Origin: a virus
Taxonomy: Duplodnaviria; Caudoviricetes
Length of the DNA stretch: 52,143 bases
IMG/VR virus record: IMGVR_UViG_3300032220_000084
Span: 1 to 52,143 of that record
Direction: 5' to 3' (one strand)
This document shows, one piece after another, positions 1-52,143 of the stretch; the stretch's first letter is position 1, and every line of letters begins with the position of its first letter. The translations under genes were made by a program, and so were the position numbers. The notes below the pieces were generated by a model. That model searched no databases. It was not told the origin of the DNA and saw only the letters and a program-made list of their open reading frames with translations.

Positions 1-1
1 A

Positions 2-412
2 GTCATAAAAACCCTTGTAGATGTTGCAATTTCCCCTGATGCAAAGGACGCTGTTAAGGTGCAAGCGGTTAAGGTTTTGGGGACTGTCGTAGAGGTCGGC
101 GCGTTCTTAGAACGGCGTGAAGTCATTAACACCAGCAGCAGCAAGCAAGCAAAGGAAGAGCTACTAGCGCAGATAAGAACCCTGATGAGAGGTGAGGCGG
201 TTGACGCGATTGAGGTTGACGCTGATTCATTACTAGCAGAGCTTGCACCTAGTGAAGTTGAAACGCTACCAGCAGACACCCACCCCGACGCCACCCCCCA
301 AGATGCAAAAGCGGAGTCCCAAGGTGACAAACATACTATTCCACTCAAACAAACTCAATCTTTTATGGAAGATACCCCCTATGAAAATCCAGAGCAGACC
401 CCCGGGGGGTAG
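2..412 (+). CDS. terS: Terminase small subunit, C-terminal part (5'-truncated by the window)
   Basis: Frame is open from base 2. KVQAVKVLG...GAFLER resembles the TerS C-terminal KxxALxLLGxxxGxF motif. Lies upstream of terL. Confidence 0.55.
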   Translation, partial: VIKTLVDVAISPDAKDAVKVQAVKVLGTVVEVGAFLERREVINTSSSKQAKEELLAQIRTLMRGEAVDAIEVDADSLLAELAPSEVETLPADTHPDATPQDAKAESQGDKHTIPLKQTQSFMEDTPYENPEQTPGG

Positions 413-434
413 TAAAAAAATCTATAACGAAAAG

Positions 435-710
435 ATGATTCCTCGTCAGAGTGATATGACGTATGAGGAGTGTATGGAGATAAGTATGTCACCGGCGCAG
501 AATGAAGTTTTTTTGGTAATAGATGAGTGGTGGAAGAAGTACCACTATGCACCGACCTTGAGGGATATAGCGTATATCCGTGGGAAGATGGGACTGGCGA
601 ATACGAAGAGATTGGTGGATAGGTTGGTTGATCTTGGCGTGGTGAAGAAGTTAAAGGGAAGGGGTAGAACGGTTAGACCCGTGTATATCAACTTCAGGAA
701 CTTGGAATGA
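435..710 (+). CDS. LexA-type winged-helix DNA-binding protein without a protease domain
   Basis: MSPAQNEVFLVIDEWWKKYHYAPTLRDIA...LVDRLVDLGVVKKLKGRGRTVR matches the LexA N-terminal pattern. Start uncertain: 381, 435 or 486 (486 has a GGAGA RBS). Confidence 0.7.
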   Translation: MIPRQSDMTYEECMEISMSPAQNEVFLVIDEWWKKYHYAPTLRDIAYIRGKMGLANTKRLVDRLVDLGVVKKLKGRGRTVRPVYINFRNLE

Positions 711-716
711 ACCAGT

Positions 717-815
717 GTAAGGAAACTGTAAGGTGGAAACGTTACCACTTTACACGAAACTTACAGTAAGAAATCAGTAAGGTGGAAACGTTACCACATT
801 ACACCAAACTTACAG
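717..815. repeat. Two tandem ~49-bp repeats, each centred on GTGGAAACGTTACCAC
   Basis: 728-766 and 777-815 read GTAAGGTGGAAACGTTACCAC(T/A)TTACAC(G/C)AAACTTACAG, 37/39 identical. Intergenic, just before terL. Confidence 0.95.
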
Positions 816-829
816 GATAGAAGGAAACT

Positions 830-2320
830 ATGAAACTTGAGCAGTTGATAGATAAATTAGAACCGCATGAGTATGAGAAGTTCATGGCTCAGGTGATGGA
901 GTATCGTGGGGCTGTGGAGAGGGAGAAGGCTCAAGATGGGTTTATGAATTATGTGAAGATGATGTGGCCCGGGTTCGTAAGTGGGAGGCATCATGCTTTG
1001 ATGGCGAAGAAGTTTGAGGATATTGCGAGCGGGAAGATTAAGAGGGCGATTATTAATATGCCGCCGCGACATACAAAATCTGAGTTTGCCTCGTATCTGT
1101 TGCCGAGTTGGTTTCTGGGAAAGTTTCCAAATAAGAAGGTGATTCAGTGTTCTAACACGGCGGATCTGGCTGTTGGGTTTGGACGTAAGGTTAGGAACTT
1201 AGTTGGATCGGAGCAGTATGCGAAGGTGTTTCCTAATGTGGCCTTGAGACAGGATAGTAAGGCAGCTGGTAGATGGGCTACTAATGGAGGTGGTGAGTAT
1301 TTTGCTATTGGTGTTGGGGGTACTGTGACGGGTAAGGGTGCGGATCTTTTGATTATTGACGATCCGCATTCGGAACAAGAGGCTGCTTTAGCTGCTGGCG
1401 ACCCCAGTGTTTACGATAAGGTTTATGAATGGTATACATCTGGCCCTCGGCAACGTTTACAGCCGGGCGGATCTATTGTGATAGTTATGACCAGATGGGG
1501 AGATAGGGATCTAACTGGTAGAGTTATTAAGGATGCAGCAGGTAGAGATAAAGGGGAAGAATGGGAGATTATTGAGCTGCCTGCTATCATGCCGTCAGGG
1601 AATCCTTTGTGGCCTGAGTTTTGGAGTATTGAGGAGCTGTCTGCTCTAAAGGAAGAGTTACCAGCAGCCAAGTGGAATGCGCAGTATCAGCAGAGTCCGA
1701 CAGGTGAGGAGGGTGCGATTGTTAAGCGCGAGTGGTGGAAGAGGTGGACTAAAGAGGATCCTCCTGCTTGTCAGTTCATTATTCAGAGTTGGGATACTGC
1801 TTTTACAAAGAGTGAGCGGAGTGACTATTCGGCTTGTACGACATGGGGTGTATTTTATTTGAATGAGAATTCAGAGGATGCAAACATTATTTTGTTGGAT
1901 GCGTTTAAGAAACGGATGGAGTTCCCTGAGTTAAAGGAGAAAGCTCATGCTAATTATTTGTATTGGGAGCCGGATGCGTTTGTGATTGAGGCGAAGGCGG
2001 CTGGTAGTCCTTTGATATTTGAGTTGAGGGCGATGGGGATTGTGGTGAGTGAATACACGCCTAGTCGGGGGAATGATAAGTTTGTGCGGATAAATTCAGT
2101 TGCTGATTTGTTTAGTTCGGGTAAAGTGTGGGCTCCGGAGACTCGTTGGGCTGATGAATTGATTGAAGAGATGGCTGCATTTCCGAATGCGCCGAATGAT
2201 GACTTGGTGGACTCGTCTACGCAGGCACTGATTAGATTTAGAAAAGGTGGTTTTTTAAGACTTGAAACCGATGAACGGGAAGAGCTTAAAAACTTTCGCA
2301 GAAAACACGCTTACTATTGA
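830..2320 (+). CDS. terL: Terminase large subunit
   Basis: Walker A-like NMPPRHTKS, Walker B LLIIDDP, and nuclease motifs SWDTA and DDLVDSSTQA. Confidence 0.95.
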   Translation: MKLEQLIDKLEPHEYEKFMAQVMEYRGAVEREKAQDGFMNYVKMMWPGFVSGRHHALMAKKFEDIASGKIKRAIINMPPRHTKSEFASYLLPSWFLGKFPNKKVIQCSNTADLAVGFGRKVRNLVGSEQYAKVFPNVALRQDSKAAGRWATNGGGEYFAIGVGGTVTGKGADLLIIDDPHSEQEAALAAGDPSVYDKVYEWYTSGPRQRLQPGGSIVIVMTRWGDRDLTGRVIKDAAGRDKGEEWEIIELPAIMPSGNPLWPEFWSIEELSALKEELPAAKWNAQYQQSPTGEEGAIVKREWWKRWTKEDPPACQFIIQSWDTAFTKSERSDYSACTTWGVFYLNENSEDANIILLDAFKKRMEFPELKEKAHANYLYWEPDAFVIEAKAAGSPLIFELRAMGIVVSEYTPSRGNDKFVRINSVADLFSSGKVWAPETRWADELIEEMAAFPNAPNDDLVDSSTQALIRFRKGGFLRLETDEREELKNFRRKHAYY

Positions 2321-2327
2321 GGTTTAA

Positions 2328-4724
2328 ATGGACATTGCAAAATCACTATACGCTGCTCCTCAAGGTCTTGAGGCTTTAGATGTGCCTGACTTGGAGATTG
2401 AAATTGAAGATCCTGAATCTGTAACCATTGGCGCTGGTGGATTGGAGATTACTTTAGAGCCTGAAACTGAGCGAGGCGAGGAGTTTGACTCTAATCTGGC
2501 TGAATTCATGGATGAAGGTGAATTAGAAAAAGTAGGGTCAGATATTGTTGAGATGGTTGAGGCCGATATTAACTCCCGTAAGGATTGGGTTGATATGTTG
2601 GTTAAGGGCTTAGAAGTTTTGGGTATGAAGTATGAGGAGAGGACTGAGCCGTGGAATGGGGCTTGTGGAGTTTTCTCTACTGTATTGACAGAAGCTGCTG
2701 TTAGGTTCCAGTCCGAGATGATTGTGGAAACGTTTCCAGCAGCGGGGCCGGTAAAGACTGAAATTATTGGCGCTGTTAATAAAATGAAAGAAGAAGCGGC
2801 TGAGAGGGTTCGGGCTGATATGAATTATCAGTTGACTGAGGCCATGCCTGAGTACAGACCTGAGCATGAACGTATGCTGTTTAACTTAGGTCTTTCTGGG
2901 TCAGCTTTTAAGAAGGTTTACTATGATCCCGCTTTGGGACGACAGACCTCTATATATATACCTGCTGAAGATGTGATTATTCCTTACGGATCTAGCGGGG
3001 CTAGGACGGCAGAGCGTGTTACTCATGTGATGCGCAAGACTAAAAATGATGTCAGGAAATTGCAGGCGGCTGGATTTTACAAAGATGTAGATTTGGGTGA
3101 GCCGGTAGCTATTCATACGGACGTAGAGAAAAAGAAAGCCGAAGAGCAGGGCTACTCTTTGACTGATGATGACCGGTATCAGATCTATGAGGTGCAGATA
3201 GATTATGAGATGCCCGGCTATGAAGATGATGATGAGATAGCTTTACCTTATATTGTTTCTATCGATGTGGGAACGGGTAAGGTTTTATCTATCTATCGTA
3301 ACTACGAAGAAGATGATGTTATTCGGTTGAAGAGACAGCACATGGTTCAGTATGACTATGTGCCGGGATTTGGTGCTTATGGTTTTGGATATATCCATTT
3401 GATTGGCGGATATGCAAGGGCTGGCACATCTTTGATTCGTCAGTTGATTGATGCGGGTACTTTGAGTAACTTGCCCGGCGGATTGAAGTCTCGCGGTCTA
3501 CGGGTTAAGGGTGACGACACTCCTATCTCGCCCGGAGAATTTAGAGATGTTGACGTACCGAGCGGGTCGATCAAAGACAACATCATGGCCTTGCCTTATA
3601 AGGAGCCAAGTCAGGTATTGGCTTTGTTGCTTGAGAAGATAACTGAAGAGGGTAGACGACTGGGATCTATTGCTGACATGAAGGTCAGTGATATGAGTGC
3701 TAATGCGCCGGTCGGAACTACACTGGCTATTCTTGAGAGGCAGTTAAAAACGATGTCTGCTGTGCAGGCGCGGGTTCACTTTTCGATGAAGCAGGAATTT
3801 AAGATCCTGAAGAACATCATCCGTGACTATACGCCTACAGAGTATGAGTACGATCCTGAGAGTGGAGATCGTAAGGCCAAGCAAGAAGACTATGACATGG
3901 TGGAAGTAATTCCAGTGTCAGATCCTAATGCTGCAACTATGGCGCAGCGGATTATGCAGTATCAAGCTGTTATCCAGTTGGCGCAGCAAGCTCCACAGAT
4001 CTATAACTTACCTCAGCTGCATCGTCAGATGATTGAAGTGTTGGGGGTTAAGAACGCAGATAAATTGGTGCCAACGAAGGACGATCAGAAGCCAAGAGAT
4101 CCTATTAGTGAGAACATGGCTTTCTTGAGAGGAGAGCCGACAAAGGCGTTCATCTATCAAGACCAAGATGCGCACATTGCAGCTCACCAATCGTTCATGC
4201 AAGATCCAATGATTGCGGCGACTATTGGACAAAATCCTATGGCGCAGCAGATGCAGGCAGCGATCATGGCGCACATTGCAGAACACTTGGCCTTTAAGTA
4301 TCGCAAGGATGTGGAAGAACAAGTTGGTGTTCCATTACCAAATCCTGATGCTGAGTTGCCAGAGGATGTTGAGGTTCAATTGTCTAGGTTGGTTTCTCAA
4401 GGTTCTAAGCAGTTGATGCAAAAGAACACGGCTGAAGCGCAACAAAAACAAGCTCAACAACAAGCTCAAGATCCGCTTATTCAGATGCAGCAGGCAGAGT
4501 TGCAGATTAAGCAGGCGGATGTGCAGCGCAAGACTCAGAAAGACCAGACCGATGCGCAGATTTCTATGCAGAAATTGCAGTTGGAGAAGCTGCGAATTGA
4601 AGCGGAGATTGAGAAAGAGTCAAAGCGTCTGCAATCTCAAGAATTGCAAACAAAGGCAAGGATTGAGGCGGATATGGTTAAGAACCAAATGGACGATATG
4701 TCGCGTAATAACGGAGGCCAGTAA
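2328..4724 (+). CDS. Portal protein
   Basis: 798 aa directly after terL. P22-like portal features (GSAFKKVYYD, YGFGY, Q-rich coiled-coil C-terminus). Confidence 0.9.
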   Translation: MDIAKSLYAAPQGLEALDVPDLEIEIEDPESVTIGAGGLEITLEPETERGEEFDSNLAEFMDEGELEKVGSDIVEMVEADINSRKDWVDMLVKGLEVLGMKYEERTEPWNGACGVFSTVLTEAAVRFQSEMIVETFPAAGPVKTEIIGAVNKMKEEAAERVRADMNYQLTEAMPEYRPEHERMLFNLGLSGSAFKKVYYDPALGRQTSIYIPAEDVIIPYGSSGARTAERVTHVMRKTKNDVRKLQAAGFYKDVDLGEPVAIHTDVEKKKAEEQGYSLTDDDRYQIYEVQIDYEMPGYEDDDEIALPYIVSIDVGTGKVLSIYRNYEEDDVIRLKRQHMVQYDYVPGFGAYGFGYIHLIGGYARAGTSLIRQLIDAGTLSNLPGGLKSRGLRVKGDDTPISPGEFRDVDVPSGSIKDNIMALPYKEPSQVLALLLEKITEEGRRLGSIADMKVSDMSANAPVGTTLAILERQLKTMSAVQARVHFSMKQEFKILKNIIRDYTPTEYEYDPESGDRKAKQEDYDMVEVIPVSDPNAATMAQRIMQYQAVIQLAQQAPQIYNLPQLHRQMIEVLGVKNADKLVPTKDDQKPRDPISENMAFLRGEPTKAFIYQDQDAHIAAHQSFMQDPMIAATIGQNPMAQQMQAAIMAHIAEHLAFKYRKDVEEQVGVPLPNPDAELPEDVEVQLSRLVSQGSKQLMQKNTAEAQQKQAQQQAQDPLIQMQQAELQIKQADVQRKTQKDQTDAQISMQKLQLEKLRIEAEIEKESKRLQSQELQTKARIEADMVKNQMDDMSRNNGGQ
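2725..2738. repeat. Dispersed palindrome copy TGGAAACGTTTCCA, inside portal
   Basis: Exact match to TGGWAACGTTWCCA. Confidence 0.9.
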
Positions 4725-4921
4725 TGGAAACAAAAATATTTGAGGTGTTGAATGGAAAGATTAACGATCAGATCAGACAACACGTTGAATCTCTGAGTGA
4801 TGGTGTAGCTAAAGACTACGCTGGGTACAAGGAGCTGTGCGGAGCAATCCGGGGTCTGCGAACTGCACAGATGGAAATCAATGACCTTGTGCGGAAACTA
4901 AAGGAAAATGAAGATGACTGA
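4724..4921 (+). CDS. Hypothetical protein (head module)
   Basis: Start overlaps the portal stop (TAATG), with GGAGG upstream. Helical, 65 aa. Confidence 0.75.
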   Translation: METKIFEVLNGKINDQIRQHVESLSDGVAKDYAGYKELCGAIRGLRTAQMEINDLVRKLKENEDD

Positions 4922-5312
4922 ATTTGACGTTCAGGCGGTAGATTTGTCTGGTATTTTGAACACCTCGGCAGAGGAAAAGGCCAAGCAAGTACCAGATCCA
5001 TCAACATATCACTTGTTGTGTGTCCTACCAGACATTGATGAGGAGTATGAAAGTGGTTTGATGAAGGCTGGGCAGACCATGCACTATGAAGAGTTACTGT
5101 CACCAGTGCTTTTTGTGGTGAAAATGGGGCCAGATGCCTTCAAAGATGAGAAGAGATTCCCATCTGGGCCATCGTGCAAGGTGGGAGACTTTGTGTTGGT
5201 AAGGCCCAACACTGGAACTCGCATCAAAATCCACGGGAAAGAGTTCAGAATCATCAATGATGACTCTGTAGAGGCCGTTGTGCAAGATCCTCGCGGCGTT
5301 ACACGAGTTTAA
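4914..5312 (+). CDS. GroES-like co-chaperonin
   Basis: VVKMGPDAF...CKVGDFVLVRPNTGTRIKIHGKEFRIINDDSVEAVV matches the Cpn10 pattern. AAGGA RBS favours ATG 4914. Confidence 0.8.
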   Translation: MTEFDVQAVDLSGILNTSAEEKAKQVPDPSTYHLLCVLPDIDEEYESGLMKAGQTMHYEELLSPVLFVVKMGPDAFKDEKRFPSGPSCKVGDFVLVRPNTGTRIKIHGKEFRIINDDSVEAVVQDPRGVTRV

Positions 5313-5321
5313 GGGGCAGAT

Positions 5322-6275
5322 ATGGACAGAACAGAGTACAAATTTCCAGATGAACGGGAAAAAGCCTCTAAAAAGGGCGATGACGACTCCGAAATCAAGA
5401 TAGAAATTGAAGGTGACGGAGAAACAGAGGTAGAAATTGTCGATGACACGCCTAAATCTGCCAAAAAGATGGAAGAACCTCCTAAAGATATGGATGAGGA
5501 GGAGCTTTCTCAGTACGGAGAGAAGGTAAGACGGCGAATTCAGCACCTTCAGAAGGGTTACCACGAGGAAAAACGCCGTACAGAGCAGGCTTATAAGGAG
5601 CGAGAAGAGGCTATCAGGGTCGCTCAAACCATAGTTGAAGAGAACAAAAAGCTCAAAGGTTCGCTAAATCAGGGTCAAAATGCCCTGTTGGAGCAAGCTA
5701 AAAAGGCTGTTGCTTCGGAGATGGAAGATGCTCGGCGCAAGTACAAGGAGGCGTATGAGTCGGGAGACTCTGAGGCTTTGGTGGAAGCGCAAGAAAATAT
5801 GACTTCGACCAAGATGAAACTTGATCGTGTAAATAATTTTAAGCCAGCCCCTTTACAAGAAGATGAAACTCCTGTAACAATACCCCAAGTGTCGGCTCAA
5901 GCCTCAGATCCCAAAGCGGAGAAGTGGCGAGAGAAGAACGAATGGTTTGGAACGGACGATGAAATGACCAGTTTTGCGCTTGGACTCCACAACAAGCTGG
6001 TTAAAAATGGAGTAGATCCAAGTTCTGACGATTACTACGACAAAGTAAATAGTCGTATGCGCCAAGTGTTCCCTGATGCCTTTGAGTCAGAGGAACCCGC
6101 CGGTAAACCTGAAAAGGAGGAGCGGCGAACTAAATCAAATGTGGTTGCGCCAGCAACGAGAAGCTCTGCCCCCAAAAAGGTAGTGTTAACTCAAACCCAA
6201 GTAAATATCGCCAAACGTCTAGGTGTTCCGTTGGAACTCTATGCGCGTAAGGTTGCGGAACAAATGAGGACTTAA
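5322..6275 (+). CDS. Capsid scaffolding protein
   Basis: Acidic N-terminus, long coiled coil, C-terminal IAKRLGVPLELYA helix. Lies between portal and capsid genes. Confidence 0.7.
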   Translation: MDRTEYKFPDEREKASKKGDDDSEIKIEIEGDGETEVEIVDDTPKSAKKMEEPPKDMDEEELSQYGEKVRRRIQHLQKGYHEEKRRTEQAYKEREEAIRVAQTIVEENKKLKGSLNQGQNALLEQAKKAVASEMEDARRKYKEAYESGDSEALVEAQENMTSTKMKLDRVNNFKPAPLQEDETPVTIPQVSAQASDPKAEKWREKNEWFGTDDEMTSFALGLHNKLVKNGVDPSSDDYYDKVNSRMRQVFPDAFESEEPAGKPEKEERRTKSNVVAPATRSSAPKKVVLTQTQVNIAKRLGVPLELYARKVAEQMRT

Positions 6276-6277
6276 AA

Positions 6278-6736
6278 ATGACAGAAGCAGTTCAAAAGCG
6301 TGATAAGCGCGAAACCGAAAACCGTGCAGCAGCCGAGCGTCCAAAAAAATGGATGCCTCCCCAACTTCTGCCTGATCCTCATCCAGAGGAAGGGTATGCG
6401 TTCCGTTGGATCCGACTCAGCACACTTGGTACTTCTGATGCCATGAACATTTCCTCAAAACTTCGTGAAGGCTGGGAGCCAGTCAAAGCCTCAGAACATC
6501 CCGAAATTATCTTGATGAGTGGTCAAGCTAACCGCTTCCCAGATAGTATTGAGATTGGTGGACTGTTGCTTTGTAAGACCCCAGTTGAATTTACTCAGGA
6601 TCGTGATGCGTATTTTGCTAAACAAGCGGATGCACAGATGGCCTCAGTAGATAACACTTTTATGCGCGAGAACGATCCTCGGATGCCTATGTTCAAAGAA
6701 CGTAGCTCTAAGGTAAGTTTTGGCAAAGGTCTATAA
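6278..6736 (+). CDS. Hypothetical head-module protein
   Basis: GAGG RBS. YAFRWIR/GWEPV/GGLLLCK motifs. Position in head operon. Confidence 0.7.
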   Translation: MTEAVQKRDKRETENRAAAERPKKWMPPQLLPDPHPEEGYAFRWIRLSTLGTSDAMNISSKLREGWEPVKASEHPEIILMSGQANRFPDSIEIGGLLLCKTPVEFTQDRDAYFAKQADAQMASVDNTFMRENDPRMPMFKERSSKVSFGKGL

Positions 6737-6756
6737 TTTTTTTTGGAGCTTAAAAC

Positions 6757-7353
6757 ATGGCTTACCCCACTGTCTCAGCACCCTACGGTCTAAAGCCTAT
6801 CAATTCAATTGATGGCAAGCCCTACGCAGGTGCTATTCGACAGATTCCCGTTGCTGCTTCTTTTGGCACTGCTATCTTCGCTGGAGATACAGTTCAAATT
6901 GACAGCACAGGTTATCTGATTCTTTCAACAGCTACCAACTCTGGCAATATTGTCGGCGTTTGCGTGGGTGGTCAGTATGTCAACTCTAGCGGTCAAACCG
7001 TTCAGAGTCAGTACATTCCTGCATCCATCTCAACATCTTCCAACTATGCTTATGCGTATGTTGTAGATGACCAACAAGCACTTTTCAAAGTTGCTGTTGT
7101 TTCTTCTGGAACAACCATGAGTTCCGCTGGTCGCACCGTGGTCGGCACTAACTTGGCTTTGGTTCTCAACGCTGGCAGCACTACCACTGGTAATTCTGCT
7201 TTTGCTGTGACCTTGACAGGTGCTGGTACTACAGCGACTATTCCAATTCGGGTGATTGATGTTGTGCCAGAAACCGCTACTGCGGCTGACACTTACACCG
7301 AGCTGTTGGTGAAAATCAACACACACCAGTACAACAACACCACTGGTATATAA
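6757..7353 (+). CDS. Putative capsid decoration/cement protein
   Basis: Beta-rich and T/S/A/G-rich, immediately upstream of the capsid gene. GGAG RBS. Confidence 0.55.
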   Translation: MAYPTVSAPYGLKPINSIDGKPYAGAIRQIPVAASFGTAIFAGDTVQIDSTGYLILSTATNSGNIVGVCVGGQYVNSSGQTVQSQYIPASISTSSNYAYAYVVDDQQALFKVAVVSSGTTMSSAGRTVVGTNLALVLNAGSTTTGNSAFAVTLTGAGTTATIPIRVIDVVPETATAADTYTELLVKINTHQYNNTTGI

Positions 7354-7363
7354 GGAGTAAGAA

Positions 7364-8275
7364 ATGGCAATTTCACGCGCACAACTACTCAAAGAACTGC
7401 TTCCCGGACTTAACGCATTGTTCGGTCTTGAGTACGCCAAATACGGCGAAGAGCATAAAGAGATCTACGAAACAGAGACATCTGAGCGTAGCTTTGAAGA
7501 AGAAACGAAACTGTCTGGTTTCTCTGCTGCACCCGTCAAAAACGAAGGTTCTGCCATCGCTTATGACAATGCACAGGAAGCATGGACTGCTCGTTACAAC
7601 CACGAAACCATTGCAATGGGCTTCTCCATCACTGAAGAAGCTGTGGAAGACAACCTGTATGACAGTTTGTCCAGCCGCTATACCAAAGCATTGGCTCGCG
7701 CTATGGCTTATACCAAGCAGGTCAAGGCCGCTTTTGTGTTGAACAATGCGTTTGCCACAGCAGTGACCTACGGTGACGGCGTTACCTTGTGTAGCACCGC
7801 CCACCCATTGATCTCTGGTGGCACAAACAGCAACCGCCCAACTACTGGCGCTGACTTGAATGAAACTTCGTTGGAAAACGCAGTTATTCAAATCGCAGGC
7901 TGGACAGATGAGCGCGGCTTGTTGATCGCTGCCAAGCCCAAGAAGTTGGTTGTTCCTCCTAACTTGATGTTCGTTGCTACTCGTCTGTTGGAAACCGAAC
8001 TCCGTGTTTCTACTGCCGACAATGACATCAACGCATTGAAGAACAACGGCTCCATCCCTGAAGGCTATACAGTCAACCACTATTTGACTGATACCAACGC
8101 ATGGTTCCTGATGACTGACGTACCCAATGGTCTGAAGCATTTCATCCGTACTCCGCTGTCTAACAGCATGGACGGTGACTTCGACACTGGTAACGTTCGT
8201 TACAAGGCTCGTGAGCGTTATAGCTTCGGCGTATCAGATCCTCTGGGTGTCTTCGGATCACCCGGTTCGTCCTGA
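7364..8275 (+). CDS. Major capsid protein (Mu gpT-like, HK97 fold)
   Basis: 303 aa, strong AAGGAG RBS. PKKLVVPPNL, YLTDTNAWFL and DFDTGNVRYKARERYSFG motifs. Followed by a terminator. Confidence 0.9.
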   Translation: MAISRAQLLKELLPGLNALFGLEYAKYGEEHKEIYETETSERSFEEETKLSGFSAAPVKNEGSAIAYDNAQEAWTARYNHETIAMGFSITEEAVEDNLYDSLSSRYTKALARAMAYTKQVKAAFVLNNAFATAVTYGDGVTLCSTAHPLISGGTNSNRPTTGADLNETSLENAVIQIAGWTDERGLLIAAKPKKLVVPPNLMFVATRLLETELRVSTADNDINALKNNGSIPEGYTVNHYLTDTNAWFLMTDVPNGLKHFIRTPLSNSMDGDFDTGNVRYKARERYSFGVSDPLGVFGSPGSS

Positions 8276-8284
8276 TAAAAAAAT

Positions 8285-8319
8285 AGAGAAGGGGGTCAAA
8301 AGCCCCCTTTTCTTTTTTT
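8285..8319 (+). terminator. Rho-independent terminator after the capsid gene
   Basis: AGAGAAGGGGGT-CAAAA-GCCCCCTTTTCT hairpin followed by a T-run. Confidence 0.8.
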
Positions 8320-8344
8320 AAATTTCGTGTATATTTAGAACATT

Positions 8345-8419
8345 CCGGGAATCATCCGGCGTATCTGACAGTCCCGGCTGACGACAAGCAGACAGATGCG
8401 CTTCACTTGCTTGTAAGGA
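8345..8419 (+). ncRNA. Structured RNA with interlocked pseudoknots; candidate Mu-gpT-DE-type element
   Basis: Three helices: 8345-50/8372-77, 8359-67/8393-8401 and 8384-90/8408-14. Ends at the AAGGA RBS of the next gene, downstream of a gpT-like capsid gene. Confidence 0.6.
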
Positions 8420-8426
8420 AAAAATC

Positions 8427-8846
8427 ATGGCAAATACCACATTCTCCGGCCCAGTACGATCCCTCAACGGTTTCATCACAGGCCACCAGCCCACTTCTGC
8501 TAACGCAATCAACGCTACAGCTACAGCTACAGCGGCTCAAGTTGCAGACGGCTATATCACTTCCACATCAGCTGCGGCTACAACTATCACGTTACCTACA
8601 GGCACATTGCTTGGTGCTGCTTTGGGAGCATCGCAGGGTACATCTTTTGATCTGTACGTTGACAACACCGCTGGCGCAAGCACAGTGACTATGGCTGTTG
8701 CTACTAATGGCGTTTTGTCTTCTGCTGCTGTTGACACTGCTGCCAGTTTTGGTGACTTAACTATTGCTGCTGGCGCAACGGGTCTTGCTCGTTTCACCAT
8801 CATGTTCTCTAGCGCAACAGCCTACGTTTTCACCCGTACTGCTTAA
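8427..8846 (+). CDS. Putative virion structural protein
   Basis: MANTTFSGPVRSLNGF N-terminus, A/T-rich, AAGGA RBS. Confidence 0.65.
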   Translation: MANTTFSGPVRSLNGFITGHQPTSANAINATATATAAQVADGYITSTSAAATTITLPTGTLLGAALGASQGTSFDLYVDNTAGASTVTMAVATNGVLSSAAVDTAASFGDLTIAAGATGLARFTIMFSSATAYVFTRTA

Positions 8847-8854
8847 TTAATCAC

Positions 8855-8871
8855 GGGGGCTTCGGCCCCTT
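8855..8871 (+). terminator. GC hairpin with cUUCGg tetraloop (weak terminator or stabiliser)
   Basis: GGGGGC-TTCG-GCCCCT, intergenic, with a short T tract. Confidence 0.5.
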
Positions 8872-8889
8872 AATAACAGGAGATTAATT

Positions 8890-9393
8890 ATGATGCAGAC
8901 AGACGTTAAATCCGGACACCTTAATAACTCTGGTTTTGTTGTTTTGGGTAGAAATAGGTTAAAAGCCATTTCTATGGTTGGTACGGCTACGGCTGGAACA
9001 CTGGACATTTTTGACACTACTACAGCGCCCGTCTCGGCAACATATGAGAGAGCGGCTACGCTTATCACTGTTACCAAGACCGCACACGGGCTGGTTACTG
9101 GAGATGTAGTTGGGCTTGCGTTTGCAACAGCAAGCGGAACATCCGGAACAAACGGCAACTACATAGTTACACGCACAGGCGCAAACACTTTTACAGTTAC
9201 AGACATTAACTCTGGGACTATTGTTGCCGGAACAGCGGCTGTGTACGCATCCTTGTGGGTTGCCAGCTACGACACTGGTGCATCTGACTTGTTTGGTAAT
9301 TTTGCACTGATTCCCGGCGAAGGGATACTGATTAAAAACGGTATCTACTTGAGTATGTCCAATCTACTTTCTGCCAATATTTACTATGGCTGA
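8890..9393 (+). CDS. Putative structural protein with an inserted beta domain
   Basis: AGGAG RBS. TVTKTAHGLVTGDVV...NGNYIVTRTGANTFTV is a motif common in phage tail/structural proteins. Confidence 0.6.
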   Translation: MMQTDVKSGHLNNSGFVVLGRNRLKAISMVGTATAGTLDIFDTTTAPVSATYERAATLITVTKTAHGLVTGDVVGLAFATASGTSGTNGNYIVTRTGANTFTVTDINSGTIVAGTAAVYASLWVASYDTGASDLFGNFALIPGEGILIKNGIYLSMSNLLSANIYYG

Positions 9394-10129
9394 TAAGAGC
9401 TTTAACTTGATTGGTCGCAAGCTTATGATTGCGATCCCTTGTTACGATGGCAAAGTAAACATCAGAACTGCTTTTGCTATTGCTGAACTCGTTCCCAAGT
9501 TAGACAAGATGGGTGTGCGATTAAGTCTCGTACACCTGTCTGGTTGCTCAATTATTACCAAGGCTAGAAACAAGCTGGTTCGTAACTTCATGGAATCAGA
9601 TTGCACAGACTTTTTGTTTGTTGATGCTGATGTTGTGATTAACACGGATGCTGTTACTCGCTTGCTTGCGTTGTCATCAGACAAAGATGTTGTGGCTGGA
9701 TCGTATCCACGCAGATCAAAAGACACCAAATTCTTCTTAGATTTTTATCTAGACGAAGATGGTCAGTTAGAGTTTGACGATCATGGATTGATGCGTGTTG
9801 AAAGTGTTTCCACTGGCTTCATGCTTGTGCGCCGTCATGTGTTTGAACACATGATTGAGAAGCATCCTGAGTGGCAATATAAAGGCGATGGCGATGGCGA
9901 AACAGAACACGCAATCTTTGACTTTATGATTCTTGATGGTCAGTATATTGGTGAAGACTATGCTTTCTGTTTGAGAGCTAGGAATGAAGGATTTAAGATT
10001 TACTTGGATCCTATGATTAGTCTTCCACATATTGGCACAGAGGAATTCACACGGGACTTTGAGAAAGATGTTTTGAGGCCGCTTCTCAAGGAGCGTTCAA
10101 AACCTCAATTAAAAGTTTCTAACGGATAA
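9386..10129 (+). CDS. GT-A fold glycosyltransferase-like protein
   Basis: IAIPCYDG, ARNKLV, FLFVDADV (DxD), TGFMLV and GEDYAFC motifs. Confidence 0.75.
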   Translation: MADKSFNLIGRKLMIAIPCYDGKVNIRTAFAIAELVPKLDKMGVRLSLVHLSGCSIITKARNKLVRNFMESDCTDFLFVDADVVINTDAVTRLLALSSDKDVVAGSYPRRSKDTKFFLDFYLDEDGQLEFDDHGLMRVESVSTGFMLVRRHVFEHMIEKHPEWQYKGDGDGETEHAIFDFMILDGQYIGEDYAFCLRARNEGFKIYLDPMISLPHIGTEEFTRDFEKDVLRPLLKERSKPQLKVSNG

Positions 10130-10139
10130 AGGAAAAATT

Positions 10140-10586
10140 ATGCCAAGTTTTGCACCGGGAACGCCCAAATCGGTAATGGATGAGTTTAATAAAAAATTTT
10201 ATGGATCGAAGCAGTCCCAAGTTGATGAGTCTCCTCCACAAGCTGAACCAGCTAAAGGTGGAAAACCCGTATCCAAACCTTTGCCAAAGCCACCTACAAA
10301 GCCAAAACCACCACCACTTCCGCCGCCTCGCCCGCCTGTATCGCTTCCGACAGATCGACCAATGCCACCTACAAAGCCTCCCGTTGACCGACCCGGAATG
10401 GCTGTGCAAACAAAAGCTCCCCCTATGCCAATGGGTGCTATGAACACGCCGCCATCAATGGGTAGAAACCCAACGGGCGGTATGTTTCAAACCCCTCGCA
10501 TGAAGGCTGGCGGATCTGTAGGCTCTGCTTCTAAGCGTGGCGATGGAATTGCGCAACGTGGAAAAACCAAAGGACGGATGCTGTAA
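10140..10586 (+). CDS. Pro-rich small protein with the shared C-terminal GG...GKTKG tag
   Basis: AAGGA RBS. Ends MKAGGSVGSASKRGDGIAQRGKTKGRML. Confidence 0.7.
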   Translation: MPSFAPGTPKSVMDEFNKKFYGSKQSQVDESPPQAEPAKGGKPVSKPLPKPPTKPKPPPLPPPRPPVSLPTDRPMPPTKPPVDRPGMAVQTKAPPMPMGAMNTPPSMGRNPTGGMFQTPRMKAGGSVGSASKRGDGIAQRGKTKGRML

Positions 10587-10828
10587 TGGCTACTCCAGCA
10601 TGGCAGAGAAAAGAAGGCAAGAGCGAGAAGGGCGGATTAAACGCCAAAGGTCGCGCCTCTGCCAAGAAACAAGGGATGAATCTGAAGCCTCCACAGCCAG
10701 AGGGCGGCAAACGCAAAGACTCTTTTTGCGCAAGAATGACCGGAATGAAGAAGAAATTGACGAGCGAAAAGACCGCCAAGGATCCAAATTCGAGGATTAA
10801 CAAAAGCCTACGGGCTTGGAATTGTTAG
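10586..10828 (+). CDS. Small basic conserved phage protein (DUF6321-like)
   Basis: PAWQRKEGK..GGLNAKGR...RKDSFCARM...SRINKSLRAWNC. Coupled to the upstream gene by TAATG. Confidence 0.7.
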   Translation: MATPAWQRKEGKSEKGGLNAKGRASAKKQGMNLKPPQPEGGKRKDSFCARMTGMKKKLTSEKTAKDPNSRINKSLRAWNC

Positions 10829-10837
10829 GAACAAATC

Positions 10838-11152
10838 ATGGATCAGCCAATTGTAAAAAACTATTCTTTTACCCAAGGCGTTGGTAAAGACGGAATGCCA
10901 AAGTATTTCATTAATGGTAGTGAGATACAAGACAAGGCATCTTGGGATAGATTAAAAGCCAAGGCCGGTCAAGTGGTTGACAATAGTTTTGATGACATAG
11001 GTAATGCTATGTCTTCTGGAATGGACGATATGTCTGATCTGCGGCAAAAAGCACAAACCATTAAAAAAGCAAAAGGTGGAAGCGTTACCAGTGCATCCAA
11101 GCGAGCTGATGGCTGTGCCGTTAAAGGCAAGACTAAAGGCAGGATGATTTGA
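10838..11152 (+). CDS. Small protein with the shared C-terminal tag
   Basis: Ends KKAKGGSVTSASKRADGCAVKGKTKGRMI. Confidence 0.7.
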   Translation: MDQPIVKNYSFTQGVGKDGMPKYFINGSEIQDKASWDRLKAKAGQVVDNSFDDIGNAMSSGMDDMSDLRQKAQTIKKAKGGSVTSASKRADGCAVKGKTKGRMI

Positions 11153-11388
11153 TGGACATCAATACCATTTGGTCTGCTGGATTGTCTGCCCTGATGGGTG
11201 GATTGTGGTTTTTCATTCGTGAAAAGCTGGAAGATGTGAAGCGGATTGAGAGACTTTTAAATATTACACGCGAGGAGATTGCCCGTGATTACGCAACTAA
11301 CGAAGAAGTTCAAAGAATTACTGACCACATTGACCAGCGGTTTAACCGCCTTGAAGCAAAAATTGACCAACTCATTCAAAAAGGATAA
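11152..11388 (+). CDS. Small membrane-anchored coiled-coil protein
   Basis: N-terminal hydrophobic helix then coiled coil. TGATG coupling. Confidence 0.65.
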   Translation: MDINTIWSAGLSALMGGLWFFIREKLEDVKRIERLLNITREEIARDYATNEEVQRITDHIDQRFNRLEAKIDQLIQKG

Positions 11389-11394
11389 ATAATC

Positions 11395-11892
11395 ATGGCA
11401 CTTAGCTCATTCCAGCAAGCTTTTAAAGAAGCTCGCGCAAAAGGTGAAACAGAATTTGAATTTCCGCCAAATAGCGGAAAAATGTTTAACACCAAATACA
11501 AAGAAGAAGTTAAAACCTCAGCCAAGCCTGCTGCTTCTGCAAAAGATGCTTCTAACTACAGTAACGAAGGTCGTGGTTCTTCTGCCCCTGCAAAATCTTC
11601 AGCAATGCCTGACACCTATAGAGACTTAAGCGGAAAAGTTAAAGTTAAAGAACCAGTAAAGCCGCCTTCAGAGTATGAGCCCGGCCCTCAAAACATTAAA
11701 CGTAACTTGCAAAATGCGCCAAGCGACATTAGTGACCTTGTTTCCAGCCCTTTCCGAGCAATCCGTGAGGCTGGTAACCGTGGTAATCCTGATGCCCCCA
11801 AGAAAATGGCTTCAGGTGGTAACGTTTCCAGCGCCAGCAAACGTGCTGACGGAATTGCCCAAAAGGGCAAGACTCGTGGGAAAATGTGCTAA
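11395..11892 (+). CDS. Small protein with the shared C-terminal tag
   Basis: SFQQAFKEARAKG N-terminal motif. Ends KKMASGGNVSSASKRADGIAQKGKTRGKMC. Confidence 0.7.
   Translation: MALSSFQQAFKEARAKGETEFEFPPNSGKMFNTKYKEEVKTSAKPAASAKDASNYSNEGRGSSAPAKSSAMPDTYRDLSGKVKVKEPVKPPSEYEPGPQNIKRNLQNAPSDISDLVSSPFRAIREAGNRGNPDAPKKMASGGNVSSASKRADGIAQKGKTRGKMC
11817..11830. repeat. Dispersed palindrome copy TGGTAACGTTTCCA
   Basis: Exact match. Confidence 0.9.
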
Positions 11893-11894
11893 CC

Positions 11895-12296
11895 ATGCCT
11901 GCAACGTCAGCAAAACAAAAGAAATTCATGGATGCTGCGGCGCACAACCCAGCATTTGCGAAGAAGGCCGGTGTACCTGTAAAGGTTGCCAAAGAGTTTA
12001 GCAAGGCCAGCAAAGGCCAAACATACAAAGAGGGTGGCGAAATGAAAGAATCTAAAGCAATGGTTAAAAAAGAGATTGGCTTTATGAAAGCCAAGGGCGC
12101 TCCTAAGTCCATGATGAAACATGAGATGGCTGAGATGAAGGGCATGAAAAAAGGTGGAAACGTTACCACTACCAAAATGGGATCAGTTAAAACTGCTGCT
12201 CCTAGCCGCGATGGTATTGCTACTAAAGGCAAGACCAAAGGCACAAAGATTTCCATGCCCGGCAATCGTGGCTTGATGGGCGGCGGGAAGTGCTGA
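11895..12296 (+). CDS. Small K/M-rich basic protein
   Basis: MPATSAKQKKFMDAAAHNPAFAKK. Contains KKGG and DGIATKGKTKG. Confidence 0.7.
   Translation: MPATSAKQKKFMDAAAHNPAFAKKAGVPVKVAKEFSKASKGQTYKEGGEMKESKAMVKKEIGFMKAKGAPKSMMKHEMAEMKGMKKGGNVTTTKMGSVKTAAPSRDGIATKGKTKGTKISMPGNRGLMGGGKC
12155..12168. repeat. Dispersed palindrome copy TGGAAACGTTACCA
   Basis: Exact match. 12151-12170 is identical to the intergenic copy at 730-749. Confidence 0.9.
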
Positions 12297-12297
12297 G

Positions 12298-12549
12298 ATG
12301 AGAAGCTCTCGTGGAATGGGCGCAATAAACCCTTCCAAAATGCCCAAGGGCGTTAGGAAGGCTAGACGCGATGACACTGACTTCACTCAGTATGCTGAGG
12401 GTGGTGAGGTGTGGTCTAAGCCGCGCCCTGACTCTCTTGGCGCTCCAAAGAAACTGTCGTCAGCAAAGAAGGCAAAAGCTAAAGCTGCTGCCAAGGCCGC
12501 AGGCAGACCTTATCCCAACCTCATAGATAACATGAGAGCAGCTAAATGA
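12298..12549 (+). CDS. Small basic protein
   Basis: MRSSRGMGAINPSK...YAEGG...AKAAGRPYPNLIDNMRAAK. ATGA-coupled to the next gene. Confidence 0.65.
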   Translation: MRSSRGMGAINPSKMPKGVRKARRDDTDFTQYAEGGEVWSKPRPDSLGAPKKLSSAKKAKAKAAAKAAGRPYPNLIDNMRAAK

Positions 12550-13481
12550 GCTATACCACTGGCACCTCACTCTTCAACATGGAGTTCACGGAGATCGCTG
12601 AAGAGGCGTGGGAACGTGCTGGGCGTGAGATGCGCAGTGGCTATGACTTGCGCACAGCTCGCCGGTCAATGAACCTAATGACTATTGAGTGGGCAAATCG
12701 TGGCCTCAATATGTGGACGATTGAGGCTGGTTCTTTCCCGTTAACTCCCGGACTGAATACTTATCCACTGCCAAATGACACTATTGACCTGTTGGATCAT
12801 GTGATTCGCACCGGTGCAAATAGTTCAAGCACACAGGCTGACTTGACAATTTCACGGATTAGCGTTTCTACCTACGCAACTATTCCCAATAAATTGCAGC
12901 AGGCAAGACCTATTCAGGTATGGATTCAGAGATTGTCTGGTGAAACGAATCCAACTTCTTTAACTACAAGTGGAAGCGTTACCAGCACCGCCACCACAAT
13001 TACGTTAAGTTCGACAGATGGGCTTGCTTCTTCTGGCTACATTAAGCTGGATTCAGAGATCATTTACTACGGATACCTATCAGGCAATACCATTGGTGGA
13101 TGTTTCCGTGGACAGAACAACACTACAGCAGCCACTCATACAACGGCTACAGAGGTATTTGTTCCTCAGCTTCCAGCCGTAACGGTATGGCCTACACCGG
13201 ACAACTCTACGCCGTATGAGTTTGTCTACTACCGTATGCGCCGCATTCAAGATGCTGGTTCTGGTGTGCAGATTGCAGACATGAACTTTCGTTTTTTGCC
13301 GTGTGTAGTGTCTGGTTTGGCTTACTACATTGCCATGAAAGTGCCTGAATTGATGCCCCGTATGGATATGCTAAAGCAGGCATACAACGAACAATTTGAC
13401 TTGGCGGCAGGCGAAGATCACGAAAAAGCACCGCTGCGTTTTGTTCCGCGCCAGCAATTTATTGGTGGGAGCACAACCTAA
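12546..13481 (+). CDS. Putative head-tail adaptor / tail tubular protein
   Basis: IAEEAWERAG...ARRSMNLM..EWAN, VWPTPD and GLAYYIA are typical of podoviral adaptor proteins. Confidence 0.6.
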   Translation: MSYTTGTSLFNMEFTEIAEEAWERAGREMRSGYDLRTARRSMNLMTIEWANRGLNMWTIEAGSFPLTPGLNTYPLPNDTIDLLDHVIRTGANSSSTQADLTISRISVSTYATIPNKLQQARPIQVWIQRLSGETNPTSLTTSGSVTSTATTITLSSTDGLASSGYIKLDSEIIYYGYLSGNTIGGCFRGQNNTTAATHTTATEVFVPQLPAVTVWPTPDNSTPYEFVYYRMRRIQDAGSGVQIADMNFRFLPCVVSGLAYYIAMKVPELMPRMDMLKQAYNEQFDLAAGEDHEKAPLRFVPRQQFIGGSTT

Positions 13482-13894
13482 TGGGTAGCACCTATGCTTC
13501 TGGTCGGATTGCAATTGCCGAATGCGACAGGTGCGGTCAACAGTATCAGCTCAAAAAACTTAAGACCGAGGTCATAAAGACCAAACGGTATGAGTTGAAA
13601 GTTTGTCCTGAGTGCTGGGATCCCGATCATCCTCAACTTTTATTGGGTATGTACCCAGTAGAAGATCCGCAGGCATTAAGAGGGCCGCGCAAGGATACGA
13701 CTTATGTAACGGCTGGTGTGAATGGGTTACAGACAGATTTAAGTGGCTTTGGCGGCTATCCTACTGGGGGCTCAAGAGATATTCAGTGGGGATGGTATCC
13801 AGTGGGCGGCGCAAGAGATTTTGATGATGCTTTGACTCCAAATAATTTGGTAGGAACGGCAAGTGTTGGTACAGTATCAATAAGCGTAACTTAG
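13481..13894 (+). CDS. Hypothetical protein with two CxxC motifs
   Basis: CDRCG...VCPECWD. TAATG coupling. Confidence 0.65.
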   Translation: MGSTYASGRIAIAECDRCGQQYQLKKLKTEVIKTKRYELKVCPECWDPDHPQLLLGMYPVEDPQALRGPRKDTTYVTAGVNGLQTDLSGFGGYPTGGSRDIQWGWYPVGGARDFDDALTPNNLVGTASVGTVSISVT

Positions 13895-13903
13895 GAGCAG
13901 ATA

Positions 13904-14101
13904 ATGGAAACAAGTAAAGTTAAAGGCATTGCAAAAACAGAGGCAAAAAAGGTCGTCAAAGGCCATGAAGCTTCCATGCACGGCGTTAAAAAGATGGCTA
14001 AGGGTGGTAAGACCAACCTTCAAATGAAAGAGCTTGGTCGCGGTTTGGCTAAAGTTGCCAATCAGAAGAAGTCTTCTTTCACATACAAGCGCGGAGGCTG
14101 A
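13904..14101 (+). CDS. Small basic protein
   Basis: AGGAG RBS. Contains KKMAKGG and YKRGG. Confidence 0.6.
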   Translation: METSKVKGIAKTEAKKVVKGHEASMHGVKKMAKGGKTNLQMKELGRGLAKVANQKKSSFTYKRGG

Positions 14102-14102
14102 T

Positions 14103-14363
14103 ATGGGATACAGCAAAAAGATGATGGGTAAAGAAGTTGGCGATGCAGCTACTTATGCAGCTCCTCACAACATGAAGGGTAAAGCCGAGCCAATGCAAAC
14201 AAGCCCCGGCAAACGCGCAGCCAAACGGGACAACAATCCTGATTGGACTCCTATGGATGGTGTATCTATTGGTAGAAACAACAAAGTAAAGACCGATGGC
14301 ATCAAGATCCGTGGTACTGGCGCAGCCACCAAAGGCGTGATGGCTAGAGGCCCAATGGCATGA
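14103..14363 (+). CDS. Small basic protein
   Basis: GGAGG RBS before ATG 14103. Ends GIKIRGTGAATKGVMARGPMA. Confidence 0.65.
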   Translation: MGYSKKMMGKEVGDAATYAAPHNMKGKAEPMQTSPGKRAAKRDNNPDWTPMDGVSIGRNNKVKTDGIKIRGTGAATKGVMARGPMA

Positions 14364-15013
14364 ACTACTCTGAACTTGTCATTGCTGTTTCTGACTACTG
14401 TGAGAACACGTTTCCCACGGTAGACATGAACATAATGATTAAGCAAGCTGAACAGCGTATCTATAACACTGTTCAGATAGCGAATCTGCGCAAGAACATG
14501 ACTGGTACTATTACCGCTGGTAATCCGTATCTGTCTGCGCCTGATGATTTCTTGTCTGCTTATTCGTTGGCGGTGATTAGTGGAAGCGATTATCTTTATT
14601 TGTTGAATAAGGATGTGAACTTCATGCGCGAGGCGTATCCAAGCACGGCAGCGGCGTATCGTGGTAAACCTAAGCACTATGCTATTTTTGGCCCACAATC
14701 AAATGCTGTTACTGAGTTATCGTTTCTTCTTGGCCCAACACCAGACACAACGTATTCAGTAGAGCTGCACTTCTACTATTACCCTGAGTCTATTGTTACA
14801 GCCAACACTACTTGGCTTGGGGATAACTTTGACTCTGCTCTTTTGAATGGAACGATGGTTGAGGCTATTCGCTACATGAAGGGCGAGCCAGACATGGTTA
14901 AGTTTTATCAAGATATGTATCTACAGTCTATTGCGCTGCTCAAGAACTTGGGTGATGGCAAGCAGCGTGCAGATGCTTATCGTGATGGACAAGTACGGAC
15001 ACAAGTTCAATGA
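14360..15013 (+). CDS. Putative head-tail connector / tail tubular protein
   Basis: MNYSEL...IKQAEQRIYN, GPTPD..Y.VELHFYYYPESI. Position in tail module. Confidence 0.6.
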   Translation: MNYSELVIAVSDYCENTFPTVDMNIMIKQAEQRIYNTVQIANLRKNMTGTITAGNPYLSAPDDFLSAYSLAVISGSDYLYLLNKDVNFMREAYPSTAAAYRGKPKHYAIFGPQSNAVTELSFLLGPTPDTTYSVELHFYYYPESIVTANTTWLGDNFDSALLNGTMVEAIRYMKGEPDMVKFYQDMYLQSIALLKNLGDGKQRADAYRDGQVRTQVQ

Positions 15014-15432
15014 GTATTGTTCAAACTCAAACCACAAGCTTCAAGGCGGAGCTGTATCAGGGCATTCACGATCTAGACACAGACGTAATTAAGATTGCCT
15101 TGTATACAGCAAATGCAGATTTAAACGCAGAAACTACTGCTTATTCATCTACCAGTGAAACAAGTGGCGGAAACTATGTGGCGGGTGGATCTATATTGAC
15201 ACCAATTACGGTGAATAGTTCAGGATATACGGCATATGTGGGATTCCCAAATGTGTCATGGACTGGAGCTATAACTGCAAGATGCGCACTAATCTATAAC
15301 TCAAGCAAAGCAAACAGGTCTGTTGCTGTTTTAGATTTTGGATCAGACAAAGTGTCCACATCGGGCGGTACATTTTTAATCACGATGCCACCAAACACGG
15401 CAACAGAAGCACTTATTAGGAGTTCAAATTGA
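15010..15432 (+). CDS. Putative tail structural protein
   Basis: SFKAEL..KIALYT...NYVAGG...ALIYN...VAVLDFG. Paralogous pattern to 15634-16125. Confidence 0.6.
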   Translation: MSIVQTQTTSFKAELYQGIHDLDTDVIKIALYTANADLNAETTAYSSTSETSGGNYVAGGSILTPITVNSSGYTAYVGFPNVSWTGAITARCALIYNSSKANRSVAVLDFGSDKVSTSGGTFLITMPPNTATEALIRSSN

Positions 15433-15623
15433 TTGTTACCACTACCAAGGGCGAGATGGATGACTCATTGCTAGAGAAGCGTGAGGGTACAGTGGACAAC
15501 GACAATGAATTGACCACATGGGTTGAGTATTGGTTGGAAGGTGAGCTTGTTCACCGTTCTGCCCATGTGACGTTGAAAAAGATGCCCGTCTTTGGCGGCG
15601 GCGAAACAGAATCAATTGGCTAA
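15429..15623 (+). CDS. Hypothetical protein
   Basis: TTGA overlap start with AGGAG upstream. WVEYWLEGELVHRS. Confidence 0.6.
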   Translation: MIVTTTKGEMDDSLLEKREGTVDNDNELTTWVEYWLEGELVHRSAHVTLKKMPVFGGGETESIG

Positions 15624-15633
15624 AGGATAAATC

Positions 15634-16125
15634 ATGGCAAATACCCAATCAATGTGTACCTCGTTCATGGCTGAACTGATGCTCGGTCAACACCAGCTTG
15701 GCACTTCTACCATTGTGTCTCGTGGTAGTTTGACATCACCCACTACAGATACTGTAAAAGCAGCTTTGTATTTGGCATCGGCAACCATCAATGCAGCGAC
15801 TACTGCGTACACAGTAACTGGTGAAGTTTCTGGTACAAACTATGTTGCTGGTGGCGTGACGGTAACAAATGCCAACACCCCAACATCAACCAATACTTCA
15901 GCAACTGCTGGTGTAGCGTACTGGACTCCTTCAGCTTCAATTACCTACACCACAGTGACTTTGACCACGGCTTTTGATACTGTCTTGTTGTACAACTCGA
16001 CTCAAAGTAACAAGGCAATTAGTGTCCACACGTTTGGCTCACAGACCATCACGGCTGGTACTTTTACCTTGACAATGCCGTCAAACACCACATCAACCGC
16101 TTTGCTGCGCTTGGCAACTACTTAA
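15634..16125 (+). CDS. Putative tail structural protein
   Basis: SFMAEL..KAALY...NYVAGG...LLYN...VHTFG...GTFTLTMP. Confidence 0.6.
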   Translation: MANTQSMCTSFMAELMLGQHQLGTSTIVSRGSLTSPTTDTVKAALYLASATINAATTAYTVTGEVSGTNYVAGGVTVTNANTPTSTNTSATAGVAYWTPSASITYTTVTLTTAFDTVLLYNSTQSNKAISVHTFGSQTITAGTFTLTMPSNTTSTALLRLATT

Positions 16126-16134
16126 GGGTAGGTC

Positions 16135-17031
16135 ATGTCTCTCGGCTGGGGCGACAGTACTTGGGGCGCAAACGGCTGGGGCGGCACTCTTGAAGCAACA
16201 GGGGATGAAGCAACAGGAGCCGTAGGGTCGGTCACGCCCAGTCGGACTGTTGCACTAAGTGGAGTTTTGGCTTCTGGGGCGGTTGGGACTGTTGTTGAGA
16301 CAAATAACCCAACGGAAGACGGCAATATTGCTTACGGAAACGTAGGTAATGCAGCACCTGTTCTCACAATTGCTTTAACTGGCGTAGCGGCATCTGGTGC
16401 GGTTGGCTCTGTTACCCAAGGAAAAGATTTTGTCCTGACCGGCAACTTGGCAAGTGGGGATGTCGGTACGGTTTCTCGTGGAGAAACTTCGCTGGCTTTG
16501 ACTGGTAACGTTACCAGTGGTCTGGTCGGAGTGGTTGCTGTAGACAGCAATACAGCTTTGACCGGCGATGAAGCCACTGGTGCAGTTGGTACGGTTGTTC
16601 AGAGTGCCTCGGTTGTTTTGACGGGTGTGCAGGCTTTAGGTGTTGCGGATAGAGTTATTGTCCCGCTTCCAAGCAATCAAGCAGATGGCGCAGTTGGTTC
16701 CGTTGGTTATGAACTAATCATTGAGTTGACTGGTAACGTTTCCAACGCTGCTGTTGGATCGGTTGGGGTGGCAGAAAGAACATTTGGCCTAACCGGAAAT
16801 CAGGCACAAGGATATGTTGGAACTTTAATTGCGGTCTACTGGAAAATCATTGACGATAGTCAGACGGCAAATTGGGGGACAATCTCTAACACACAAACGG
16901 CAAGTTGGTCAAATATAGATGACACGCAGGCCGCAAACTGGCAAAATATCGGCAACCCGCAGACTCCCGGCTGGTCGCAGATTGATGACACGCAAACCCC
17001 AAATTGGGAAGACATTGAGGTAACAACATGA
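16135..17031 (+). CDS. Repetitive tail-associated protein
   Basis: About 20-aa LTGxxAxGxVGxV repeats, and five 11-aa W-x-x-I-x-x-x-Q-[TA] repeats at the C-terminus. Confidence 0.65.
   Translation: MSLGWGDSTWGANGWGGTLEATGDEATGAVGSVTPSRTVALSGVLASGAVGTVVETNNPTEDGNIAYGNVGNAAPVLTIALTGVAASGAVGSVTQGKDFVLTGNLASGDVGTVSRGETSLALTGNVTSGLVGVVAVDSNTALTGDEATGAVGTVVQSASVVLTGVQALGVADRVIVPLPSNQADGAVGSVGYELIIELTGNVSNAAVGSVGVAERTFGLTGNQAQGYVGTLIAVYWKIIDDSQTANWGTISNTQTASWSNIDDTQAANWQNIGNPQTPGWSQIDDTQTPNWEDIEVTT
16501..16518. repeat. Dispersed palindrome copy (18-bp perfect palindrome ACTGGTAACGTTACCAGT)
   Basis: Exact core at 16503-16516. Confidence 0.9.
16731..16744. repeat. Dispersed palindrome copy TGGTAACGTTTCCA
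   Basis: Exact match. Confidence 0.9.
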
Positions 17032-20000
17032 CGACAGCATATACATCACTTTTGGGCTTGGCCTTACCCGTTACCGGCGAACTGTCCGGCACTTGGGGCG
17101 ACACGGTAAATAACAGCATTACCTCGCTGCTTGATTCAGCCATTGCGGGTACTCAGACAATTACTGCTGATACCACACTGACCACAACCACGGGCGCAGC
17201 AAATCAGTCACGGCAGGCTATTCTGTTGTGTTCACCTGCTTCAGCGAACATTACGATCACAGCTCCTGCACAGTCCAAGATTTACACGGTCATCAACACC
17301 TCTGCTGTTTACACGGTAACTGTGCGTGGCGTTGGCCCGACCACGGGCGTGACTCTTGGGGTAAGCGAAAAGGCGGTTGTTGCGTGGAATGGATCTGATT
17401 TTATAAAGATCAGCAACACGGCGGGTGCTGGCACATTTACTAATTTGACTGCTACAGGTAACGTAACGCTTGGTGACGCTTCGGCTGACACGGTGACCGT
17501 AAACGGCACAACTACATTCAGTGCAAGCCCAATCATCAGCGTAACTGACAACACCAACGCTGCCCTGCGTATTACTCAGCTTGGTTCAGGTAATGCGCTG
17601 TTGGTTGAGGATTCGGCTAATCCTGATGCTACGCCGTTTGTGGTTGATGCAAGTGGCATTGTAATTCAAGGGTATACATCCGCGCTTACAGTTACAGATT
17701 ACGTGGGTGTTTCAAGAACACCCAGAATACAAGAAGCAGGACTTGGCGGGTCGTTTTCACAAGCATATATTTCAAGCTGGAGTAATTCAGACACTCAAGC
17801 CGCAGGGGTTATCTTTGGTAAAAGCAAATCGGGAACAGTAGGTACTGCTGGCGCTGTAACTAGTGGCACGGATATTGGATTTATTCAATTTAGCGGTGAT
17901 GATGGAACAACCATGATTCCCGCCGCGCTTATCCTTGCGGAAGTAGATGGCACTCCCGGCACTAACGATATGCCGGGTCGCTTGGTGTTCAGCACAACTG
18001 CTGATGGGGCAAGTACACCTACTGAGCGTGTAAGGATTACAAGTGCTGGCAAGACAGGCTTTGCCACAGCAGCCCCAGCAGCAACAGTCCATGTATCTGG
18101 CGACACCATTCTCTCCAACGTCAACGTGATTGGTGCAAGCTACGACAGTGTGTCTTTCTCTGTTACAACAGAGGAAACAGTACCAACCGACCTGTTCTTT
18201 AGCCCTGACGGGTTAAAGATGTACATTATTGGAGTAACGGGCGATGACGTAAACGAGTACAACTTGTCTACGGCTTGGGTTGTATCGTCTGCTGTGTTTG
18301 TGACCAGTTTTAGCATCTCCTCCCAAGAAACTCTCCCTCAAGGATTGTTTTTCCGTGCTGATGGGACAAAGATGTACGTTATTGGAACGGCCGTCGACAC
18401 GGTATTCCAATACACACTTAGCACACCTTGGTCTGTTGCAACAGCGTCTTACGACAGCATTTCTTTTTCTGTTGCAGGGCAAGACCTGACACCAAACGGC
18501 ATTACTTTTAGACCCAATGGCTTGTCAATGTATATGGTTGGCGGTACTAACGATAGTGTTTATCAATACACGCTGTCAACTGCTTGGAACGTATCAACAG
18601 CCACGTTTTTGCAGTCGTTTTCGGTGTCAGGACAAGAGACGACTCCAACCGGAGTAACTTTTACTAGTGACGGTTCACGGATGTTTGTTATTGGATCAGT
18701 AGGTGATGACGTTAACGTTTACAACCTAACAACACCTTGGGACATTAGCACATCAGTTTTTGTTAACGTGTTTAGCGTTTCTGCTCAAGATACAGCACCT
18801 GCGGGTATTTACATCAAGCCTGACGGCACAAAGATGTACATCATGGGTCAGGGAAACGACACCGTATACCAATACACAGTGCCAAGCATTGACATCCAAC
18901 TGACAGGCCCAACTTCTGCTGCGGCTTTGGACGTACAGCAAGACTTGACTGTCTACGGCAACACTCGGGCTTATAAAATTTCTGCTAGTAGTGTGGCTAC
19001 ATTCTCCGCTGGCACGGTGGCACTTCCTGCCATCACCACTACAGGCGACACCAACACGGGTATTTTCTTTCCTGCTGCTGACACCATTGCCTTTACTAAG
19101 GGTGGTGTTGAGTCTATGCGTATCGACTCCAGCGGTAATGTTGGAATTGGGACGTTGCCGAGTGCAAGGCTGGATGTATCTGGTAATGCAATCATCAGTG
19201 TTACTGACAACACAAATGCTGCTTTACGTATCACTCAGCTTGGAACAGGTAACGCTCTGTTGGTTGAAGATAGTACTAACCCTGATGCATCACCGTTTGT
19301 GATTGATGCAAGCGGTAATATTGTTGCTGGATATACAGCGCCCATAGCAACCGTCAGTTTTGGTGGCGGTGCAATTACGCCGCTTTTGCAAGTTCAAGGT
19401 ACTGGATTAAGTTCTTCATCTGCTGGTGTATCAAATTGGTCAGGTACAGCGGCTTCAGCATCGTCTTTTGTATTTAGTAAGTCTAACAGTGGAACAATTG
19501 GCACAAGAGGTGCGGTAGCAAGTGCGACCAACTTGGGAAGCGTTAACTTTGCTGGCGATGATGGGACTAACTTTATTGCCTCTGCATCAATTGCAGCCGC
19601 AGTAGACGGCACTCCCGGCACAAACGATATGCCCGGTCGTCTGGTGTTCAGCACAACGGCTGATGGCTCTGATACTCCTACTGAGCGTATGCGTATCAAC
19701 TCCAGCGGTAATGTGGGGATTGGTACTACAAGCCCTAGCGCAAATTTAGAAATATCAAATGCTGGTGATGCGGGTTTACGAATTACAGCAGGTAACACAA
19801 GTAGGAGTATTATTCAACTTGGGGACACTGACGATGGAAATGTAGGAGAAATTACATATTCACATTCAACTAACTCAATGGCGTTTGACACCAATGATGT
19901 AGAACGGATGCGTATCGACTCCTCTGGTAATGTGGGTATTGGTACGAGTTCGCCTACAGCAGTTCTTATGCTAAAAGCAGGAACAGCCACAGCAAGCACC

Positions 20001-20606
20001 TCGCCTTTAAAGTTTACTTCAGGCACTAACTTAACTACTGCTGAAGCGGGTTCAGTTGAATATGACGGCAATGTTTTTTATGGAACGGCTGACGTAACCT
20101 CGGGTCGTGGCTTGTGGCCTACAACTCAATACTTCCGATTGACCGCTGATGGCACAGCGATTGGCCCAACTATTGCAAACTTCTTTGGCTCTACCTCTGG
20201 CAAATCATTGGACACAAGCACCTTCTATGAAGTTGAGTACAACTTGTATTTCACAAAGACAACCGCAGGAACGGTGACGTTTACATTGACTTATGCCAAC
20301 GCTCCAATTAACTGCAATGCAGACTATGTTGGCACTCCAGTTGGGGGTGTTGGTACTGTTGGTGCGCCACAAACCGCCGCCTTGGTAAAGTCCACTGCAA
20401 CTGCAAGTGCGTTGCCTGTGACTGGCTCTTTGACGACTGGTGTCAATCACCAGTATGTGGTCAAGGCCATCTTCCAAGCAAACGCAACAACTGGCGGTAC
20501 GCTGAACTTGCAAGTGACATCTAGCGCAGGCACAGTAACGCCTTTGACTGGTAGCTACTACAAGGCCACCCGCTTGCCAGCGGCTAACACTGGAGCATTT
20601 GTTTAA
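17028..20606 (+). CDS. Tail fibre / receptor-binding protein
   Basis: N-terminal anchor GELSGTWGDTVN, repeated ERMRIDSSGNVGIGT fibre motifs, ~50-aa propeller-like repeats and an internal duplicated module. Confidence 0.85.
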   Translation: MTTAYTSLLGLALPVTGELSGTWGDTVNNSITSLLDSAIAGTQTITADTTLTTTTGAANQSRQAILLCSPASANITITAPAQSKIYTVINTSAVYTVTVRGVGPTTGVTLGVSEKAVVAWNGSDFIKISNTAGAGTFTNLTATGNVTLGDASADTVTVNGTTTFSASPIISVTDNTNAALRITQLGSGNALLVEDSANPDATPFVVDASGIVIQGYTSALTVTDYVGVSRTPRIQEAGLGGSFSQAYISSWSNSDTQAAGVIFGKSKSGTVGTAGAVTSGTDIGFIQFSGDDGTTMIPAALILAEVDGTPGTNDMPGRLVFSTTADGASTPTERVRITSAGKTGFATAAPAATVHVSGDTILSNVNVIGASYDSVSFSVTTEETVPTDLFFSPDGLKMYIIGVTGDDVNEYNLSTAWVVSSAVFVTSFSISSQETLPQGLFFRADGTKMYVIGTAVDTVFQYTLSTPWSVATASYDSISFSVAGQDLTPNGITFRPNGLSMYMVGGTNDSVYQYTLSTAWNVSTATFLQSFSVSGQETTPTGVTFTSDGSRMFVIGSVGDDVNVYNLTTPWDISTSVFVNVFSVSAQDTAPAGIYIKPDGTKMYIMGQGNDTVYQYTVPSIDIQLTGPTSAAALDVQQDLTVYGNTRAYKISASSVATFSAGTVALPAITTTGDTNTGIFFPAADTIAFTKGGVESMRIDSSGNVGIGTLPSARLDVSGNAIISVTDNTNAALRITQLGTGNALLVEDSTNPDASPFVIDASGNIVAGYTAPIATVSFGGGAITPLLQVQGTGLSSSSAGVSNWSGTAASASSFVFSKSNSGTIGTRGAVASATNLGSVNFAGDDGTNFIASASIAAAVDGTPGTNDMPGRLVFSTTADGSDTPTERMRINSSGNVGIGTTSPSANLEISNAGDAGLRITAGNTSRSIIQLGDTDDGNVGEITYSHSTNSMAFDTNDVERMRIDSSGNVGIGTSSPTAVLMLKAGTATASTSPLKFTSGTNLTTAEAGSVEYDGNVFYGTADVTSGRGLWPTTQYFRLTADGTAIGPTIANFFGSTSGKSLDTSTFYEVEYNLYFTKTTAGTVTFTLTYANAPINCNADYVGTPVGGVGTVGAPQTAALVKSTATASALPVTGSLTTGVNHQYVVKAIFQANATTGGTLNLQVTSSAGTVTPLTGSYYKATRLPAANTGAFV

Positions 20607-20676
20607 TTTTTAAAGGTTAAAAATAGATGAGGGGTATTCCCGCTGTCCCATCTCAGCGGTGCTTTTGGAGAAAACC

Positions 20677-20844
20677 ATGAACGACAAGAAAATTGAATTG
20701 ACACTTGGCCTTGTGAATGCTGTTATGCAGTATTTGGGTACACGCCCCTATGCTGAAGTAGCAGACATGATCCAAGCCATTCGGGAACAAGCCATCCCCC
20801 AAGTGCCAATGCCTGAAGCCAAAGCTGAAGAAGCTGCGGAGTAA
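20677..20844 (+). CDS. Small protein after the tail fibre (possible fibre chaperone)
   Basis: GGAG RBS before ATG 20677. LGTRPYAEVADMIQAIREQA. Confidence 0.6.
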   Translation: MNDKKIELTLGLVNAVMQYLGTRPYAEVADMIQAIREQAIPQVPMPEAKAEEAAE

Positions 20845-20846
20845 TC

Positions 20847-21512
20847 ATTGATCCTCTCAGCATTCTTTTTGCTGCCAATGCCTGTGTTTCTGCTATCAAG
20901 CAGGGATGCAAGCTGTATAAAGACGCTAAAACGTCTTTCATGGAAGTCAAAAAGACTGTTGATGAGGTTGCTTCAGATGTCAAGGCGGTCAGAGGATTCT
21001 GGGCAAAGCTCTTTGGAAACGTTACCACCCCCCAAGCCAAGCCTGTGGCGAAAAAGGAGGCCTACGTTGCCGTTGACGAAACCCAAGTCATGGCAGACAT
21101 CGTTGTCCAGCTATCCAAATTTTTCAAACTGCAAGAACAGCTTGCCGACCACATAAGGGAAGAGGAAGAAAAGAGCAAATCAGTCTACGACCCTGACGCT
21201 AACCTTATGGAAGCCGCCCTGAAGAGGGTAATGGCACAAGACCAAATGGCGTTGTTGGAGACTGAGATCAGAGAGGCAATGGTGTACGGCGCTCCCAAAG
21301 AGATGGGGGCTTTGTACTCAAAAGTGTTTGATATGCGGGATGTTATCAAGGTAGAGCAGGACAAAGCAAGGAAGAAGCGGGATGATGAATCATGGCAACG
21401 CAGGGAAGAGGAGCGGCTCCTAAGAGAAAGGCAGGCGTATCTGCTGGCGACTATCCTATTCCTCCTATATATGTGGTTGCTCCTCGGCCTCTTGCACAGG
21501 ATTGGGAGATAG
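20847..21512 (+). CDS. Coiled-coil protein with C-terminal TM helix (probable ATT start)
   Basis: The 20940 frame is open back to ATT 20847 (IDPLSILFAANACVSAIK...), 5 nt after GGAG. Confidence 0.6.
   Translation: MDPLSILFAANACVSAIKQGCKLYKDAKTSFMEVKKTVDEVASDVKAVRGFWAKLFGNVTTPQAKPVAKKEAYVAVDETQVMADIVVQLSKFFKLQEQLADHIREEEEKSKSVYDPDANLMEAALKRVMAQDQMALLETEIREAMVYGAPKEMGALYSKVFDMRDVIKVEQDKARKKRDDESWQRREEERLLRERQAYLLATILFLLYMWLLLGLLHRIGR
21014..21027. repeat. Dispersed palindrome copy TGGAAACGTTACCA
   Basis: Exact match. Confidence 0.9.
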
Positions 21513-21514
21513 TT

Positions 21515-21679
21515 GTGGGGTGGATTGCCGCTTGTGTTCTTGTAGTATTGTTACTGCCGCTGATTGGAATGTTGTACATGGATGTGCTTCAAACCAAAAA
21601 AGAAGCTCAGACGCAGATTGAAAAGATGGAAAAAACACGCAGAGAATTTGAACAACAGAAACGCAAGGAAGAAAAATGA
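21515..21679 (+). CDS. Small TM + coiled-coil protein
   Basis: GTG 21515 follows GGGAG. Hydrophobic N-terminus. ATGA-coupled to the next gene. Confidence 0.55.
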   Translation: MGWIAACVLVVLLLPLIGMLYMDVLQTKKEAQTQIEKMEKTRREFEQQKRKEEK

Positions 21680-22023
21680 GTGAAGAAAAAATTCAAGCAA
21701 TGGAAACCAAAAGCGCTTTGGTTGAAAAAATCACATTTGCTTTGTTGCCTCTTTTGTTTTCGTGCGTGGTTTACCTTATGTCTGCATTGTCCAATTTATC
21801 GCATGAAGTGACCATCCTAAACAGCAAAATAAGCTTGGTTGTGACTTCTGACAACAAGCAAGCCAGCAACACGGGCGCTGAATTGGCAAGAGAAAAGTTG
21901 CGTCAAGACTTGGAAAAAGAAATCCAAAAGAACCGTGATGACATTCAAGTCAACCGTTTGCACATTGCCATCTTGGAAGACAGGGCGGGAATGAAGCCTA
22001 CATTCAAAAAGGAAGATAAATGA
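21676..22023 (+). CDS. TM + coiled-coil protein (lysis module)
   Basis: Single TM helix then heptad repeats. Confidence 0.6.
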   Translation: MSEEKIQAMETKSALVEKITFALLPLLFSCVVYLMSALSNLSHEVTILNSKISLVVTSDNKQASNTGAELAREKLRQDLEKEIQKNRDDIQVNRLHIAILEDRAGMKPTFKKEDK

Positions 22024-22532
22024 TTCCAATAGTCGCATCCCTCCTTGGCAGCCTTGCCCAAAACGGGTTGACGCTACTCTCCAGCGCCATCCAAGCCAAA
22101 GGCAAAGAGGTGGTAGAGAAAACGCTTGGCGTAAAGATTCCTGACGACCCGACACCTGAAGATGTCAGCAATCTGCGCCAACTTCAGTACGAACACGAAG
22201 AGCGCCTGCTTGAGTTAGGTATTGAGAAGGCCAAGATGGAGCTGGAAGAGATGAAGGTGTTGGCGGCAGCAGCGCAGAACGAAGATAACAACGTCACAGA
22301 CCGCTGGCAGTCGGACATGAACAGCGATTCTTGGTTGTCCAAAAACATCCGACCCATGAGCCTGATTGCCATTTTCTTTGGTTACTTCCTGTTTGCCATG
22401 ATGAGCGCCTTTGGCCTGAATGCCAATGAATCCTACGTCCAGTTGCTTGGCCAGTGGGGGATGCTCATTATGGGTGCGTACTTTGGCGGCAGAACCATAG
22501 AAAAACTAGCCGAAATGAAAGGCAGAAAATGA
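22020..22532 (+). CDS. Holin (3-TM / GTA holin-like)
   Basis: SDSWLSKNIRP, two C-terminal TM segments and AYFGGRTIEK. Precedes the endolysin. Confidence 0.7.
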   Translation: MIPIVASLLGSLAQNGLTLLSSAIQAKGKEVVEKTLGVKIPDDPTPEDVSNLRQLQYEHEERLLELGIEKAKMELEEMKVLAAAAQNEDNNVTDRWQSDMNSDSWLSKNIRPMSLIAIFFGYFLFAMMSAFGLNANESYVQLLGQWGMLIMGAYFGGRTIEKLAEMKGRK

Positions 22533-22870
22533 TTTTAAACACAGAACAAGCTGCGTTTTTGCTGGACACTTGTAAGCTAATCCAGTACGCTACAGACCAA
22601 GGATTCGTGGTGACCGGCGGGGAACTTGCCCGTACCCCCGAACAGCAAGCCATTTACTTCAAGACAGGGCGGTCTAAGACCATGAATTCCATTCATCTAA
22701 AGCGCTGCGCCATAGACTTGAACTTCTTCAAGGATGGAAAGATTATTTGGGACAAAACAATTCTTGCCCCGCTGGGTGCGTATTGGGAGACTCTACATCC
22801 AAAGAACCGCTGGGGCGGTAACTTTAAGTCTCTTGTTGATTGCCCTCATTTTGAGCGCAATGTAGGTTAA
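22529..22870 (+). CDS. Endolysin, M15-family peptidase
   Basis: RTPEQQ, SIHLKRCAIDL and WGGNF..VDCPHFE Zn-peptidase motifs. ATGA start at 22529. Confidence 0.85.
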   Translation: MILNTEQAAFLLDTCKLIQYATDQGFVVTGGELARTPEQQAIYFKTGRSKTMNSIHLKRCAIDLNFFKDGKIIWDKTILAPLGAYWETLHPKNRWGGNFKSLVDCPHFERNVG

Positions 22871-22872
22871 AA

Positions 22873-25197
22873 ATGCTCAAGAAAATCCTTCTCAAGCCCG
22901 GTGTAAACAAAGAGAACACTCGTTACACAAGTGAGAACGGGTGGTATGACTGCGACAAGATTCGTTTTCGTCAAGGTACGCCAGAAAAGATAGGCGGCTG
23001 GGAGAGAATTTCATCCAATACTTTTCTTGGCATATGTCGATCTTTGTGGGCTTGGGTGACGCTGGGTGCGCAACAGTTGCTGGGTGTAGGGACAAACCTC
23101 AAGTTCTACATTGAGAATGGCGGTAGTTACTACGACATTACCCCATTAAATCAGACGAACACGCTCACAAACCCATTTGACATGGTAAGTGGCTCGTCCA
23201 CGGTGACCGTAACTGACGCTACCGGTGGATACACAAACAACAACTACGTCACATTTACCGGTTCATCGGCGAATGGTGGAATTACTTTGCTGGGTGAGTA
23301 CCTGCTAACAACAACAGGCGCAACTACCTATTCAGTTATTGCGGCTTCAACAACAACCATATCAATAGCTAATCCTGCTGTATTTACCACTCAGTTTAAG
23401 TTAGCCAATAACGTAGAGGTAACGTTAACAAGCACAGGAATGTTGCCTAGCCCGTTTGTGGCAGGCACAACCTACCATGTTGTGTCAACTTCAGGATACA
23501 CATTTAGCCTTGCTGCCACATCAGGCGGAACGGCAATAAGTACCGTTGGATCGGCTCAATCTGGTGTTCATACAGTAACTGCAAAAGCCTCTTCTACTGC
23601 CGCTGCCGGTGGCGGAACTGTTAGGGCGGCGTACCAGATTGACACTGGCGAAGCTTATGCCGTTGGTGTAGTTGGCTGGGGTGCTGGTGGCTGGGGGTCA
23701 GGAACGTGGGGGATAGGAACAGAATCAACCCAAACATTCAGGCAGTGGAGCCAGAGTAACTTTGGGGAAGATTTAATCTTTGGCCCAAGAGGTGGTGGCA
23801 TTTACTACTGGGATGCTTCTTTTGGTTTGACTGGAAATACTTTCACTGTAACCATTGCAACACCTGCCATTTTGTCCACATCCATTACGCTTACGAATGG
23901 CATGGTGCTTGTATTAACAACAGATGGCGCTTTGCCAACTGGTTTAAACGTTGGTCAGAATTACTACGTCATTAACACTACCGGCACATCTTGTCAGTTA
24001 TCAGCCACATATAACGGGGCTGCTATTAATACAACAGGATCGCAGTCTGGTACACACAAAATTGCGTCTAGAGCAATTGCTTTAGAAGACTACGGCGGCG
24101 CATCGGCTGTGCCTACAGAGCAGAATTACTTGCTGGCATCCGACTCCAGTGGGTTTGTATTTGCGTTTGGCGCTACTGAGTTTGGGTCAGCAACATTTAA
24201 TCCCATGTTGATTCGCTGGTCAGACCAAGGCGATCCATTTAACTGGACTCCCAGCGCAACAGTACAGGCTGGATTTACTTCTCTGTCTCACGGATCTGAG
24301 ATTGTGACAGCAATGCAAGCTCGTCAAGAGATTTTGGTTTGGACTGATTCGTCCTTGTATTCTCTTCAATACCAAGGCGCACCCGTTGTTTGGTCTACAC
24401 AGATTGTGGGCGATAACCTTTCCATTGCAGGAGAAAACGCAGTGGCTTATGCCAACGGCGTAGCCTATTGGATGGGTGTGGATAAGTTTTACAAATACGA
24501 TGGTAGAACCCAGACGCAAAACTGTGATCTGCGTCAGTATGTATTTGAGAGCATCAACAAGTCTCAGTTTGCTCAAGTGGTTGCTGGTACAAATGAAGGC
24601 TTTAATGAGATTTGGTGGTTCTATTGCTCAGGCACAAGTACAACAATTGACAGCTATGTAGTGTTTAACTACATGGAGAATCAAGGTCAAGGCGCTTGGT
24701 ATTACGGATCTCTGGCTCGCACAGCTTGGCTGGACAGTGGATTGAGAGATTATCCAATTGCAGCCACATACGACTACAACATTGTGAACCATGAGCAGGG
24801 CGTTGACGACAACGCTACTGGAACCACTTTACCGATTGAAGCTTTTATTACTTCTGCCGAGTTTGACTTGGAAGATGGTGATCGCTTTGGTTTTGTGTGG
24901 AGGGTGCTGCCTGACATTACTTTCCGTGGATCCACCGCCGCCAGTCCTCAAGTAACCATGTATTTGAAGCCCATGCAGAATTCGGGCTCTGGATATAACA
25001 TCCCACCCTCTGTTGGTGGAGAAAATAATGCCACGGTAACAAGAACGGCAATACTTCCAATTGAAGAATTTACCGGTCAGATTTACACCCGTGTGCGTGG
25101 GCGACAGATTGCTATGGAAGTAAGGTCTACTGCTGCTGGAGTAACTTGGCAGCTTGGTTCGCCTCGACTGGACATCAAGCAGGATGGTAGGAGATGA
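22873..25197 (+). CDS. Tail nozzle / DNA-stabilisation protein (P22 gp10 / T7 gp12-like)
   Basis: PGVNKENT, IRFRQGTPEKIGGW, LIRWSDQ, EIWWFY and RVRGRQ. Precedes the ejection proteins. Confidence 0.7.
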   Translation: MLKKILLKPGVNKENTRYTSENGWYDCDKIRFRQGTPEKIGGWERISSNTFLGICRSLWAWVTLGAQQLLGVGTNLKFYIENGGSYYDITPLNQTNTLTNPFDMVSGSSTVTVTDATGGYTNNNYVTFTGSSANGGITLLGEYLLTTTGATTYSVIAASTTTISIANPAVFTTQFKLANNVEVTLTSTGMLPSPFVAGTTYHVVSTSGYTFSLAATSGGTAISTVGSAQSGVHTVTAKASSTAAAGGGTVRAAYQIDTGEAYAVGVVGWGAGGWGSGTWGIGTESTQTFRQWSQSNFGEDLIFGPRGGGIYYWDASFGLTGNTFTVTIATPAILSTSITLTNGMVLVLTTDGALPTGLNVGQNYYVINTTGTSCQLSATYNGAAINTTGSQSGTHKIASRAIALEDYGGASAVPTEQNYLLASDSSGFVFAFGATEFGSATFNPMLIRWSDQGDPFNWTPSATVQAGFTSLSHGSEIVTAMQARQEILVWTDSSLYSLQYQGAPVVWSTQIVGDNLSIAGENAVAYANGVAYWMGVDKFYKYDGRTQTQNCDLRQYVFESINKSQFAQVVAGTNEGFNEIWWFYCSGTSTTIDSYVVFNYMENQGQGAWYYGSLARTAWLDSGLRDYPIAATYDYNIVNHEQGVDDNATGTTLPIEAFITSAEFDLEDGDRFGFVWRVLPDITFRGSTAASPQVTMYLKPMQNSGSGYNIPPSVGGENNATVTRTAILPIEEFTGQIYTRVRGRQIAMEVRSTAAGVTWQLGSPRLDIKQDGRR

Positions 25198-25544
25198 CTT
25201 TAATAGTAACTTCTGAGTTTGAAATTAACAGGGTGTCAGCGCCAGCTTTGCCGTTGGCACCGCTTCAATACGATCCTAATTACATCAACCAGCGAAACAG
25301 CGTATTGCGCCTGTATTTCAACAGGGTGGATAGCATTTTGGGTCAGCTTTCTGCATCTACTCAAAGCGTAATCTCAACTACCGTTTACACAGTGGTAACG
25401 TTACCAAGTGCCGTTACGTCTGGTGTTGGGGCTAGGACGTTTGTTTCTGATGCTAACGCTACAACGTTTGCTTCAATTGTTGCTGGAGGCGGGGCAAATA
25501 AAGTTCCGGTTTACTCCGATGGAACAAATTGGAGAATTGGATAA
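25194..25544 (+). CDS. Hypothetical tail protein
   Basis: P.LPLAP..YD...LRLYFN and a C-terminal PVYSDGTNW. Confidence 0.6.
25393..25406. repeat. Dispersed palindrome copy TGGTAACGTTACCA
   Basis: Exact match. Confidence 0.9.
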
Positions 25545-25546
25545 AC

Positions 25547-28500
25547 ATGGCAAAGCTAACCCCAAAACAAATACAAGACTTAGCCTCTAAGGGTAGAGGT
25601 GGTGACTCTATTGTTGCTCACATTAACCCACAAGAAGCGGCTTTACTTAAAGCTTATGGTGGATCGGGAGCTATAAATCCTAATACGGGTTTACCTGAGT
25701 TTGACTTTTTTAGTGAGTTAAATCCATTTGCAGGATCCAGTGATATTGGTGGAGGAATTGTCAAAGCTGCCGCCAAATTTGATGATGCAAGGGCGGAATT
25801 TACTGGTGGTGTACTTTCAGGTGCGCAAAAAGCATGGAATGGGGCATCAGAAGCATTAGCAGGTTTTGATGATGCTGCTAATAAGGTAGCCAAGCAACTT
25901 GGGCAAACGGTACAAGCAATTGCTGATGACCCTAAAAAATTGGCAATGGTTGCTATTGCTGTTTACTACCCCGGAGCAGCTCAATATCTTGGCAACTCAA
26001 TCTTAGGCCCAACCTTAGCAGCTCAATATCCTTTTTTGGCGACAACTGTTGGACAAACAGTTCTTAATACTGCGGCTAATGGCGGAGACATTGAAGTTGC
26101 AGCAAAGAATGCTTTGATACAGAACGGCGCAACTGAAATAGCAGGTCAAGTGGCATCCAAGCTTCCGGTTGCATCTAGCAATGTTCAAAAAGTATTTAAT
26201 GATTTTGTTGCCGGTGCTGCTGGTAACGTTTCCGTTGCTGTTGTTATGGGCAGAGATCCAATAGCTGCACTGGCAATGGGTGGGGCAACTGCTGCAACAA
26301 ATGTAATTTTGAGCCAATTAAATTCGGGTATACATTCTTTTGGTAGTCAAGCAGCAGACAGAGGTTACAAAAATTTACCAGTTGAGGCGAAACAAGCAAT
26401 TGGCTCGGCTATAACTGCCAGCATTTTGGGGAAAGATGTAACCAGTGCTGTTACAAGTTCGTTAATTCAATCAGCAGTAAGTAGATTCTCAACATACGTC
26501 CATATACAAAAAGAAATTGCAGCTTCAGATACTTTGGCAAAAGCCAATATTAAAAACCTTACACCCGAACAATTAAATGCCATAAAGGGTACTTATGTTT
26601 ATGGAAGCAAGATAGGAGATGAAGTTGTCAAAACTTTAGAGTTTGGCGTAAAGCACAACCTTCCCATATCTCCTCAAATTTTGTATTCTGTTTCAAGAGA
26701 TGATACCAACTTCAAACCTGATTATTTAAATAATTTAGATGCCAAGGCTCAGCAATATGGATTTAATATTACTCCAAAGATGCTGGAAAATTTTGTAGAT
26801 AAAAAAAATAACCATTCAGTCAGTAACGCTGCTTTAAAAAATATAGATGATCTTTATGCTTTTGCAAAGCAAGGAGATGTGCAGGTCACAGATGATTTAT
26901 TAGATAGAGCAATTGGACGCTACGGAGGAAATAGTGATACTCCAGCAAACTTAGTTAAAACAGCTGATTTAGCGCAAACAAGCAGACAAGAGGTAATTAA
27001 CTTCTTCAAGCCTTGGGGCATCACTCCAACTGAAGATCAAATAGAACAGTATTCGGGTCTTACTCCAGAGTCTGAATCTAAATCTGCAATTAATACTTTT
27101 GGCGATACCAATACCACTGATCTTGCGGAGGCGGGGGAGGCGTTCAAAGCGGTCTATGGTCGCTATCCAACTGCTGCTGAACAAAAAGATCTAAAACAGT
27201 TTACTGGATTGGTAGACGAAGAAACATCTTTAGCAAAATTACAGTCGTATATTGATCCTAAGTATATAGACAAAAGTGAAGTTACTGATTTATTTATCTC
27301 TTCTATTGGCAGAGAGCCAACGGCGGCAGAGCTGAAAAAGTTTGTTGGCGAGGGCGATGAAGTAACAAAAACAGGTCTGGTTAATCAATACATTGACCCA
27401 CTATATACAGACATTGGCGAAGTTAAGCAAACTTTTAAAGACATTTATGGTCGCGATCCAACTGCTGCCGAGCTAAAGGATTTGCGGCAATTTGTTGGCA
27501 ATCAACCCGAGTCTACTCTTCTTGGCAAACAGAAAGAATACCTTGATCCAAAGTATGTTGATTCATCAGAATCTAGAGCTTACTTAAAAAGCATTTTAGG
27601 GAGAAATCCAACTGCCGATGAGATTGCTCAGTTTGTTGGAGAGGGGTCGGAAGCAAGTACGCTTACAAAAGATAATGTTTACACCACGCTGGTGGACTTT
27701 ATTAACAATACGCAGCACCCAGAAATTGCTGAGAATGATTATGCTGGTCAGGCTGCTCAGGTAATTGCAGATGAGATTAAAAACATAAAACTTGCTCAGG
27801 CATTAGCCTCTCCGGGCGAAATTCCGGGTTACCAAAAGGCGCTTGAGGATGCCACAAAACGTTTGTATGAAGTTGTAAAGGATGCAGCAAATGATCCTGA
27901 CTATAAAAAATTATTACCAAAACTTGAAGAAACATTAATTAAACAAGGCACATCCATTGCCAGAGTTATGGGAACCGCAGCAGTGTTGGCGTTAACACCA
28001 TCGCCACTTGACGAAAACGAAGAAGCAGAACTACTTGCGCGTGAGCCTTGGAGAAAGAATTTAACAGACTATTACAACCCAGACTTGCCAACAACAGACA
28101 AGCCAAATACTACTAAGCCTCAATTTTGGGATGCTGTTGCTGAAGCATGGACTGACATTCCAACTTGGGGAGACGTTAAAAACGTTACCGCTGATAACAA
28201 GACGACTGCCAATGAAGTTAAGGCAATGTTTGATAGTGTTGGATATACACAAATGACTCCGCAGGAGATTGAGCGTTTTGTTAAAAATCAGCCAGAAATA
28301 GCAACTTACGAAGAGTTGGTTGATTATGTTAAAAACTTTGTTCCACCAAAAGACCCAAGACCTCCAGTTAAGCCACCTGCTCCGACTGTTGCTCCTACTG
28401 TTGCCCCTACTGTAACTGTTAAGCCTACTGTAACGGTCACACCAACAGCTACTCCTAAACCCACAGCAACCGTTACGCCAACAGTTATTCCCACTGTTAC

Positions 28501-29602
28501 ACCAAAACCTACTGTTACACCTACTGTTACACCTACTGTTACACCTACTGTTACACCAAAGCCCACGGTAACGCCTACTGTTACGCCAACCTCGACAGTA
28601 AAGCCAACAGTAACTCCGACAGCAACTGTTATTCCTACCGTAACTGTTAAACCAACTGCTACAGTCACGCCAACTGTAAAGCCTACCGTTACACCTACAG
28701 CAACTGTTCAGCCTACAGTTAAACCCACGGCGACTGTTTCTCCTACGGCTACCGTGCAGCCAACCGCAACTGTGCAGCCAACTGTACAGCCGACAGCCAC
28801 GGTTAAACCAACAATCCAGCCGACAGCCACAGTTCAGCCAACGGCGACTGTAAAACCCACTGCTACAGTTAATCCCACCGCAACTGTTCAACCAACGGCA
28901 ACAGTTAAACCTACGGTAAATCCAACAATTCAGCCTACTGTGCAGCCCACTGTTCAGCCGACTGTCCAACCAACAATACAGCCAACAATACAGCCGACTG
29001 TCCAACCAACCGTCCAACCAACTGTTCAGCCAACCGTTACGGTAAAGCCAACAATAACCGTTACTCCAACAGTTACTGTTACCCCCATCATTACCGTTAC
29101 ACCTACGCCAACCATTACGGTAGGGCCAACACCCACCCCAACGGCTACTGTTACTCCCACCCCAACGGCTACTGTTACACCTACGCCAACAGCTACCGTT
29201 ACACCCACGCCAGTAATTACTGTTGAGCCAACTCCTACGCCTACGGTAACTGTTACACCAACTCCCACGCCAACTCCTACGCCAAGGCCAACGATTAGGC
29301 CGACAGTTAGGCCGCCCTCAACACGCACACCATCGGATGCGTTGATTGCTGCGTTAATGGGTGGATCTGGGGCCGGAGCGCCCTCTGCGCCTCAAGAGGC
29401 AAGAGTAGTAGAGGCTTCACCTTATTTTGATATAGGCTCTCCGCTTGACATTGGCTTTTTTGATCAACCATCTGAGAGCAAAAAAGACACCAAAGACCAG
29501 CCCGGTGTAGTTAAAATCGCCCAAGGTGGATACATGAATGTGCTTTTCCCTCAAGAGGAAGTAAGCATGGATGAAATCTTAAGAATTTTGGAAGGAAAAT
29601 AG
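25547..29602 (+). CDS. Large internal/ejection-type protein with helical repeats and a Pro/Thr-rich tract
   Basis: N-terminal [35 protein letters not shown], GRxPTAAE repeats, ~310-aa PTV/PTA tract. Confidence 0.7.
28378..29322 (+). repeat. Low-complexity coding repeat (TVTP/TVQP/TATVxP)
   Basis: Degenerate 12- and 18-bp units such as CCTACTGTTACA. Confidence 0.9.
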
Positions 29603-29603
29603 C

Positions 29604-31514
29604 ATGGATGAAGATATCATTGATACTGGCACAGAAGATACATTCATTCCACCTGAGTTTGATTGGGATAGTCTTCCAACAGATGAAGCCGTTTCGCAAG
29701 TAAACTTAGAAAATCAGTATAGAAATTGGGAAAGTTTTTTTCAAGACCCAAAAAATGTAGAAGACTTCTACAAAGCTGATGAGGCGTTTAGTTCTGATCC
29801 ATCTTGGAAGCAGCTTTCAACTGATGCAATTAAAGCTTTGGGTGACAAGGCCAATTCTTTTTTAAAGAACTATCTTTATGACCCCGACACCAAGAAATGG
29901 AATCCCGCCGGTATTATTACCGCTGGTGTTGCGCTCAAGGCTCTTATGGGTGATGGAGATAAGCCAAAATCCAATGCTTATCAAGGCAGCATTCCTAACC
30001 TTGCTGCGGTGCAACAACAGATAGATTACAACGATCCCAACCGCCGACCCGGTTCTATGGGTAGACAGTATTTCACTAACACTCAGTTTGTTGACCCATC
30101 TAAAGTGGCTGAAGCTCAAGCTGCGGCAAGCACCCAAGCTCAAGGTATTTTGTCTGGATATAGACCAGCTCCTGCTCCTGCGGCTAACCCATATGCGGGT
30201 AAGTTTAAGATGGCTTATGAGAATATGCCTGAGCAAAACTCTGGTAACGTTACCAGTCCAGCTTCTGGTGTGGCCTCTTTATTTCCAGCACCTCAAGTCC
30301 GTGACAAAACTGAAGAAATGGCAGGAGGCGGTATGGCAAAAGGCCGATATTTACAAGGATCTACAGACGGAATGGCTGATAAGATTCCATCCTCTATTGA
30401 CGGCAAGCAAAAGGCCGCTTTAAGTCACGGCGAGTTTGTCATTCCTGCTGATGTGGTTTCCCATCTTGGTAACGGCAATTCAGATGCTGGCGCTAAGAAG
30501 CTGTATGAAATGATGGCGCGGGTGCGCAAAGCCCGTACTGGTAACTCGGAGCAGGGTAAGAAGATCAATCCAAACAATTTCATGCCCGGTGGTCAAGTTG
30601 GATATGCTGGTGGTGGTATTGCTCACTTTACCGGAGGTGGTACTGCTGATAGTACAGGCACAACCGGCAACACAGGGGTTACTACTCCAACAATTCCAAA
30701 TCAAGGTTCATCAGTAGCTGAAGGCCTTTCAACTTGGGCTGGGCCTTATGTGTCCGATTACCTTGGCAAAGGTCAAGCTTTATCCAACCAGCCATATCAG
30801 GCATACACAGGGCCATTGACTGCTGGCGCTTCAGATCTTCAGCAACAGCAATACGCTGGCTTGTCTGATGTGGCTAAGACTGGGTATACACCTACACAGT
30901 TTAAGGGCGGCATCTTTGATGCATCTGCTGCGCAACAGTACATGAATCCGTACTTATCTGCCGCGCTTGATCCTCAACTACAAGAGCTGCGCCGACAAGG
31001 ACAGATTACCAACTTGGCTAACCAAGCTCAAGCTACCAAGATGGGGGCATTTGGCAGCTCAGGTTCTGCACTGATGCAAACAGAAGGTCAGCGCAATACG
31101 CTCGACAAAATGCAGGAAGCTCTTGGTCAGGGCTATAGCACAGCCTACGATAAAGCAATGGCTCAGTACAACGCTGACCAAGACCGTAGTATGGGTGCGC
31201 AAAAAGACACTGAAGCCTCGCGCCAGTTCAGCGCCAAGTACGGCCTTGATACCCTTGACAGACTTGGTACAGCAGGGGCTACTCAACGCGACATTGAGCA
31301 GCAAGGAATTACTGCTGACAAGACTCAATTTGAAGAGGCAAGAGAGTTTCCTTATAAGCAGGTACAGTTCCAAAAGTCTTTGCTTACGGGTTTGCCAATT
31401 ACAACAACTGATACCACCAATATGCAGAGTGAACTTGCCAAAATTTCTGAACAGGTTAGTGGTCTTTTAGGCTTGTATAAAACATTAGAAGGCTTGGGTC
31501 AAAAAACCCCTTGA
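29604..31514 (+). CDS. Putative ejection / DNA-transfer protein
   Basis: DGMADKIP...LSHGEFVIPADVVS motif, YMNPY, GAFGSS, Q/A-rich. Position after the nozzle. Confidence 0.6.
   Translation: MDEDIIDTGTEDTFIPPEFDWDSLPTDEAVSQVNLENQYRNWESFFQDPKNVEDFYKADEAFSSDPSWKQLSTDAIKALGDKANSFLKNYLYDPDTKKWNPAGIITAGVALKALMGDGDKPKSNAYQGSIPNLAAVQQQIDYNDPNRRPGSMGRQYFTNTQFVDPSKVAEAQAAASTQAQGILSGYRPAPAPAANPYAGKFKMAYENMPEQNSGNVTSPASGVASLFPAPQVRDKTEEMAGGGMAKGRYLQGSTDGMADKIPSSIDGKQKAALSHGEFVIPADVVSHLGNGNSDAGAKKLYEMMARVRKARTGNSEQGKKINPNNFMPGGQVGYAGGGIAHFTGGGTADSTGTTGNTGVTTPTIPNQGSSVAEGLSTWAGPYVSDYLGKGQALSNQPYQAYTGPLTAGASDLQQQQYAGLSDVAKTGYTPTQFKGGIFDASAAQQYMNPYLSAALDPQLQELRRQGQITNLANQAQATKMGAFGSSGSALMQTEGQRNTLDKMQEALGQGYSTAYDKAMAQYNADQDRSMGAQKDTEASRQFSAKYGLDTLDRLGTAGATQRDIEQQGITADKTQFEEAREFPYKQVQFQKSLLTGLPITTTDTTNMQSELAKISEQVSGLLGLYKTLEGLGQKTP
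30241..30256. repeat. Dispersed palindrome copy CTGGTAACGTTACCAG
   Basis: 16-bp perfect palindrome, exact core at 30242-30255. Confidence 0.9.
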
Positions 31515-31524
31515 AGGAAAAAAT

Positions 31525-33153
31525 ATGAATCTCGTACAAATTAATGAGCATTTAAAAGACGTTCCTATCCAAAAGCTCATGGAGTATGCCAACGGCAAGG
31601 ATCCTATGGTTCCTGCTTATATGGCTACGGGTGAAATGCAGCGCAGAGAATCAATGCAGCAGAGAGTAGCTGCAAGCCAGCAAGCGGCTCAAGGACAACA
31701 GCCTACTGTTAAAGATCAGATACAGCAGAAAGCTGGACTGATGGCGCTTCAAGCTCAACAGCAACAGCAAGCCCAACAACAGATGATGCAACAGGCACAG
31801 GCTCAACCTATGCCAGTTCCTCCTCAGACTCCGCAGCCCAGTATGCAAGAGGAAGAGCAACCTGAATACGCAATGGGCGGCATTGCCCAGTTACCTGTGG
31901 ACTATGACTTTGCAAGCGGTGGAATCATTGCCTTTGCTGGTGAAAATGGCAGTGAAGTCCCTGTTGTTGAAGAGACTGAAGAAGAAAAGATGCGTAGACT
32001 ACAGCGGCTCTTGACACAAGGTCTTCCTTCTACGCAAGGTACTCAACCTCCAGCAGAGGCAACTCCTCAAAGGGCTGGGCTACCGGCTCTGTCGGCAGAG
32101 CCACCTAAAGACACAAGACCCGGCGCTAATATCCCCGGCCTATACGATGATGCGGCTCAAAAAGTTGTGCAAGAAAGACTAAAGCCAAGGTCTGTGCAGG
32201 AGATTGCTGCCACACAAGCCGAAGCCGATAAGTTGGCTGGCGTTACCGGCAAATATGGCGAAGAGCAAATGAAACGCTACGGCGAAGAAGATGCTCAATA
32301 CAAAGAGATGATAAAAGACAGAGCTTTTAATAACTTGTTATCCGTGTTGAGCGGTATGGGTCGAGGCGGTCTTGGTGGCGCTGCTCCTGCGTATTTGCAA
32401 GCACAAGCTGCGCAACAAGCTGCTGACATTGCTCAGAAGCGCCGCATGAATCAAATGTATGGTGATGTTGAAGCCAAGCAGCGTGAAGAGGCTATTGCTA
32501 AATCCAAGGGAATTATTACACCCTACGAGGCTGAACGCACCCAAGTTGGTGACATTGCAAGTAGACAAGCGACTCAGCAAATGGCTAGTCAAACTGAGTT
32601 TGAAAAAGAAGCCATTAACAATAAAAATGCTTTGGATCGTTTGGAGCTTCAGTACAATAGAGATTTGGAAGCGGCAAAAACAAGATACGCTAACGATCAA
32701 GAGTTGCGCAAAATTGAAAATGATTTTGCGGTCAAACGAGATGAGGTTAACAGGAAGGCTGCGGTTGATTTGGAAAAATACCGCCGTACCGCGCCGACTG
32801 ATGAGCAGCGAAATATAGATTCGTATCTTGCTCTCTGGAAGAAAGACCCTGCCAATAAAAATAAACCGCTAATAGAGGGCTCGGCTCAGTATTGGATGGA
32901 TAGGGGCGGCGGCTCCGGTAGAGGAGATAAGCCATATATAACTGGCCTTAATCAGCTATTACAAAGCTATCAAGAAGATCTTAAAACTCTTGAGTTACAG
33001 CCGGAAACAAACCCGGAAAAGCAGCGTTTGCGAGCTGCAATTAAGAAAACTCAAAAAGATTTGGAAGCTGCGGTAGGTAAAGGACTGCCAAGTCTCACAA
33101 CAGGTAGTAGCCAATTGCCCCCCGGATTTGTACCAGATCAGCCCGGGCGTTAA
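31525..33153 (+). CDS. Putative ejection / DNA-transfer protein
   Basis: Q-rich and helical, with YAMGGI and FASGGII motifs. AAGGA RBS. Confidence 0.6.
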   Translation: MNLVQINEHLKDVPIQKLMEYANGKDPMVPAYMATGEMQRRESMQQRVAASQQAAQGQQPTVKDQIQQKAGLMALQAQQQQQAQQQMMQQAQAQPMPVPPQTPQPSMQEEEQPEYAMGGIAQLPVDYDFASGGIIAFAGENGSEVPVVEETEEEKMRRLQRLLTQGLPSTQGTQPPAEATPQRAGLPALSAEPPKDTRPGANIPGLYDDAAQKVVQERLKPRSVQEIAATQAEADKLAGVTGKYGEEQMKRYGEEDAQYKEMIKDRAFNNLLSVLSGMGRGGLGGAAPAYLQAQAAQQAADIAQKRRMNQMYGDVEAKQREEAIAKSKGIITPYEAERTQVGDIASRQATQQMASQTEFEKEAINNKNALDRLELQYNRDLEAAKTRYANDQELRKIENDFAVKRDEVNRKAAVDLEKYRRTAPTDEQRNIDSYLALWKKDPANKNKPLIEGSAQYWMDRGGGSGRGDKPYITGLNQLLQSYQEDLKTLELQPETNPEKQRLRAAIKKTQKDLEAAVGKGLPSLTTGSSQLPPGFVPDQPGR

Positions 33154-33155
33154 TA

Positions 33156-36100
33156 ATGGCTCTCCAAACAGCAACTAATCCACAAACCGGCGAGCGCGTT
33201 GTTTTAATTGGCAACGAGTGGAAACCATTCCAGCAAACAGCCACAAACAAAGAAGGCGCAAAAGCTTATTTGGTAAATGGTAGTTGGGTTGTTGAGCCTG
33301 CTGCCGCCCCTGCCGCACCTAAACCAATCCCTGAGCGTACATACGGCGAAGCAGCTAAAGACATAGGCGCTAGTCTTACTTCTGGTCTTGGTTCGCTGGT
33401 TCAGTTGCCGGGTCAGTTGTATGGCCTAGCTACTGGAGACTTCTCTAAGACTGGTCTGCTGGCTGCTGGTGAAGATATACAGAAGTACGGCGAGGAAATG
33501 AAGTCTCCTGCGTTGAAGGCCAAAGAAGAGGCTAGGGCGCAGAAGATTCAAGAGGCAGAGAAGACTGGTCAGCTTGCCGCTGCTGGTACTGCTTTTGGCG
33601 AGACAGTAACAGACCCAGCACTATTGGTAGGCTTCTTGGTTGAGCAAGTGCCTAACCTTATTCCTGCACTGTTAACGGGTGGTGGTACTGCTGCGTTGAC
33701 TGCTAGTGGTATTGCTGCCAAGGAAGCTGCTGCGCTGGTTGCTAGTGGTGCTGCTAAGGAAGCTGCTGCCATTGCAGCTAAACAGATTGCCGCCAAGAAA
33801 GCTGGTGAGCTTGGCGCTAGAGCTGCTGTTGGTGTGGGCGCTGTTCAGCAGGGTGCTGACGTTGGTGCGGGCGCGTATGAAGATATTTACAAAGCTGCAA
33901 TAGCCAAGGGAATGCCCGAGGCTGAAGCTGCTTCTACGGCTTTGAATGCTGCGAGAGCTGCCGGTGCATCTGCCGCCGTTATCTCTTTGTTGGCTCAGAG
34001 ATTGCCCGGCGCACGGACGCTTGAAGAAACTTTTGCTGGTGTTAAGGGTACAACTGGTCGCATTTTTGGCGGTGTTAAAGGTGCTTTGGGCGAGTCTGCT
34101 GGTGAAGTTGTTGAAGAGGGCGGTGGCAAGTTTTCTCAGAATCTTGCTATGCGTGAGGTTAACCCTGAGCAAAGCCTTACCGAAGGTTTGGGTCAAGCTG
34201 CTGGTATGGCTGCTATTGGTGGCGGTGGTATGGGCGCTATTGCTGGTGCTGCTCGCCGTCCTGCCGAAGCACCAAGCGATACCGCTGGTATACAAGGCAC
34301 AGGTAATCCGTCTACAAATAGCCCAATTGTTAGCACAAGTAAAGTTAATATTGACGGCAAAGAGAGTGTCAAAACCACCAGACGGGATGGAAGTGTTGAG
34401 ATTGATGGCATCCAAGTCACTCCTCCTGATGTGGAAACGTTACCACCTGAGCCTCCTCCCGAGATTCCCCCAGAAACTCCTGCGGCAACAAAGCCTGCTG
34501 CGCCCCCACCACCTCCCGAAGCGCCAAAGGTTGAGTTCAAGCCAGCAGATGTTGCTGCTTTGGCTAATTACACAGAGGGTTTACCCGAGGAATCAACAGG
34601 CATATTTCAGCAAATTCAAAACAGAGACAGGGCTACCCCTCCTTCTATTAAGCAGATGCAGGGTTTGCGCACTGAGCCTGACTATGATGGATTAAAAGCC
34701 ACCCCTGACTTTGGTTCTGGTGCGCCTGTGGTCGTTAGCGACATCAGGATTCCCGAGAATCAAATGGGACGGCAAGATATTGCTACTGCCTCAGATAGAC
34801 GCAAAATACCTGTTCAGTATGCCGTTATAGATGCCAATGAGTTATTGGCCTCGCATACTGTCAGTGGTCAGACGAATCCCGAATATGGAAACGTTACCAC
34901 TCCGGCTATCCGTGCTGTGGCTGGAAACGGCAGGATTGCTGGATTGCAAGCATCCTATGCAGATAACTTTGCCGGTGATTACCGCGCAGCTATGCTGGCT
35001 GATAACCAGCACGGGGTTGACCCATCGGTGATTGAAGGCATACAGAATCCTGTATTGGTCAGGATCATGCCCAAGTCTTACATCACGCCTGACATTGGAG
35101 ATGTTTCCAATGTTGGTGTTGAGTTGAAGTTAAGCCCTGTTGAGAAGGCCAAGAATGACGGCAACCGAGTTGATCTAGGGTCGCTTAGTTTCAATGAAGA
35201 CGGCAGCATAAATATGCAGACTGTTAAGCAGTTTGTTCAGGGTATGCCAGAGACAGAGCTTGGCGAGCTGATGGACGAAGATGGGATGCCCACCAAGATA
35301 GCGATTGATCGTTTGAACAATGCTATTTTTTACAAGGCATATCAAAGCAAGCCTCTTCTGCGCTTATATGCGCAAGCTGCTGATGAGGAAGCAAAGACAA
35401 TTTTGCAGGGCTTGGCTAAGGCTGCTTCAAACGTTTCTCAGTTGGATGGCGCTGGTGAATACGACATTAGAAAGAACATCATTGATGCTGCTGAGTTGGC
35501 TGTCAATGCTCGCCGTCAAGGTATCAAGCTTAAAGATTTTGCAAGCCAAGGTCAGCTAGGTCTTGATCCAAACACAATGACCGTGTTGGAAATGTTTGCA
35601 GAAAATGCAAGATCGGGCAAGCGTATTGGTGAAATGCTTGGTGATTTGGCTGAAGCAGCATCTCAAGCAAATGATGCACAAGAATCAAATTTACTTGGTG
35701 AAGAATCAAAAGTACCTTTGTCTGATGTGTTTAAGGTATTGAAGCCAACGGCTGCGCCTGATCTTTTTACTCCGCCAAGCGAGACAAAGCCTACAAAGCC
35801 CACTTCGCCTGTAGATGTTCCAGAGCCAAAAGATTTTATAGCCAAGAAGTCACTGGTAGAGATTGCCAAAGAAATACATGGCATGACTGCTACTCAGCTT
35901 GCACAGTGGGCTGTTGACAATGCGCCTAACAGCGCAGCAAAAGCTATTGCAGAGAAGGTGTTGGTTCGCGTAAAAGAATTGGATGAAAGAGGATTCTTTA
36001 AGCAGCCTGTAAAGGTAATGAACAGGGATGATCTTACATTCAGAGGAAAATTTAACTACAACCCCGGAAAAGACTATCGTTATGGTTATTTCACATTTGC

Positions 36101-39100
36101 TGGACTGAAAAATGGTAAAGAGCATTCCCGCACTGGCACACGATATATAACCATATTGCATGAGCTATTGCATTCCGTTACCACTGCAACATTAGACCCA
36201 TCATTTTTGGGTGGAAAAAGCAAAGAGGCCAATGACTTGCAAGTTGTTCTTGATAAAGTCAAGAAACAAATAAAGGCAGATCAGGCGGCTGGCAGAACGC
36301 ATCCAATTATTGAGCGAATCAGGGTTAACAAAACCAATACGGTAAAAGACATTATGGAGTTGGTGTCATGGGGTTTAACAGACCCAGACTTCCAAGACTA
36401 CTTGTCTAAAGTAAAGGTGGGCAATACCAATGCTTTGACCCGTATGGTTGAGATATTTAGGAAGCTGCTGGGCTTGGATGCCAAGTATGAAACCGCACTT
36501 GATACAGTTGTCAGAACTGCCGACACTATTCTTGACACTCCCTTTGAGCAGATTGAAAAAGAACTTGGCCCAATTGGTTCTAAGAAGCCTGCCGCGCCGC
36601 CTGCTGCACCAGCAAAACCTGCCGCCAAGAATGCTCCGCCTAAATTAACCGCGCCTAAAGGGTTCAAGCTAAAAGAAGGCCGCAATGAGCAAGTTGTGCT
36701 TGCTGCGCGTGAGCTAAAGGCTGGAAACATTACCAAGCAACAGTATGATGAGTATGTAAATTACTACACCCCCATCGGAGAAATACTTGGCGACAAGCTA
36801 GAAGCTCCAATTAATGATGATTTAATGCGGTTAATCTTGGTAAACAAGATTCCTCAGAAAAAAGATCCAAAGCTTGTTAATGCTTCTGTTGAAGACGGCA
36901 CAAAGGTTGGTTTGCGAATGGACATCCCTGCGTTGGAATGGGGAAGAGATAACGGCGTTAATGGCAGCGTAGTGTCCATCCACGAAGGAAAGCCCGCAAC
37001 CAATGCTGCGGCTGGAAAGAATATCAGCTACAAGTCGGCTGGATTTTTAAAGAATGCTGTGTTCGCCATCCGCTCTGAAGAGAAAGCGTTTGGCATTGCT
37101 CAAATGAAAGAAGGGCGTGCAGGACAAAAATCACCGCAGCAGACCATTGAAGGTACTTGGGTCAACATGACTCCAGATGCAATCTTTAAGATGGTTAAGG
37201 AAAAGCTAAACGATCCTGCATGGTCGCAAGTTAGCCTTGATCCGTTGCGCCATTCATTCTTTTACGACAGATCAAACACCAAGCCTGTTGTATCTGCCGA
37301 TGAGGTCTTGCAAGTTGGTCGCTTTGTTTTGGCAAAGAATGTCAAGTATGCGCCTAGAGAAAAATTTCTCTATGAAAAACAGGGCGAAAAGCCAAGTTTC
37401 TTCAAAACAATGATGCCCAATCTTGGTTTTCAAAGATTGCCAAAAGACAGCAACCAAGTATATGAAGATAAAGGCGGAAAAGCTTTCCCTACATTTGAGA
37501 GAGGTGGTGTTCGCGTTGCATTAAGCAGCAATAACGTCTTGTACTTGGATGAAAAAAATAAAGTAAACGAAGGTTACGGCGAACCAGATGAAGTGATATT
37601 GAGATTTTTAGGAACAGATCCCAGTCAAAGACAAAAGGGTCTTGCTTCATCTGCTCTTAAAAACATCGTTGATGGCGCAGACCAATCTGGTGTAACGCTT
37701 TACATAGAGCCTGTAAGTCTTGATACGCAAGGGCTTTCAGATCAAGACTTGGTTAAGCTTTATAAAAAGTTTGGTTTTGAAGAAGAGGGCGGAAACAAAA
37801 TATTGGTTCGTAGACCCGCGGGCGAGGTGGCAGAAAAATCTGCTGAAGAAAGCTTAGGCGACAAGGTAAAAGCCAAGGTCACTACCAAGCTTCAGAAGAG
37901 ACAACCATTGAATCCACAAGACTTTGATGGTGTGTCTCCTGACTTTCTTGACAAAGCCAATCCCATCTTTGTGCCGCAGCACAAGACAATTATTCAGCGT
38001 CTTGAGGAGATGAGAGATCGCTTCTGGCAGCGTCTTGCACAAGGCATTGCCGACCAGTTCCGCACCATCAAAGAGTACAGCGAAGAGGCTTATATGCTGG
38101 CGCGAATGTCCAAGACTGTGGACGGCGCACTTGAAGGTCTAATGTTCTTTGGTCAAGTATTTAATGACGGTGGCGCATTGAATATCAAAGAAGGCACAAA
38201 AGGGTTGATTGAAGTATTAAAGCCTTTGGGCAATGAAGTCAGTCGTTACCAGATGTGGATTGCTTTGAGCCGCGAATCAGAGTTGCCACCAAACAAGAGA
38301 TCACAGATTGATAACTTGGATGAGTTGGTTGATCGTAAGGATGAGCTGATTGCTGGAGACATAGACGGCAAGCCACGGGAGCAAGTCTATAAAGCTGTGC
38401 GCACAGAGATGAATAAGCTGAATCGTTCTGTGCTGAAAGTGGCGCTGGATGCTGGTCTGATTGACTCTACGGCAAATGCTATTGATAGATTGAATGGTCG
38501 CATCCAAGACATTCAGAACAATGACAAGCTGTCTGATGCTAAGAAAGAAAAAGATATTGAGGAATTGGAAGCCGAGATTGCAGAGCTGGAGAAAAACCCA
38601 ATTGGCTATGAGCGTTTCATTGCTGACATCAACTACATTCCGTTCTATCGTGAGATGGAAGATGGTGATGTTTCCAAAGTAATGACTGCTTCCGGCCTGT
38701 CAAACCAGCAATTCTCTAAGGCACTTGAGGGTGGCGTGAGTCCGTTTGCCGATCTGATGGAAAACACATTGCGTAACTGGAGTCACATCCTGTCTGCGTC
38801 TATGAAGAACCAAGCTGCTGCCGCTACGCTGGCCGCTGCCGAGGGTCTTGGTGGTGCAGAAGCAAACCTAAAAGTGCCGTACTACATGATTGATGGCAAG
38901 GTTTACTACCGATCTAACGATGAGATGGTGGGTGATGGATCTGTTAAATCATGGATGACAACTGCGGGTAAAGGAACCATCAAGGTAATGGTCGAGGGTC
39001 AACCTGTCCACTACAACGTGCTTGATCCTTTGCTGCTTGATTCGATTGCTTCTATTGGATATATGGGGCCAAAGTCTAAATTCTTGGATGTGGCAAGAGG

Positions 39101-40697
39101 CTTTAAGAATGTGCTTCAGTTTGGTGTAACCATCTCTCCTGCATTCAAGGTAAACAACTTGATCCGCGACTCGGTTCAAGCTATGGCTGTCAGTGACTTG
39201 AAAAAGAATCCGTTTGCCAACGTGATTAACGGCTGGATATTGAGTGATAAAAACAATCCTGCTCATATATCTGCGTTGGCTGGCGGTGCGCTGTTTAACT
39301 TTGGCTCAATTGTTGAGGGCGACCAAGCTGCTTTAGTTAAGCGGCTGGTAAAGATGGGCGTGAAAGAAGAGCATATCCTCGACACCCCTGCAAAGATTAA
39401 GAATCAACTTAAAAAGGCGTGGGACAAGTACCAAGAGTTTGGCAATAAGTCTGAATCTGCAAACCGCATGGCCTTGTATCAGCAGATGGTTGACAAAGGT
39501 TACGGGCATCTTGAAGCATCCTTCTATGCTAGAGACCTGCTGGACTTCTCTATGCAGGGATCATGGCCTGCCTTCCGCCTATTGACTCAAGTTGTTCCCT
39601 TCTTGAATGCCCGTGTGCAAGGTCTGTACAAGCTGGGCAGAGATGGTGTTAATCCTACTGTGCGAGTGTTCTACAACACAATCACTGGCAAGCCTATTGA
39701 GCAGACAGACAGGCAGAAAGCCGAGTCCTTTGGAATCGTTACCAGTGCAGTTTGCCTTGCATCTTTGGCCTTGTACTTTGCATTCAAAGACGATGAAGAG
39801 TACAAGAAGCGTGACGATTGGGATAGGGATAACTTCTGGTGGTTCAGGTTGCCCGGAATGGACTATGCGTTGCGCATTCCTAAACCGTTTGAGATTGGTG
39901 CGTTTGGCACATTAGCAGAGCGTGTAGCAGAGCAGATCTTTGACCAAGGTGCAGAGGGTAAGCAGTTTGAGAAATCATTAAAGAACATGATTACCAACAC
40001 CTTTGCGGTTAACCTGCCTCAGTTTGTAAAACCTCTGGTGGATCTGTATGCCAACAAAGATTCATTCACTGGTGCGCCTATTGAATCTGCTGGCATGGAA
40101 AGATTGTCTAAGCAAGAACGTGCAACAGATACAACCAGTCCTTTGGCTATTGCCTTGGGTGGCTTGTCAAGTGTTGCTTTGCCGGGAGAGGGTATGTCTC
40201 CTGTGCAGATGGACTACGCTATCAAAGCTTACTTTGGTTGGCTGGGTGGCACGATTGCACACACATCGCACTATGCCGTCATGCCGTTTAAGAGTGGCGC
40301 ATATCCTGATACTAAGTGGATAGACAAGGTGAGCGTAGGACTTATCAAGTCTTTACCTGCAAACCAGTCAAGGTACGCTACAGCCTTCTATGAGAGCAAC
40401 AAAGATATTAGTCAAGCGTATGCTGATATGCGTCACTACGCTGAGATTGGTGACTCTGAAAAGGTCTTGAAGATTCTTGAAGAGAAGAGAGACAAGATAC
40501 AGCTCAACAGGTTCTATGACAAGACAGCCAAGAATATGTCTAAGGTCAGGCTACAGATCAGAGTGATTATGAATGACGAAACAATGAGCGGCGCTGCCAA
40601 GCGAGAAGAGATTGACCGCTTGAAAGAGATTATCTCCATGCTGGCAAAGCAGGCTGAAGATACTCGCAAGTCGTTAAAGGCCGCATCCGAAGAGTGA
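33156..40697 (+). CDS. Giant polyvalent internal virion protein (ddrB-ParB-like, HExxH metallopeptidase, GNAT, LPD38-like)
   Basis: QNRDR...AGNGRIAGL (ParB-like), ILHELLH, QRQKGLASSAL...LVKLYKKFGF (GNAT), and RDLLDFSMQG..PFLNARVQG..RIPKPFEIG (LPD38-like). Confidence 0.75.
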   Translation: MALQTATNPQTGERVVLIGNEWKPFQQTATNKEGAKAYLVNGSWVVEPAAAPAAPKPIPERTYGEAAKDIGASLTSGLGSLVQLPGQLYGLATGDFSKTGLLAAGEDIQKYGEEMKSPALKAKEEARAQKIQEAEKTGQLAAAGTAFGETVTDPALLVGFLVEQVPNLIPALLTGGGTAALTASGIAAKEAAALVASGAAKEAAAIAAKQIAAKKAGELGARAAVGVGAVQQGADVGAGAYEDIYKAAIAKGMPEAEAASTALNAARAAGASAAVISLLAQRLPGARTLEETFAGVKGTTGRIFGGVKGALGESAGEVVEEGGGKFSQNLAMREVNPEQSLTEGLGQAAGMAAIGGGGMGAIAGAARRPAEAPSDTAGIQGTGNPSTNSPIVSTSKVNIDGKESVKTTRRDGSVEIDGIQVTPPDVETLPPEPPPEIPPETPAATKPAAPPPPPEAPKVEFKPADVAALANYTEGLPEESTGIFQQIQNRDRATPPSIKQMQGLRTEPDYDGLKATPDFGSGAPVVVSDIRIPENQMGRQDIATASDRRKIPVQYAVIDANELLASHTVSGQTNPEYGNVTTPAIRAVAGNGRIAGLQASYADNFAGDYRAAMLADNQHGVDPSVIEGIQNPVLVRIMPKSYITPDIGDVSNVGVELKLSPVEKAKNDGNRVDLGSLSFNEDGSINMQTVKQFVQGMPETELGELMDEDGMPTKIAIDRLNNAIFYKAYQSKPLLRLYAQAADEEAKTILQGLAKAASNVSQLDGAGEYDIRKNIIDAAELAVNARRQGIKLKDFASQGQLGLDPNTMTVLEMFAENARSGKRIGEMLGDLAEAASQANDAQESNLLGEESKVPLSDVFKVLKPTAAPDLFTPPSETKPTKPTSPVDVPEPKDFIAKKSLVEIAKEIHGMTATQLAQWAVDNAPNSAAKAIAEKVLVRVKELDERGFFKQPVKVMNRDDLTFRGKFNYNPGKDYRYGYFTFAGLKNGKEHSRTGTRYITILHELLHSVTTATLDPSFLGGKSKEANDLQVVLDKVKKQIKADQAAGRTHPIIERIRVNKTNTVKDIMELVSWGLTDPDFQDYLSKVKVGNTNALTRMVEIFRKLLGLDAKYETALDTVVRTADTILDTPFEQIEKELGPIGSKKPAAPPAAPAKPAAKNAPPKLTAPKGFKLKEGRNEQVVLAARELKAGNITKQQYDEYVNYYTPIGEILGDKLEAPINDDLMRLILVNKIPQKKDPKLVNASVEDGTKVGLRMDIPALEWGRDNGVNGSVVSIHEGKPATNAAAGKNISYKSAGFLKNAVFAIRSEEKAFGIAQMKEGRAGQKSPQQTIEGTWVNMTPDAIFKMVKEKLNDPAWSQVSLDPLRHSFFYDRSNTKPVVSADEVLQVGRFVLAKNVKYAPREKFLYEKQGEKPSFFKTMMPNLGFQRLPKDSNQVYEDKGGKAFPTFERGGVRVALSSNNVLYLDEKNKVNEGYGEPDEVILRFLGTDPSQRQKGLASSALKNIVDGADQSGVTLYIEPVSLDTQGLSDQDLVKLYKKFGFEEEGGNKILVRRPAGEVAEKSAEESLGDKVKAKVTTKLQKRQPLNPQDFDGVSPDFLDKANPIFVPQHKTIIQRLEEMRDRFWQRLAQGIADQFRTIKEYSEEAYMLARMSKTVDGALEGLMFFGQVFNDGGALNIKEGTKGLIEVLKPLGNEVSRYQMWIALSRESELPPNKRSQIDNLDELVDRKDELIAGDIDGKPREQVYKAVRTEMNKLNRSVLKVALDAGLIDSTANAIDRLNGRIQDIQNNDKLSDAKKEKDIEELEAEIAELEKNPIGYERFIADINYIPFYREMEDGDVSKVMTASGLSNQQFSKALEGGVSPFADLMENTLRNWSHILSASMKNQAAAATLAAAEGLGGAEANLKVPYYMIDGKVYYRSNDEMVGDGSVKSWMTTAGKGTIKVMVEGQPVHYNVLDPLLLDSIASIGYMGPKSKFLDVARGFKNVLQFGVTISPAFKVNNLIRDSVQAMAVSDLKKNPFANVINGWILSDKNNPAHISALAGGALFNFGSIVEGDQAALVKRLVKMGVKEEHILDTPAKIKNQLKKAWDKYQEFGNKSESANRMALYQQMVDKGYGHLEASFYARDLLDFSMQGSWPAFRLLTQVVPFLNARVQGLYKLGRDGVNPTVRVFYNTITGKPIEQTDRQKAESFGIVTSAVCLASLALYFAFKDDEEYKKRDDWDRDNFWWFRLPGMDYALRIPKPFEIGAFGTLAERVAEQIFDQGAEGKQFEKSLKNMITNTFAVNLPQFVKPLVDLYANKDSFTGAPIESAGMERLSKQERATDTTSPLAIALGGLSSVALPGEGMSPVQMDYAIKAYFGWLGGTIAHTSHYAVMPFKSGAYPDTKWIDKVSVGLIKSLPANQSRYATAFYESNKDISQAYADMRHYAEIGDSEKVLKILEEKRDKIQLNRFYDKTAKNMSKVRLQIRVIMNDETMSGAAKREEIDRLKEIISMLAKQAEDTRKSLKAASEE
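34432..34445. repeat. Dispersed palindrome copy TGGAAACGTTACCA
   Basis: Exact match, with G/C flanks. Confidence 0.9.
34886..34899. repeat. Dispersed palindrome copy TGGAAACGTTACCA
   Basis: Exact match. Confidence 0.9.
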
Positions 40698-41411
40698 TGC
40701 GCACTGTGCATCCTCTTCTGCAAAGTCTCCACGATCTCTACCGTCCTTTGCCCACGCAATAACGCCATAGATACCAAGGGCGCTGAAACGTTTAGGGCGG
40801 AACATAGGCTTGCCTATTTCCACCTCTAAATCATTTACTCTCTCAATTTCGCCGGGCGTGAGGCGTAGAAAGTCTTGTCTGTTGGCATTAACACACGGAT
40901 TACATTCCAGCGATCTGTGCGGCAGAGGCTCAAATCCTGATCTTTCAATGAGGGCGTTACGTTCTGCATCTGTGTGAAGGTAAAGTGGATGCCACAAAGT
41001 CCTACCGCCGTGATACTCAGAGTCATAGATGTACTCGGGTGTATTCTTTCGGGCTTCACTTTCTGCGCGGCGCTTGCCTACCATCACGATAGCTGTGCAG
41101 TCTTTGTCTTCCTCATCAATCCACTCAAGAAACGGAACACCTTTGAGGTGTGCGGTGCAGAACTGCTGGGCGTTGCCGGGAAATCCCTTCTTCATGCGCA
41201 CCAGCTCTTGCATCCCAAGGCTCTTGACTATGTGTGCTTGCATACCATTGGCCTTGGCGTAGGCGTGAACCTTTTCTACACGCACCATCCAGCCCGGCGC
41301 TGACCAGCCTGTATCGCAAAACACCACATGAACATTGGGTAACTTCTGCTCAATAGACCATTGAATCATTGCCAAGCTGTCATTGCCTGCTGAACTACTG
41401 ATTACGTTCAT
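40674..41411 (-). CDS. PAPS reductase-family protein
   Basis: SSAGNDS PP-loop-like motif, FCDTGW, FCTAHLK, GKRRAESEAR and CNPC. Confidence 0.8.
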   Translation of the reverse strand: MNVISSSAGNDSLAMIQWSIEQKLPNVHVVFCDTGWSAPGWMVRVEKVHAYAKANGMQAHIVKSLGMQELVRMKKGFPGNAQQFCTAHLKGVPFLEWIDEEDKDCTAIVMVGKRRAESEARKNTPEYIYDSEYHGGRTLWHPLYLHTDAERNALIERSGFEPLPHRSLECNPCVNANRQDFLRLTPGEIERVNDLEVEIGKPMFRPKRFSALGIYGVIAWAKDGRDRGDFAEEDAQCASLFGCGL

Positions 41412-41664
41412 CAACTAGCCTTTCGATGGTAACGTTTAGAGCATCTAGCTCATTCATTTTCTTGATCTTCCACATACGCTTCTGTCCGTGCCAGCCCATC
41501 ATAGAACCCTGATGGCAGTCTTTGCATAAAGCCACCACACAATACTGTAGGGACTGCTCTATGTGGTGAGCATCAGATGGAGCAGGCGCATCACAGACAG
41601 AGCAGGGTAGCATCTTCACCCTGCCTATGTGCGCCCTCTGTTTAGCGGTTAGATTATTATTCAA
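41395..41664 (-). CDS. Ref/DUF968-like HNH-fold nuclease
   Basis: LPCSVC...DAHHI...ALCKDCHQG. Confidence 0.7.
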   Translation of the reverse strand: MNNNLTAKQRAHIGRVKMLPCSVCDAPAPSDAHHIEQSLQYCVVALCKDCHQGSMMGWHGQKRMWKIKKMNELDALNVTIERLVDERNQ

Positions 41665-41848
41665 GGTCAGGGTATCTGTTGCGTCTTTCCTGCATCATGT
41701 CTTCTGCCATGTCGTAGGCGGTTTTAGAAAAGTCGGGCATGGTCATACCTGTCTCGCTGACAAGTGCTTGCATTACCTTGGCGGCAAAGTAGTCCACCAA
41801 TGTCATGCCCTTTATGTCGGTTCGGTGTGGGTCTGGAAATGCCATCAT
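41657..41848 (-). CDS. Conserved small phage protein (GMTLxDYFAAKA family)
   Basis: AFP...GMTLVDYFAAKVMQ...AYDMAEDMM. Confidence 0.7.
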   Translation of the reverse strand: MMAFPDPHRTDIKGMTLVDYFAAKVMQALVSETGMTMPDFSKTAYDMAEDMMQERRNRYPDLE

Positions 41849-42042
41849 CGCTTCACCCTTTCTTTCATCATTTCTTCTGCTCTATCAAAAGCCCTAGATG
41901 CTGCCGTTGCGCTATGTACATCGGGGCCTACGCTCATCAAAGCAAAAGCCGCAAACCAATCCATTAAGGTAATCTCTTGGATGGATATAGGCTCTTCTTT
42001 GCTGACCAAGGCTTCGATACCTTCAGGTTTTTTTCTTGCCAT
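41845..42042 (-). CDS. Small phage protein, divergent paralogue of the same family
   Basis: ITLMDWFAAFALM...AFDRAEEMM. Confidence 0.6.
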   Translation of the reverse strand: MARKKPEGIEALVSKEEPISIQEITLMDWFAAFALMSVGPDVHSATAASRAFDRAEEMMKERVKR

Positions 42043-42340
42043 CTTTGCCCCCTACCGATTGATTGAGAATCATCGCTTCAATCTGTCGAGACAGAAGTTC
42101 GGCAATAGATTCACCTCCAATAGAAATACTGCTGGCGCTATCGTTTTCTTTGACCACAGAGATGGCATCTCGCAGCCCCTTGTTGTAGCCGCCATTAAAT
42201 ACATCGTCACCTTCCACAATTAAAGTGATTGCGTCACGCACAAGAGCCGTAGCCTTGCGCTGACCCGCAGCCTCTTTGAGCTTCAGGTAAATGTCTTCTC
42301 TCAGGTGTACTGAGTAAGGTACTAGCCGTTTCGTTTCCAT
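42023..42340 (-). CDS. Ribbon-helix-helix DNA-binding protein
   Basis: YSVHLREDIYLKLKEAA...ATALVRDAI fits the Arc/CopG-type RHH pattern. Confidence 0.6.
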   Translation of the reverse strand: METKRLVPYSVHLREDIYLKLKEAAGQRKATALVRDAITLIVEGDDVFNGGYNKGLRDAISVVKENDSASSISIGGESIAELLSRQIEAMILNQSVGGKDGKKKT

Positions 42341-42741
42341 GCTTTAAATTCCTCGTTGATGTTTAATAAGATCTGTGATGCTTCGGGGTTAGTCTTCAGC
42401 TCGGCGCGAGATAAAACGCCCAACTCAGAACGTAACCACTCGGTTGCCGCTTTTGTATTTGCTTCGGGAATAAAACCTAAGCTGACAAGCCAGTCGTGAA
42501 ACCTCGTGTCTGCGCTTAGGATTCCTGCAAGCTGAACAATGTCGCGGGGTAGATCTTGATCCCTGTTCATTGGCTTTTCTTCGCCGTTCAATCGCACCAT
42601 GACAACCTGATACCTAGCCCCAACGAAATCCCGCAGGATCTCGTCAGGTACCTCGTCAGGATGCAGGGAAAGGGTAAGTACATACCCCGTCTTGTCCTGC
42701 TTCATAGCCATCTTCACGGCTTCAAATTGACTGGTTTTCAT
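42322..42741 (-). CDS. Hypothetical protein
   Basis: Full-length ORF in the leftward operon. GVLSRAELKTN motif. Confidence 0.65.
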   Translation of the reverse strand: MKTSQFEAVKMAMKQDKTGYVLTLSLHPDEVPDEILRDFVGARYQVVMVRLNGEEKPMNRDQDLPRDIVQLAGILSADTRFHDWLVSLGFIPEANTKAATEWLRSELGVLSRAELKTNPEASQILLNINEEFKAWKRNG

Positions 42742-42744
42742 GGT

Positions 42745-43218
42745 CTATTCGTAAATTGCTTTGTTGTGCCTGTGCCAGTCTTTGTGACAGGATTCACATA
42801 GCCATCTAACGTCCAGTGGTTTTGTATAGTCATCGTGATGTGCCTCTACTTTCTTTGTTGATTTACAAATTGAACATACTGTTTCTGCCTTTAGCTTCCC
42901 ATCTCGTATGTAGTTTCTTGTTATGACATGAGCTGCATGTTTCATTGGAAACTTTTCTCGATACGAATCCATTGCTTTTTTCTTTGCTCTTTTACCCGCC
43001 CCAGTTTTTGAGTAATCCTTTCTTGCCTGAACTCGGTGCGGCTCGTTTGCTCGCGCCTTGTCGTAGGCTTGAATCTTTTCAAGATTGACCTCTCTGTGTT
43101 TTTTAATCCTACATTTCACGCACTGAATGCACTTGTTAAGGTGACCATCTGCCATCGCTTCGTGTTTATAGAACTCCAAAAGAGGCTTCTCTGTGTTGCA
43201 CTCTCGACATATCTTCAT
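42745..43218 (-). CDS. HNH endonuclease-like protein
   Basis: N-terminal CRECNTEKPLLEFY..CIQC and C-terminal CSIC..EAHHDDY..VRWLCESCH. GGAG RBS. Confidence 0.75.
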   Translation of the reverse strand: MKICRECNTEKPLLEFYKHEAMADGHLNKCIQCVKCRIKKHREVNLEKIQAYDKARANEPHRVQARKDYSKTGAGKRAKKKAMDSYREKFPMKHAAHVITRNYIRDGKLKAETVCSICKSTKKVEAHHDDYTKPLDVRWLCESCHKDWHRHNKAIYE

Positions 43219-43256
43219 AGTTAATCTCCAGAAAGGTATGCCTCAAGTATACCATT

Positions 43257-43562
43257 CTAAAATGGTACATCATCCGAATCAATCGCATCAACCTTCTTAG
43301 GTGCTGGCTTGGCTGCTGGCACATAAGGGTTGTCCTTTGGCTTGGGCTTGTAGTTGTTCCATGACATACGCAGCCATTCGCCATACTGACCAGTCATTTT
43401 CCAAGCGCCAAGCTTGATAACGATGTCGTCCAAGTCATGCTCTTCAAGTAACTGCTTGAGGGCGGAACGATCCATTGTCAGTTCGCCCACCATGTCAGGC
43501 TTTGCTGGTGTGTCCTTGTACTTGTTTGTGGAAAGCTTTCCACTATTCGGGTATTGCGCCAT
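43257..43562 (-). CDS. Putative single-stranded DNA-binding protein
   Basis: NSGKL..NK...PDMVG...GAW, acidic C-terminal tail DSDDVPF, adjacent to ERF. Confidence 0.65.
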   Translation of the reverse strand: MAQYPNSGKLSTNKYKDTPAKPDMVGELTMDRSALKQLLEEHDLDDIVIKLGAWKMTGQYGEWLRMSWNNYKPKPKDNPYVPAAKPAPKKVDAIDSDDVPF

Positions 43563-44232
43563 TGTCTTTCTCCTTTAAACGATCTTTGTAAAGTTTGAAT
43601 GAAGCCAATACAGCTTTGTACTGGTCTTCGTCTGCCTCTTTGAGCTTGTCAAAGATGTTGCGGTTGACCTTGAAGATGTTGGTTACATCGCTCTCTGTCT
43701 GTGCAACATTAAGCTGGATGCTGGTAGCTTGCATTACAAGAGTTACCCACTCTTCTGTAGTGCAGCCTTCTTTTGCTGTGAGTTTGAGCTGCCAAGGAAG
43801 TTCTTTGCCCTCAATCTTTGCTGGCGGTTTTGTTACCACCTTCACTGGTTCGGACTTGACTTCTTGCTTCTCTGCATCCACCGTGTCGGACTCGACTATC
43901 TCCATCGCCATCAACCACAAGTACCTCCGAAGATAAGTATGGGTACTGCCCAGCAACTGAATGGGCTGACCCTTGGCGGCTTCTGCGTAAACGATAGGCG
44001 TAGAGAATTCAATCTTGCCATCGCTCTCTGCGTCATAGATGGTTAGAGTTGCTGTCTCTCCAAACGTCACCACACCACACAATCCAACTGCGTCAAACAG
44101 TTTGTGAACTGTAGGAATGAAGTCGCCTAATTCGTAGTAGAACCAGCCGCCATAGGAGTTATGGCCTGTTTTCTTGAGGTTGGCTTTTGAAAGCTCATGC
44201 CTCGCTCCTTGCAGTTTTTTATAGACTGTCAT
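43543..44232 (-). CDS. erf: ERF-family single-strand annealing protein
   Basis: KKTGHN....YYELGD and GSTHTYLRRY (ERF GSxxTYxRRY motif). Confidence 0.85.
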   Translation of the reverse strand: MTVYKKLQGARHELSKANLKKTGHNSYGGWFYYELGDFIPTVHKLFDAVGLCGVVTFGETATLTIYDAESDGKIEFSTPIVYAEAAKGQPIQLLGSTHTYLRRYLWLMAMEIVESDTVDAEKQEVKSEPVKVVTKPPAKIEGKELPWQLKLTAKEGCTTEEWVTLVMQATSIQLNVAQTESDVTNIFKVNRNIFDKLKEADEDQYKAVLASFKLYKDRLKEKDNGAIPE

Positions 44233-45097
44233 GTTGATCCTTGAGATATTTTTGGTATTGAGTACAGAAGCTACTGACTTGGCAATACTTATCGCAGCGT
44301 GTGCGCTCGCCCTGTCTAACTTCTATTGCGTAGCCTTTGAGCTGGCTTAAAGCTTCTTGCGCATCCTCAAGTGTCTTGTGGACACTCTTTGCGCGTACAC
44401 CATCAATCTTCTTGACGGCATAGGTTGTTTGCTTCTCCCACATTTCTTCAGGTGTACATTCGGACATCTCTCCTTCTGTCTCGCTGTCGAAATATGCTTC
44501 GCTGTGCAAGTGGATGCGATCTTTGATGTACGCCTCACGTTTCTCCATAGGCCACAGAGGAATGTCAATCGTGGCAATAGGAGAAGAGGGGTAGCCTTCT
44601 TTGACCACATCCCTTGCCGCCCAGTCACGCACAATGGCAATGATCTTAAGCTTCTTGATTGGCTTCTTCTTTACCTTCTCAACTAGCCATGCGTAAATGT
44701 TTAGCTGGTTGTGCCAGTCTTGTTTCTCATTCATCACTGACCATGCGCCTGTGACTTTGTAGTCAGAGATGATGATTCCATCCTCTTCAACTTCTTGTAA
44801 GTCAATCGCGCCACTAAGTTTCCATCCATCAAACTCAGTAAAGATTCGCTCTTCAACAACGTGATGCGCATCTTTGCCATGTTCTAGGATGTTGTGAACG
44901 GCGGAGCCAAACAGCGCCCATACCATCTCACTGGCATCAGTCTCAATCTCATCCCAATGCTTACGCTTGAGCTGAACTATCCGAGGACTGTTGAGCAGCT
45001 CCGTCACTGATATGTTTGCCTTCCCCTTGGTGTAGGTCGGGCGGTGTATCACATTGACGAATGTCTGCGGCAGGTTGTACTTGTTTGTTAGTTTCAT
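44219..45097 (-). CDS. Cas4-like / PD-(D/E)xK exonuclease
   Basis: GSAVHNILE, LSGAIDL, DYKVT, QLNIY and C-terminal RCDKYCQVSSFC. Confidence 0.8.
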   Translation of the reverse strand: MKLTNKYNLPQTFVNVIHRPTYTKGKANISVTELLNSPRIVQLKRKHWDEIETDASEMVWALFGSAVHNILEHGKDAHHVVEERIFTEFDGWKLSGAIDLQEVEEDGIIISDYKVTGAWSVMNEKQDWHNQLNIYAWLVEKVKKKPIKKLKIIAIVRDWAARDVVKEGYPSSPIATIDIPLWPMEKREAYIKDRIHLHSEAYFDSETEGEMSECTPEEMWEKQTTYAVKKIDGVRAKSVHKTLEDAQEALSQLKGYAIEVRQGERTRCDKYCQVSSFCTQYQKYLKDQHDSL

Positions 45098-45195
45098 AGG
45101 TAAAGGTTCCGTACTTGTTTAGATTTCTTCGCATCTCTTCTTCTTTAAACTCTTTGTCTGATAGGTAGTTCTGATACTGCCCATCAATCCAATCG

Positions 45196-45447
45196 TCATG
45201 ATTCATCTTTGTCACCTAAAACTTCCATGTCCGTAAGAAACTCGGTTGCATCATCATAAAAATTGCCACAATGCTCAAGATACTTTTCTCTTTTTACCTC
45301 GTGCAACTGTGCGCAAACCGAACTTCCAATCGCAAAGACTGAAAAAATTAGTGTCGGGTCTTCGCCTTCATTTTCAAATTCTGTCAAAATCTCCATAGCT
45401 AATCTTGCTGCGCGAGTAGCTTGCTCTCCATCCGAATAATCTGTCAT
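45196..45447 (-). CDS. Hypothetical protein (first gene of the leftward operon)
   Basis: GGAGGA RBS on the minus strand at 45455-45460. Confidence 0.6.
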   Translation of the reverse strand: MTDYSDGEQATRAARLAMEILTEFENEGEDPTLIFSVFAIGSSVCAQLHEVKREKYLEHCGNFYDDATEFLTDMEVLGDKDES

Positions 45448-45480
45448 TTATCTATCCTCCTGTCTGTTGATTGGCATTGT

Positions 45481-45509
45481 AATGTACCTGATGAATTGTG
45501 TGGTGTCAA
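45481..45509 (-). promoter_or_regulatory. Sigma70-like leftward promoter
   Basis: Minus strand reads TTGACA (45509-45504), 17 bp, TACATT (45486-45481). Confidence 0.65.
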
Positions 45510-45543
45510 GCGGTATGTTATAACTGGTACATTATTTAAACTC

Positions 45544-45557
45544 TGGAAACGTTACCA
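45544..45557. promoter_or_regulatory. Palindrome TGGAAACGTTACCA 2 nt before the glycosyltransferase start (candidate operator)
   Basis: Exact match, in the divergent intergenic region. Confidence 0.65.
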
Positions 45558-45559
45558 CT

Positions 45560-46312
45560 ATGAATCCTCCTTTAATGTCTGTGATGATGATTGCCTACAA
45601 CAATGTCCAGTTCTTAAAAGCTGCTGTGGATAGCGTGATTGCGCAGACTTATCCGCATTGGGAGCTGGTCATTAATGATGACTGTTCGACTGATGGGACT
45701 TACGAGCTGGCGCAGAAGCTTGCTGAAAAAGATGAGCGCATTAGGGTTTATCAGAATGAACGTAACCTAAAGACGCCGGGCAACAGAGCTGCTGCCATGA
45801 AGCATATCAAGGGTGATTTTGTGGGTCATTTGGACGCAGACGATATGCTTTATCCCCACGCTTTGGCTGCACAGTTGCAGTTTCTCCTTAAGAATCAAGA
45901 TGTTGCGTTGGTTTATTCCGACAATTCTGAGATGGGCGTGGATGGTAACGTTACCGCTTATACGGCCTCAAGGAACTATGAGACTAATTTGGCTTGGTTT
46001 GGTTGGAAACATTTTGGTGTTTACCGAATGTCTGTGTATCGTGAGATTGAGGGATATAACACCAAGTTAACTCAGGGTTGTGAAGATGGAGATTTGTTCA
46101 TGCAGATAGCCGAGAAGTACAAGTTTGCTAGAAACCCAAATGTTCTGTACTACTACCGATCACACTCAACGAACAACAGCCCCAAGAACTACCAGTGTGA
46201 TACCTGTCCTGATCGGCCTGTGTGTAACTACATCAGGGTGTGGACAAAACACGCAAACTATGACATTCATACCATGAAACCAATTGAGGTAGCCGATGCG
46301 CCGAGCGAATAG
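45560..46312 (+). CDS. Family 2 glycosyltransferase
   Basis: SVMMIAYN, SVIAQTYPHWELVINDDCSTDGT, HLDADD and CEDGDL. Confidence 0.9.
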   Translation: MNPPLMSVMMIAYNNVQFLKAAVDSVIAQTYPHWELVINDDCSTDGTYELAQKLAEKDERIRVYQNERNLKTPGNRAAAMKHIKGDFVGHLDADDMLYPHALAAQLQFLLKNQDVALVYSDNSEMGVDGNVTAYTASRNYETNLAWFGWKHFGVYRMSVYREIEGYNTKLTQGCEDGDLFMQIAEKYKFARNPNVLYYYRSHSTNNSPKNYQCDTCPDRPVCNYIRVWTKHANYDIHTMKPIEVADAPSE

Positions 46313-46583
46313 AGTAGACGCAAATCAGGATCAGATTGTTGAAACCCTACGGGCTTGCGGGGCGTATGTACGGGTGGTAACAATGGGTGATGGAGTGCCT
46401 GATCTGCTGGTTGGGTACAGGGGATATACCCTACTCTTAGAAGTTAAGGATGGCAGGAAACCTCCTTCTGCACGGGAGTTAACGCCAGCGGAGGCCAAGT
46501 TCTTTAAAGAGTGGACAGGCGGAATGTTGGCTGTGGTCAACAATGTGGAAGAGGCTTTAGATATTTTGAAAAAGTGTGTATGA
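46296..46583 (+). CDS. VRR-NUC-like / PD-(D/E)xK nuclease (resolvase-like)
   Basis: RVDANQ, GVPDLLVG, LLEVKDG and LTPAE. Confidence 0.75.
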   Translation: MRRANRVDANQDQIVETLRACGAYVRVVTMGDGVPDLLVGYRGYTLLLEVKDGRKPPSARELTPAEAKFFKEWTGGMLAVVNNVEEALDILKKCV

Positions 46584-46636
46584 TAGTGTCGTGGTAAGCA
46601 GTTGCCACTGTTGATTGATTTCATTGTTGGTTCTTT

Positions 46637-46664
46637 GTGGGGTCTGTATGACCCCACTTTTTTT
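46637..46664 (+). terminator. Rho-independent terminator
   Basis: GTGGGGTC-TGTAT-GACCCCAC followed by T7. Confidence 0.85.
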
Positions 46665-46669
46665 GCCTA

Positions 46670-46698
46670 TTGACAAGCACAAATAAATCTTATAGAGT
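46670..46698 (+). promoter_or_regulatory. Sigma70-like promoter
   Basis: TTGACA (46670-75), 17 bp, TAGAGT (46693-98). Confidence 0.65.
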
Positions 46699-46705
46699 CC
46701 TATCT

Positions 46706-46823
46706 GTTGTCGTCGAAAGCAACAAGATTGAAGGCCGTTTACACATGCGTTCCGCTTTACCTAATGCACGGTAGTTGTATTAGTTAAGGTTTCGACCGGA
46801 CGCAGTTGTAAGCGGCTTTTTTT
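46706..46823 (+). ncRNA. C4-antisense-like structured RNA / attenuator
   Basis: Leader hairpin with a GTCGAAA loop. Long stem 46732-46754/46797-46818 with an inner hairpin and unpaired TTTCGAC, ending in a T-run. Confidence 0.5.
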
Positions 46824-47281
46824 ATTGTTCATCTATCTACGGCATCCGACACAAGAGTCTATCGGGTGAGATCTCATACAAGCGGCAGGAACCGAGTATC
46901 TGTGAAGCGTCATGGCGGCAGGGAAAGGGTAGTACCGTGCGAGCAGGGTCACTACAGTTCTGGCTTGTGTTGTATTCCGGACAGAAGCCTCCCCATCCGG
47001 ACGCATAGGGATAGAGTGTTTTCGACAGTAGCTATACCAATCCGCTCTTCATTGTGGCGGTACACGGTGGCGATGATAGATATGCCTCCCAGTGGTGTGG
47101 TCAGGGAACGCTGCACGTTGAGCAGATAACACTGGGGGATAGGGTGCGGCGAACAACTTTACGCACCCCCTGATACGGCGAAACGAACGCACGACGAGTC
47201 AGGTAATGCTATGTAGGCGGCTGCGGCTGCCGATAGGCATAGCTTTCCCGAAAAAAGCTCACTCACTTCCTCGGAGTCAAC

Positions 47282-47809
47282 ATGAAGATTAATGGCACAA
47301 CAATCAAATCAACGTACTTCACACGCTACTGCAAGAGCAGATTAGGTTACGCATCCAAGGAAAATGTGAAGCTGTACGATCTTGTTTGCATGGCTCTTGA
47401 GGTGGATGGGATGCCAATGCCAATGAATATAACCAGCTCTGTGTGGGTGAAAGAGAATATTGACCACATTATTGGTAGGAGCAAGTTTGAGAAGCTAAAA
47501 AGTTGCTCTGCCGTGAGGAAGATGCCAGCAAAGAAGCCAAAGCGGTCTGATGTGTATGTTGCATCAGATGCCTTCTTGTCTTCATACGAGTGGAGAAAGC
47601 TAAGAATGGAAGCGTTAATCAAGTATGGAAGAAAGTGTATGTGCTGCGGCGCGACCCCAGAAACTGGTGGAGTAATGAACGTAGACCACATAAAACCACG
47701 GAAACGTTACCCAGAACTGGCGCTTAAAATAAATAATTTGCAGATACTTTGTCATGACTGCAACCACGGCAAAGGTAATTGGAATGAAACAGATTGGAGA
47801 AATAAATAA
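47282..47809 (+). CDS. HNH endonuclease
   Basis: EWRKLR..KCMCCG...VDHIKPR...NLQILCHDCNHGK. GGAG RBS. Confidence 0.85.
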   Translation: MKINGTTIKSTYFTRYCKSRLGYASKENVKLYDLVCMALEVDGMPMPMNITSSVWVKENIDHIIGRSKFEKLKSCSAVRKMPAKKPKRSDVYVASDAFLSSYEWRKLRMEALIKYGRKCMCCGATPETGGVMNVDHIKPRKRYPELALKINNLQILCHDCNHGKGNWNETDWRNK

Positions 47810-47918
47810 ATAATTGTAGTTATTTTTTCTTTTGTGTGCTAACTGGTAGGTGTTTATCCTACCTGTGTGATAGATGATAAATAGTGTATAGTTGTGTAAC
47901 ATTGTTTGGAGGATTGAT

Positions 47919-48050
47919 ATGTTGGAAATGATTGCAAACATTCTTGTGATGACTGCGCTGCTGGCGCTGGGTGCTATTTTTTTTGTCTTTGTCTGCGCCA
48001 TGATTGGCTGGGCAATATTCACTACACAGAGCGGAGGCGAGGATGAATAA
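47919..48050 (+). CDS. Small single-TM membrane protein (43 aa, not in the ORF track)
   Basis: GGAGG RBS. MLEMIANILVMTALLALGAIFFVFVCAMIGWAIFTTQSGGEDE. Confidence 0.55.
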   Translation: MLEMIANILVMTALLALGAIFFVFVCAMIGWAIFTTQSGGEDE

Positions 48051-49152
48051 GCTCAAGTCATTTCTTGCGTGGCTGAAGTTATTTTGGTTTAAGCCAGCCC
48101 CTGATCCGGCTAGGGCTGAAGAGGCAAAGGAGAGCCGCCCCAAGCGCAAGTACAACAAGGAGAAGTCCAAGACCCTATCGGATCTTTTGGACAATCTAGA
48201 GTACACATTTGAGGCCATGAAGATTGACTATGACGAGATTAGCCTTATGGGTAAGAGCGAGATTGAGGGGCTGAAGAAGTTTGGCGTGTCGGTGATACCC
48301 AATGCTTTAGAGGGCGCTGCCAAAACCAGCAAGATCAATGATGGAATTGGATTGCCGTCAATCATTTTCTTAGCTCATACAGAAGGCGATAAAGGAGATA
48401 AGGACATTATGTATCCTGATTTCTTCTATGCAATCAAGCAGAAGAAGTGTCCATGGTTCGTGGCAAAAAAGTCCGGCATTATTTACAACTGCGGGTTTGG
48501 TTATCGGGATGTGGTTTCTAAGAAGACTCTTTGGGTTTCTTTCTACGCAACCATCAGTAAAGATGGAGAGGTTTTGCCAACTCACTATCTTGCTCAAAAA
48601 CCAATAATCACCCCCCAAGGCGCATACATGAAAAGGCAATGGCAGTTATCTACTTGGAAGAATTGGAACTCCAAAGAGAAAGATGAAAATTCAGTTGTCA
48701 CCAGCATGGTTGCCTATCACTTCAACCTATGGGGATCGCGCAAGTCAATGTGGTCAACCACGGTTGAGCGAGATGGAGTCCGAGCCATCTTCTATGTGGA
48801 TCACAGAGACACCAAAACCTACTTCAAGAATCGCGACAAAACGGTGACTGAAAACGGTGCTACAAAGCGCATCATTCATTTGGTTGAAGATCATGAGCGA
48901 AAGTATCAAAACGGTCGCGTTGCTTTTATTGCTGAGCACGTGCGTGGATTGAATAAATTTACATGGAACGGATTTAAGTGCAACGTTGCGTCGCCAGTCC
49001 ATCATATGGATGTTCGGAGTTTTAAGTGTGAAGGCGAAATTTTTGATGAGCAGAATGTCCCCAATGGATATGTTTCCACGGCGAAGATGGCGGAGATGTT
49101 GCACAGCAAAACAGGCACAAGGATTAAAGATCTACACAAGGAGGCGGCATGA
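48043..49152 (+). CDS. Hypothetical protein
   Basis: GGAGG before ATG 48043. Near the C-terminus, HLVEDHER..NG...IAEHVRG is a motif seen in phage proteins. Confidence 0.7.
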   Translation: MNKLKSFLAWLKLFWFKPAPDPARAEEAKESRPKRKYNKEKSKTLSDLLDNLEYTFEAMKIDYDEISLMGKSEIEGLKKFGVSVIPNALEGAAKTSKINDGIGLPSIIFLAHTEGDKGDKDIMYPDFFYAIKQKKCPWFVAKKSGIIYNCGFGYRDVVSKKTLWVSFYATISKDGEVLPTHYLAQKPIITPQGAYMKRQWQLSTWKNWNSKEKDENSVVTSMVAYHFNLWGSRKSMWSTTVERDGVRAIFYVDHRDTKTYFKNRDKTVTENGATKRIIHLVEDHERKYQNGRVAFIAEHVRGLNKFTWNGFKCNVASPVHHMDVRSFKCEGEIFDEQNVPNGYVSTAKMAEMLHSKTGTRIKDLHKEAA

Positions 49153-49424
49153 CTGATCAAAAATTCTTTGACGGCGCAGAGTTATTTAAGCTGTATGCAG
49201 AGAACGGCTTACCTCTTGAAATGGCACTGATGCGGATAGACCAAGCGGGTAAGACTGTCAACTGGCCTTTGTTTGTGCAAGAGGCTGTGCGTAATGGCTG
49301 GAGCTTGAAGAAGGCTTACACAACAATCATTGCAGGAGTGAGGGATGCAGAGATTTACGCCAAGGCGCAGATGGCTGAGTTTGAGACTATGGCAAAACTA
49401 TTTTTTATCAGGGAGGCGGCATGA
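49149..49424 (+). CDS. Small protein resembling the alanyl-tRNA synthetase helical subdomain
   Basis: DGAELFKLYAENGLPLE...GKTVNWPLF versus the AlaRS pattern G.DAFKLYDTYGFPLD...GL.VD..GF. Confidence 0.5.
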   Translation: MTDQKFFDGAELFKLYAENGLPLEMALMRIDQAGKTVNWPLFVQEAVRNGWSLKKAYTTIIAGVRDAEIYAKAQMAEFETMAKLFFIREAA

Positions 49425-49693
49425 CTGAAGAAGATGAAGCATTCAACGAGATTGAGCGCAGGAGCATTGCCAAGAAGGATGCGGTGAGGGCGACAGTAAA
49501 CATGAAAGAAGAGCTAACCAAGGCTCTCATTGAGAGCTATGACCAAGGGGTTAAAGACGCACTTGAATCAGTCGTACAACTCATCAAGGAACTGCGCCTT
49601 GCCATCATGCCGTTGGAAGGTATGGGTAGAGGCAAAGCCACGCATGAATGGTTTGATATTTTGGCAAAACAAGTTGAGGAGATGAAGAAATGA
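49421..49693 (+). CDS. Hypothetical protein
   Basis: ATGA-coupled, GGAGG RBS. Confidence 0.65.
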   Translation: MTEEDEAFNEIERRSIAKKDAVRATVNMKEELTKALIESYDQGVKDALESVVQLIKELRLAIMPLEGMGRGKATHEWFDILAKQVEEMKK

Positions 49694-49830
49694 TTTGGCT
49701 ACTTGAGAACCACGCACTGTGGCGTTTGAGCAAAGACAAACAATGGGTGTGGTGTTGTAGCTGCACCAAGTTCTTACCTTGGTCAATGATTTATACCGTC
49801 CTTGCATGGACAAGGGAGAAGAACACATGA
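49690..49830 (+). CDS. Hypothetical 46-aa protein (not in the ORF track)
   Basis: ATGA-coupled at both ends. Ends REKNT like neighbouring ORFs. Confidence 0.45.
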   Translation: MIWLLENHALWRLSKDKQWVWCCSCTKFLPWSMIYTVLAWTREKNT

Positions 49831-50081
49831 AACTCACTACTGTCAACAAGTTTGATTTGGTTTTGCATGATGTGCCGCTGTGCGCTGTATGTAATAAGCC
49901 AGTCGAGCGTGTTGAGTCTAGGTATGACAACACCATCATGGCAAAGCATTTTCGTGTGTATTGCCACGGACAAATGGAGGAGGCAGTGTTGACTGATGAA
50001 ACCATTTTGGGCGTAGATAGTGTCCGCTTTGGCGAGGCATTCATCGACAAATTACCACAACCACAATTGGAGAACAAATGA
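49827..50081 (+). CDS. Hypothetical protein (CxxC ... CHG)
   Basis: GGAG RBS before ATG 49827. Confidence 0.6.
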   Translation: MKLTTVNKFDLVLHDVPLCAVCNKPVERVESRYDNTIMAKHFRVYCHGQMEEAVLTDETILGVDSVRFGEAFIDKLPQPQLENK

Positions 50082-50263
50082 ATAACCCACAAGCATTCCC
50101 ATGTGAAATTGATTTAGACAGAGATGTCCAACTTGGCATGACCTTGCGGGACTACTTTGCGGCAAAGGCTATGCTAAGAACAAGCGTGGGTTCATCCTAC
50201 GAACAGCTTGCAAAGACGGCTTACGAAATAGCAGACGCAATGCTGAAAGCGAGGAAAGCATGA
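50078..50263 (+). CDS. Conserved small phage protein (GMTLRDYFAAKAM family)
   Basis: AFP...GMTLRDYFAAKAM...AYEIADAMLKAR. Confidence 0.75.
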   Translation: MNNPQAFPCEIDLDRDVQLGMTLRDYFAAKAMLRTSVGSSYEQLAKTAYEIADAMLKARKA

Positions 50264-50823
50264 CACAAGATGAAATCATTGAGATGTATCTGCAAGTCTC
50301 AAAAGAATTATGTAATGACACCGAATGGTGTTGGGCTGGCGTTGGTGAACCTTTGCAGATGTTTGCCAAACTAGTAGCCGCCAAAGCCATTGCAGAGTTG
50401 GAAAGCCAAGAGCCATTTGGGTATTTTCGTTATGACATTCGGCTAGATGCTTGGGTTCAAAACCGTGATAGCAATCGAGGCGCTGCTCTCTACACCCACC
50501 CACCACAGCGCACAGAGCAAGAACGAGATGAAATCTTGCAAGCAATAACTGACCAAGAAAATCAACCAAGTCAATTTGGGACTGTCACGCTTGACTTTCA
50601 TTTTGAAAAGATAAAAAAGTGGGAAGACCTTTTTGAGCGAATGAGTGACAAAGTACTGGCACAGCGCACATGGGTAGAGCTGACAGATGAGGAAGCCACA
50701 GAGGTTTATGCGGAGACAGAAAAAAAAGTTAATGAACATTGGGAGAGTGGCGGTACAACAATGATGTTTCCACCAACTTTGTACAAAGCCATCGAAGCCA
50801 AACTCAAGGAGAAGAACACATGA
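50260..50823 (+). CDS. Hypothetical mosaic phage protein
   Basis: MTQDEII, SQEP, LYTHPPQRT, WVELTDEE and AIEAKLKEKNT modules. Confidence 0.65.
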   Translation: MTQDEIIEMYLQVSKELCNDTEWCWAGVGEPLQMFAKLVAAKAIAELESQEPFGYFRYDIRLDAWVQNRDSNRGAALYTHPPQRTEQERDEILQAITDQENQPSQFGTVTLDFHFEKIKKWEDLFERMSDKVLAQRTWVELTDEEATEVYAETEKKVNEHWESGGTTMMFPPTLYKAIEAKLKEKNT

Positions 50824-51014
50824 AAGCCGTAATTGAAGTAACAGACTGCCGAGACTGCCCTTTTGCCACTGACCATCGAGGTCATGGTCAATGTTGGAAA
50901 CAGTGTAGTCACCCACAACACAATCAAGGCTCATATGGAAACATTTTGTGGGGATGTCAGGAAAAGTTTAAAGCCACGCCAAATTGGTGCCCAATCAAGG
51001 AGAAGAACACATGA
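50820..51014 (+). CDS. Small Cys-rich protein
   Basis: CRDCPF...C...PNWCPI. ATGA-coupled. Confidence 0.6.
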   Translation: MKAVIEVTDCRDCPFATDHRGHGQCWKQCSHPQHNQGSYGNILWGCQEKFKATPNWCPIKEKNT

Positions 51015-51670
51015 GCAAAGTTGGCGTAATGATTCCAACATACAACCGTCCAGATTTTGTGCGTGGCGCGGTGCTGCAATGGATTGCTCAAACGAGAAAG
51101 CCTGACATTGTTTGCATTCACCAAAACGGCAACGAAGATAGCTATGAGTGGGCAATAGAAGACCTCAAGCCTCTAATTAACATTAATTGGATTCACATAT
51201 CAAAAGAGTTGCCTCAACACCTCTGGTATGCAATACCTCTTGCCCTTTTAATTCATGAAGGTTGCGATGTTTTTCTGTGGGCGGATCACGATGACATTTA
51301 TTACACAAACCACATAGAAAAATCACTTGAAAACCTTGAAGATTATGACATCACGCTGTCAGATACTTGCGGAGTTCTTTACCTAAAAGAAAAACAGTTT
51401 AAGTACCAAAGGCCAGAAAAGTTTCAAGCACACGCCCCCGGCGGAATGTCATCGTCAATGGTGTTCAACAAGAGGTTTGCTTTGCACCTTTATTCTGACT
51501 TGATAAAAGATTCGGATTACTATTATTCGGATAATGTTGTGGCTCATAAAACAATGCCAAAAAACCGTGTCAATATTACCAGCAGCAACACAACGGTCTA
51601 TGTAAGCCACAAGGGTTCTCATAGCTCTGGACTCTGGCCTGATGAAGCATTTCCCGAGGAGAACACATGA
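51011..51670 (+). CDS. Family 2-like glycosyltransferase
   Basis: VMIPTYNRPDF, WIAQT and WADHDDIY. Confidence 0.75.
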   Translation: MSKVGVMIPTYNRPDFVRGAVLQWIAQTRKPDIVCIHQNGNEDSYEWAIEDLKPLININWIHISKELPQHLWYAIPLALLIHEGCDVFLWADHDDIYYTNHIEKSLENLEDYDITLSDTCGVLYLKEKQFKYQRPEKFQAHAPGGMSSSMVFNKRFALHLYSDLIKDSDYYYSDNVVAHKTMPKNRVNITSSNTTVYVSHKGSHSSGLWPDEAFPEENT

Positions 51671-51789
51671 AACCATACGGATATGTTTGGGTTAAAGACA
51701 AACATGAACCAAAGTTTTTTTGGTTTGAAGGGGAAGCTACGGATGTGCAAAAAAACTTTGGGGGTGAAGTTGTGCCTGTTTATAGATGA
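51667..51789 (+). CDS. Hypothetical 40-aa protein
   Basis: MKPYGYVW...VVPVYR. ATGA-coupled at both ends. Confidence 0.5.
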   Translation: MKPYGYVWVKDKHEPKFFWFEGEATDVQKNFGGEVVPVYR

Positions 51790-51986
51790 TTGACAAACTT
51801 ATTCTCAGCGCAGTGCTGGGTGTAGTGGGGTTCAATGGTCTATTTCCTGACCCGCCAAAACCCATTACACCTTGGCAGTTACAGGTGCAAGCAAAGGAGA
51901 AATCTATAAGCGAGATGTGTGACAGGAAGCCAAAGAGCAAAGCAGCAAAAGATTTGTGTAAACGATGGAGGAAACTAAATGGATGA
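51786..51986 (+). CDS. Hypothetical protein with hydrophobic N-terminus
   Basis: ATGA-coupled ORF. Confidence 0.55.
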   Translation: MIDKLILSAVLGVVGFNGLFPDPPKPITPWQLQVQAKEKSISEMCDRKPKSKAAKDLCKRWRKLNG

Positions 51987-52140
51987 AAAGGCAATTGAAA
52001 AAGCATGGAATCTTTTATCTATGCACCACAGCGAACTGCTATTGGAAAATGAAAGGCTACGCAAAGAACTGCGCCGACAAAGTATTTGGGCAATTTTGAA
52101 GGCAAGATGTCTTTATTTTTTTGGGGATCGTGATGCTTGA
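51979..52140 (+). CDS. Hypothetical 53-aa protein
   Basis: GGAGG RBS. MDEKAIEKAWNLL... coiled coil. Confidence 0.5.
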   Translation: MDEKAIEKAWNLLSMHHSELLLENERLRKELRRQSIWAILKARCLYFFGDRDA

Positions 52141-52143
52141 GCG

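Follow-up and report, generated by a model that had tools for sequence, protein, structure and literature searches.

Motif copies and gene content of the window

The window analyzed here is the whole 52-kb record (52,143 nt) of an uncultivated freshwater phage, and its features are collected in Table 1. It opens within a terS-like gene, of which the remaining fragment itself returned no family match in profile searches; the 241-aa protein of the related genome G004, to which it aligns, matches the phrog_51 terminase small subunit family (E 1.5e-9) and, weakly, Pfam Terminase_2. The gene of a small winged-helix (wHTH) protein follows, and between this gene and terL each of the 49-bp repeats forms a longer near-palindrome of ~26 bp, centred on the motif described below. 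As RNA, this intergenic region has a predicted folding energy of -37.3 kcal/mol (z -5.88), which is due to the two repeat copies pairing with each other. No sigma-70-like promoter was found in positions 1-1200, including beside the sites at 734 and 783; one was predicted in the divergent region 45448..45559 (minus strand, 45509-45481, 10 of 12 matches).

Table 1. Features and motif sites of the window (peptides encoded across a site in brackets)
Feature	Coordinates	Strand	Remark
terS-like gene, 3' part, cut by contig start	2..412	+	70% identity to C-terminus of G004 241-aa protein
LexA-DNA-binding-domain-like winged-helix protein, candidate reader	381..710	+	stand-alone; start 381 or 435; ORF open from 243
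wHTH-terL intergenic region	711..829	.	two 49-bp direct repeats
Exact site, intergenic	734..747	.	motif scan
Exact site, intergenic	783..796	.	motif scan
terL	830..2320	+	phrog_38, E 2.2e-108
Exact site in portal gene (VETFPA)	2725..2738	.	motif scan
One-mismatch site (GGSVTS)	11077..11090	.	motif scan
Exact site (GGNVSS)	11817..11830	.	motif scan
Exact site (GGNVTT)	12155..12168	.	orthologous place in G003 also exact
One-mismatch site (SGSVTS)	12971..12984	.	orthologous place in G006 exact
Exact site (TGNVTS)	16503..16516	.	private to this genome among those compared
Exact site (TGNVSN)	16731..16744	.	private to this genome among those compared
Exact site (FGNVTT)	21014..21027	.	motif scan
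Exact site (VVTLPS)	25393..25406	.	14/14 bases identical in G003 and G006
One-mismatch site (AGNVSV)	26221..26234	.	motif scan
Exact site (SGNVTS)	30242..30255	.	identical in G003 and G004
Exact site (VETLPP), Pro-rich linker of 2513-aa polyvalent protein	34432..34445	.	motif scan
Exact site (YGNVTT)	34886..34899	.	G006 has copy at orthologous place
One-mismatch site (AGNITK)	36722..36735	.	same one-mismatch form in G003, G004, G006
One-mismatch site (FGIVTS)	39731..39744	.	motif scan
RHH-like protein	42023..42340	-	kept in 9/10 other genomes
Divergent intergenic region, leftward early operon / rightward GT2 gene	45448..45559	.	sequence
Exact site, end 2 bp short of GT2 ATG	45544..45557	.	identical in G003 and G004
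One-mismatch site (DGNVTA)	45943..45956	.	orthologous place in G003 exact

The 14-bp palindrome TGGWAACGTTWCCA (motif A), centred on AACGTT with zero spacing and a central CG dyad, occurs in the record in 13 exact and 6 one-mismatch copies. The exact copies had all been located in the initial annotation, and the recount agreed with every coordinate; the five one-mismatch copies listed there are real, a sixth (39731) had been missed, and the six two-mismatch copies (258, 1116, 23417, 35096, 41427 and 49065) are joined by additional ones at 33219, 35587, 38663, 43529 and 47699. Not a single exact copy arose in any of 100 dinucleotide-preserving shuffles, and copies with at most two mismatches numbered 30 versus 0.52 on average, and 3 at most, in the shuffles. 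In an unbiased palindrome census, the motif family was the only one with more than 6 copies.

Of the exact copies, three (734, 783 and 45544) fall between genes and 10 in coding sequence, the latter being read, as previously noticed, in two frames, seven as G-N-V-T/S and three as V-E/V-T-L/F-P. Codon-preserving shuffling, which had been proposed as a refuting test, was carried out 500 times (synonymous, per gene) and gave a mean of 0.116 exact coding copies (maximum 2) versus the 10 observed, and a mean of 0.91 one-mismatch coding copies (maximum 4) versus the 6 observed. Of the ten GNV[TS] peptides in the proteome, nine are encoded at an exact or one-mismatch copy of the motif, as are all three [LMV][EV]T[LF]P peptides. 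In nine or more unrelated genes the motif has visibly overridden the choice of codons and of amino acids alike; regulatory sites normally stay outside coding sequence, and here the motif lies inside genes and is kept there by selection across relatives.

The two W positions had been proposed to vary independently, and this held over 55 exact sites from six genomes, a tally that includes orthologous sites and so not independent counts (33 mixed, 7 A-type and 15 T-type sites versus 26.9, 10.0 and 18.1 expected for independent positions). In the commonest form these positions are not complementary, and they give the sites, which are dyad-symmetric, no consistent orientation. The idea that the array is made up of sites for a dimeric DNA-binding protein, with selection acting on the DNA itself, has good support.

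Conservation and turnover of the motif in related phages

Enrichment in related phages had been suggested as a check, and motif A is indeed amplified in the five related uncultivated phages examined whole (12, 11, 8, 6 and 5 copies). Among further terL relatives it was present in four of 15 records, with 0 copies in the remaining 11, and the lineages carrying it span a GC content of 40-53%. A second suggested check, on conservation, showed that the motif sites are more conserved than their flanks: aligned sites were fully identical in 3/5 cases in G004, 3/4 in G003, 1/4 in G006 and 1/1 in G016, versus 9.3%, 8.0%, 6.3% and 1.7% of control 14-mers, respectively, and in the non-motif relative G009 neither of two aligned sites was identical. 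For the site in the portal gene, the orthologous position holds an exact copy in G016 and one-mismatch copies in G004 and G019, and five non-motif relatives encode a similar peptide (M/L-S/E-T-F-P) with other codons. Within the Pro-rich linker of the polyvalent protein, the relatives carry three copies (G003 and G004) or two (G019).

Intergenic copies number 12 in six genomes and occupy divergent regions, convergent junctions, the wHTH-terL gap or a position downstream of the helicase gene; in G003, G004 and G006 a copy exactly fills the 14-bp gap between convergent stop codons. Another relative, G014, has a 14-bp palindrome of its own, with 5 exact and 4 one-mismatch copies versus 0 and 0.08 expected. 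G009 has the wHTH gene and two copies of a local type without dispersal, so the system can exist without it. In the cultured relatives HTVC027P and DSL-LC04, no palindrome family above 4 copies was seen in the 50 kb of each that were censused, and no wHTH gene was found in the ~9-kb stretch searched around terL.

The winged-helix protein and the palindrome beside its gene

The wHTH protein corresponds to a LexA-type DNA-binding domain alone, of about 90-120 aa (77-123 aa for the ORFs of nine other genomes with the gene). Its gene lies between the phrog_51 terS-like gene and terL in all genomes examined, and an ortholog is directly upstream of terL in nine of the 10 other genomes. The window protein scored 20.9-22.4 bits with Pfam LexA_DNA_bind (PF01726), below the cut-off of 23.7, and the orthologs of G016 (33.8 bits) and G019 (24.6 bits) scored above it; most of the 120 homologs listed, 89-135 aa in length, have a precomputed PF01726 match. 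Searched against the PDB, the family profile retrieved LexA chains (E 2.2e-6) with the entire DNA-binding domain covered. The AF2 model has a pLDDT of 85-93 over residues 41-100, with the core above 90, and all of its Foldseek ranks 1-9 are LexA (rmsd 1.0-1.4 A, 65-68 columns), the best match being the LexA-DNA complex 3jsp (rmsd 1.0 A over 67 columns). The predicted structure is a three-helix winged-helix fold superposable on the LexA N-terminal domain. In nine other genomes the ORFs stop right after the wing, and the C-terminal S24 peptidase/dimerisation domain is absent, which makes a RecA-triggered self-cleavage impossible.

An AAC...GTT palindrome is found near the wHTH gene in 58 of 83 related loci, many of which are close relatives and not independent, versus 159 of 967 control windows taken from the same loci (xxxxAAC-N0-6-GTTxxxx within -500/+250 bp of the gene); the other 25 loci have no such palindrome beside the gene. 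Of the 64 cores tested, AAC ranked first, with 58 loci versus 35 for the runner-up. The outer arms and the spacer vary by lineage (at least 15 combinations among the compared loci), and in motif-bearing lineages this palindrome is the amplified motif. When motif-bearing loci with six recognition-helix variants were compared, the amplified motif was within ~310 bp of the wHTH gene in every one, these variants being 40-60% identical among the whole genomes compared. In G014 and G009, other genes separate the palindrome from terS and it stays by the wHTH gene; in G000 and G004 it likewise stays with the wHTH gene, on its downstream side, and in G010, G011, G016 and G019 it is at or just past the 3' end of terS. 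Recognition helix and motif do not correspond one-to-one, as G016, L032 and L184 have helices of another clade (that of L184 differs by one residue from the CTGTAAC-type G013) and yet motif A. Moreover, wHTH, TerS and TerL follow one common phylogeny, and the part of TerS or of host-linked inheritance can therefore not be told apart from that of wHTH by co-variation.

The resemblance to LexA (PDB 3jsp, 1lea) comprises the winged-helix fold, detectable homology and palindromic presumed sites. It extends to the change of motif and spacing between lineages, given that the binding motif of LexA domains is widely variable, with 17 motifs and palindromes of different spacing described in the part of the survey consulted (PMC8565304). 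Unlike LexA, the wHTH protein has no S24 domain and is phage-encoded beside terL, and unlike SOS boxes its presumed sites are mostly intragenic, ~19 of them in a 52-kb genome. Four readers had been put forward in the initial annotation. The LexA-type protein (435-710) is the one favoured here, as the best candidate by sequence and position; the RHH protein and the ParB-like domain have less in their favour, and a LacI reader would have to be a host protein. The family is abundant in freshwater metagenomes, where its members, now labelled as hypothetical or mislabelled as LexA, could be assigned a likely role.

Proposed operator function and alternative explanations

We consider it about an even bet (roughly 50%) that the motif is the operator of the small LexA-type wHTH protein (381/435-710), with a transcriptional use being the most likely one. 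Two protomers would each read one half-site. The primary sites would be those next to the protein's own gene, where the wHTH-terL gap holds two extended copies, and the one at 45544 in the divergent region with the early promoter. Multiplication of the operator in this lineage would have raised its number to ~19 good copies, most of them written into coding sequence in the two frames that tolerate the motif and kept there by selection. The sites could serve autoregulation and the control of the packaging/late operon, and form symmetric roadblocks or insulators of bound protein where operons meet and within long operons. Some features count against such an arrangement: the wHTH protein is without LexA's dimerisation domain, AAC-GTT core spacers of 0 to 5 bp fit one rigid dimer geometry poorly, and roadblocks within the phage's own late operon would seem costly.

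Dispersed operators are known from temperate phages. The stoperators of Cluster A mycobacteriophages are repressor operators scattered in large numbers over the genome, some in genes, which act as transcription roadblocks; their consensus differs between subclusters, and each is asymmetric, points in the direction of transcription and serves as a binding site of the immunity repressor. The array described here shares the many dispersed copies, some within genes, and the lineage-specific sequences, but its sites are dyad-symmetric and not oriented, and the candidate reader sits in the terminase operon. The conserved inverted repeats of phiC31 and the P1 C1 operators, which lie at promoters of temperate phages, are similar in that more than a dozen sites genome-wide would belong to one phage-encoded regulator; here, in contrast, most sites are in structural genes of a phage that looks lytic. 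Searches for a tyrosine integrase, a serine recombinase/resolvase and a ParA-type ATPase (PF01656) each gave 0 of 5 genomes, the sets searched including between them four 100%-complete records. With no ParA partner found, the array differs from parS/ParB partition, and the segregation role raised in the initial annotation is unlikely. A dispersed operator network in an apparently lytic phage is the most likely description.

The motif had been presented as undescribed, which is right for the exact string, as it was not found in the literature searched, and not for the phenomenon, which has precedents in the stoperators and in the Cluster O mycobacteriophages, Corndog and its relatives (PMC4351075). 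The latter carry 34 copies of 17-bp palindromic repeats (7-bp arms, 3-bp spacer) that are missing from the host genomes checked and in which single base changes abolish sites; in the authors' view a dimeric regulator binds them, with identity and purpose not established, and a transcriptional role was judged unlikely (PMC4351075). An invariant inverted repeat in many copies genome-wide, between and inside genes, is common to both systems. However, 24 of the 34 Cluster O repeats are intergenic or near 5' ends, whereas 10 of the 13 exact copies in the present phage sit deep within genes and leave a clear imprint on the amino acids. No reader is singled out for the Cluster O repeats; here the position of one gene in many lineages points to a single candidate, and the motif itself differs from lineage to lineage.

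A more far-reaching scenario is offered tentatively, as we regard it as possible rather than probable. In a widespread, apparently lytic freshwater clade, a minimal LexA-domain protein in the terminase operon would have a fast-evolving operator that in some lineages was multiplied through structural genes, reshaping their proteins (GNVT/S, VETLP), and that works as a symmetric roadblock set or as a replication-titrated timing device, that is, a stoperator-like system independently invented outside lysogeny. In this scenario, the shift of operator spacing seen in some lineages may be a response to restriction of the AACGTT core by hosts. If the wHTH protein is the reader, it would provide a compact pair of protein and operator that is amenable to experiment and comes with many natural variants of specificity, a test case for dispersed operators outside lysogeny, and a possible explanation of the unexplained Cluster O palindromes.

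Alternatively, the palindrome could be a packaging signal, read by TerS or by wHTH as a specificity subunit, in which the terS/terL copy is of pac type and the others, scattered over the genome, provide additional points for loading or recognition on concatemers. The pac sites of headful phages are in or near terS, the wHTH gene is inside the terminase operon, two tandem extended copies directly precede terL, and in the four genomes named above the palindrome is at or just after the terS 3' end. We nevertheless consider this unlikely: some 19 cleavable initiation sites per genome would be expected to fragment concatemers, the palindrome follows the wHTH gene and not terS in G014, G009, G000 and G004, copies at divergent promoter regions and between convergent stops suggest boundaries of transcription units, and the wHTH fold is that of a repressor DNA-binding domain.

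A similarly low probability is given to a host-encoded reader, either a LacI-family factor or host LexA, with phages of that host clade gathering or using the sites as a decoy, for hijacked regulation or for silencing. LacI-family operators are short palindromes with a central CG, a likeness remarked upon in the initial annotation that motif A bears out by its central CG dyad and zero spacing, as a resemblance only. The patchy distribution among terL relatives and the presence of motif A in lineages with strongly differing wHTH helices and GC content also fit this reading. Since a LacI HTH (PF00356) was detected in 0 of 5 motif-bearing phage genomes (and in 10 of 14 reference genomes as positive control), such a protein would have to come from the host. 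Capsid-gene relatives occur in MAGs of many phyla, evidently as mis-binned phage contigs. A host reader does not account for the constant identity of the amplified motif with the palindrome next to the wHTH gene, nor for the AAC...GTT palindromes with spacers of 1-5 bp that other lineages have at this genomic position; these lack the central CG and do not fit LacI-type reading. As for host LexA, no LexA motif quoted in the consulted part of PMC8565304 is identical to the motif found here.

It is improbable that another phage protein reads the sites, be it the RHH-like protein (42023-42340) or the ddrB-ParB module (E 8.7e-12) of the 2513-aa polyvalent protein, the sole ParB-like domain. The former, for all its conservation, had no Pfam or PHROG match, its gene has no motif copy with fewer than two mismatches within 1 kb, and its similarity tracks phylogeny, not motif class. 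The polyvalent protein shows good conservation throughout the five motif-A genomes compared, and within its gene there are, in the window, 2 exact and 2 one-mismatch copies (at most 3 exact ones in relatives); yet the protein is equally conserved in G009, a genome without the motif, and is missing or at 1-6% coverage in relatives with local palindromes, including G014 with its own dispersed palindrome.

Least probable of all is that the motif is not a protein site and is instead a structural element of RNA or DNA, or is targeted by, or a by-product of, restriction-modification or DNA hypermodification that centres on AACGTT. In favour, RNA pairing is possible between the two intergenic copies, and two GT2 glycosyltransferases and a PAPS-reductase-like protein are encoded in the window; on the other side, no stable hairpin can arise from a 14-bp copy on its own, and G004, G016 and G019 lack the PAPS-reductase gene. 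AACGTT is strongly avoided in some relatives (0 versus 14 expected in G010, 2 versus 15 in G014), which places the hexamer under restriction-type pressure in the group; the 14-bp word, however, is enriched, the opposite of a restriction signature, and in G016 five of seven AACGTT lie inside the motif.

DNA-level selection on a dispersed palindrome

The motif under study is a 14-bp palindrome with TGGW outer bases and an AACGTT centre (motif A). All 13 exact copies that had been located in the window by eye were confirmed, and none arose in dinucleotide shuffles. The one-mismatch copies listed at the time proved genuine as well, although one at 39731 had been overlooked, giving a total of six; allowing up to two mismatches, the window holds 30 copies versus 0.52 expected. 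As the initial annotation claimed, ten exact copies fall within coding sequence and are read in two frames, seven as xxT-GGW-AAC-GTT-WCC-Axx (G-N-V-T/S) and three as xTG-GWA-ACG-TTW-CCA (V-E/V-T-L/F-P). Synonymous codon shuffling within genes (n = 500), the check proposed there, yielded 0.116 exact copies (maximum 2) against the ten observed, and 0.91 one-mismatch copies against six. The peptides encoded by the motif are over-used in the proteome and nearly always spelled with motif codons (nine of ten GNV[TS] peptides, including one-mismatch copies, and all three [LMV][EV]T[LF]P peptides); thus, codon and amino acid choice are both shaped by the DNA word.

The enrichment extends to related virus records, with 12 copies in G003, 11 in G004 (TerL 97% identical), eight in G019 (GC 53%), six in G006 and five in G016 (TerL 74%, GC 40%), and with six, four, two and two in the fragments G001, G002, G005 and G020. 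As a control, the reversed pattern had no copy in any related record counted. Among 15 further terL relatives, 11 had no copy of the motif. An unbiased census of all inverted repeats with 7-bp arms returned the motif as the only amplified palindrome family (13-14 copies in the window, G003 and G004; 5-10 in G006, G016 and G019), all other families having at most six copies. Other enriched k-mers (related loci L158/L162 and L134/L136) were considered as operators and rejected, being ribosome-binding sites plus spacer before early-gene start codons; in L158 (678-6192) and L134 (4751-7825), 6-11 copies of this long, conserved, non-palindromic element stand directly before early-gene starts.

Site turnover was examined at orthologous positions. 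The sites at 25393, 30242, 34432 and 45544 and the one in the portal gene are shared, and those at 16503 and 16731 are private. In motif-bearing relatives, three of five, three of four, one of four and one of one aligned sites are fully identical, versus 2-9% of control 14-mers, and in the motif-free G009 neither of two site positions is conserved. The portal site retains motif codons even in the distant motif-bearing genomes G016 and G019, while five motif-free relatives encode M/L-S/E-T-F-P there with non-motif codons. The hexapeptide VETLPP, which carries the site in the polyvalent protein's Pro-rich linker, occurs once in the window, twice in G019 and three times each in G003 and G004. These data show selection and conservation of the motif at the level of DNA. 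No protein of the window was confined to motif-bearing genomes when compared with five of these and five others.

Three consecutive small genes (10838-11152, 11395-11892 and 11886-12296) share a Gly-rich peptide, K-G-G-S/N-V-T/S-S-A-S-K-R-A-D-G, around the motif and appear to be paralogs; similar repeats occur in relatives. The opposite-strand ORF at 11729-12325, longer than the small genes there, is probably spurious.

A LexA-fold gene beside the palindrome

Four readers of the motif had been put forward, and one of them, the LexA-type helix-turn-helix protein encoded by the ORF ending at 710 (hereafter wHTH), now stands out from the rest. Its conserved core of ~75 residues aligns with the LexA N-terminal domain (profile E 2.2e-6), and the nine best structural matches of its predicted model (pLDDT >90) are all LexA, with an rmsd of 1.0 A to DNA-bound LexA. 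A true LexA was rejected, since peptidase and dimerisation domains are both absent. ORF lengths are 77-123 aa across the nine further genomes with the gene and 89-135 aa for the 120 metagenomic homologs listed, most of which are unnamed or automatically labelled LexA. A two-copy complex prediction scored 0.01 against a mark of 0.42, a value that bears neither way on dimerisation. In every case the gene immediately precedes terL and follows the gene of a 220-310-aa protein; as this protein matches the terminase small subunit family phrog_51 in four of four lineages tested, wHTH is an additional gene of the terminase operon, distinct from TerS. The core had no tblastn match in cultured phages. 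The cultured HTVC027P and DSL-LC04 have no such gene in the ~9-kb stretch searched around terL, and a census covering 50 kb of each genome found no palindrome family above four copies.

In the window, two motif copies lie 24 and 73 bp past the wHTH stop codon, before terL. Each sits within a ~26-bp near-palindrome (728-753 for the first copy), itself in a 49-bp direct repeat, and RNA pairing is possible between the two, which we count as a weak point. Across the clade, a palindrome of the form xxxxAAC-N0-6-GTTxxxx was present within -500/+250 bp of the wHTH gene at 58 of 83 loci, versus 159 of 967 control windows drawn from the same loci, the 83 not being independent trials because many are close relatives; the remaining 25 had no palindrome of this form. 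Of the 64 possible cores, AAC ranked first. The AAC/GTT core is invariant, with lineage-to-lineage variation in the four outer bases and in the spacer: TGGW, CATA, CCGA, TCTA, CTAT or TGTA without spacer; CTAGAAC-g-GTTCTAG with one base; GGGTAAC-ta-, TTGGAAC-tt- and GTGTAAC-ta- with two; CTGTAAC- and CATTAAC- with three to five. The palindrome adjoins the wHTH gene even where genes intervene between terS and wHTH (G014 and G009), and it is still next to this gene in the window and G004, where the sites are downstream. At every motif-bearing locus compared, with six recognition-helix variants among them, the amplified motif is present beside the wHTH gene. Thus, a LexA-fold DNA-binding protein is encoded beside its lineage's palindrome across the clade, and the amplified motif is that local palindrome.

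The wHTH proteins are 40-60% identical among the whole genomes compared, and the recognition-helix sequence gives no one-to-one prediction of the motif. Since TerS, wHTH and TerL follow one phylogeny, identity matrices do not discriminate between readers. The spacer range of 0-5 bp is awkward to fit to a single dimer geometry. LexA proteins are described as having switched both binding motif and spacing on many occasions (PMC8565304), which makes lineage-to-lineage diversification plausible for this fold. The 14-bp palindrome proper to G014 is likewise dispersed (five exact and four one-mismatch copies, where 0 and 0.08 were expected); G011 carries ~4-7 copies of a palindrome of its own, and G009 only two. 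A local operator is thus a general feature of the clade, and its genome-wide multiplication is lineage-specific. Multiplication is strongest for the motif of the window.

Some local variants were also observed. The part of the terS-like gene that encodes the C-terminal tail contains a two-mismatch copy (258-271, reading L-E-T-L-P), which may be the decayed remnant of an ancestral operator upstream of wHTH; in G016 the corresponding tail has an exact copy, read as V-V-T-L-P. One contig (record 9) of the metagenome run X2, from another sample, aligns to window positions 47-695 and 689-1489 with ~520 extra bases between, which suggests that a related strain has an insertion near the 3' end of wHTH, upstream of the two sites preceding terL. 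G019 carries motif A upstream of wHTH and, upstream of the terS-like gene (43848-43902, locus L215), the differing palindromes CTGTAAC-t-GTTACAC and CTGTAAC-acct-GTTACAC. It also has two additional small genes between wHTH and terL, and its terL (39830-42202, L214/L215) encodes 790 aa instead of the usual ~496-502; homology is confined to residues 1-225 and 515-790, indicating an insert of ~290 aa, possibly an intein or homing-endonuclease domain.

The phage and its relatives

The window is an entire IMG/VR virus record (52,143 bp, estimated completeness 83%) and derives from a tailed phage. The gene modules are listed below together with the intergenic and paired motif copies.

Gene modules of the window and positions of intergenic and paired motif copies
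Feature	Genome	Position	Strand	Remark
terL	window	830-2320	+	late gene
portal	window	2328-4724	+	late gene
major head protein	window	7364-8275	+	late gene
tail-fibre and virion proteins	window		+	late genes
2513-aa polyvalent protein	window	33156-40697	+	late gene; ddrB-ParB and LPD38 domains
leftward early module	window	40.7-45.4 kb		PAPS-reductase-like protein, endonuclease VII, ERF, PD-(D/E)XK nuclease
rightward genes	window	from 45560		include two GT2 glycosyltransferases and an HNH endonuclease
wHTH-terL gap copies	window, G004			
divergent region copy	window	45544		ends 2 bp before GT2 start
divergent region copy	G003	16282		
divergent region copy	G019	46809		
convergent gap copies	G003, G004, G006			fill the exact 14 bp between the stop codons of the polyvalent protein and the last early-operon gene
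convergent junction copies	G003, G004			downstream of helicase gene
paired copies	window	734/783, 11817/12155, 16503/16731, 34432/34886, 45544/45943		49-830 bp apart

By TerL, the closest cultured phages are DSL-LC04 and 023Pt_psg01 (57% identity), followed by the pelagiphages HTVC027P and HTVC023P (52-53%), and megablast with 20 kb of the window found no DNA-level relative among cultured phages. More than 590 uncultivated viral contigs carry terL relatives. Runs containing the sequence come with freshwater or lake metagenome labels. All 20 of those found are stored as contigs, six of them RNA; the contigs of four DNA runs were compared with window positions 1-20000, giving more than 3233 rows of differences and no molecule ends, which contigs do not reveal.

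Tyrosine integrases, serine recombinases and ParA-type ATPases were each detected in none of five genomes, four 100%-complete records being among those searched and positive controls being detected. Given this result and the DNA polymerase, primase and helicase that the cultured relatives encode themselves, the phage looks virulent, which argues against a partition role for the sites. Host assignment from capsid relatives was rejected: the 55 loci lie in MAGs of many phyla, mostly on phage-sized contigs, and were read as mis-binned phage DNA. Two capsid-gene relatives within large contigs bear on the lytic lifestyle inference and could be prophages, misassemblies or binning artefacts: L268 (CP070693.1) inside a 1.12-Mb contig labelled as a Dehalococcoidia chromosome, and L269 (JASGKM010000021.1) close to one end of a contig of 466 kb with the label Pseudomonas sp.

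Proposed roles, alternative readers and precedents

In six genomes, 12 of 55 exact copies lie between ORFs, and these intergenic copies are found at operon boundaries; the one at 45544 is ~35 bp from a sigma-70-like -35 element of the leftward early promoter. We propose that wHTH would bind the sites, two protomers sharing each palindrome. Primary operators would then be the copies next to its gene and the one in the early divergent region, serving autoregulation as well as the regulation of terL, of the late genes and of early transcription. The intragenic copies would be auxiliary sites, which could act as roadblocks or insulators, as a sink titrating the protein during genome replication, or as looping partners, the last being conceivable because many copies occur in pairs.

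Alternatively, the motif could be read by a host-encoded protein, for example of the LacI family. On its own it resembles a LacI-type operator; none of the five motif-bearing phage genomes encodes a LacI helix-turn-helix, so that a LacI reader would have to be the host's, and we regard a host reader as unlikely. A packaging signal fits less well than a symmetric protein acting as repressor, roadblock or insulator, considering that the copies stand at transcription-unit boundaries.

The palindrome is real and its general reading as a protein-binding-site system was right; dispersed operator palindromes are already known in phages, and the array of the window is a variant of this phenomenon. The best-understood dispersed operators are the Cluster A stoperators, asymmetric and oriented sites of temperate phages, a precedent from which the virulent look of this phage separates the present case. 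Among published phenomena, a 17-bp palindrome found in Cluster O mycobacteriophages comes closest; it has more than 30 inter- and intragenic copies, its reader and function are described as unknown, and the authors of that study doubted a role in transcription (PMC4351075). In the literature searched by full text, the motif string was absent from any relevant context, the only match being an unrelated poxvirus preprint. Unusual here are the candidate reader, a minimal LexA domain within the terminase operon, the mostly intragenic sites with a visible protein-level imprint in a lytic-looking phage, and the rapid diversification of the motif over a large uncultivated freshwater clade.

AACGTT itself is strongly avoided in some relatives (loci L229-L235, L225-L228 and L210-L212 of G010, G014, G013 and G016), which looks like restriction-site avoidance. 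It occurs 0 times versus 14.0 expected in G010, twice versus 15.2 in G014 and six times versus 14.4 in G013. The strongest avoiders have operators whose AAC and GTT are separated by a spacer, so the change of operator may have been driven by restriction in the host. G016 has seven AACGTT versus 15.9 expected, and five of the seven lie inside the motif.
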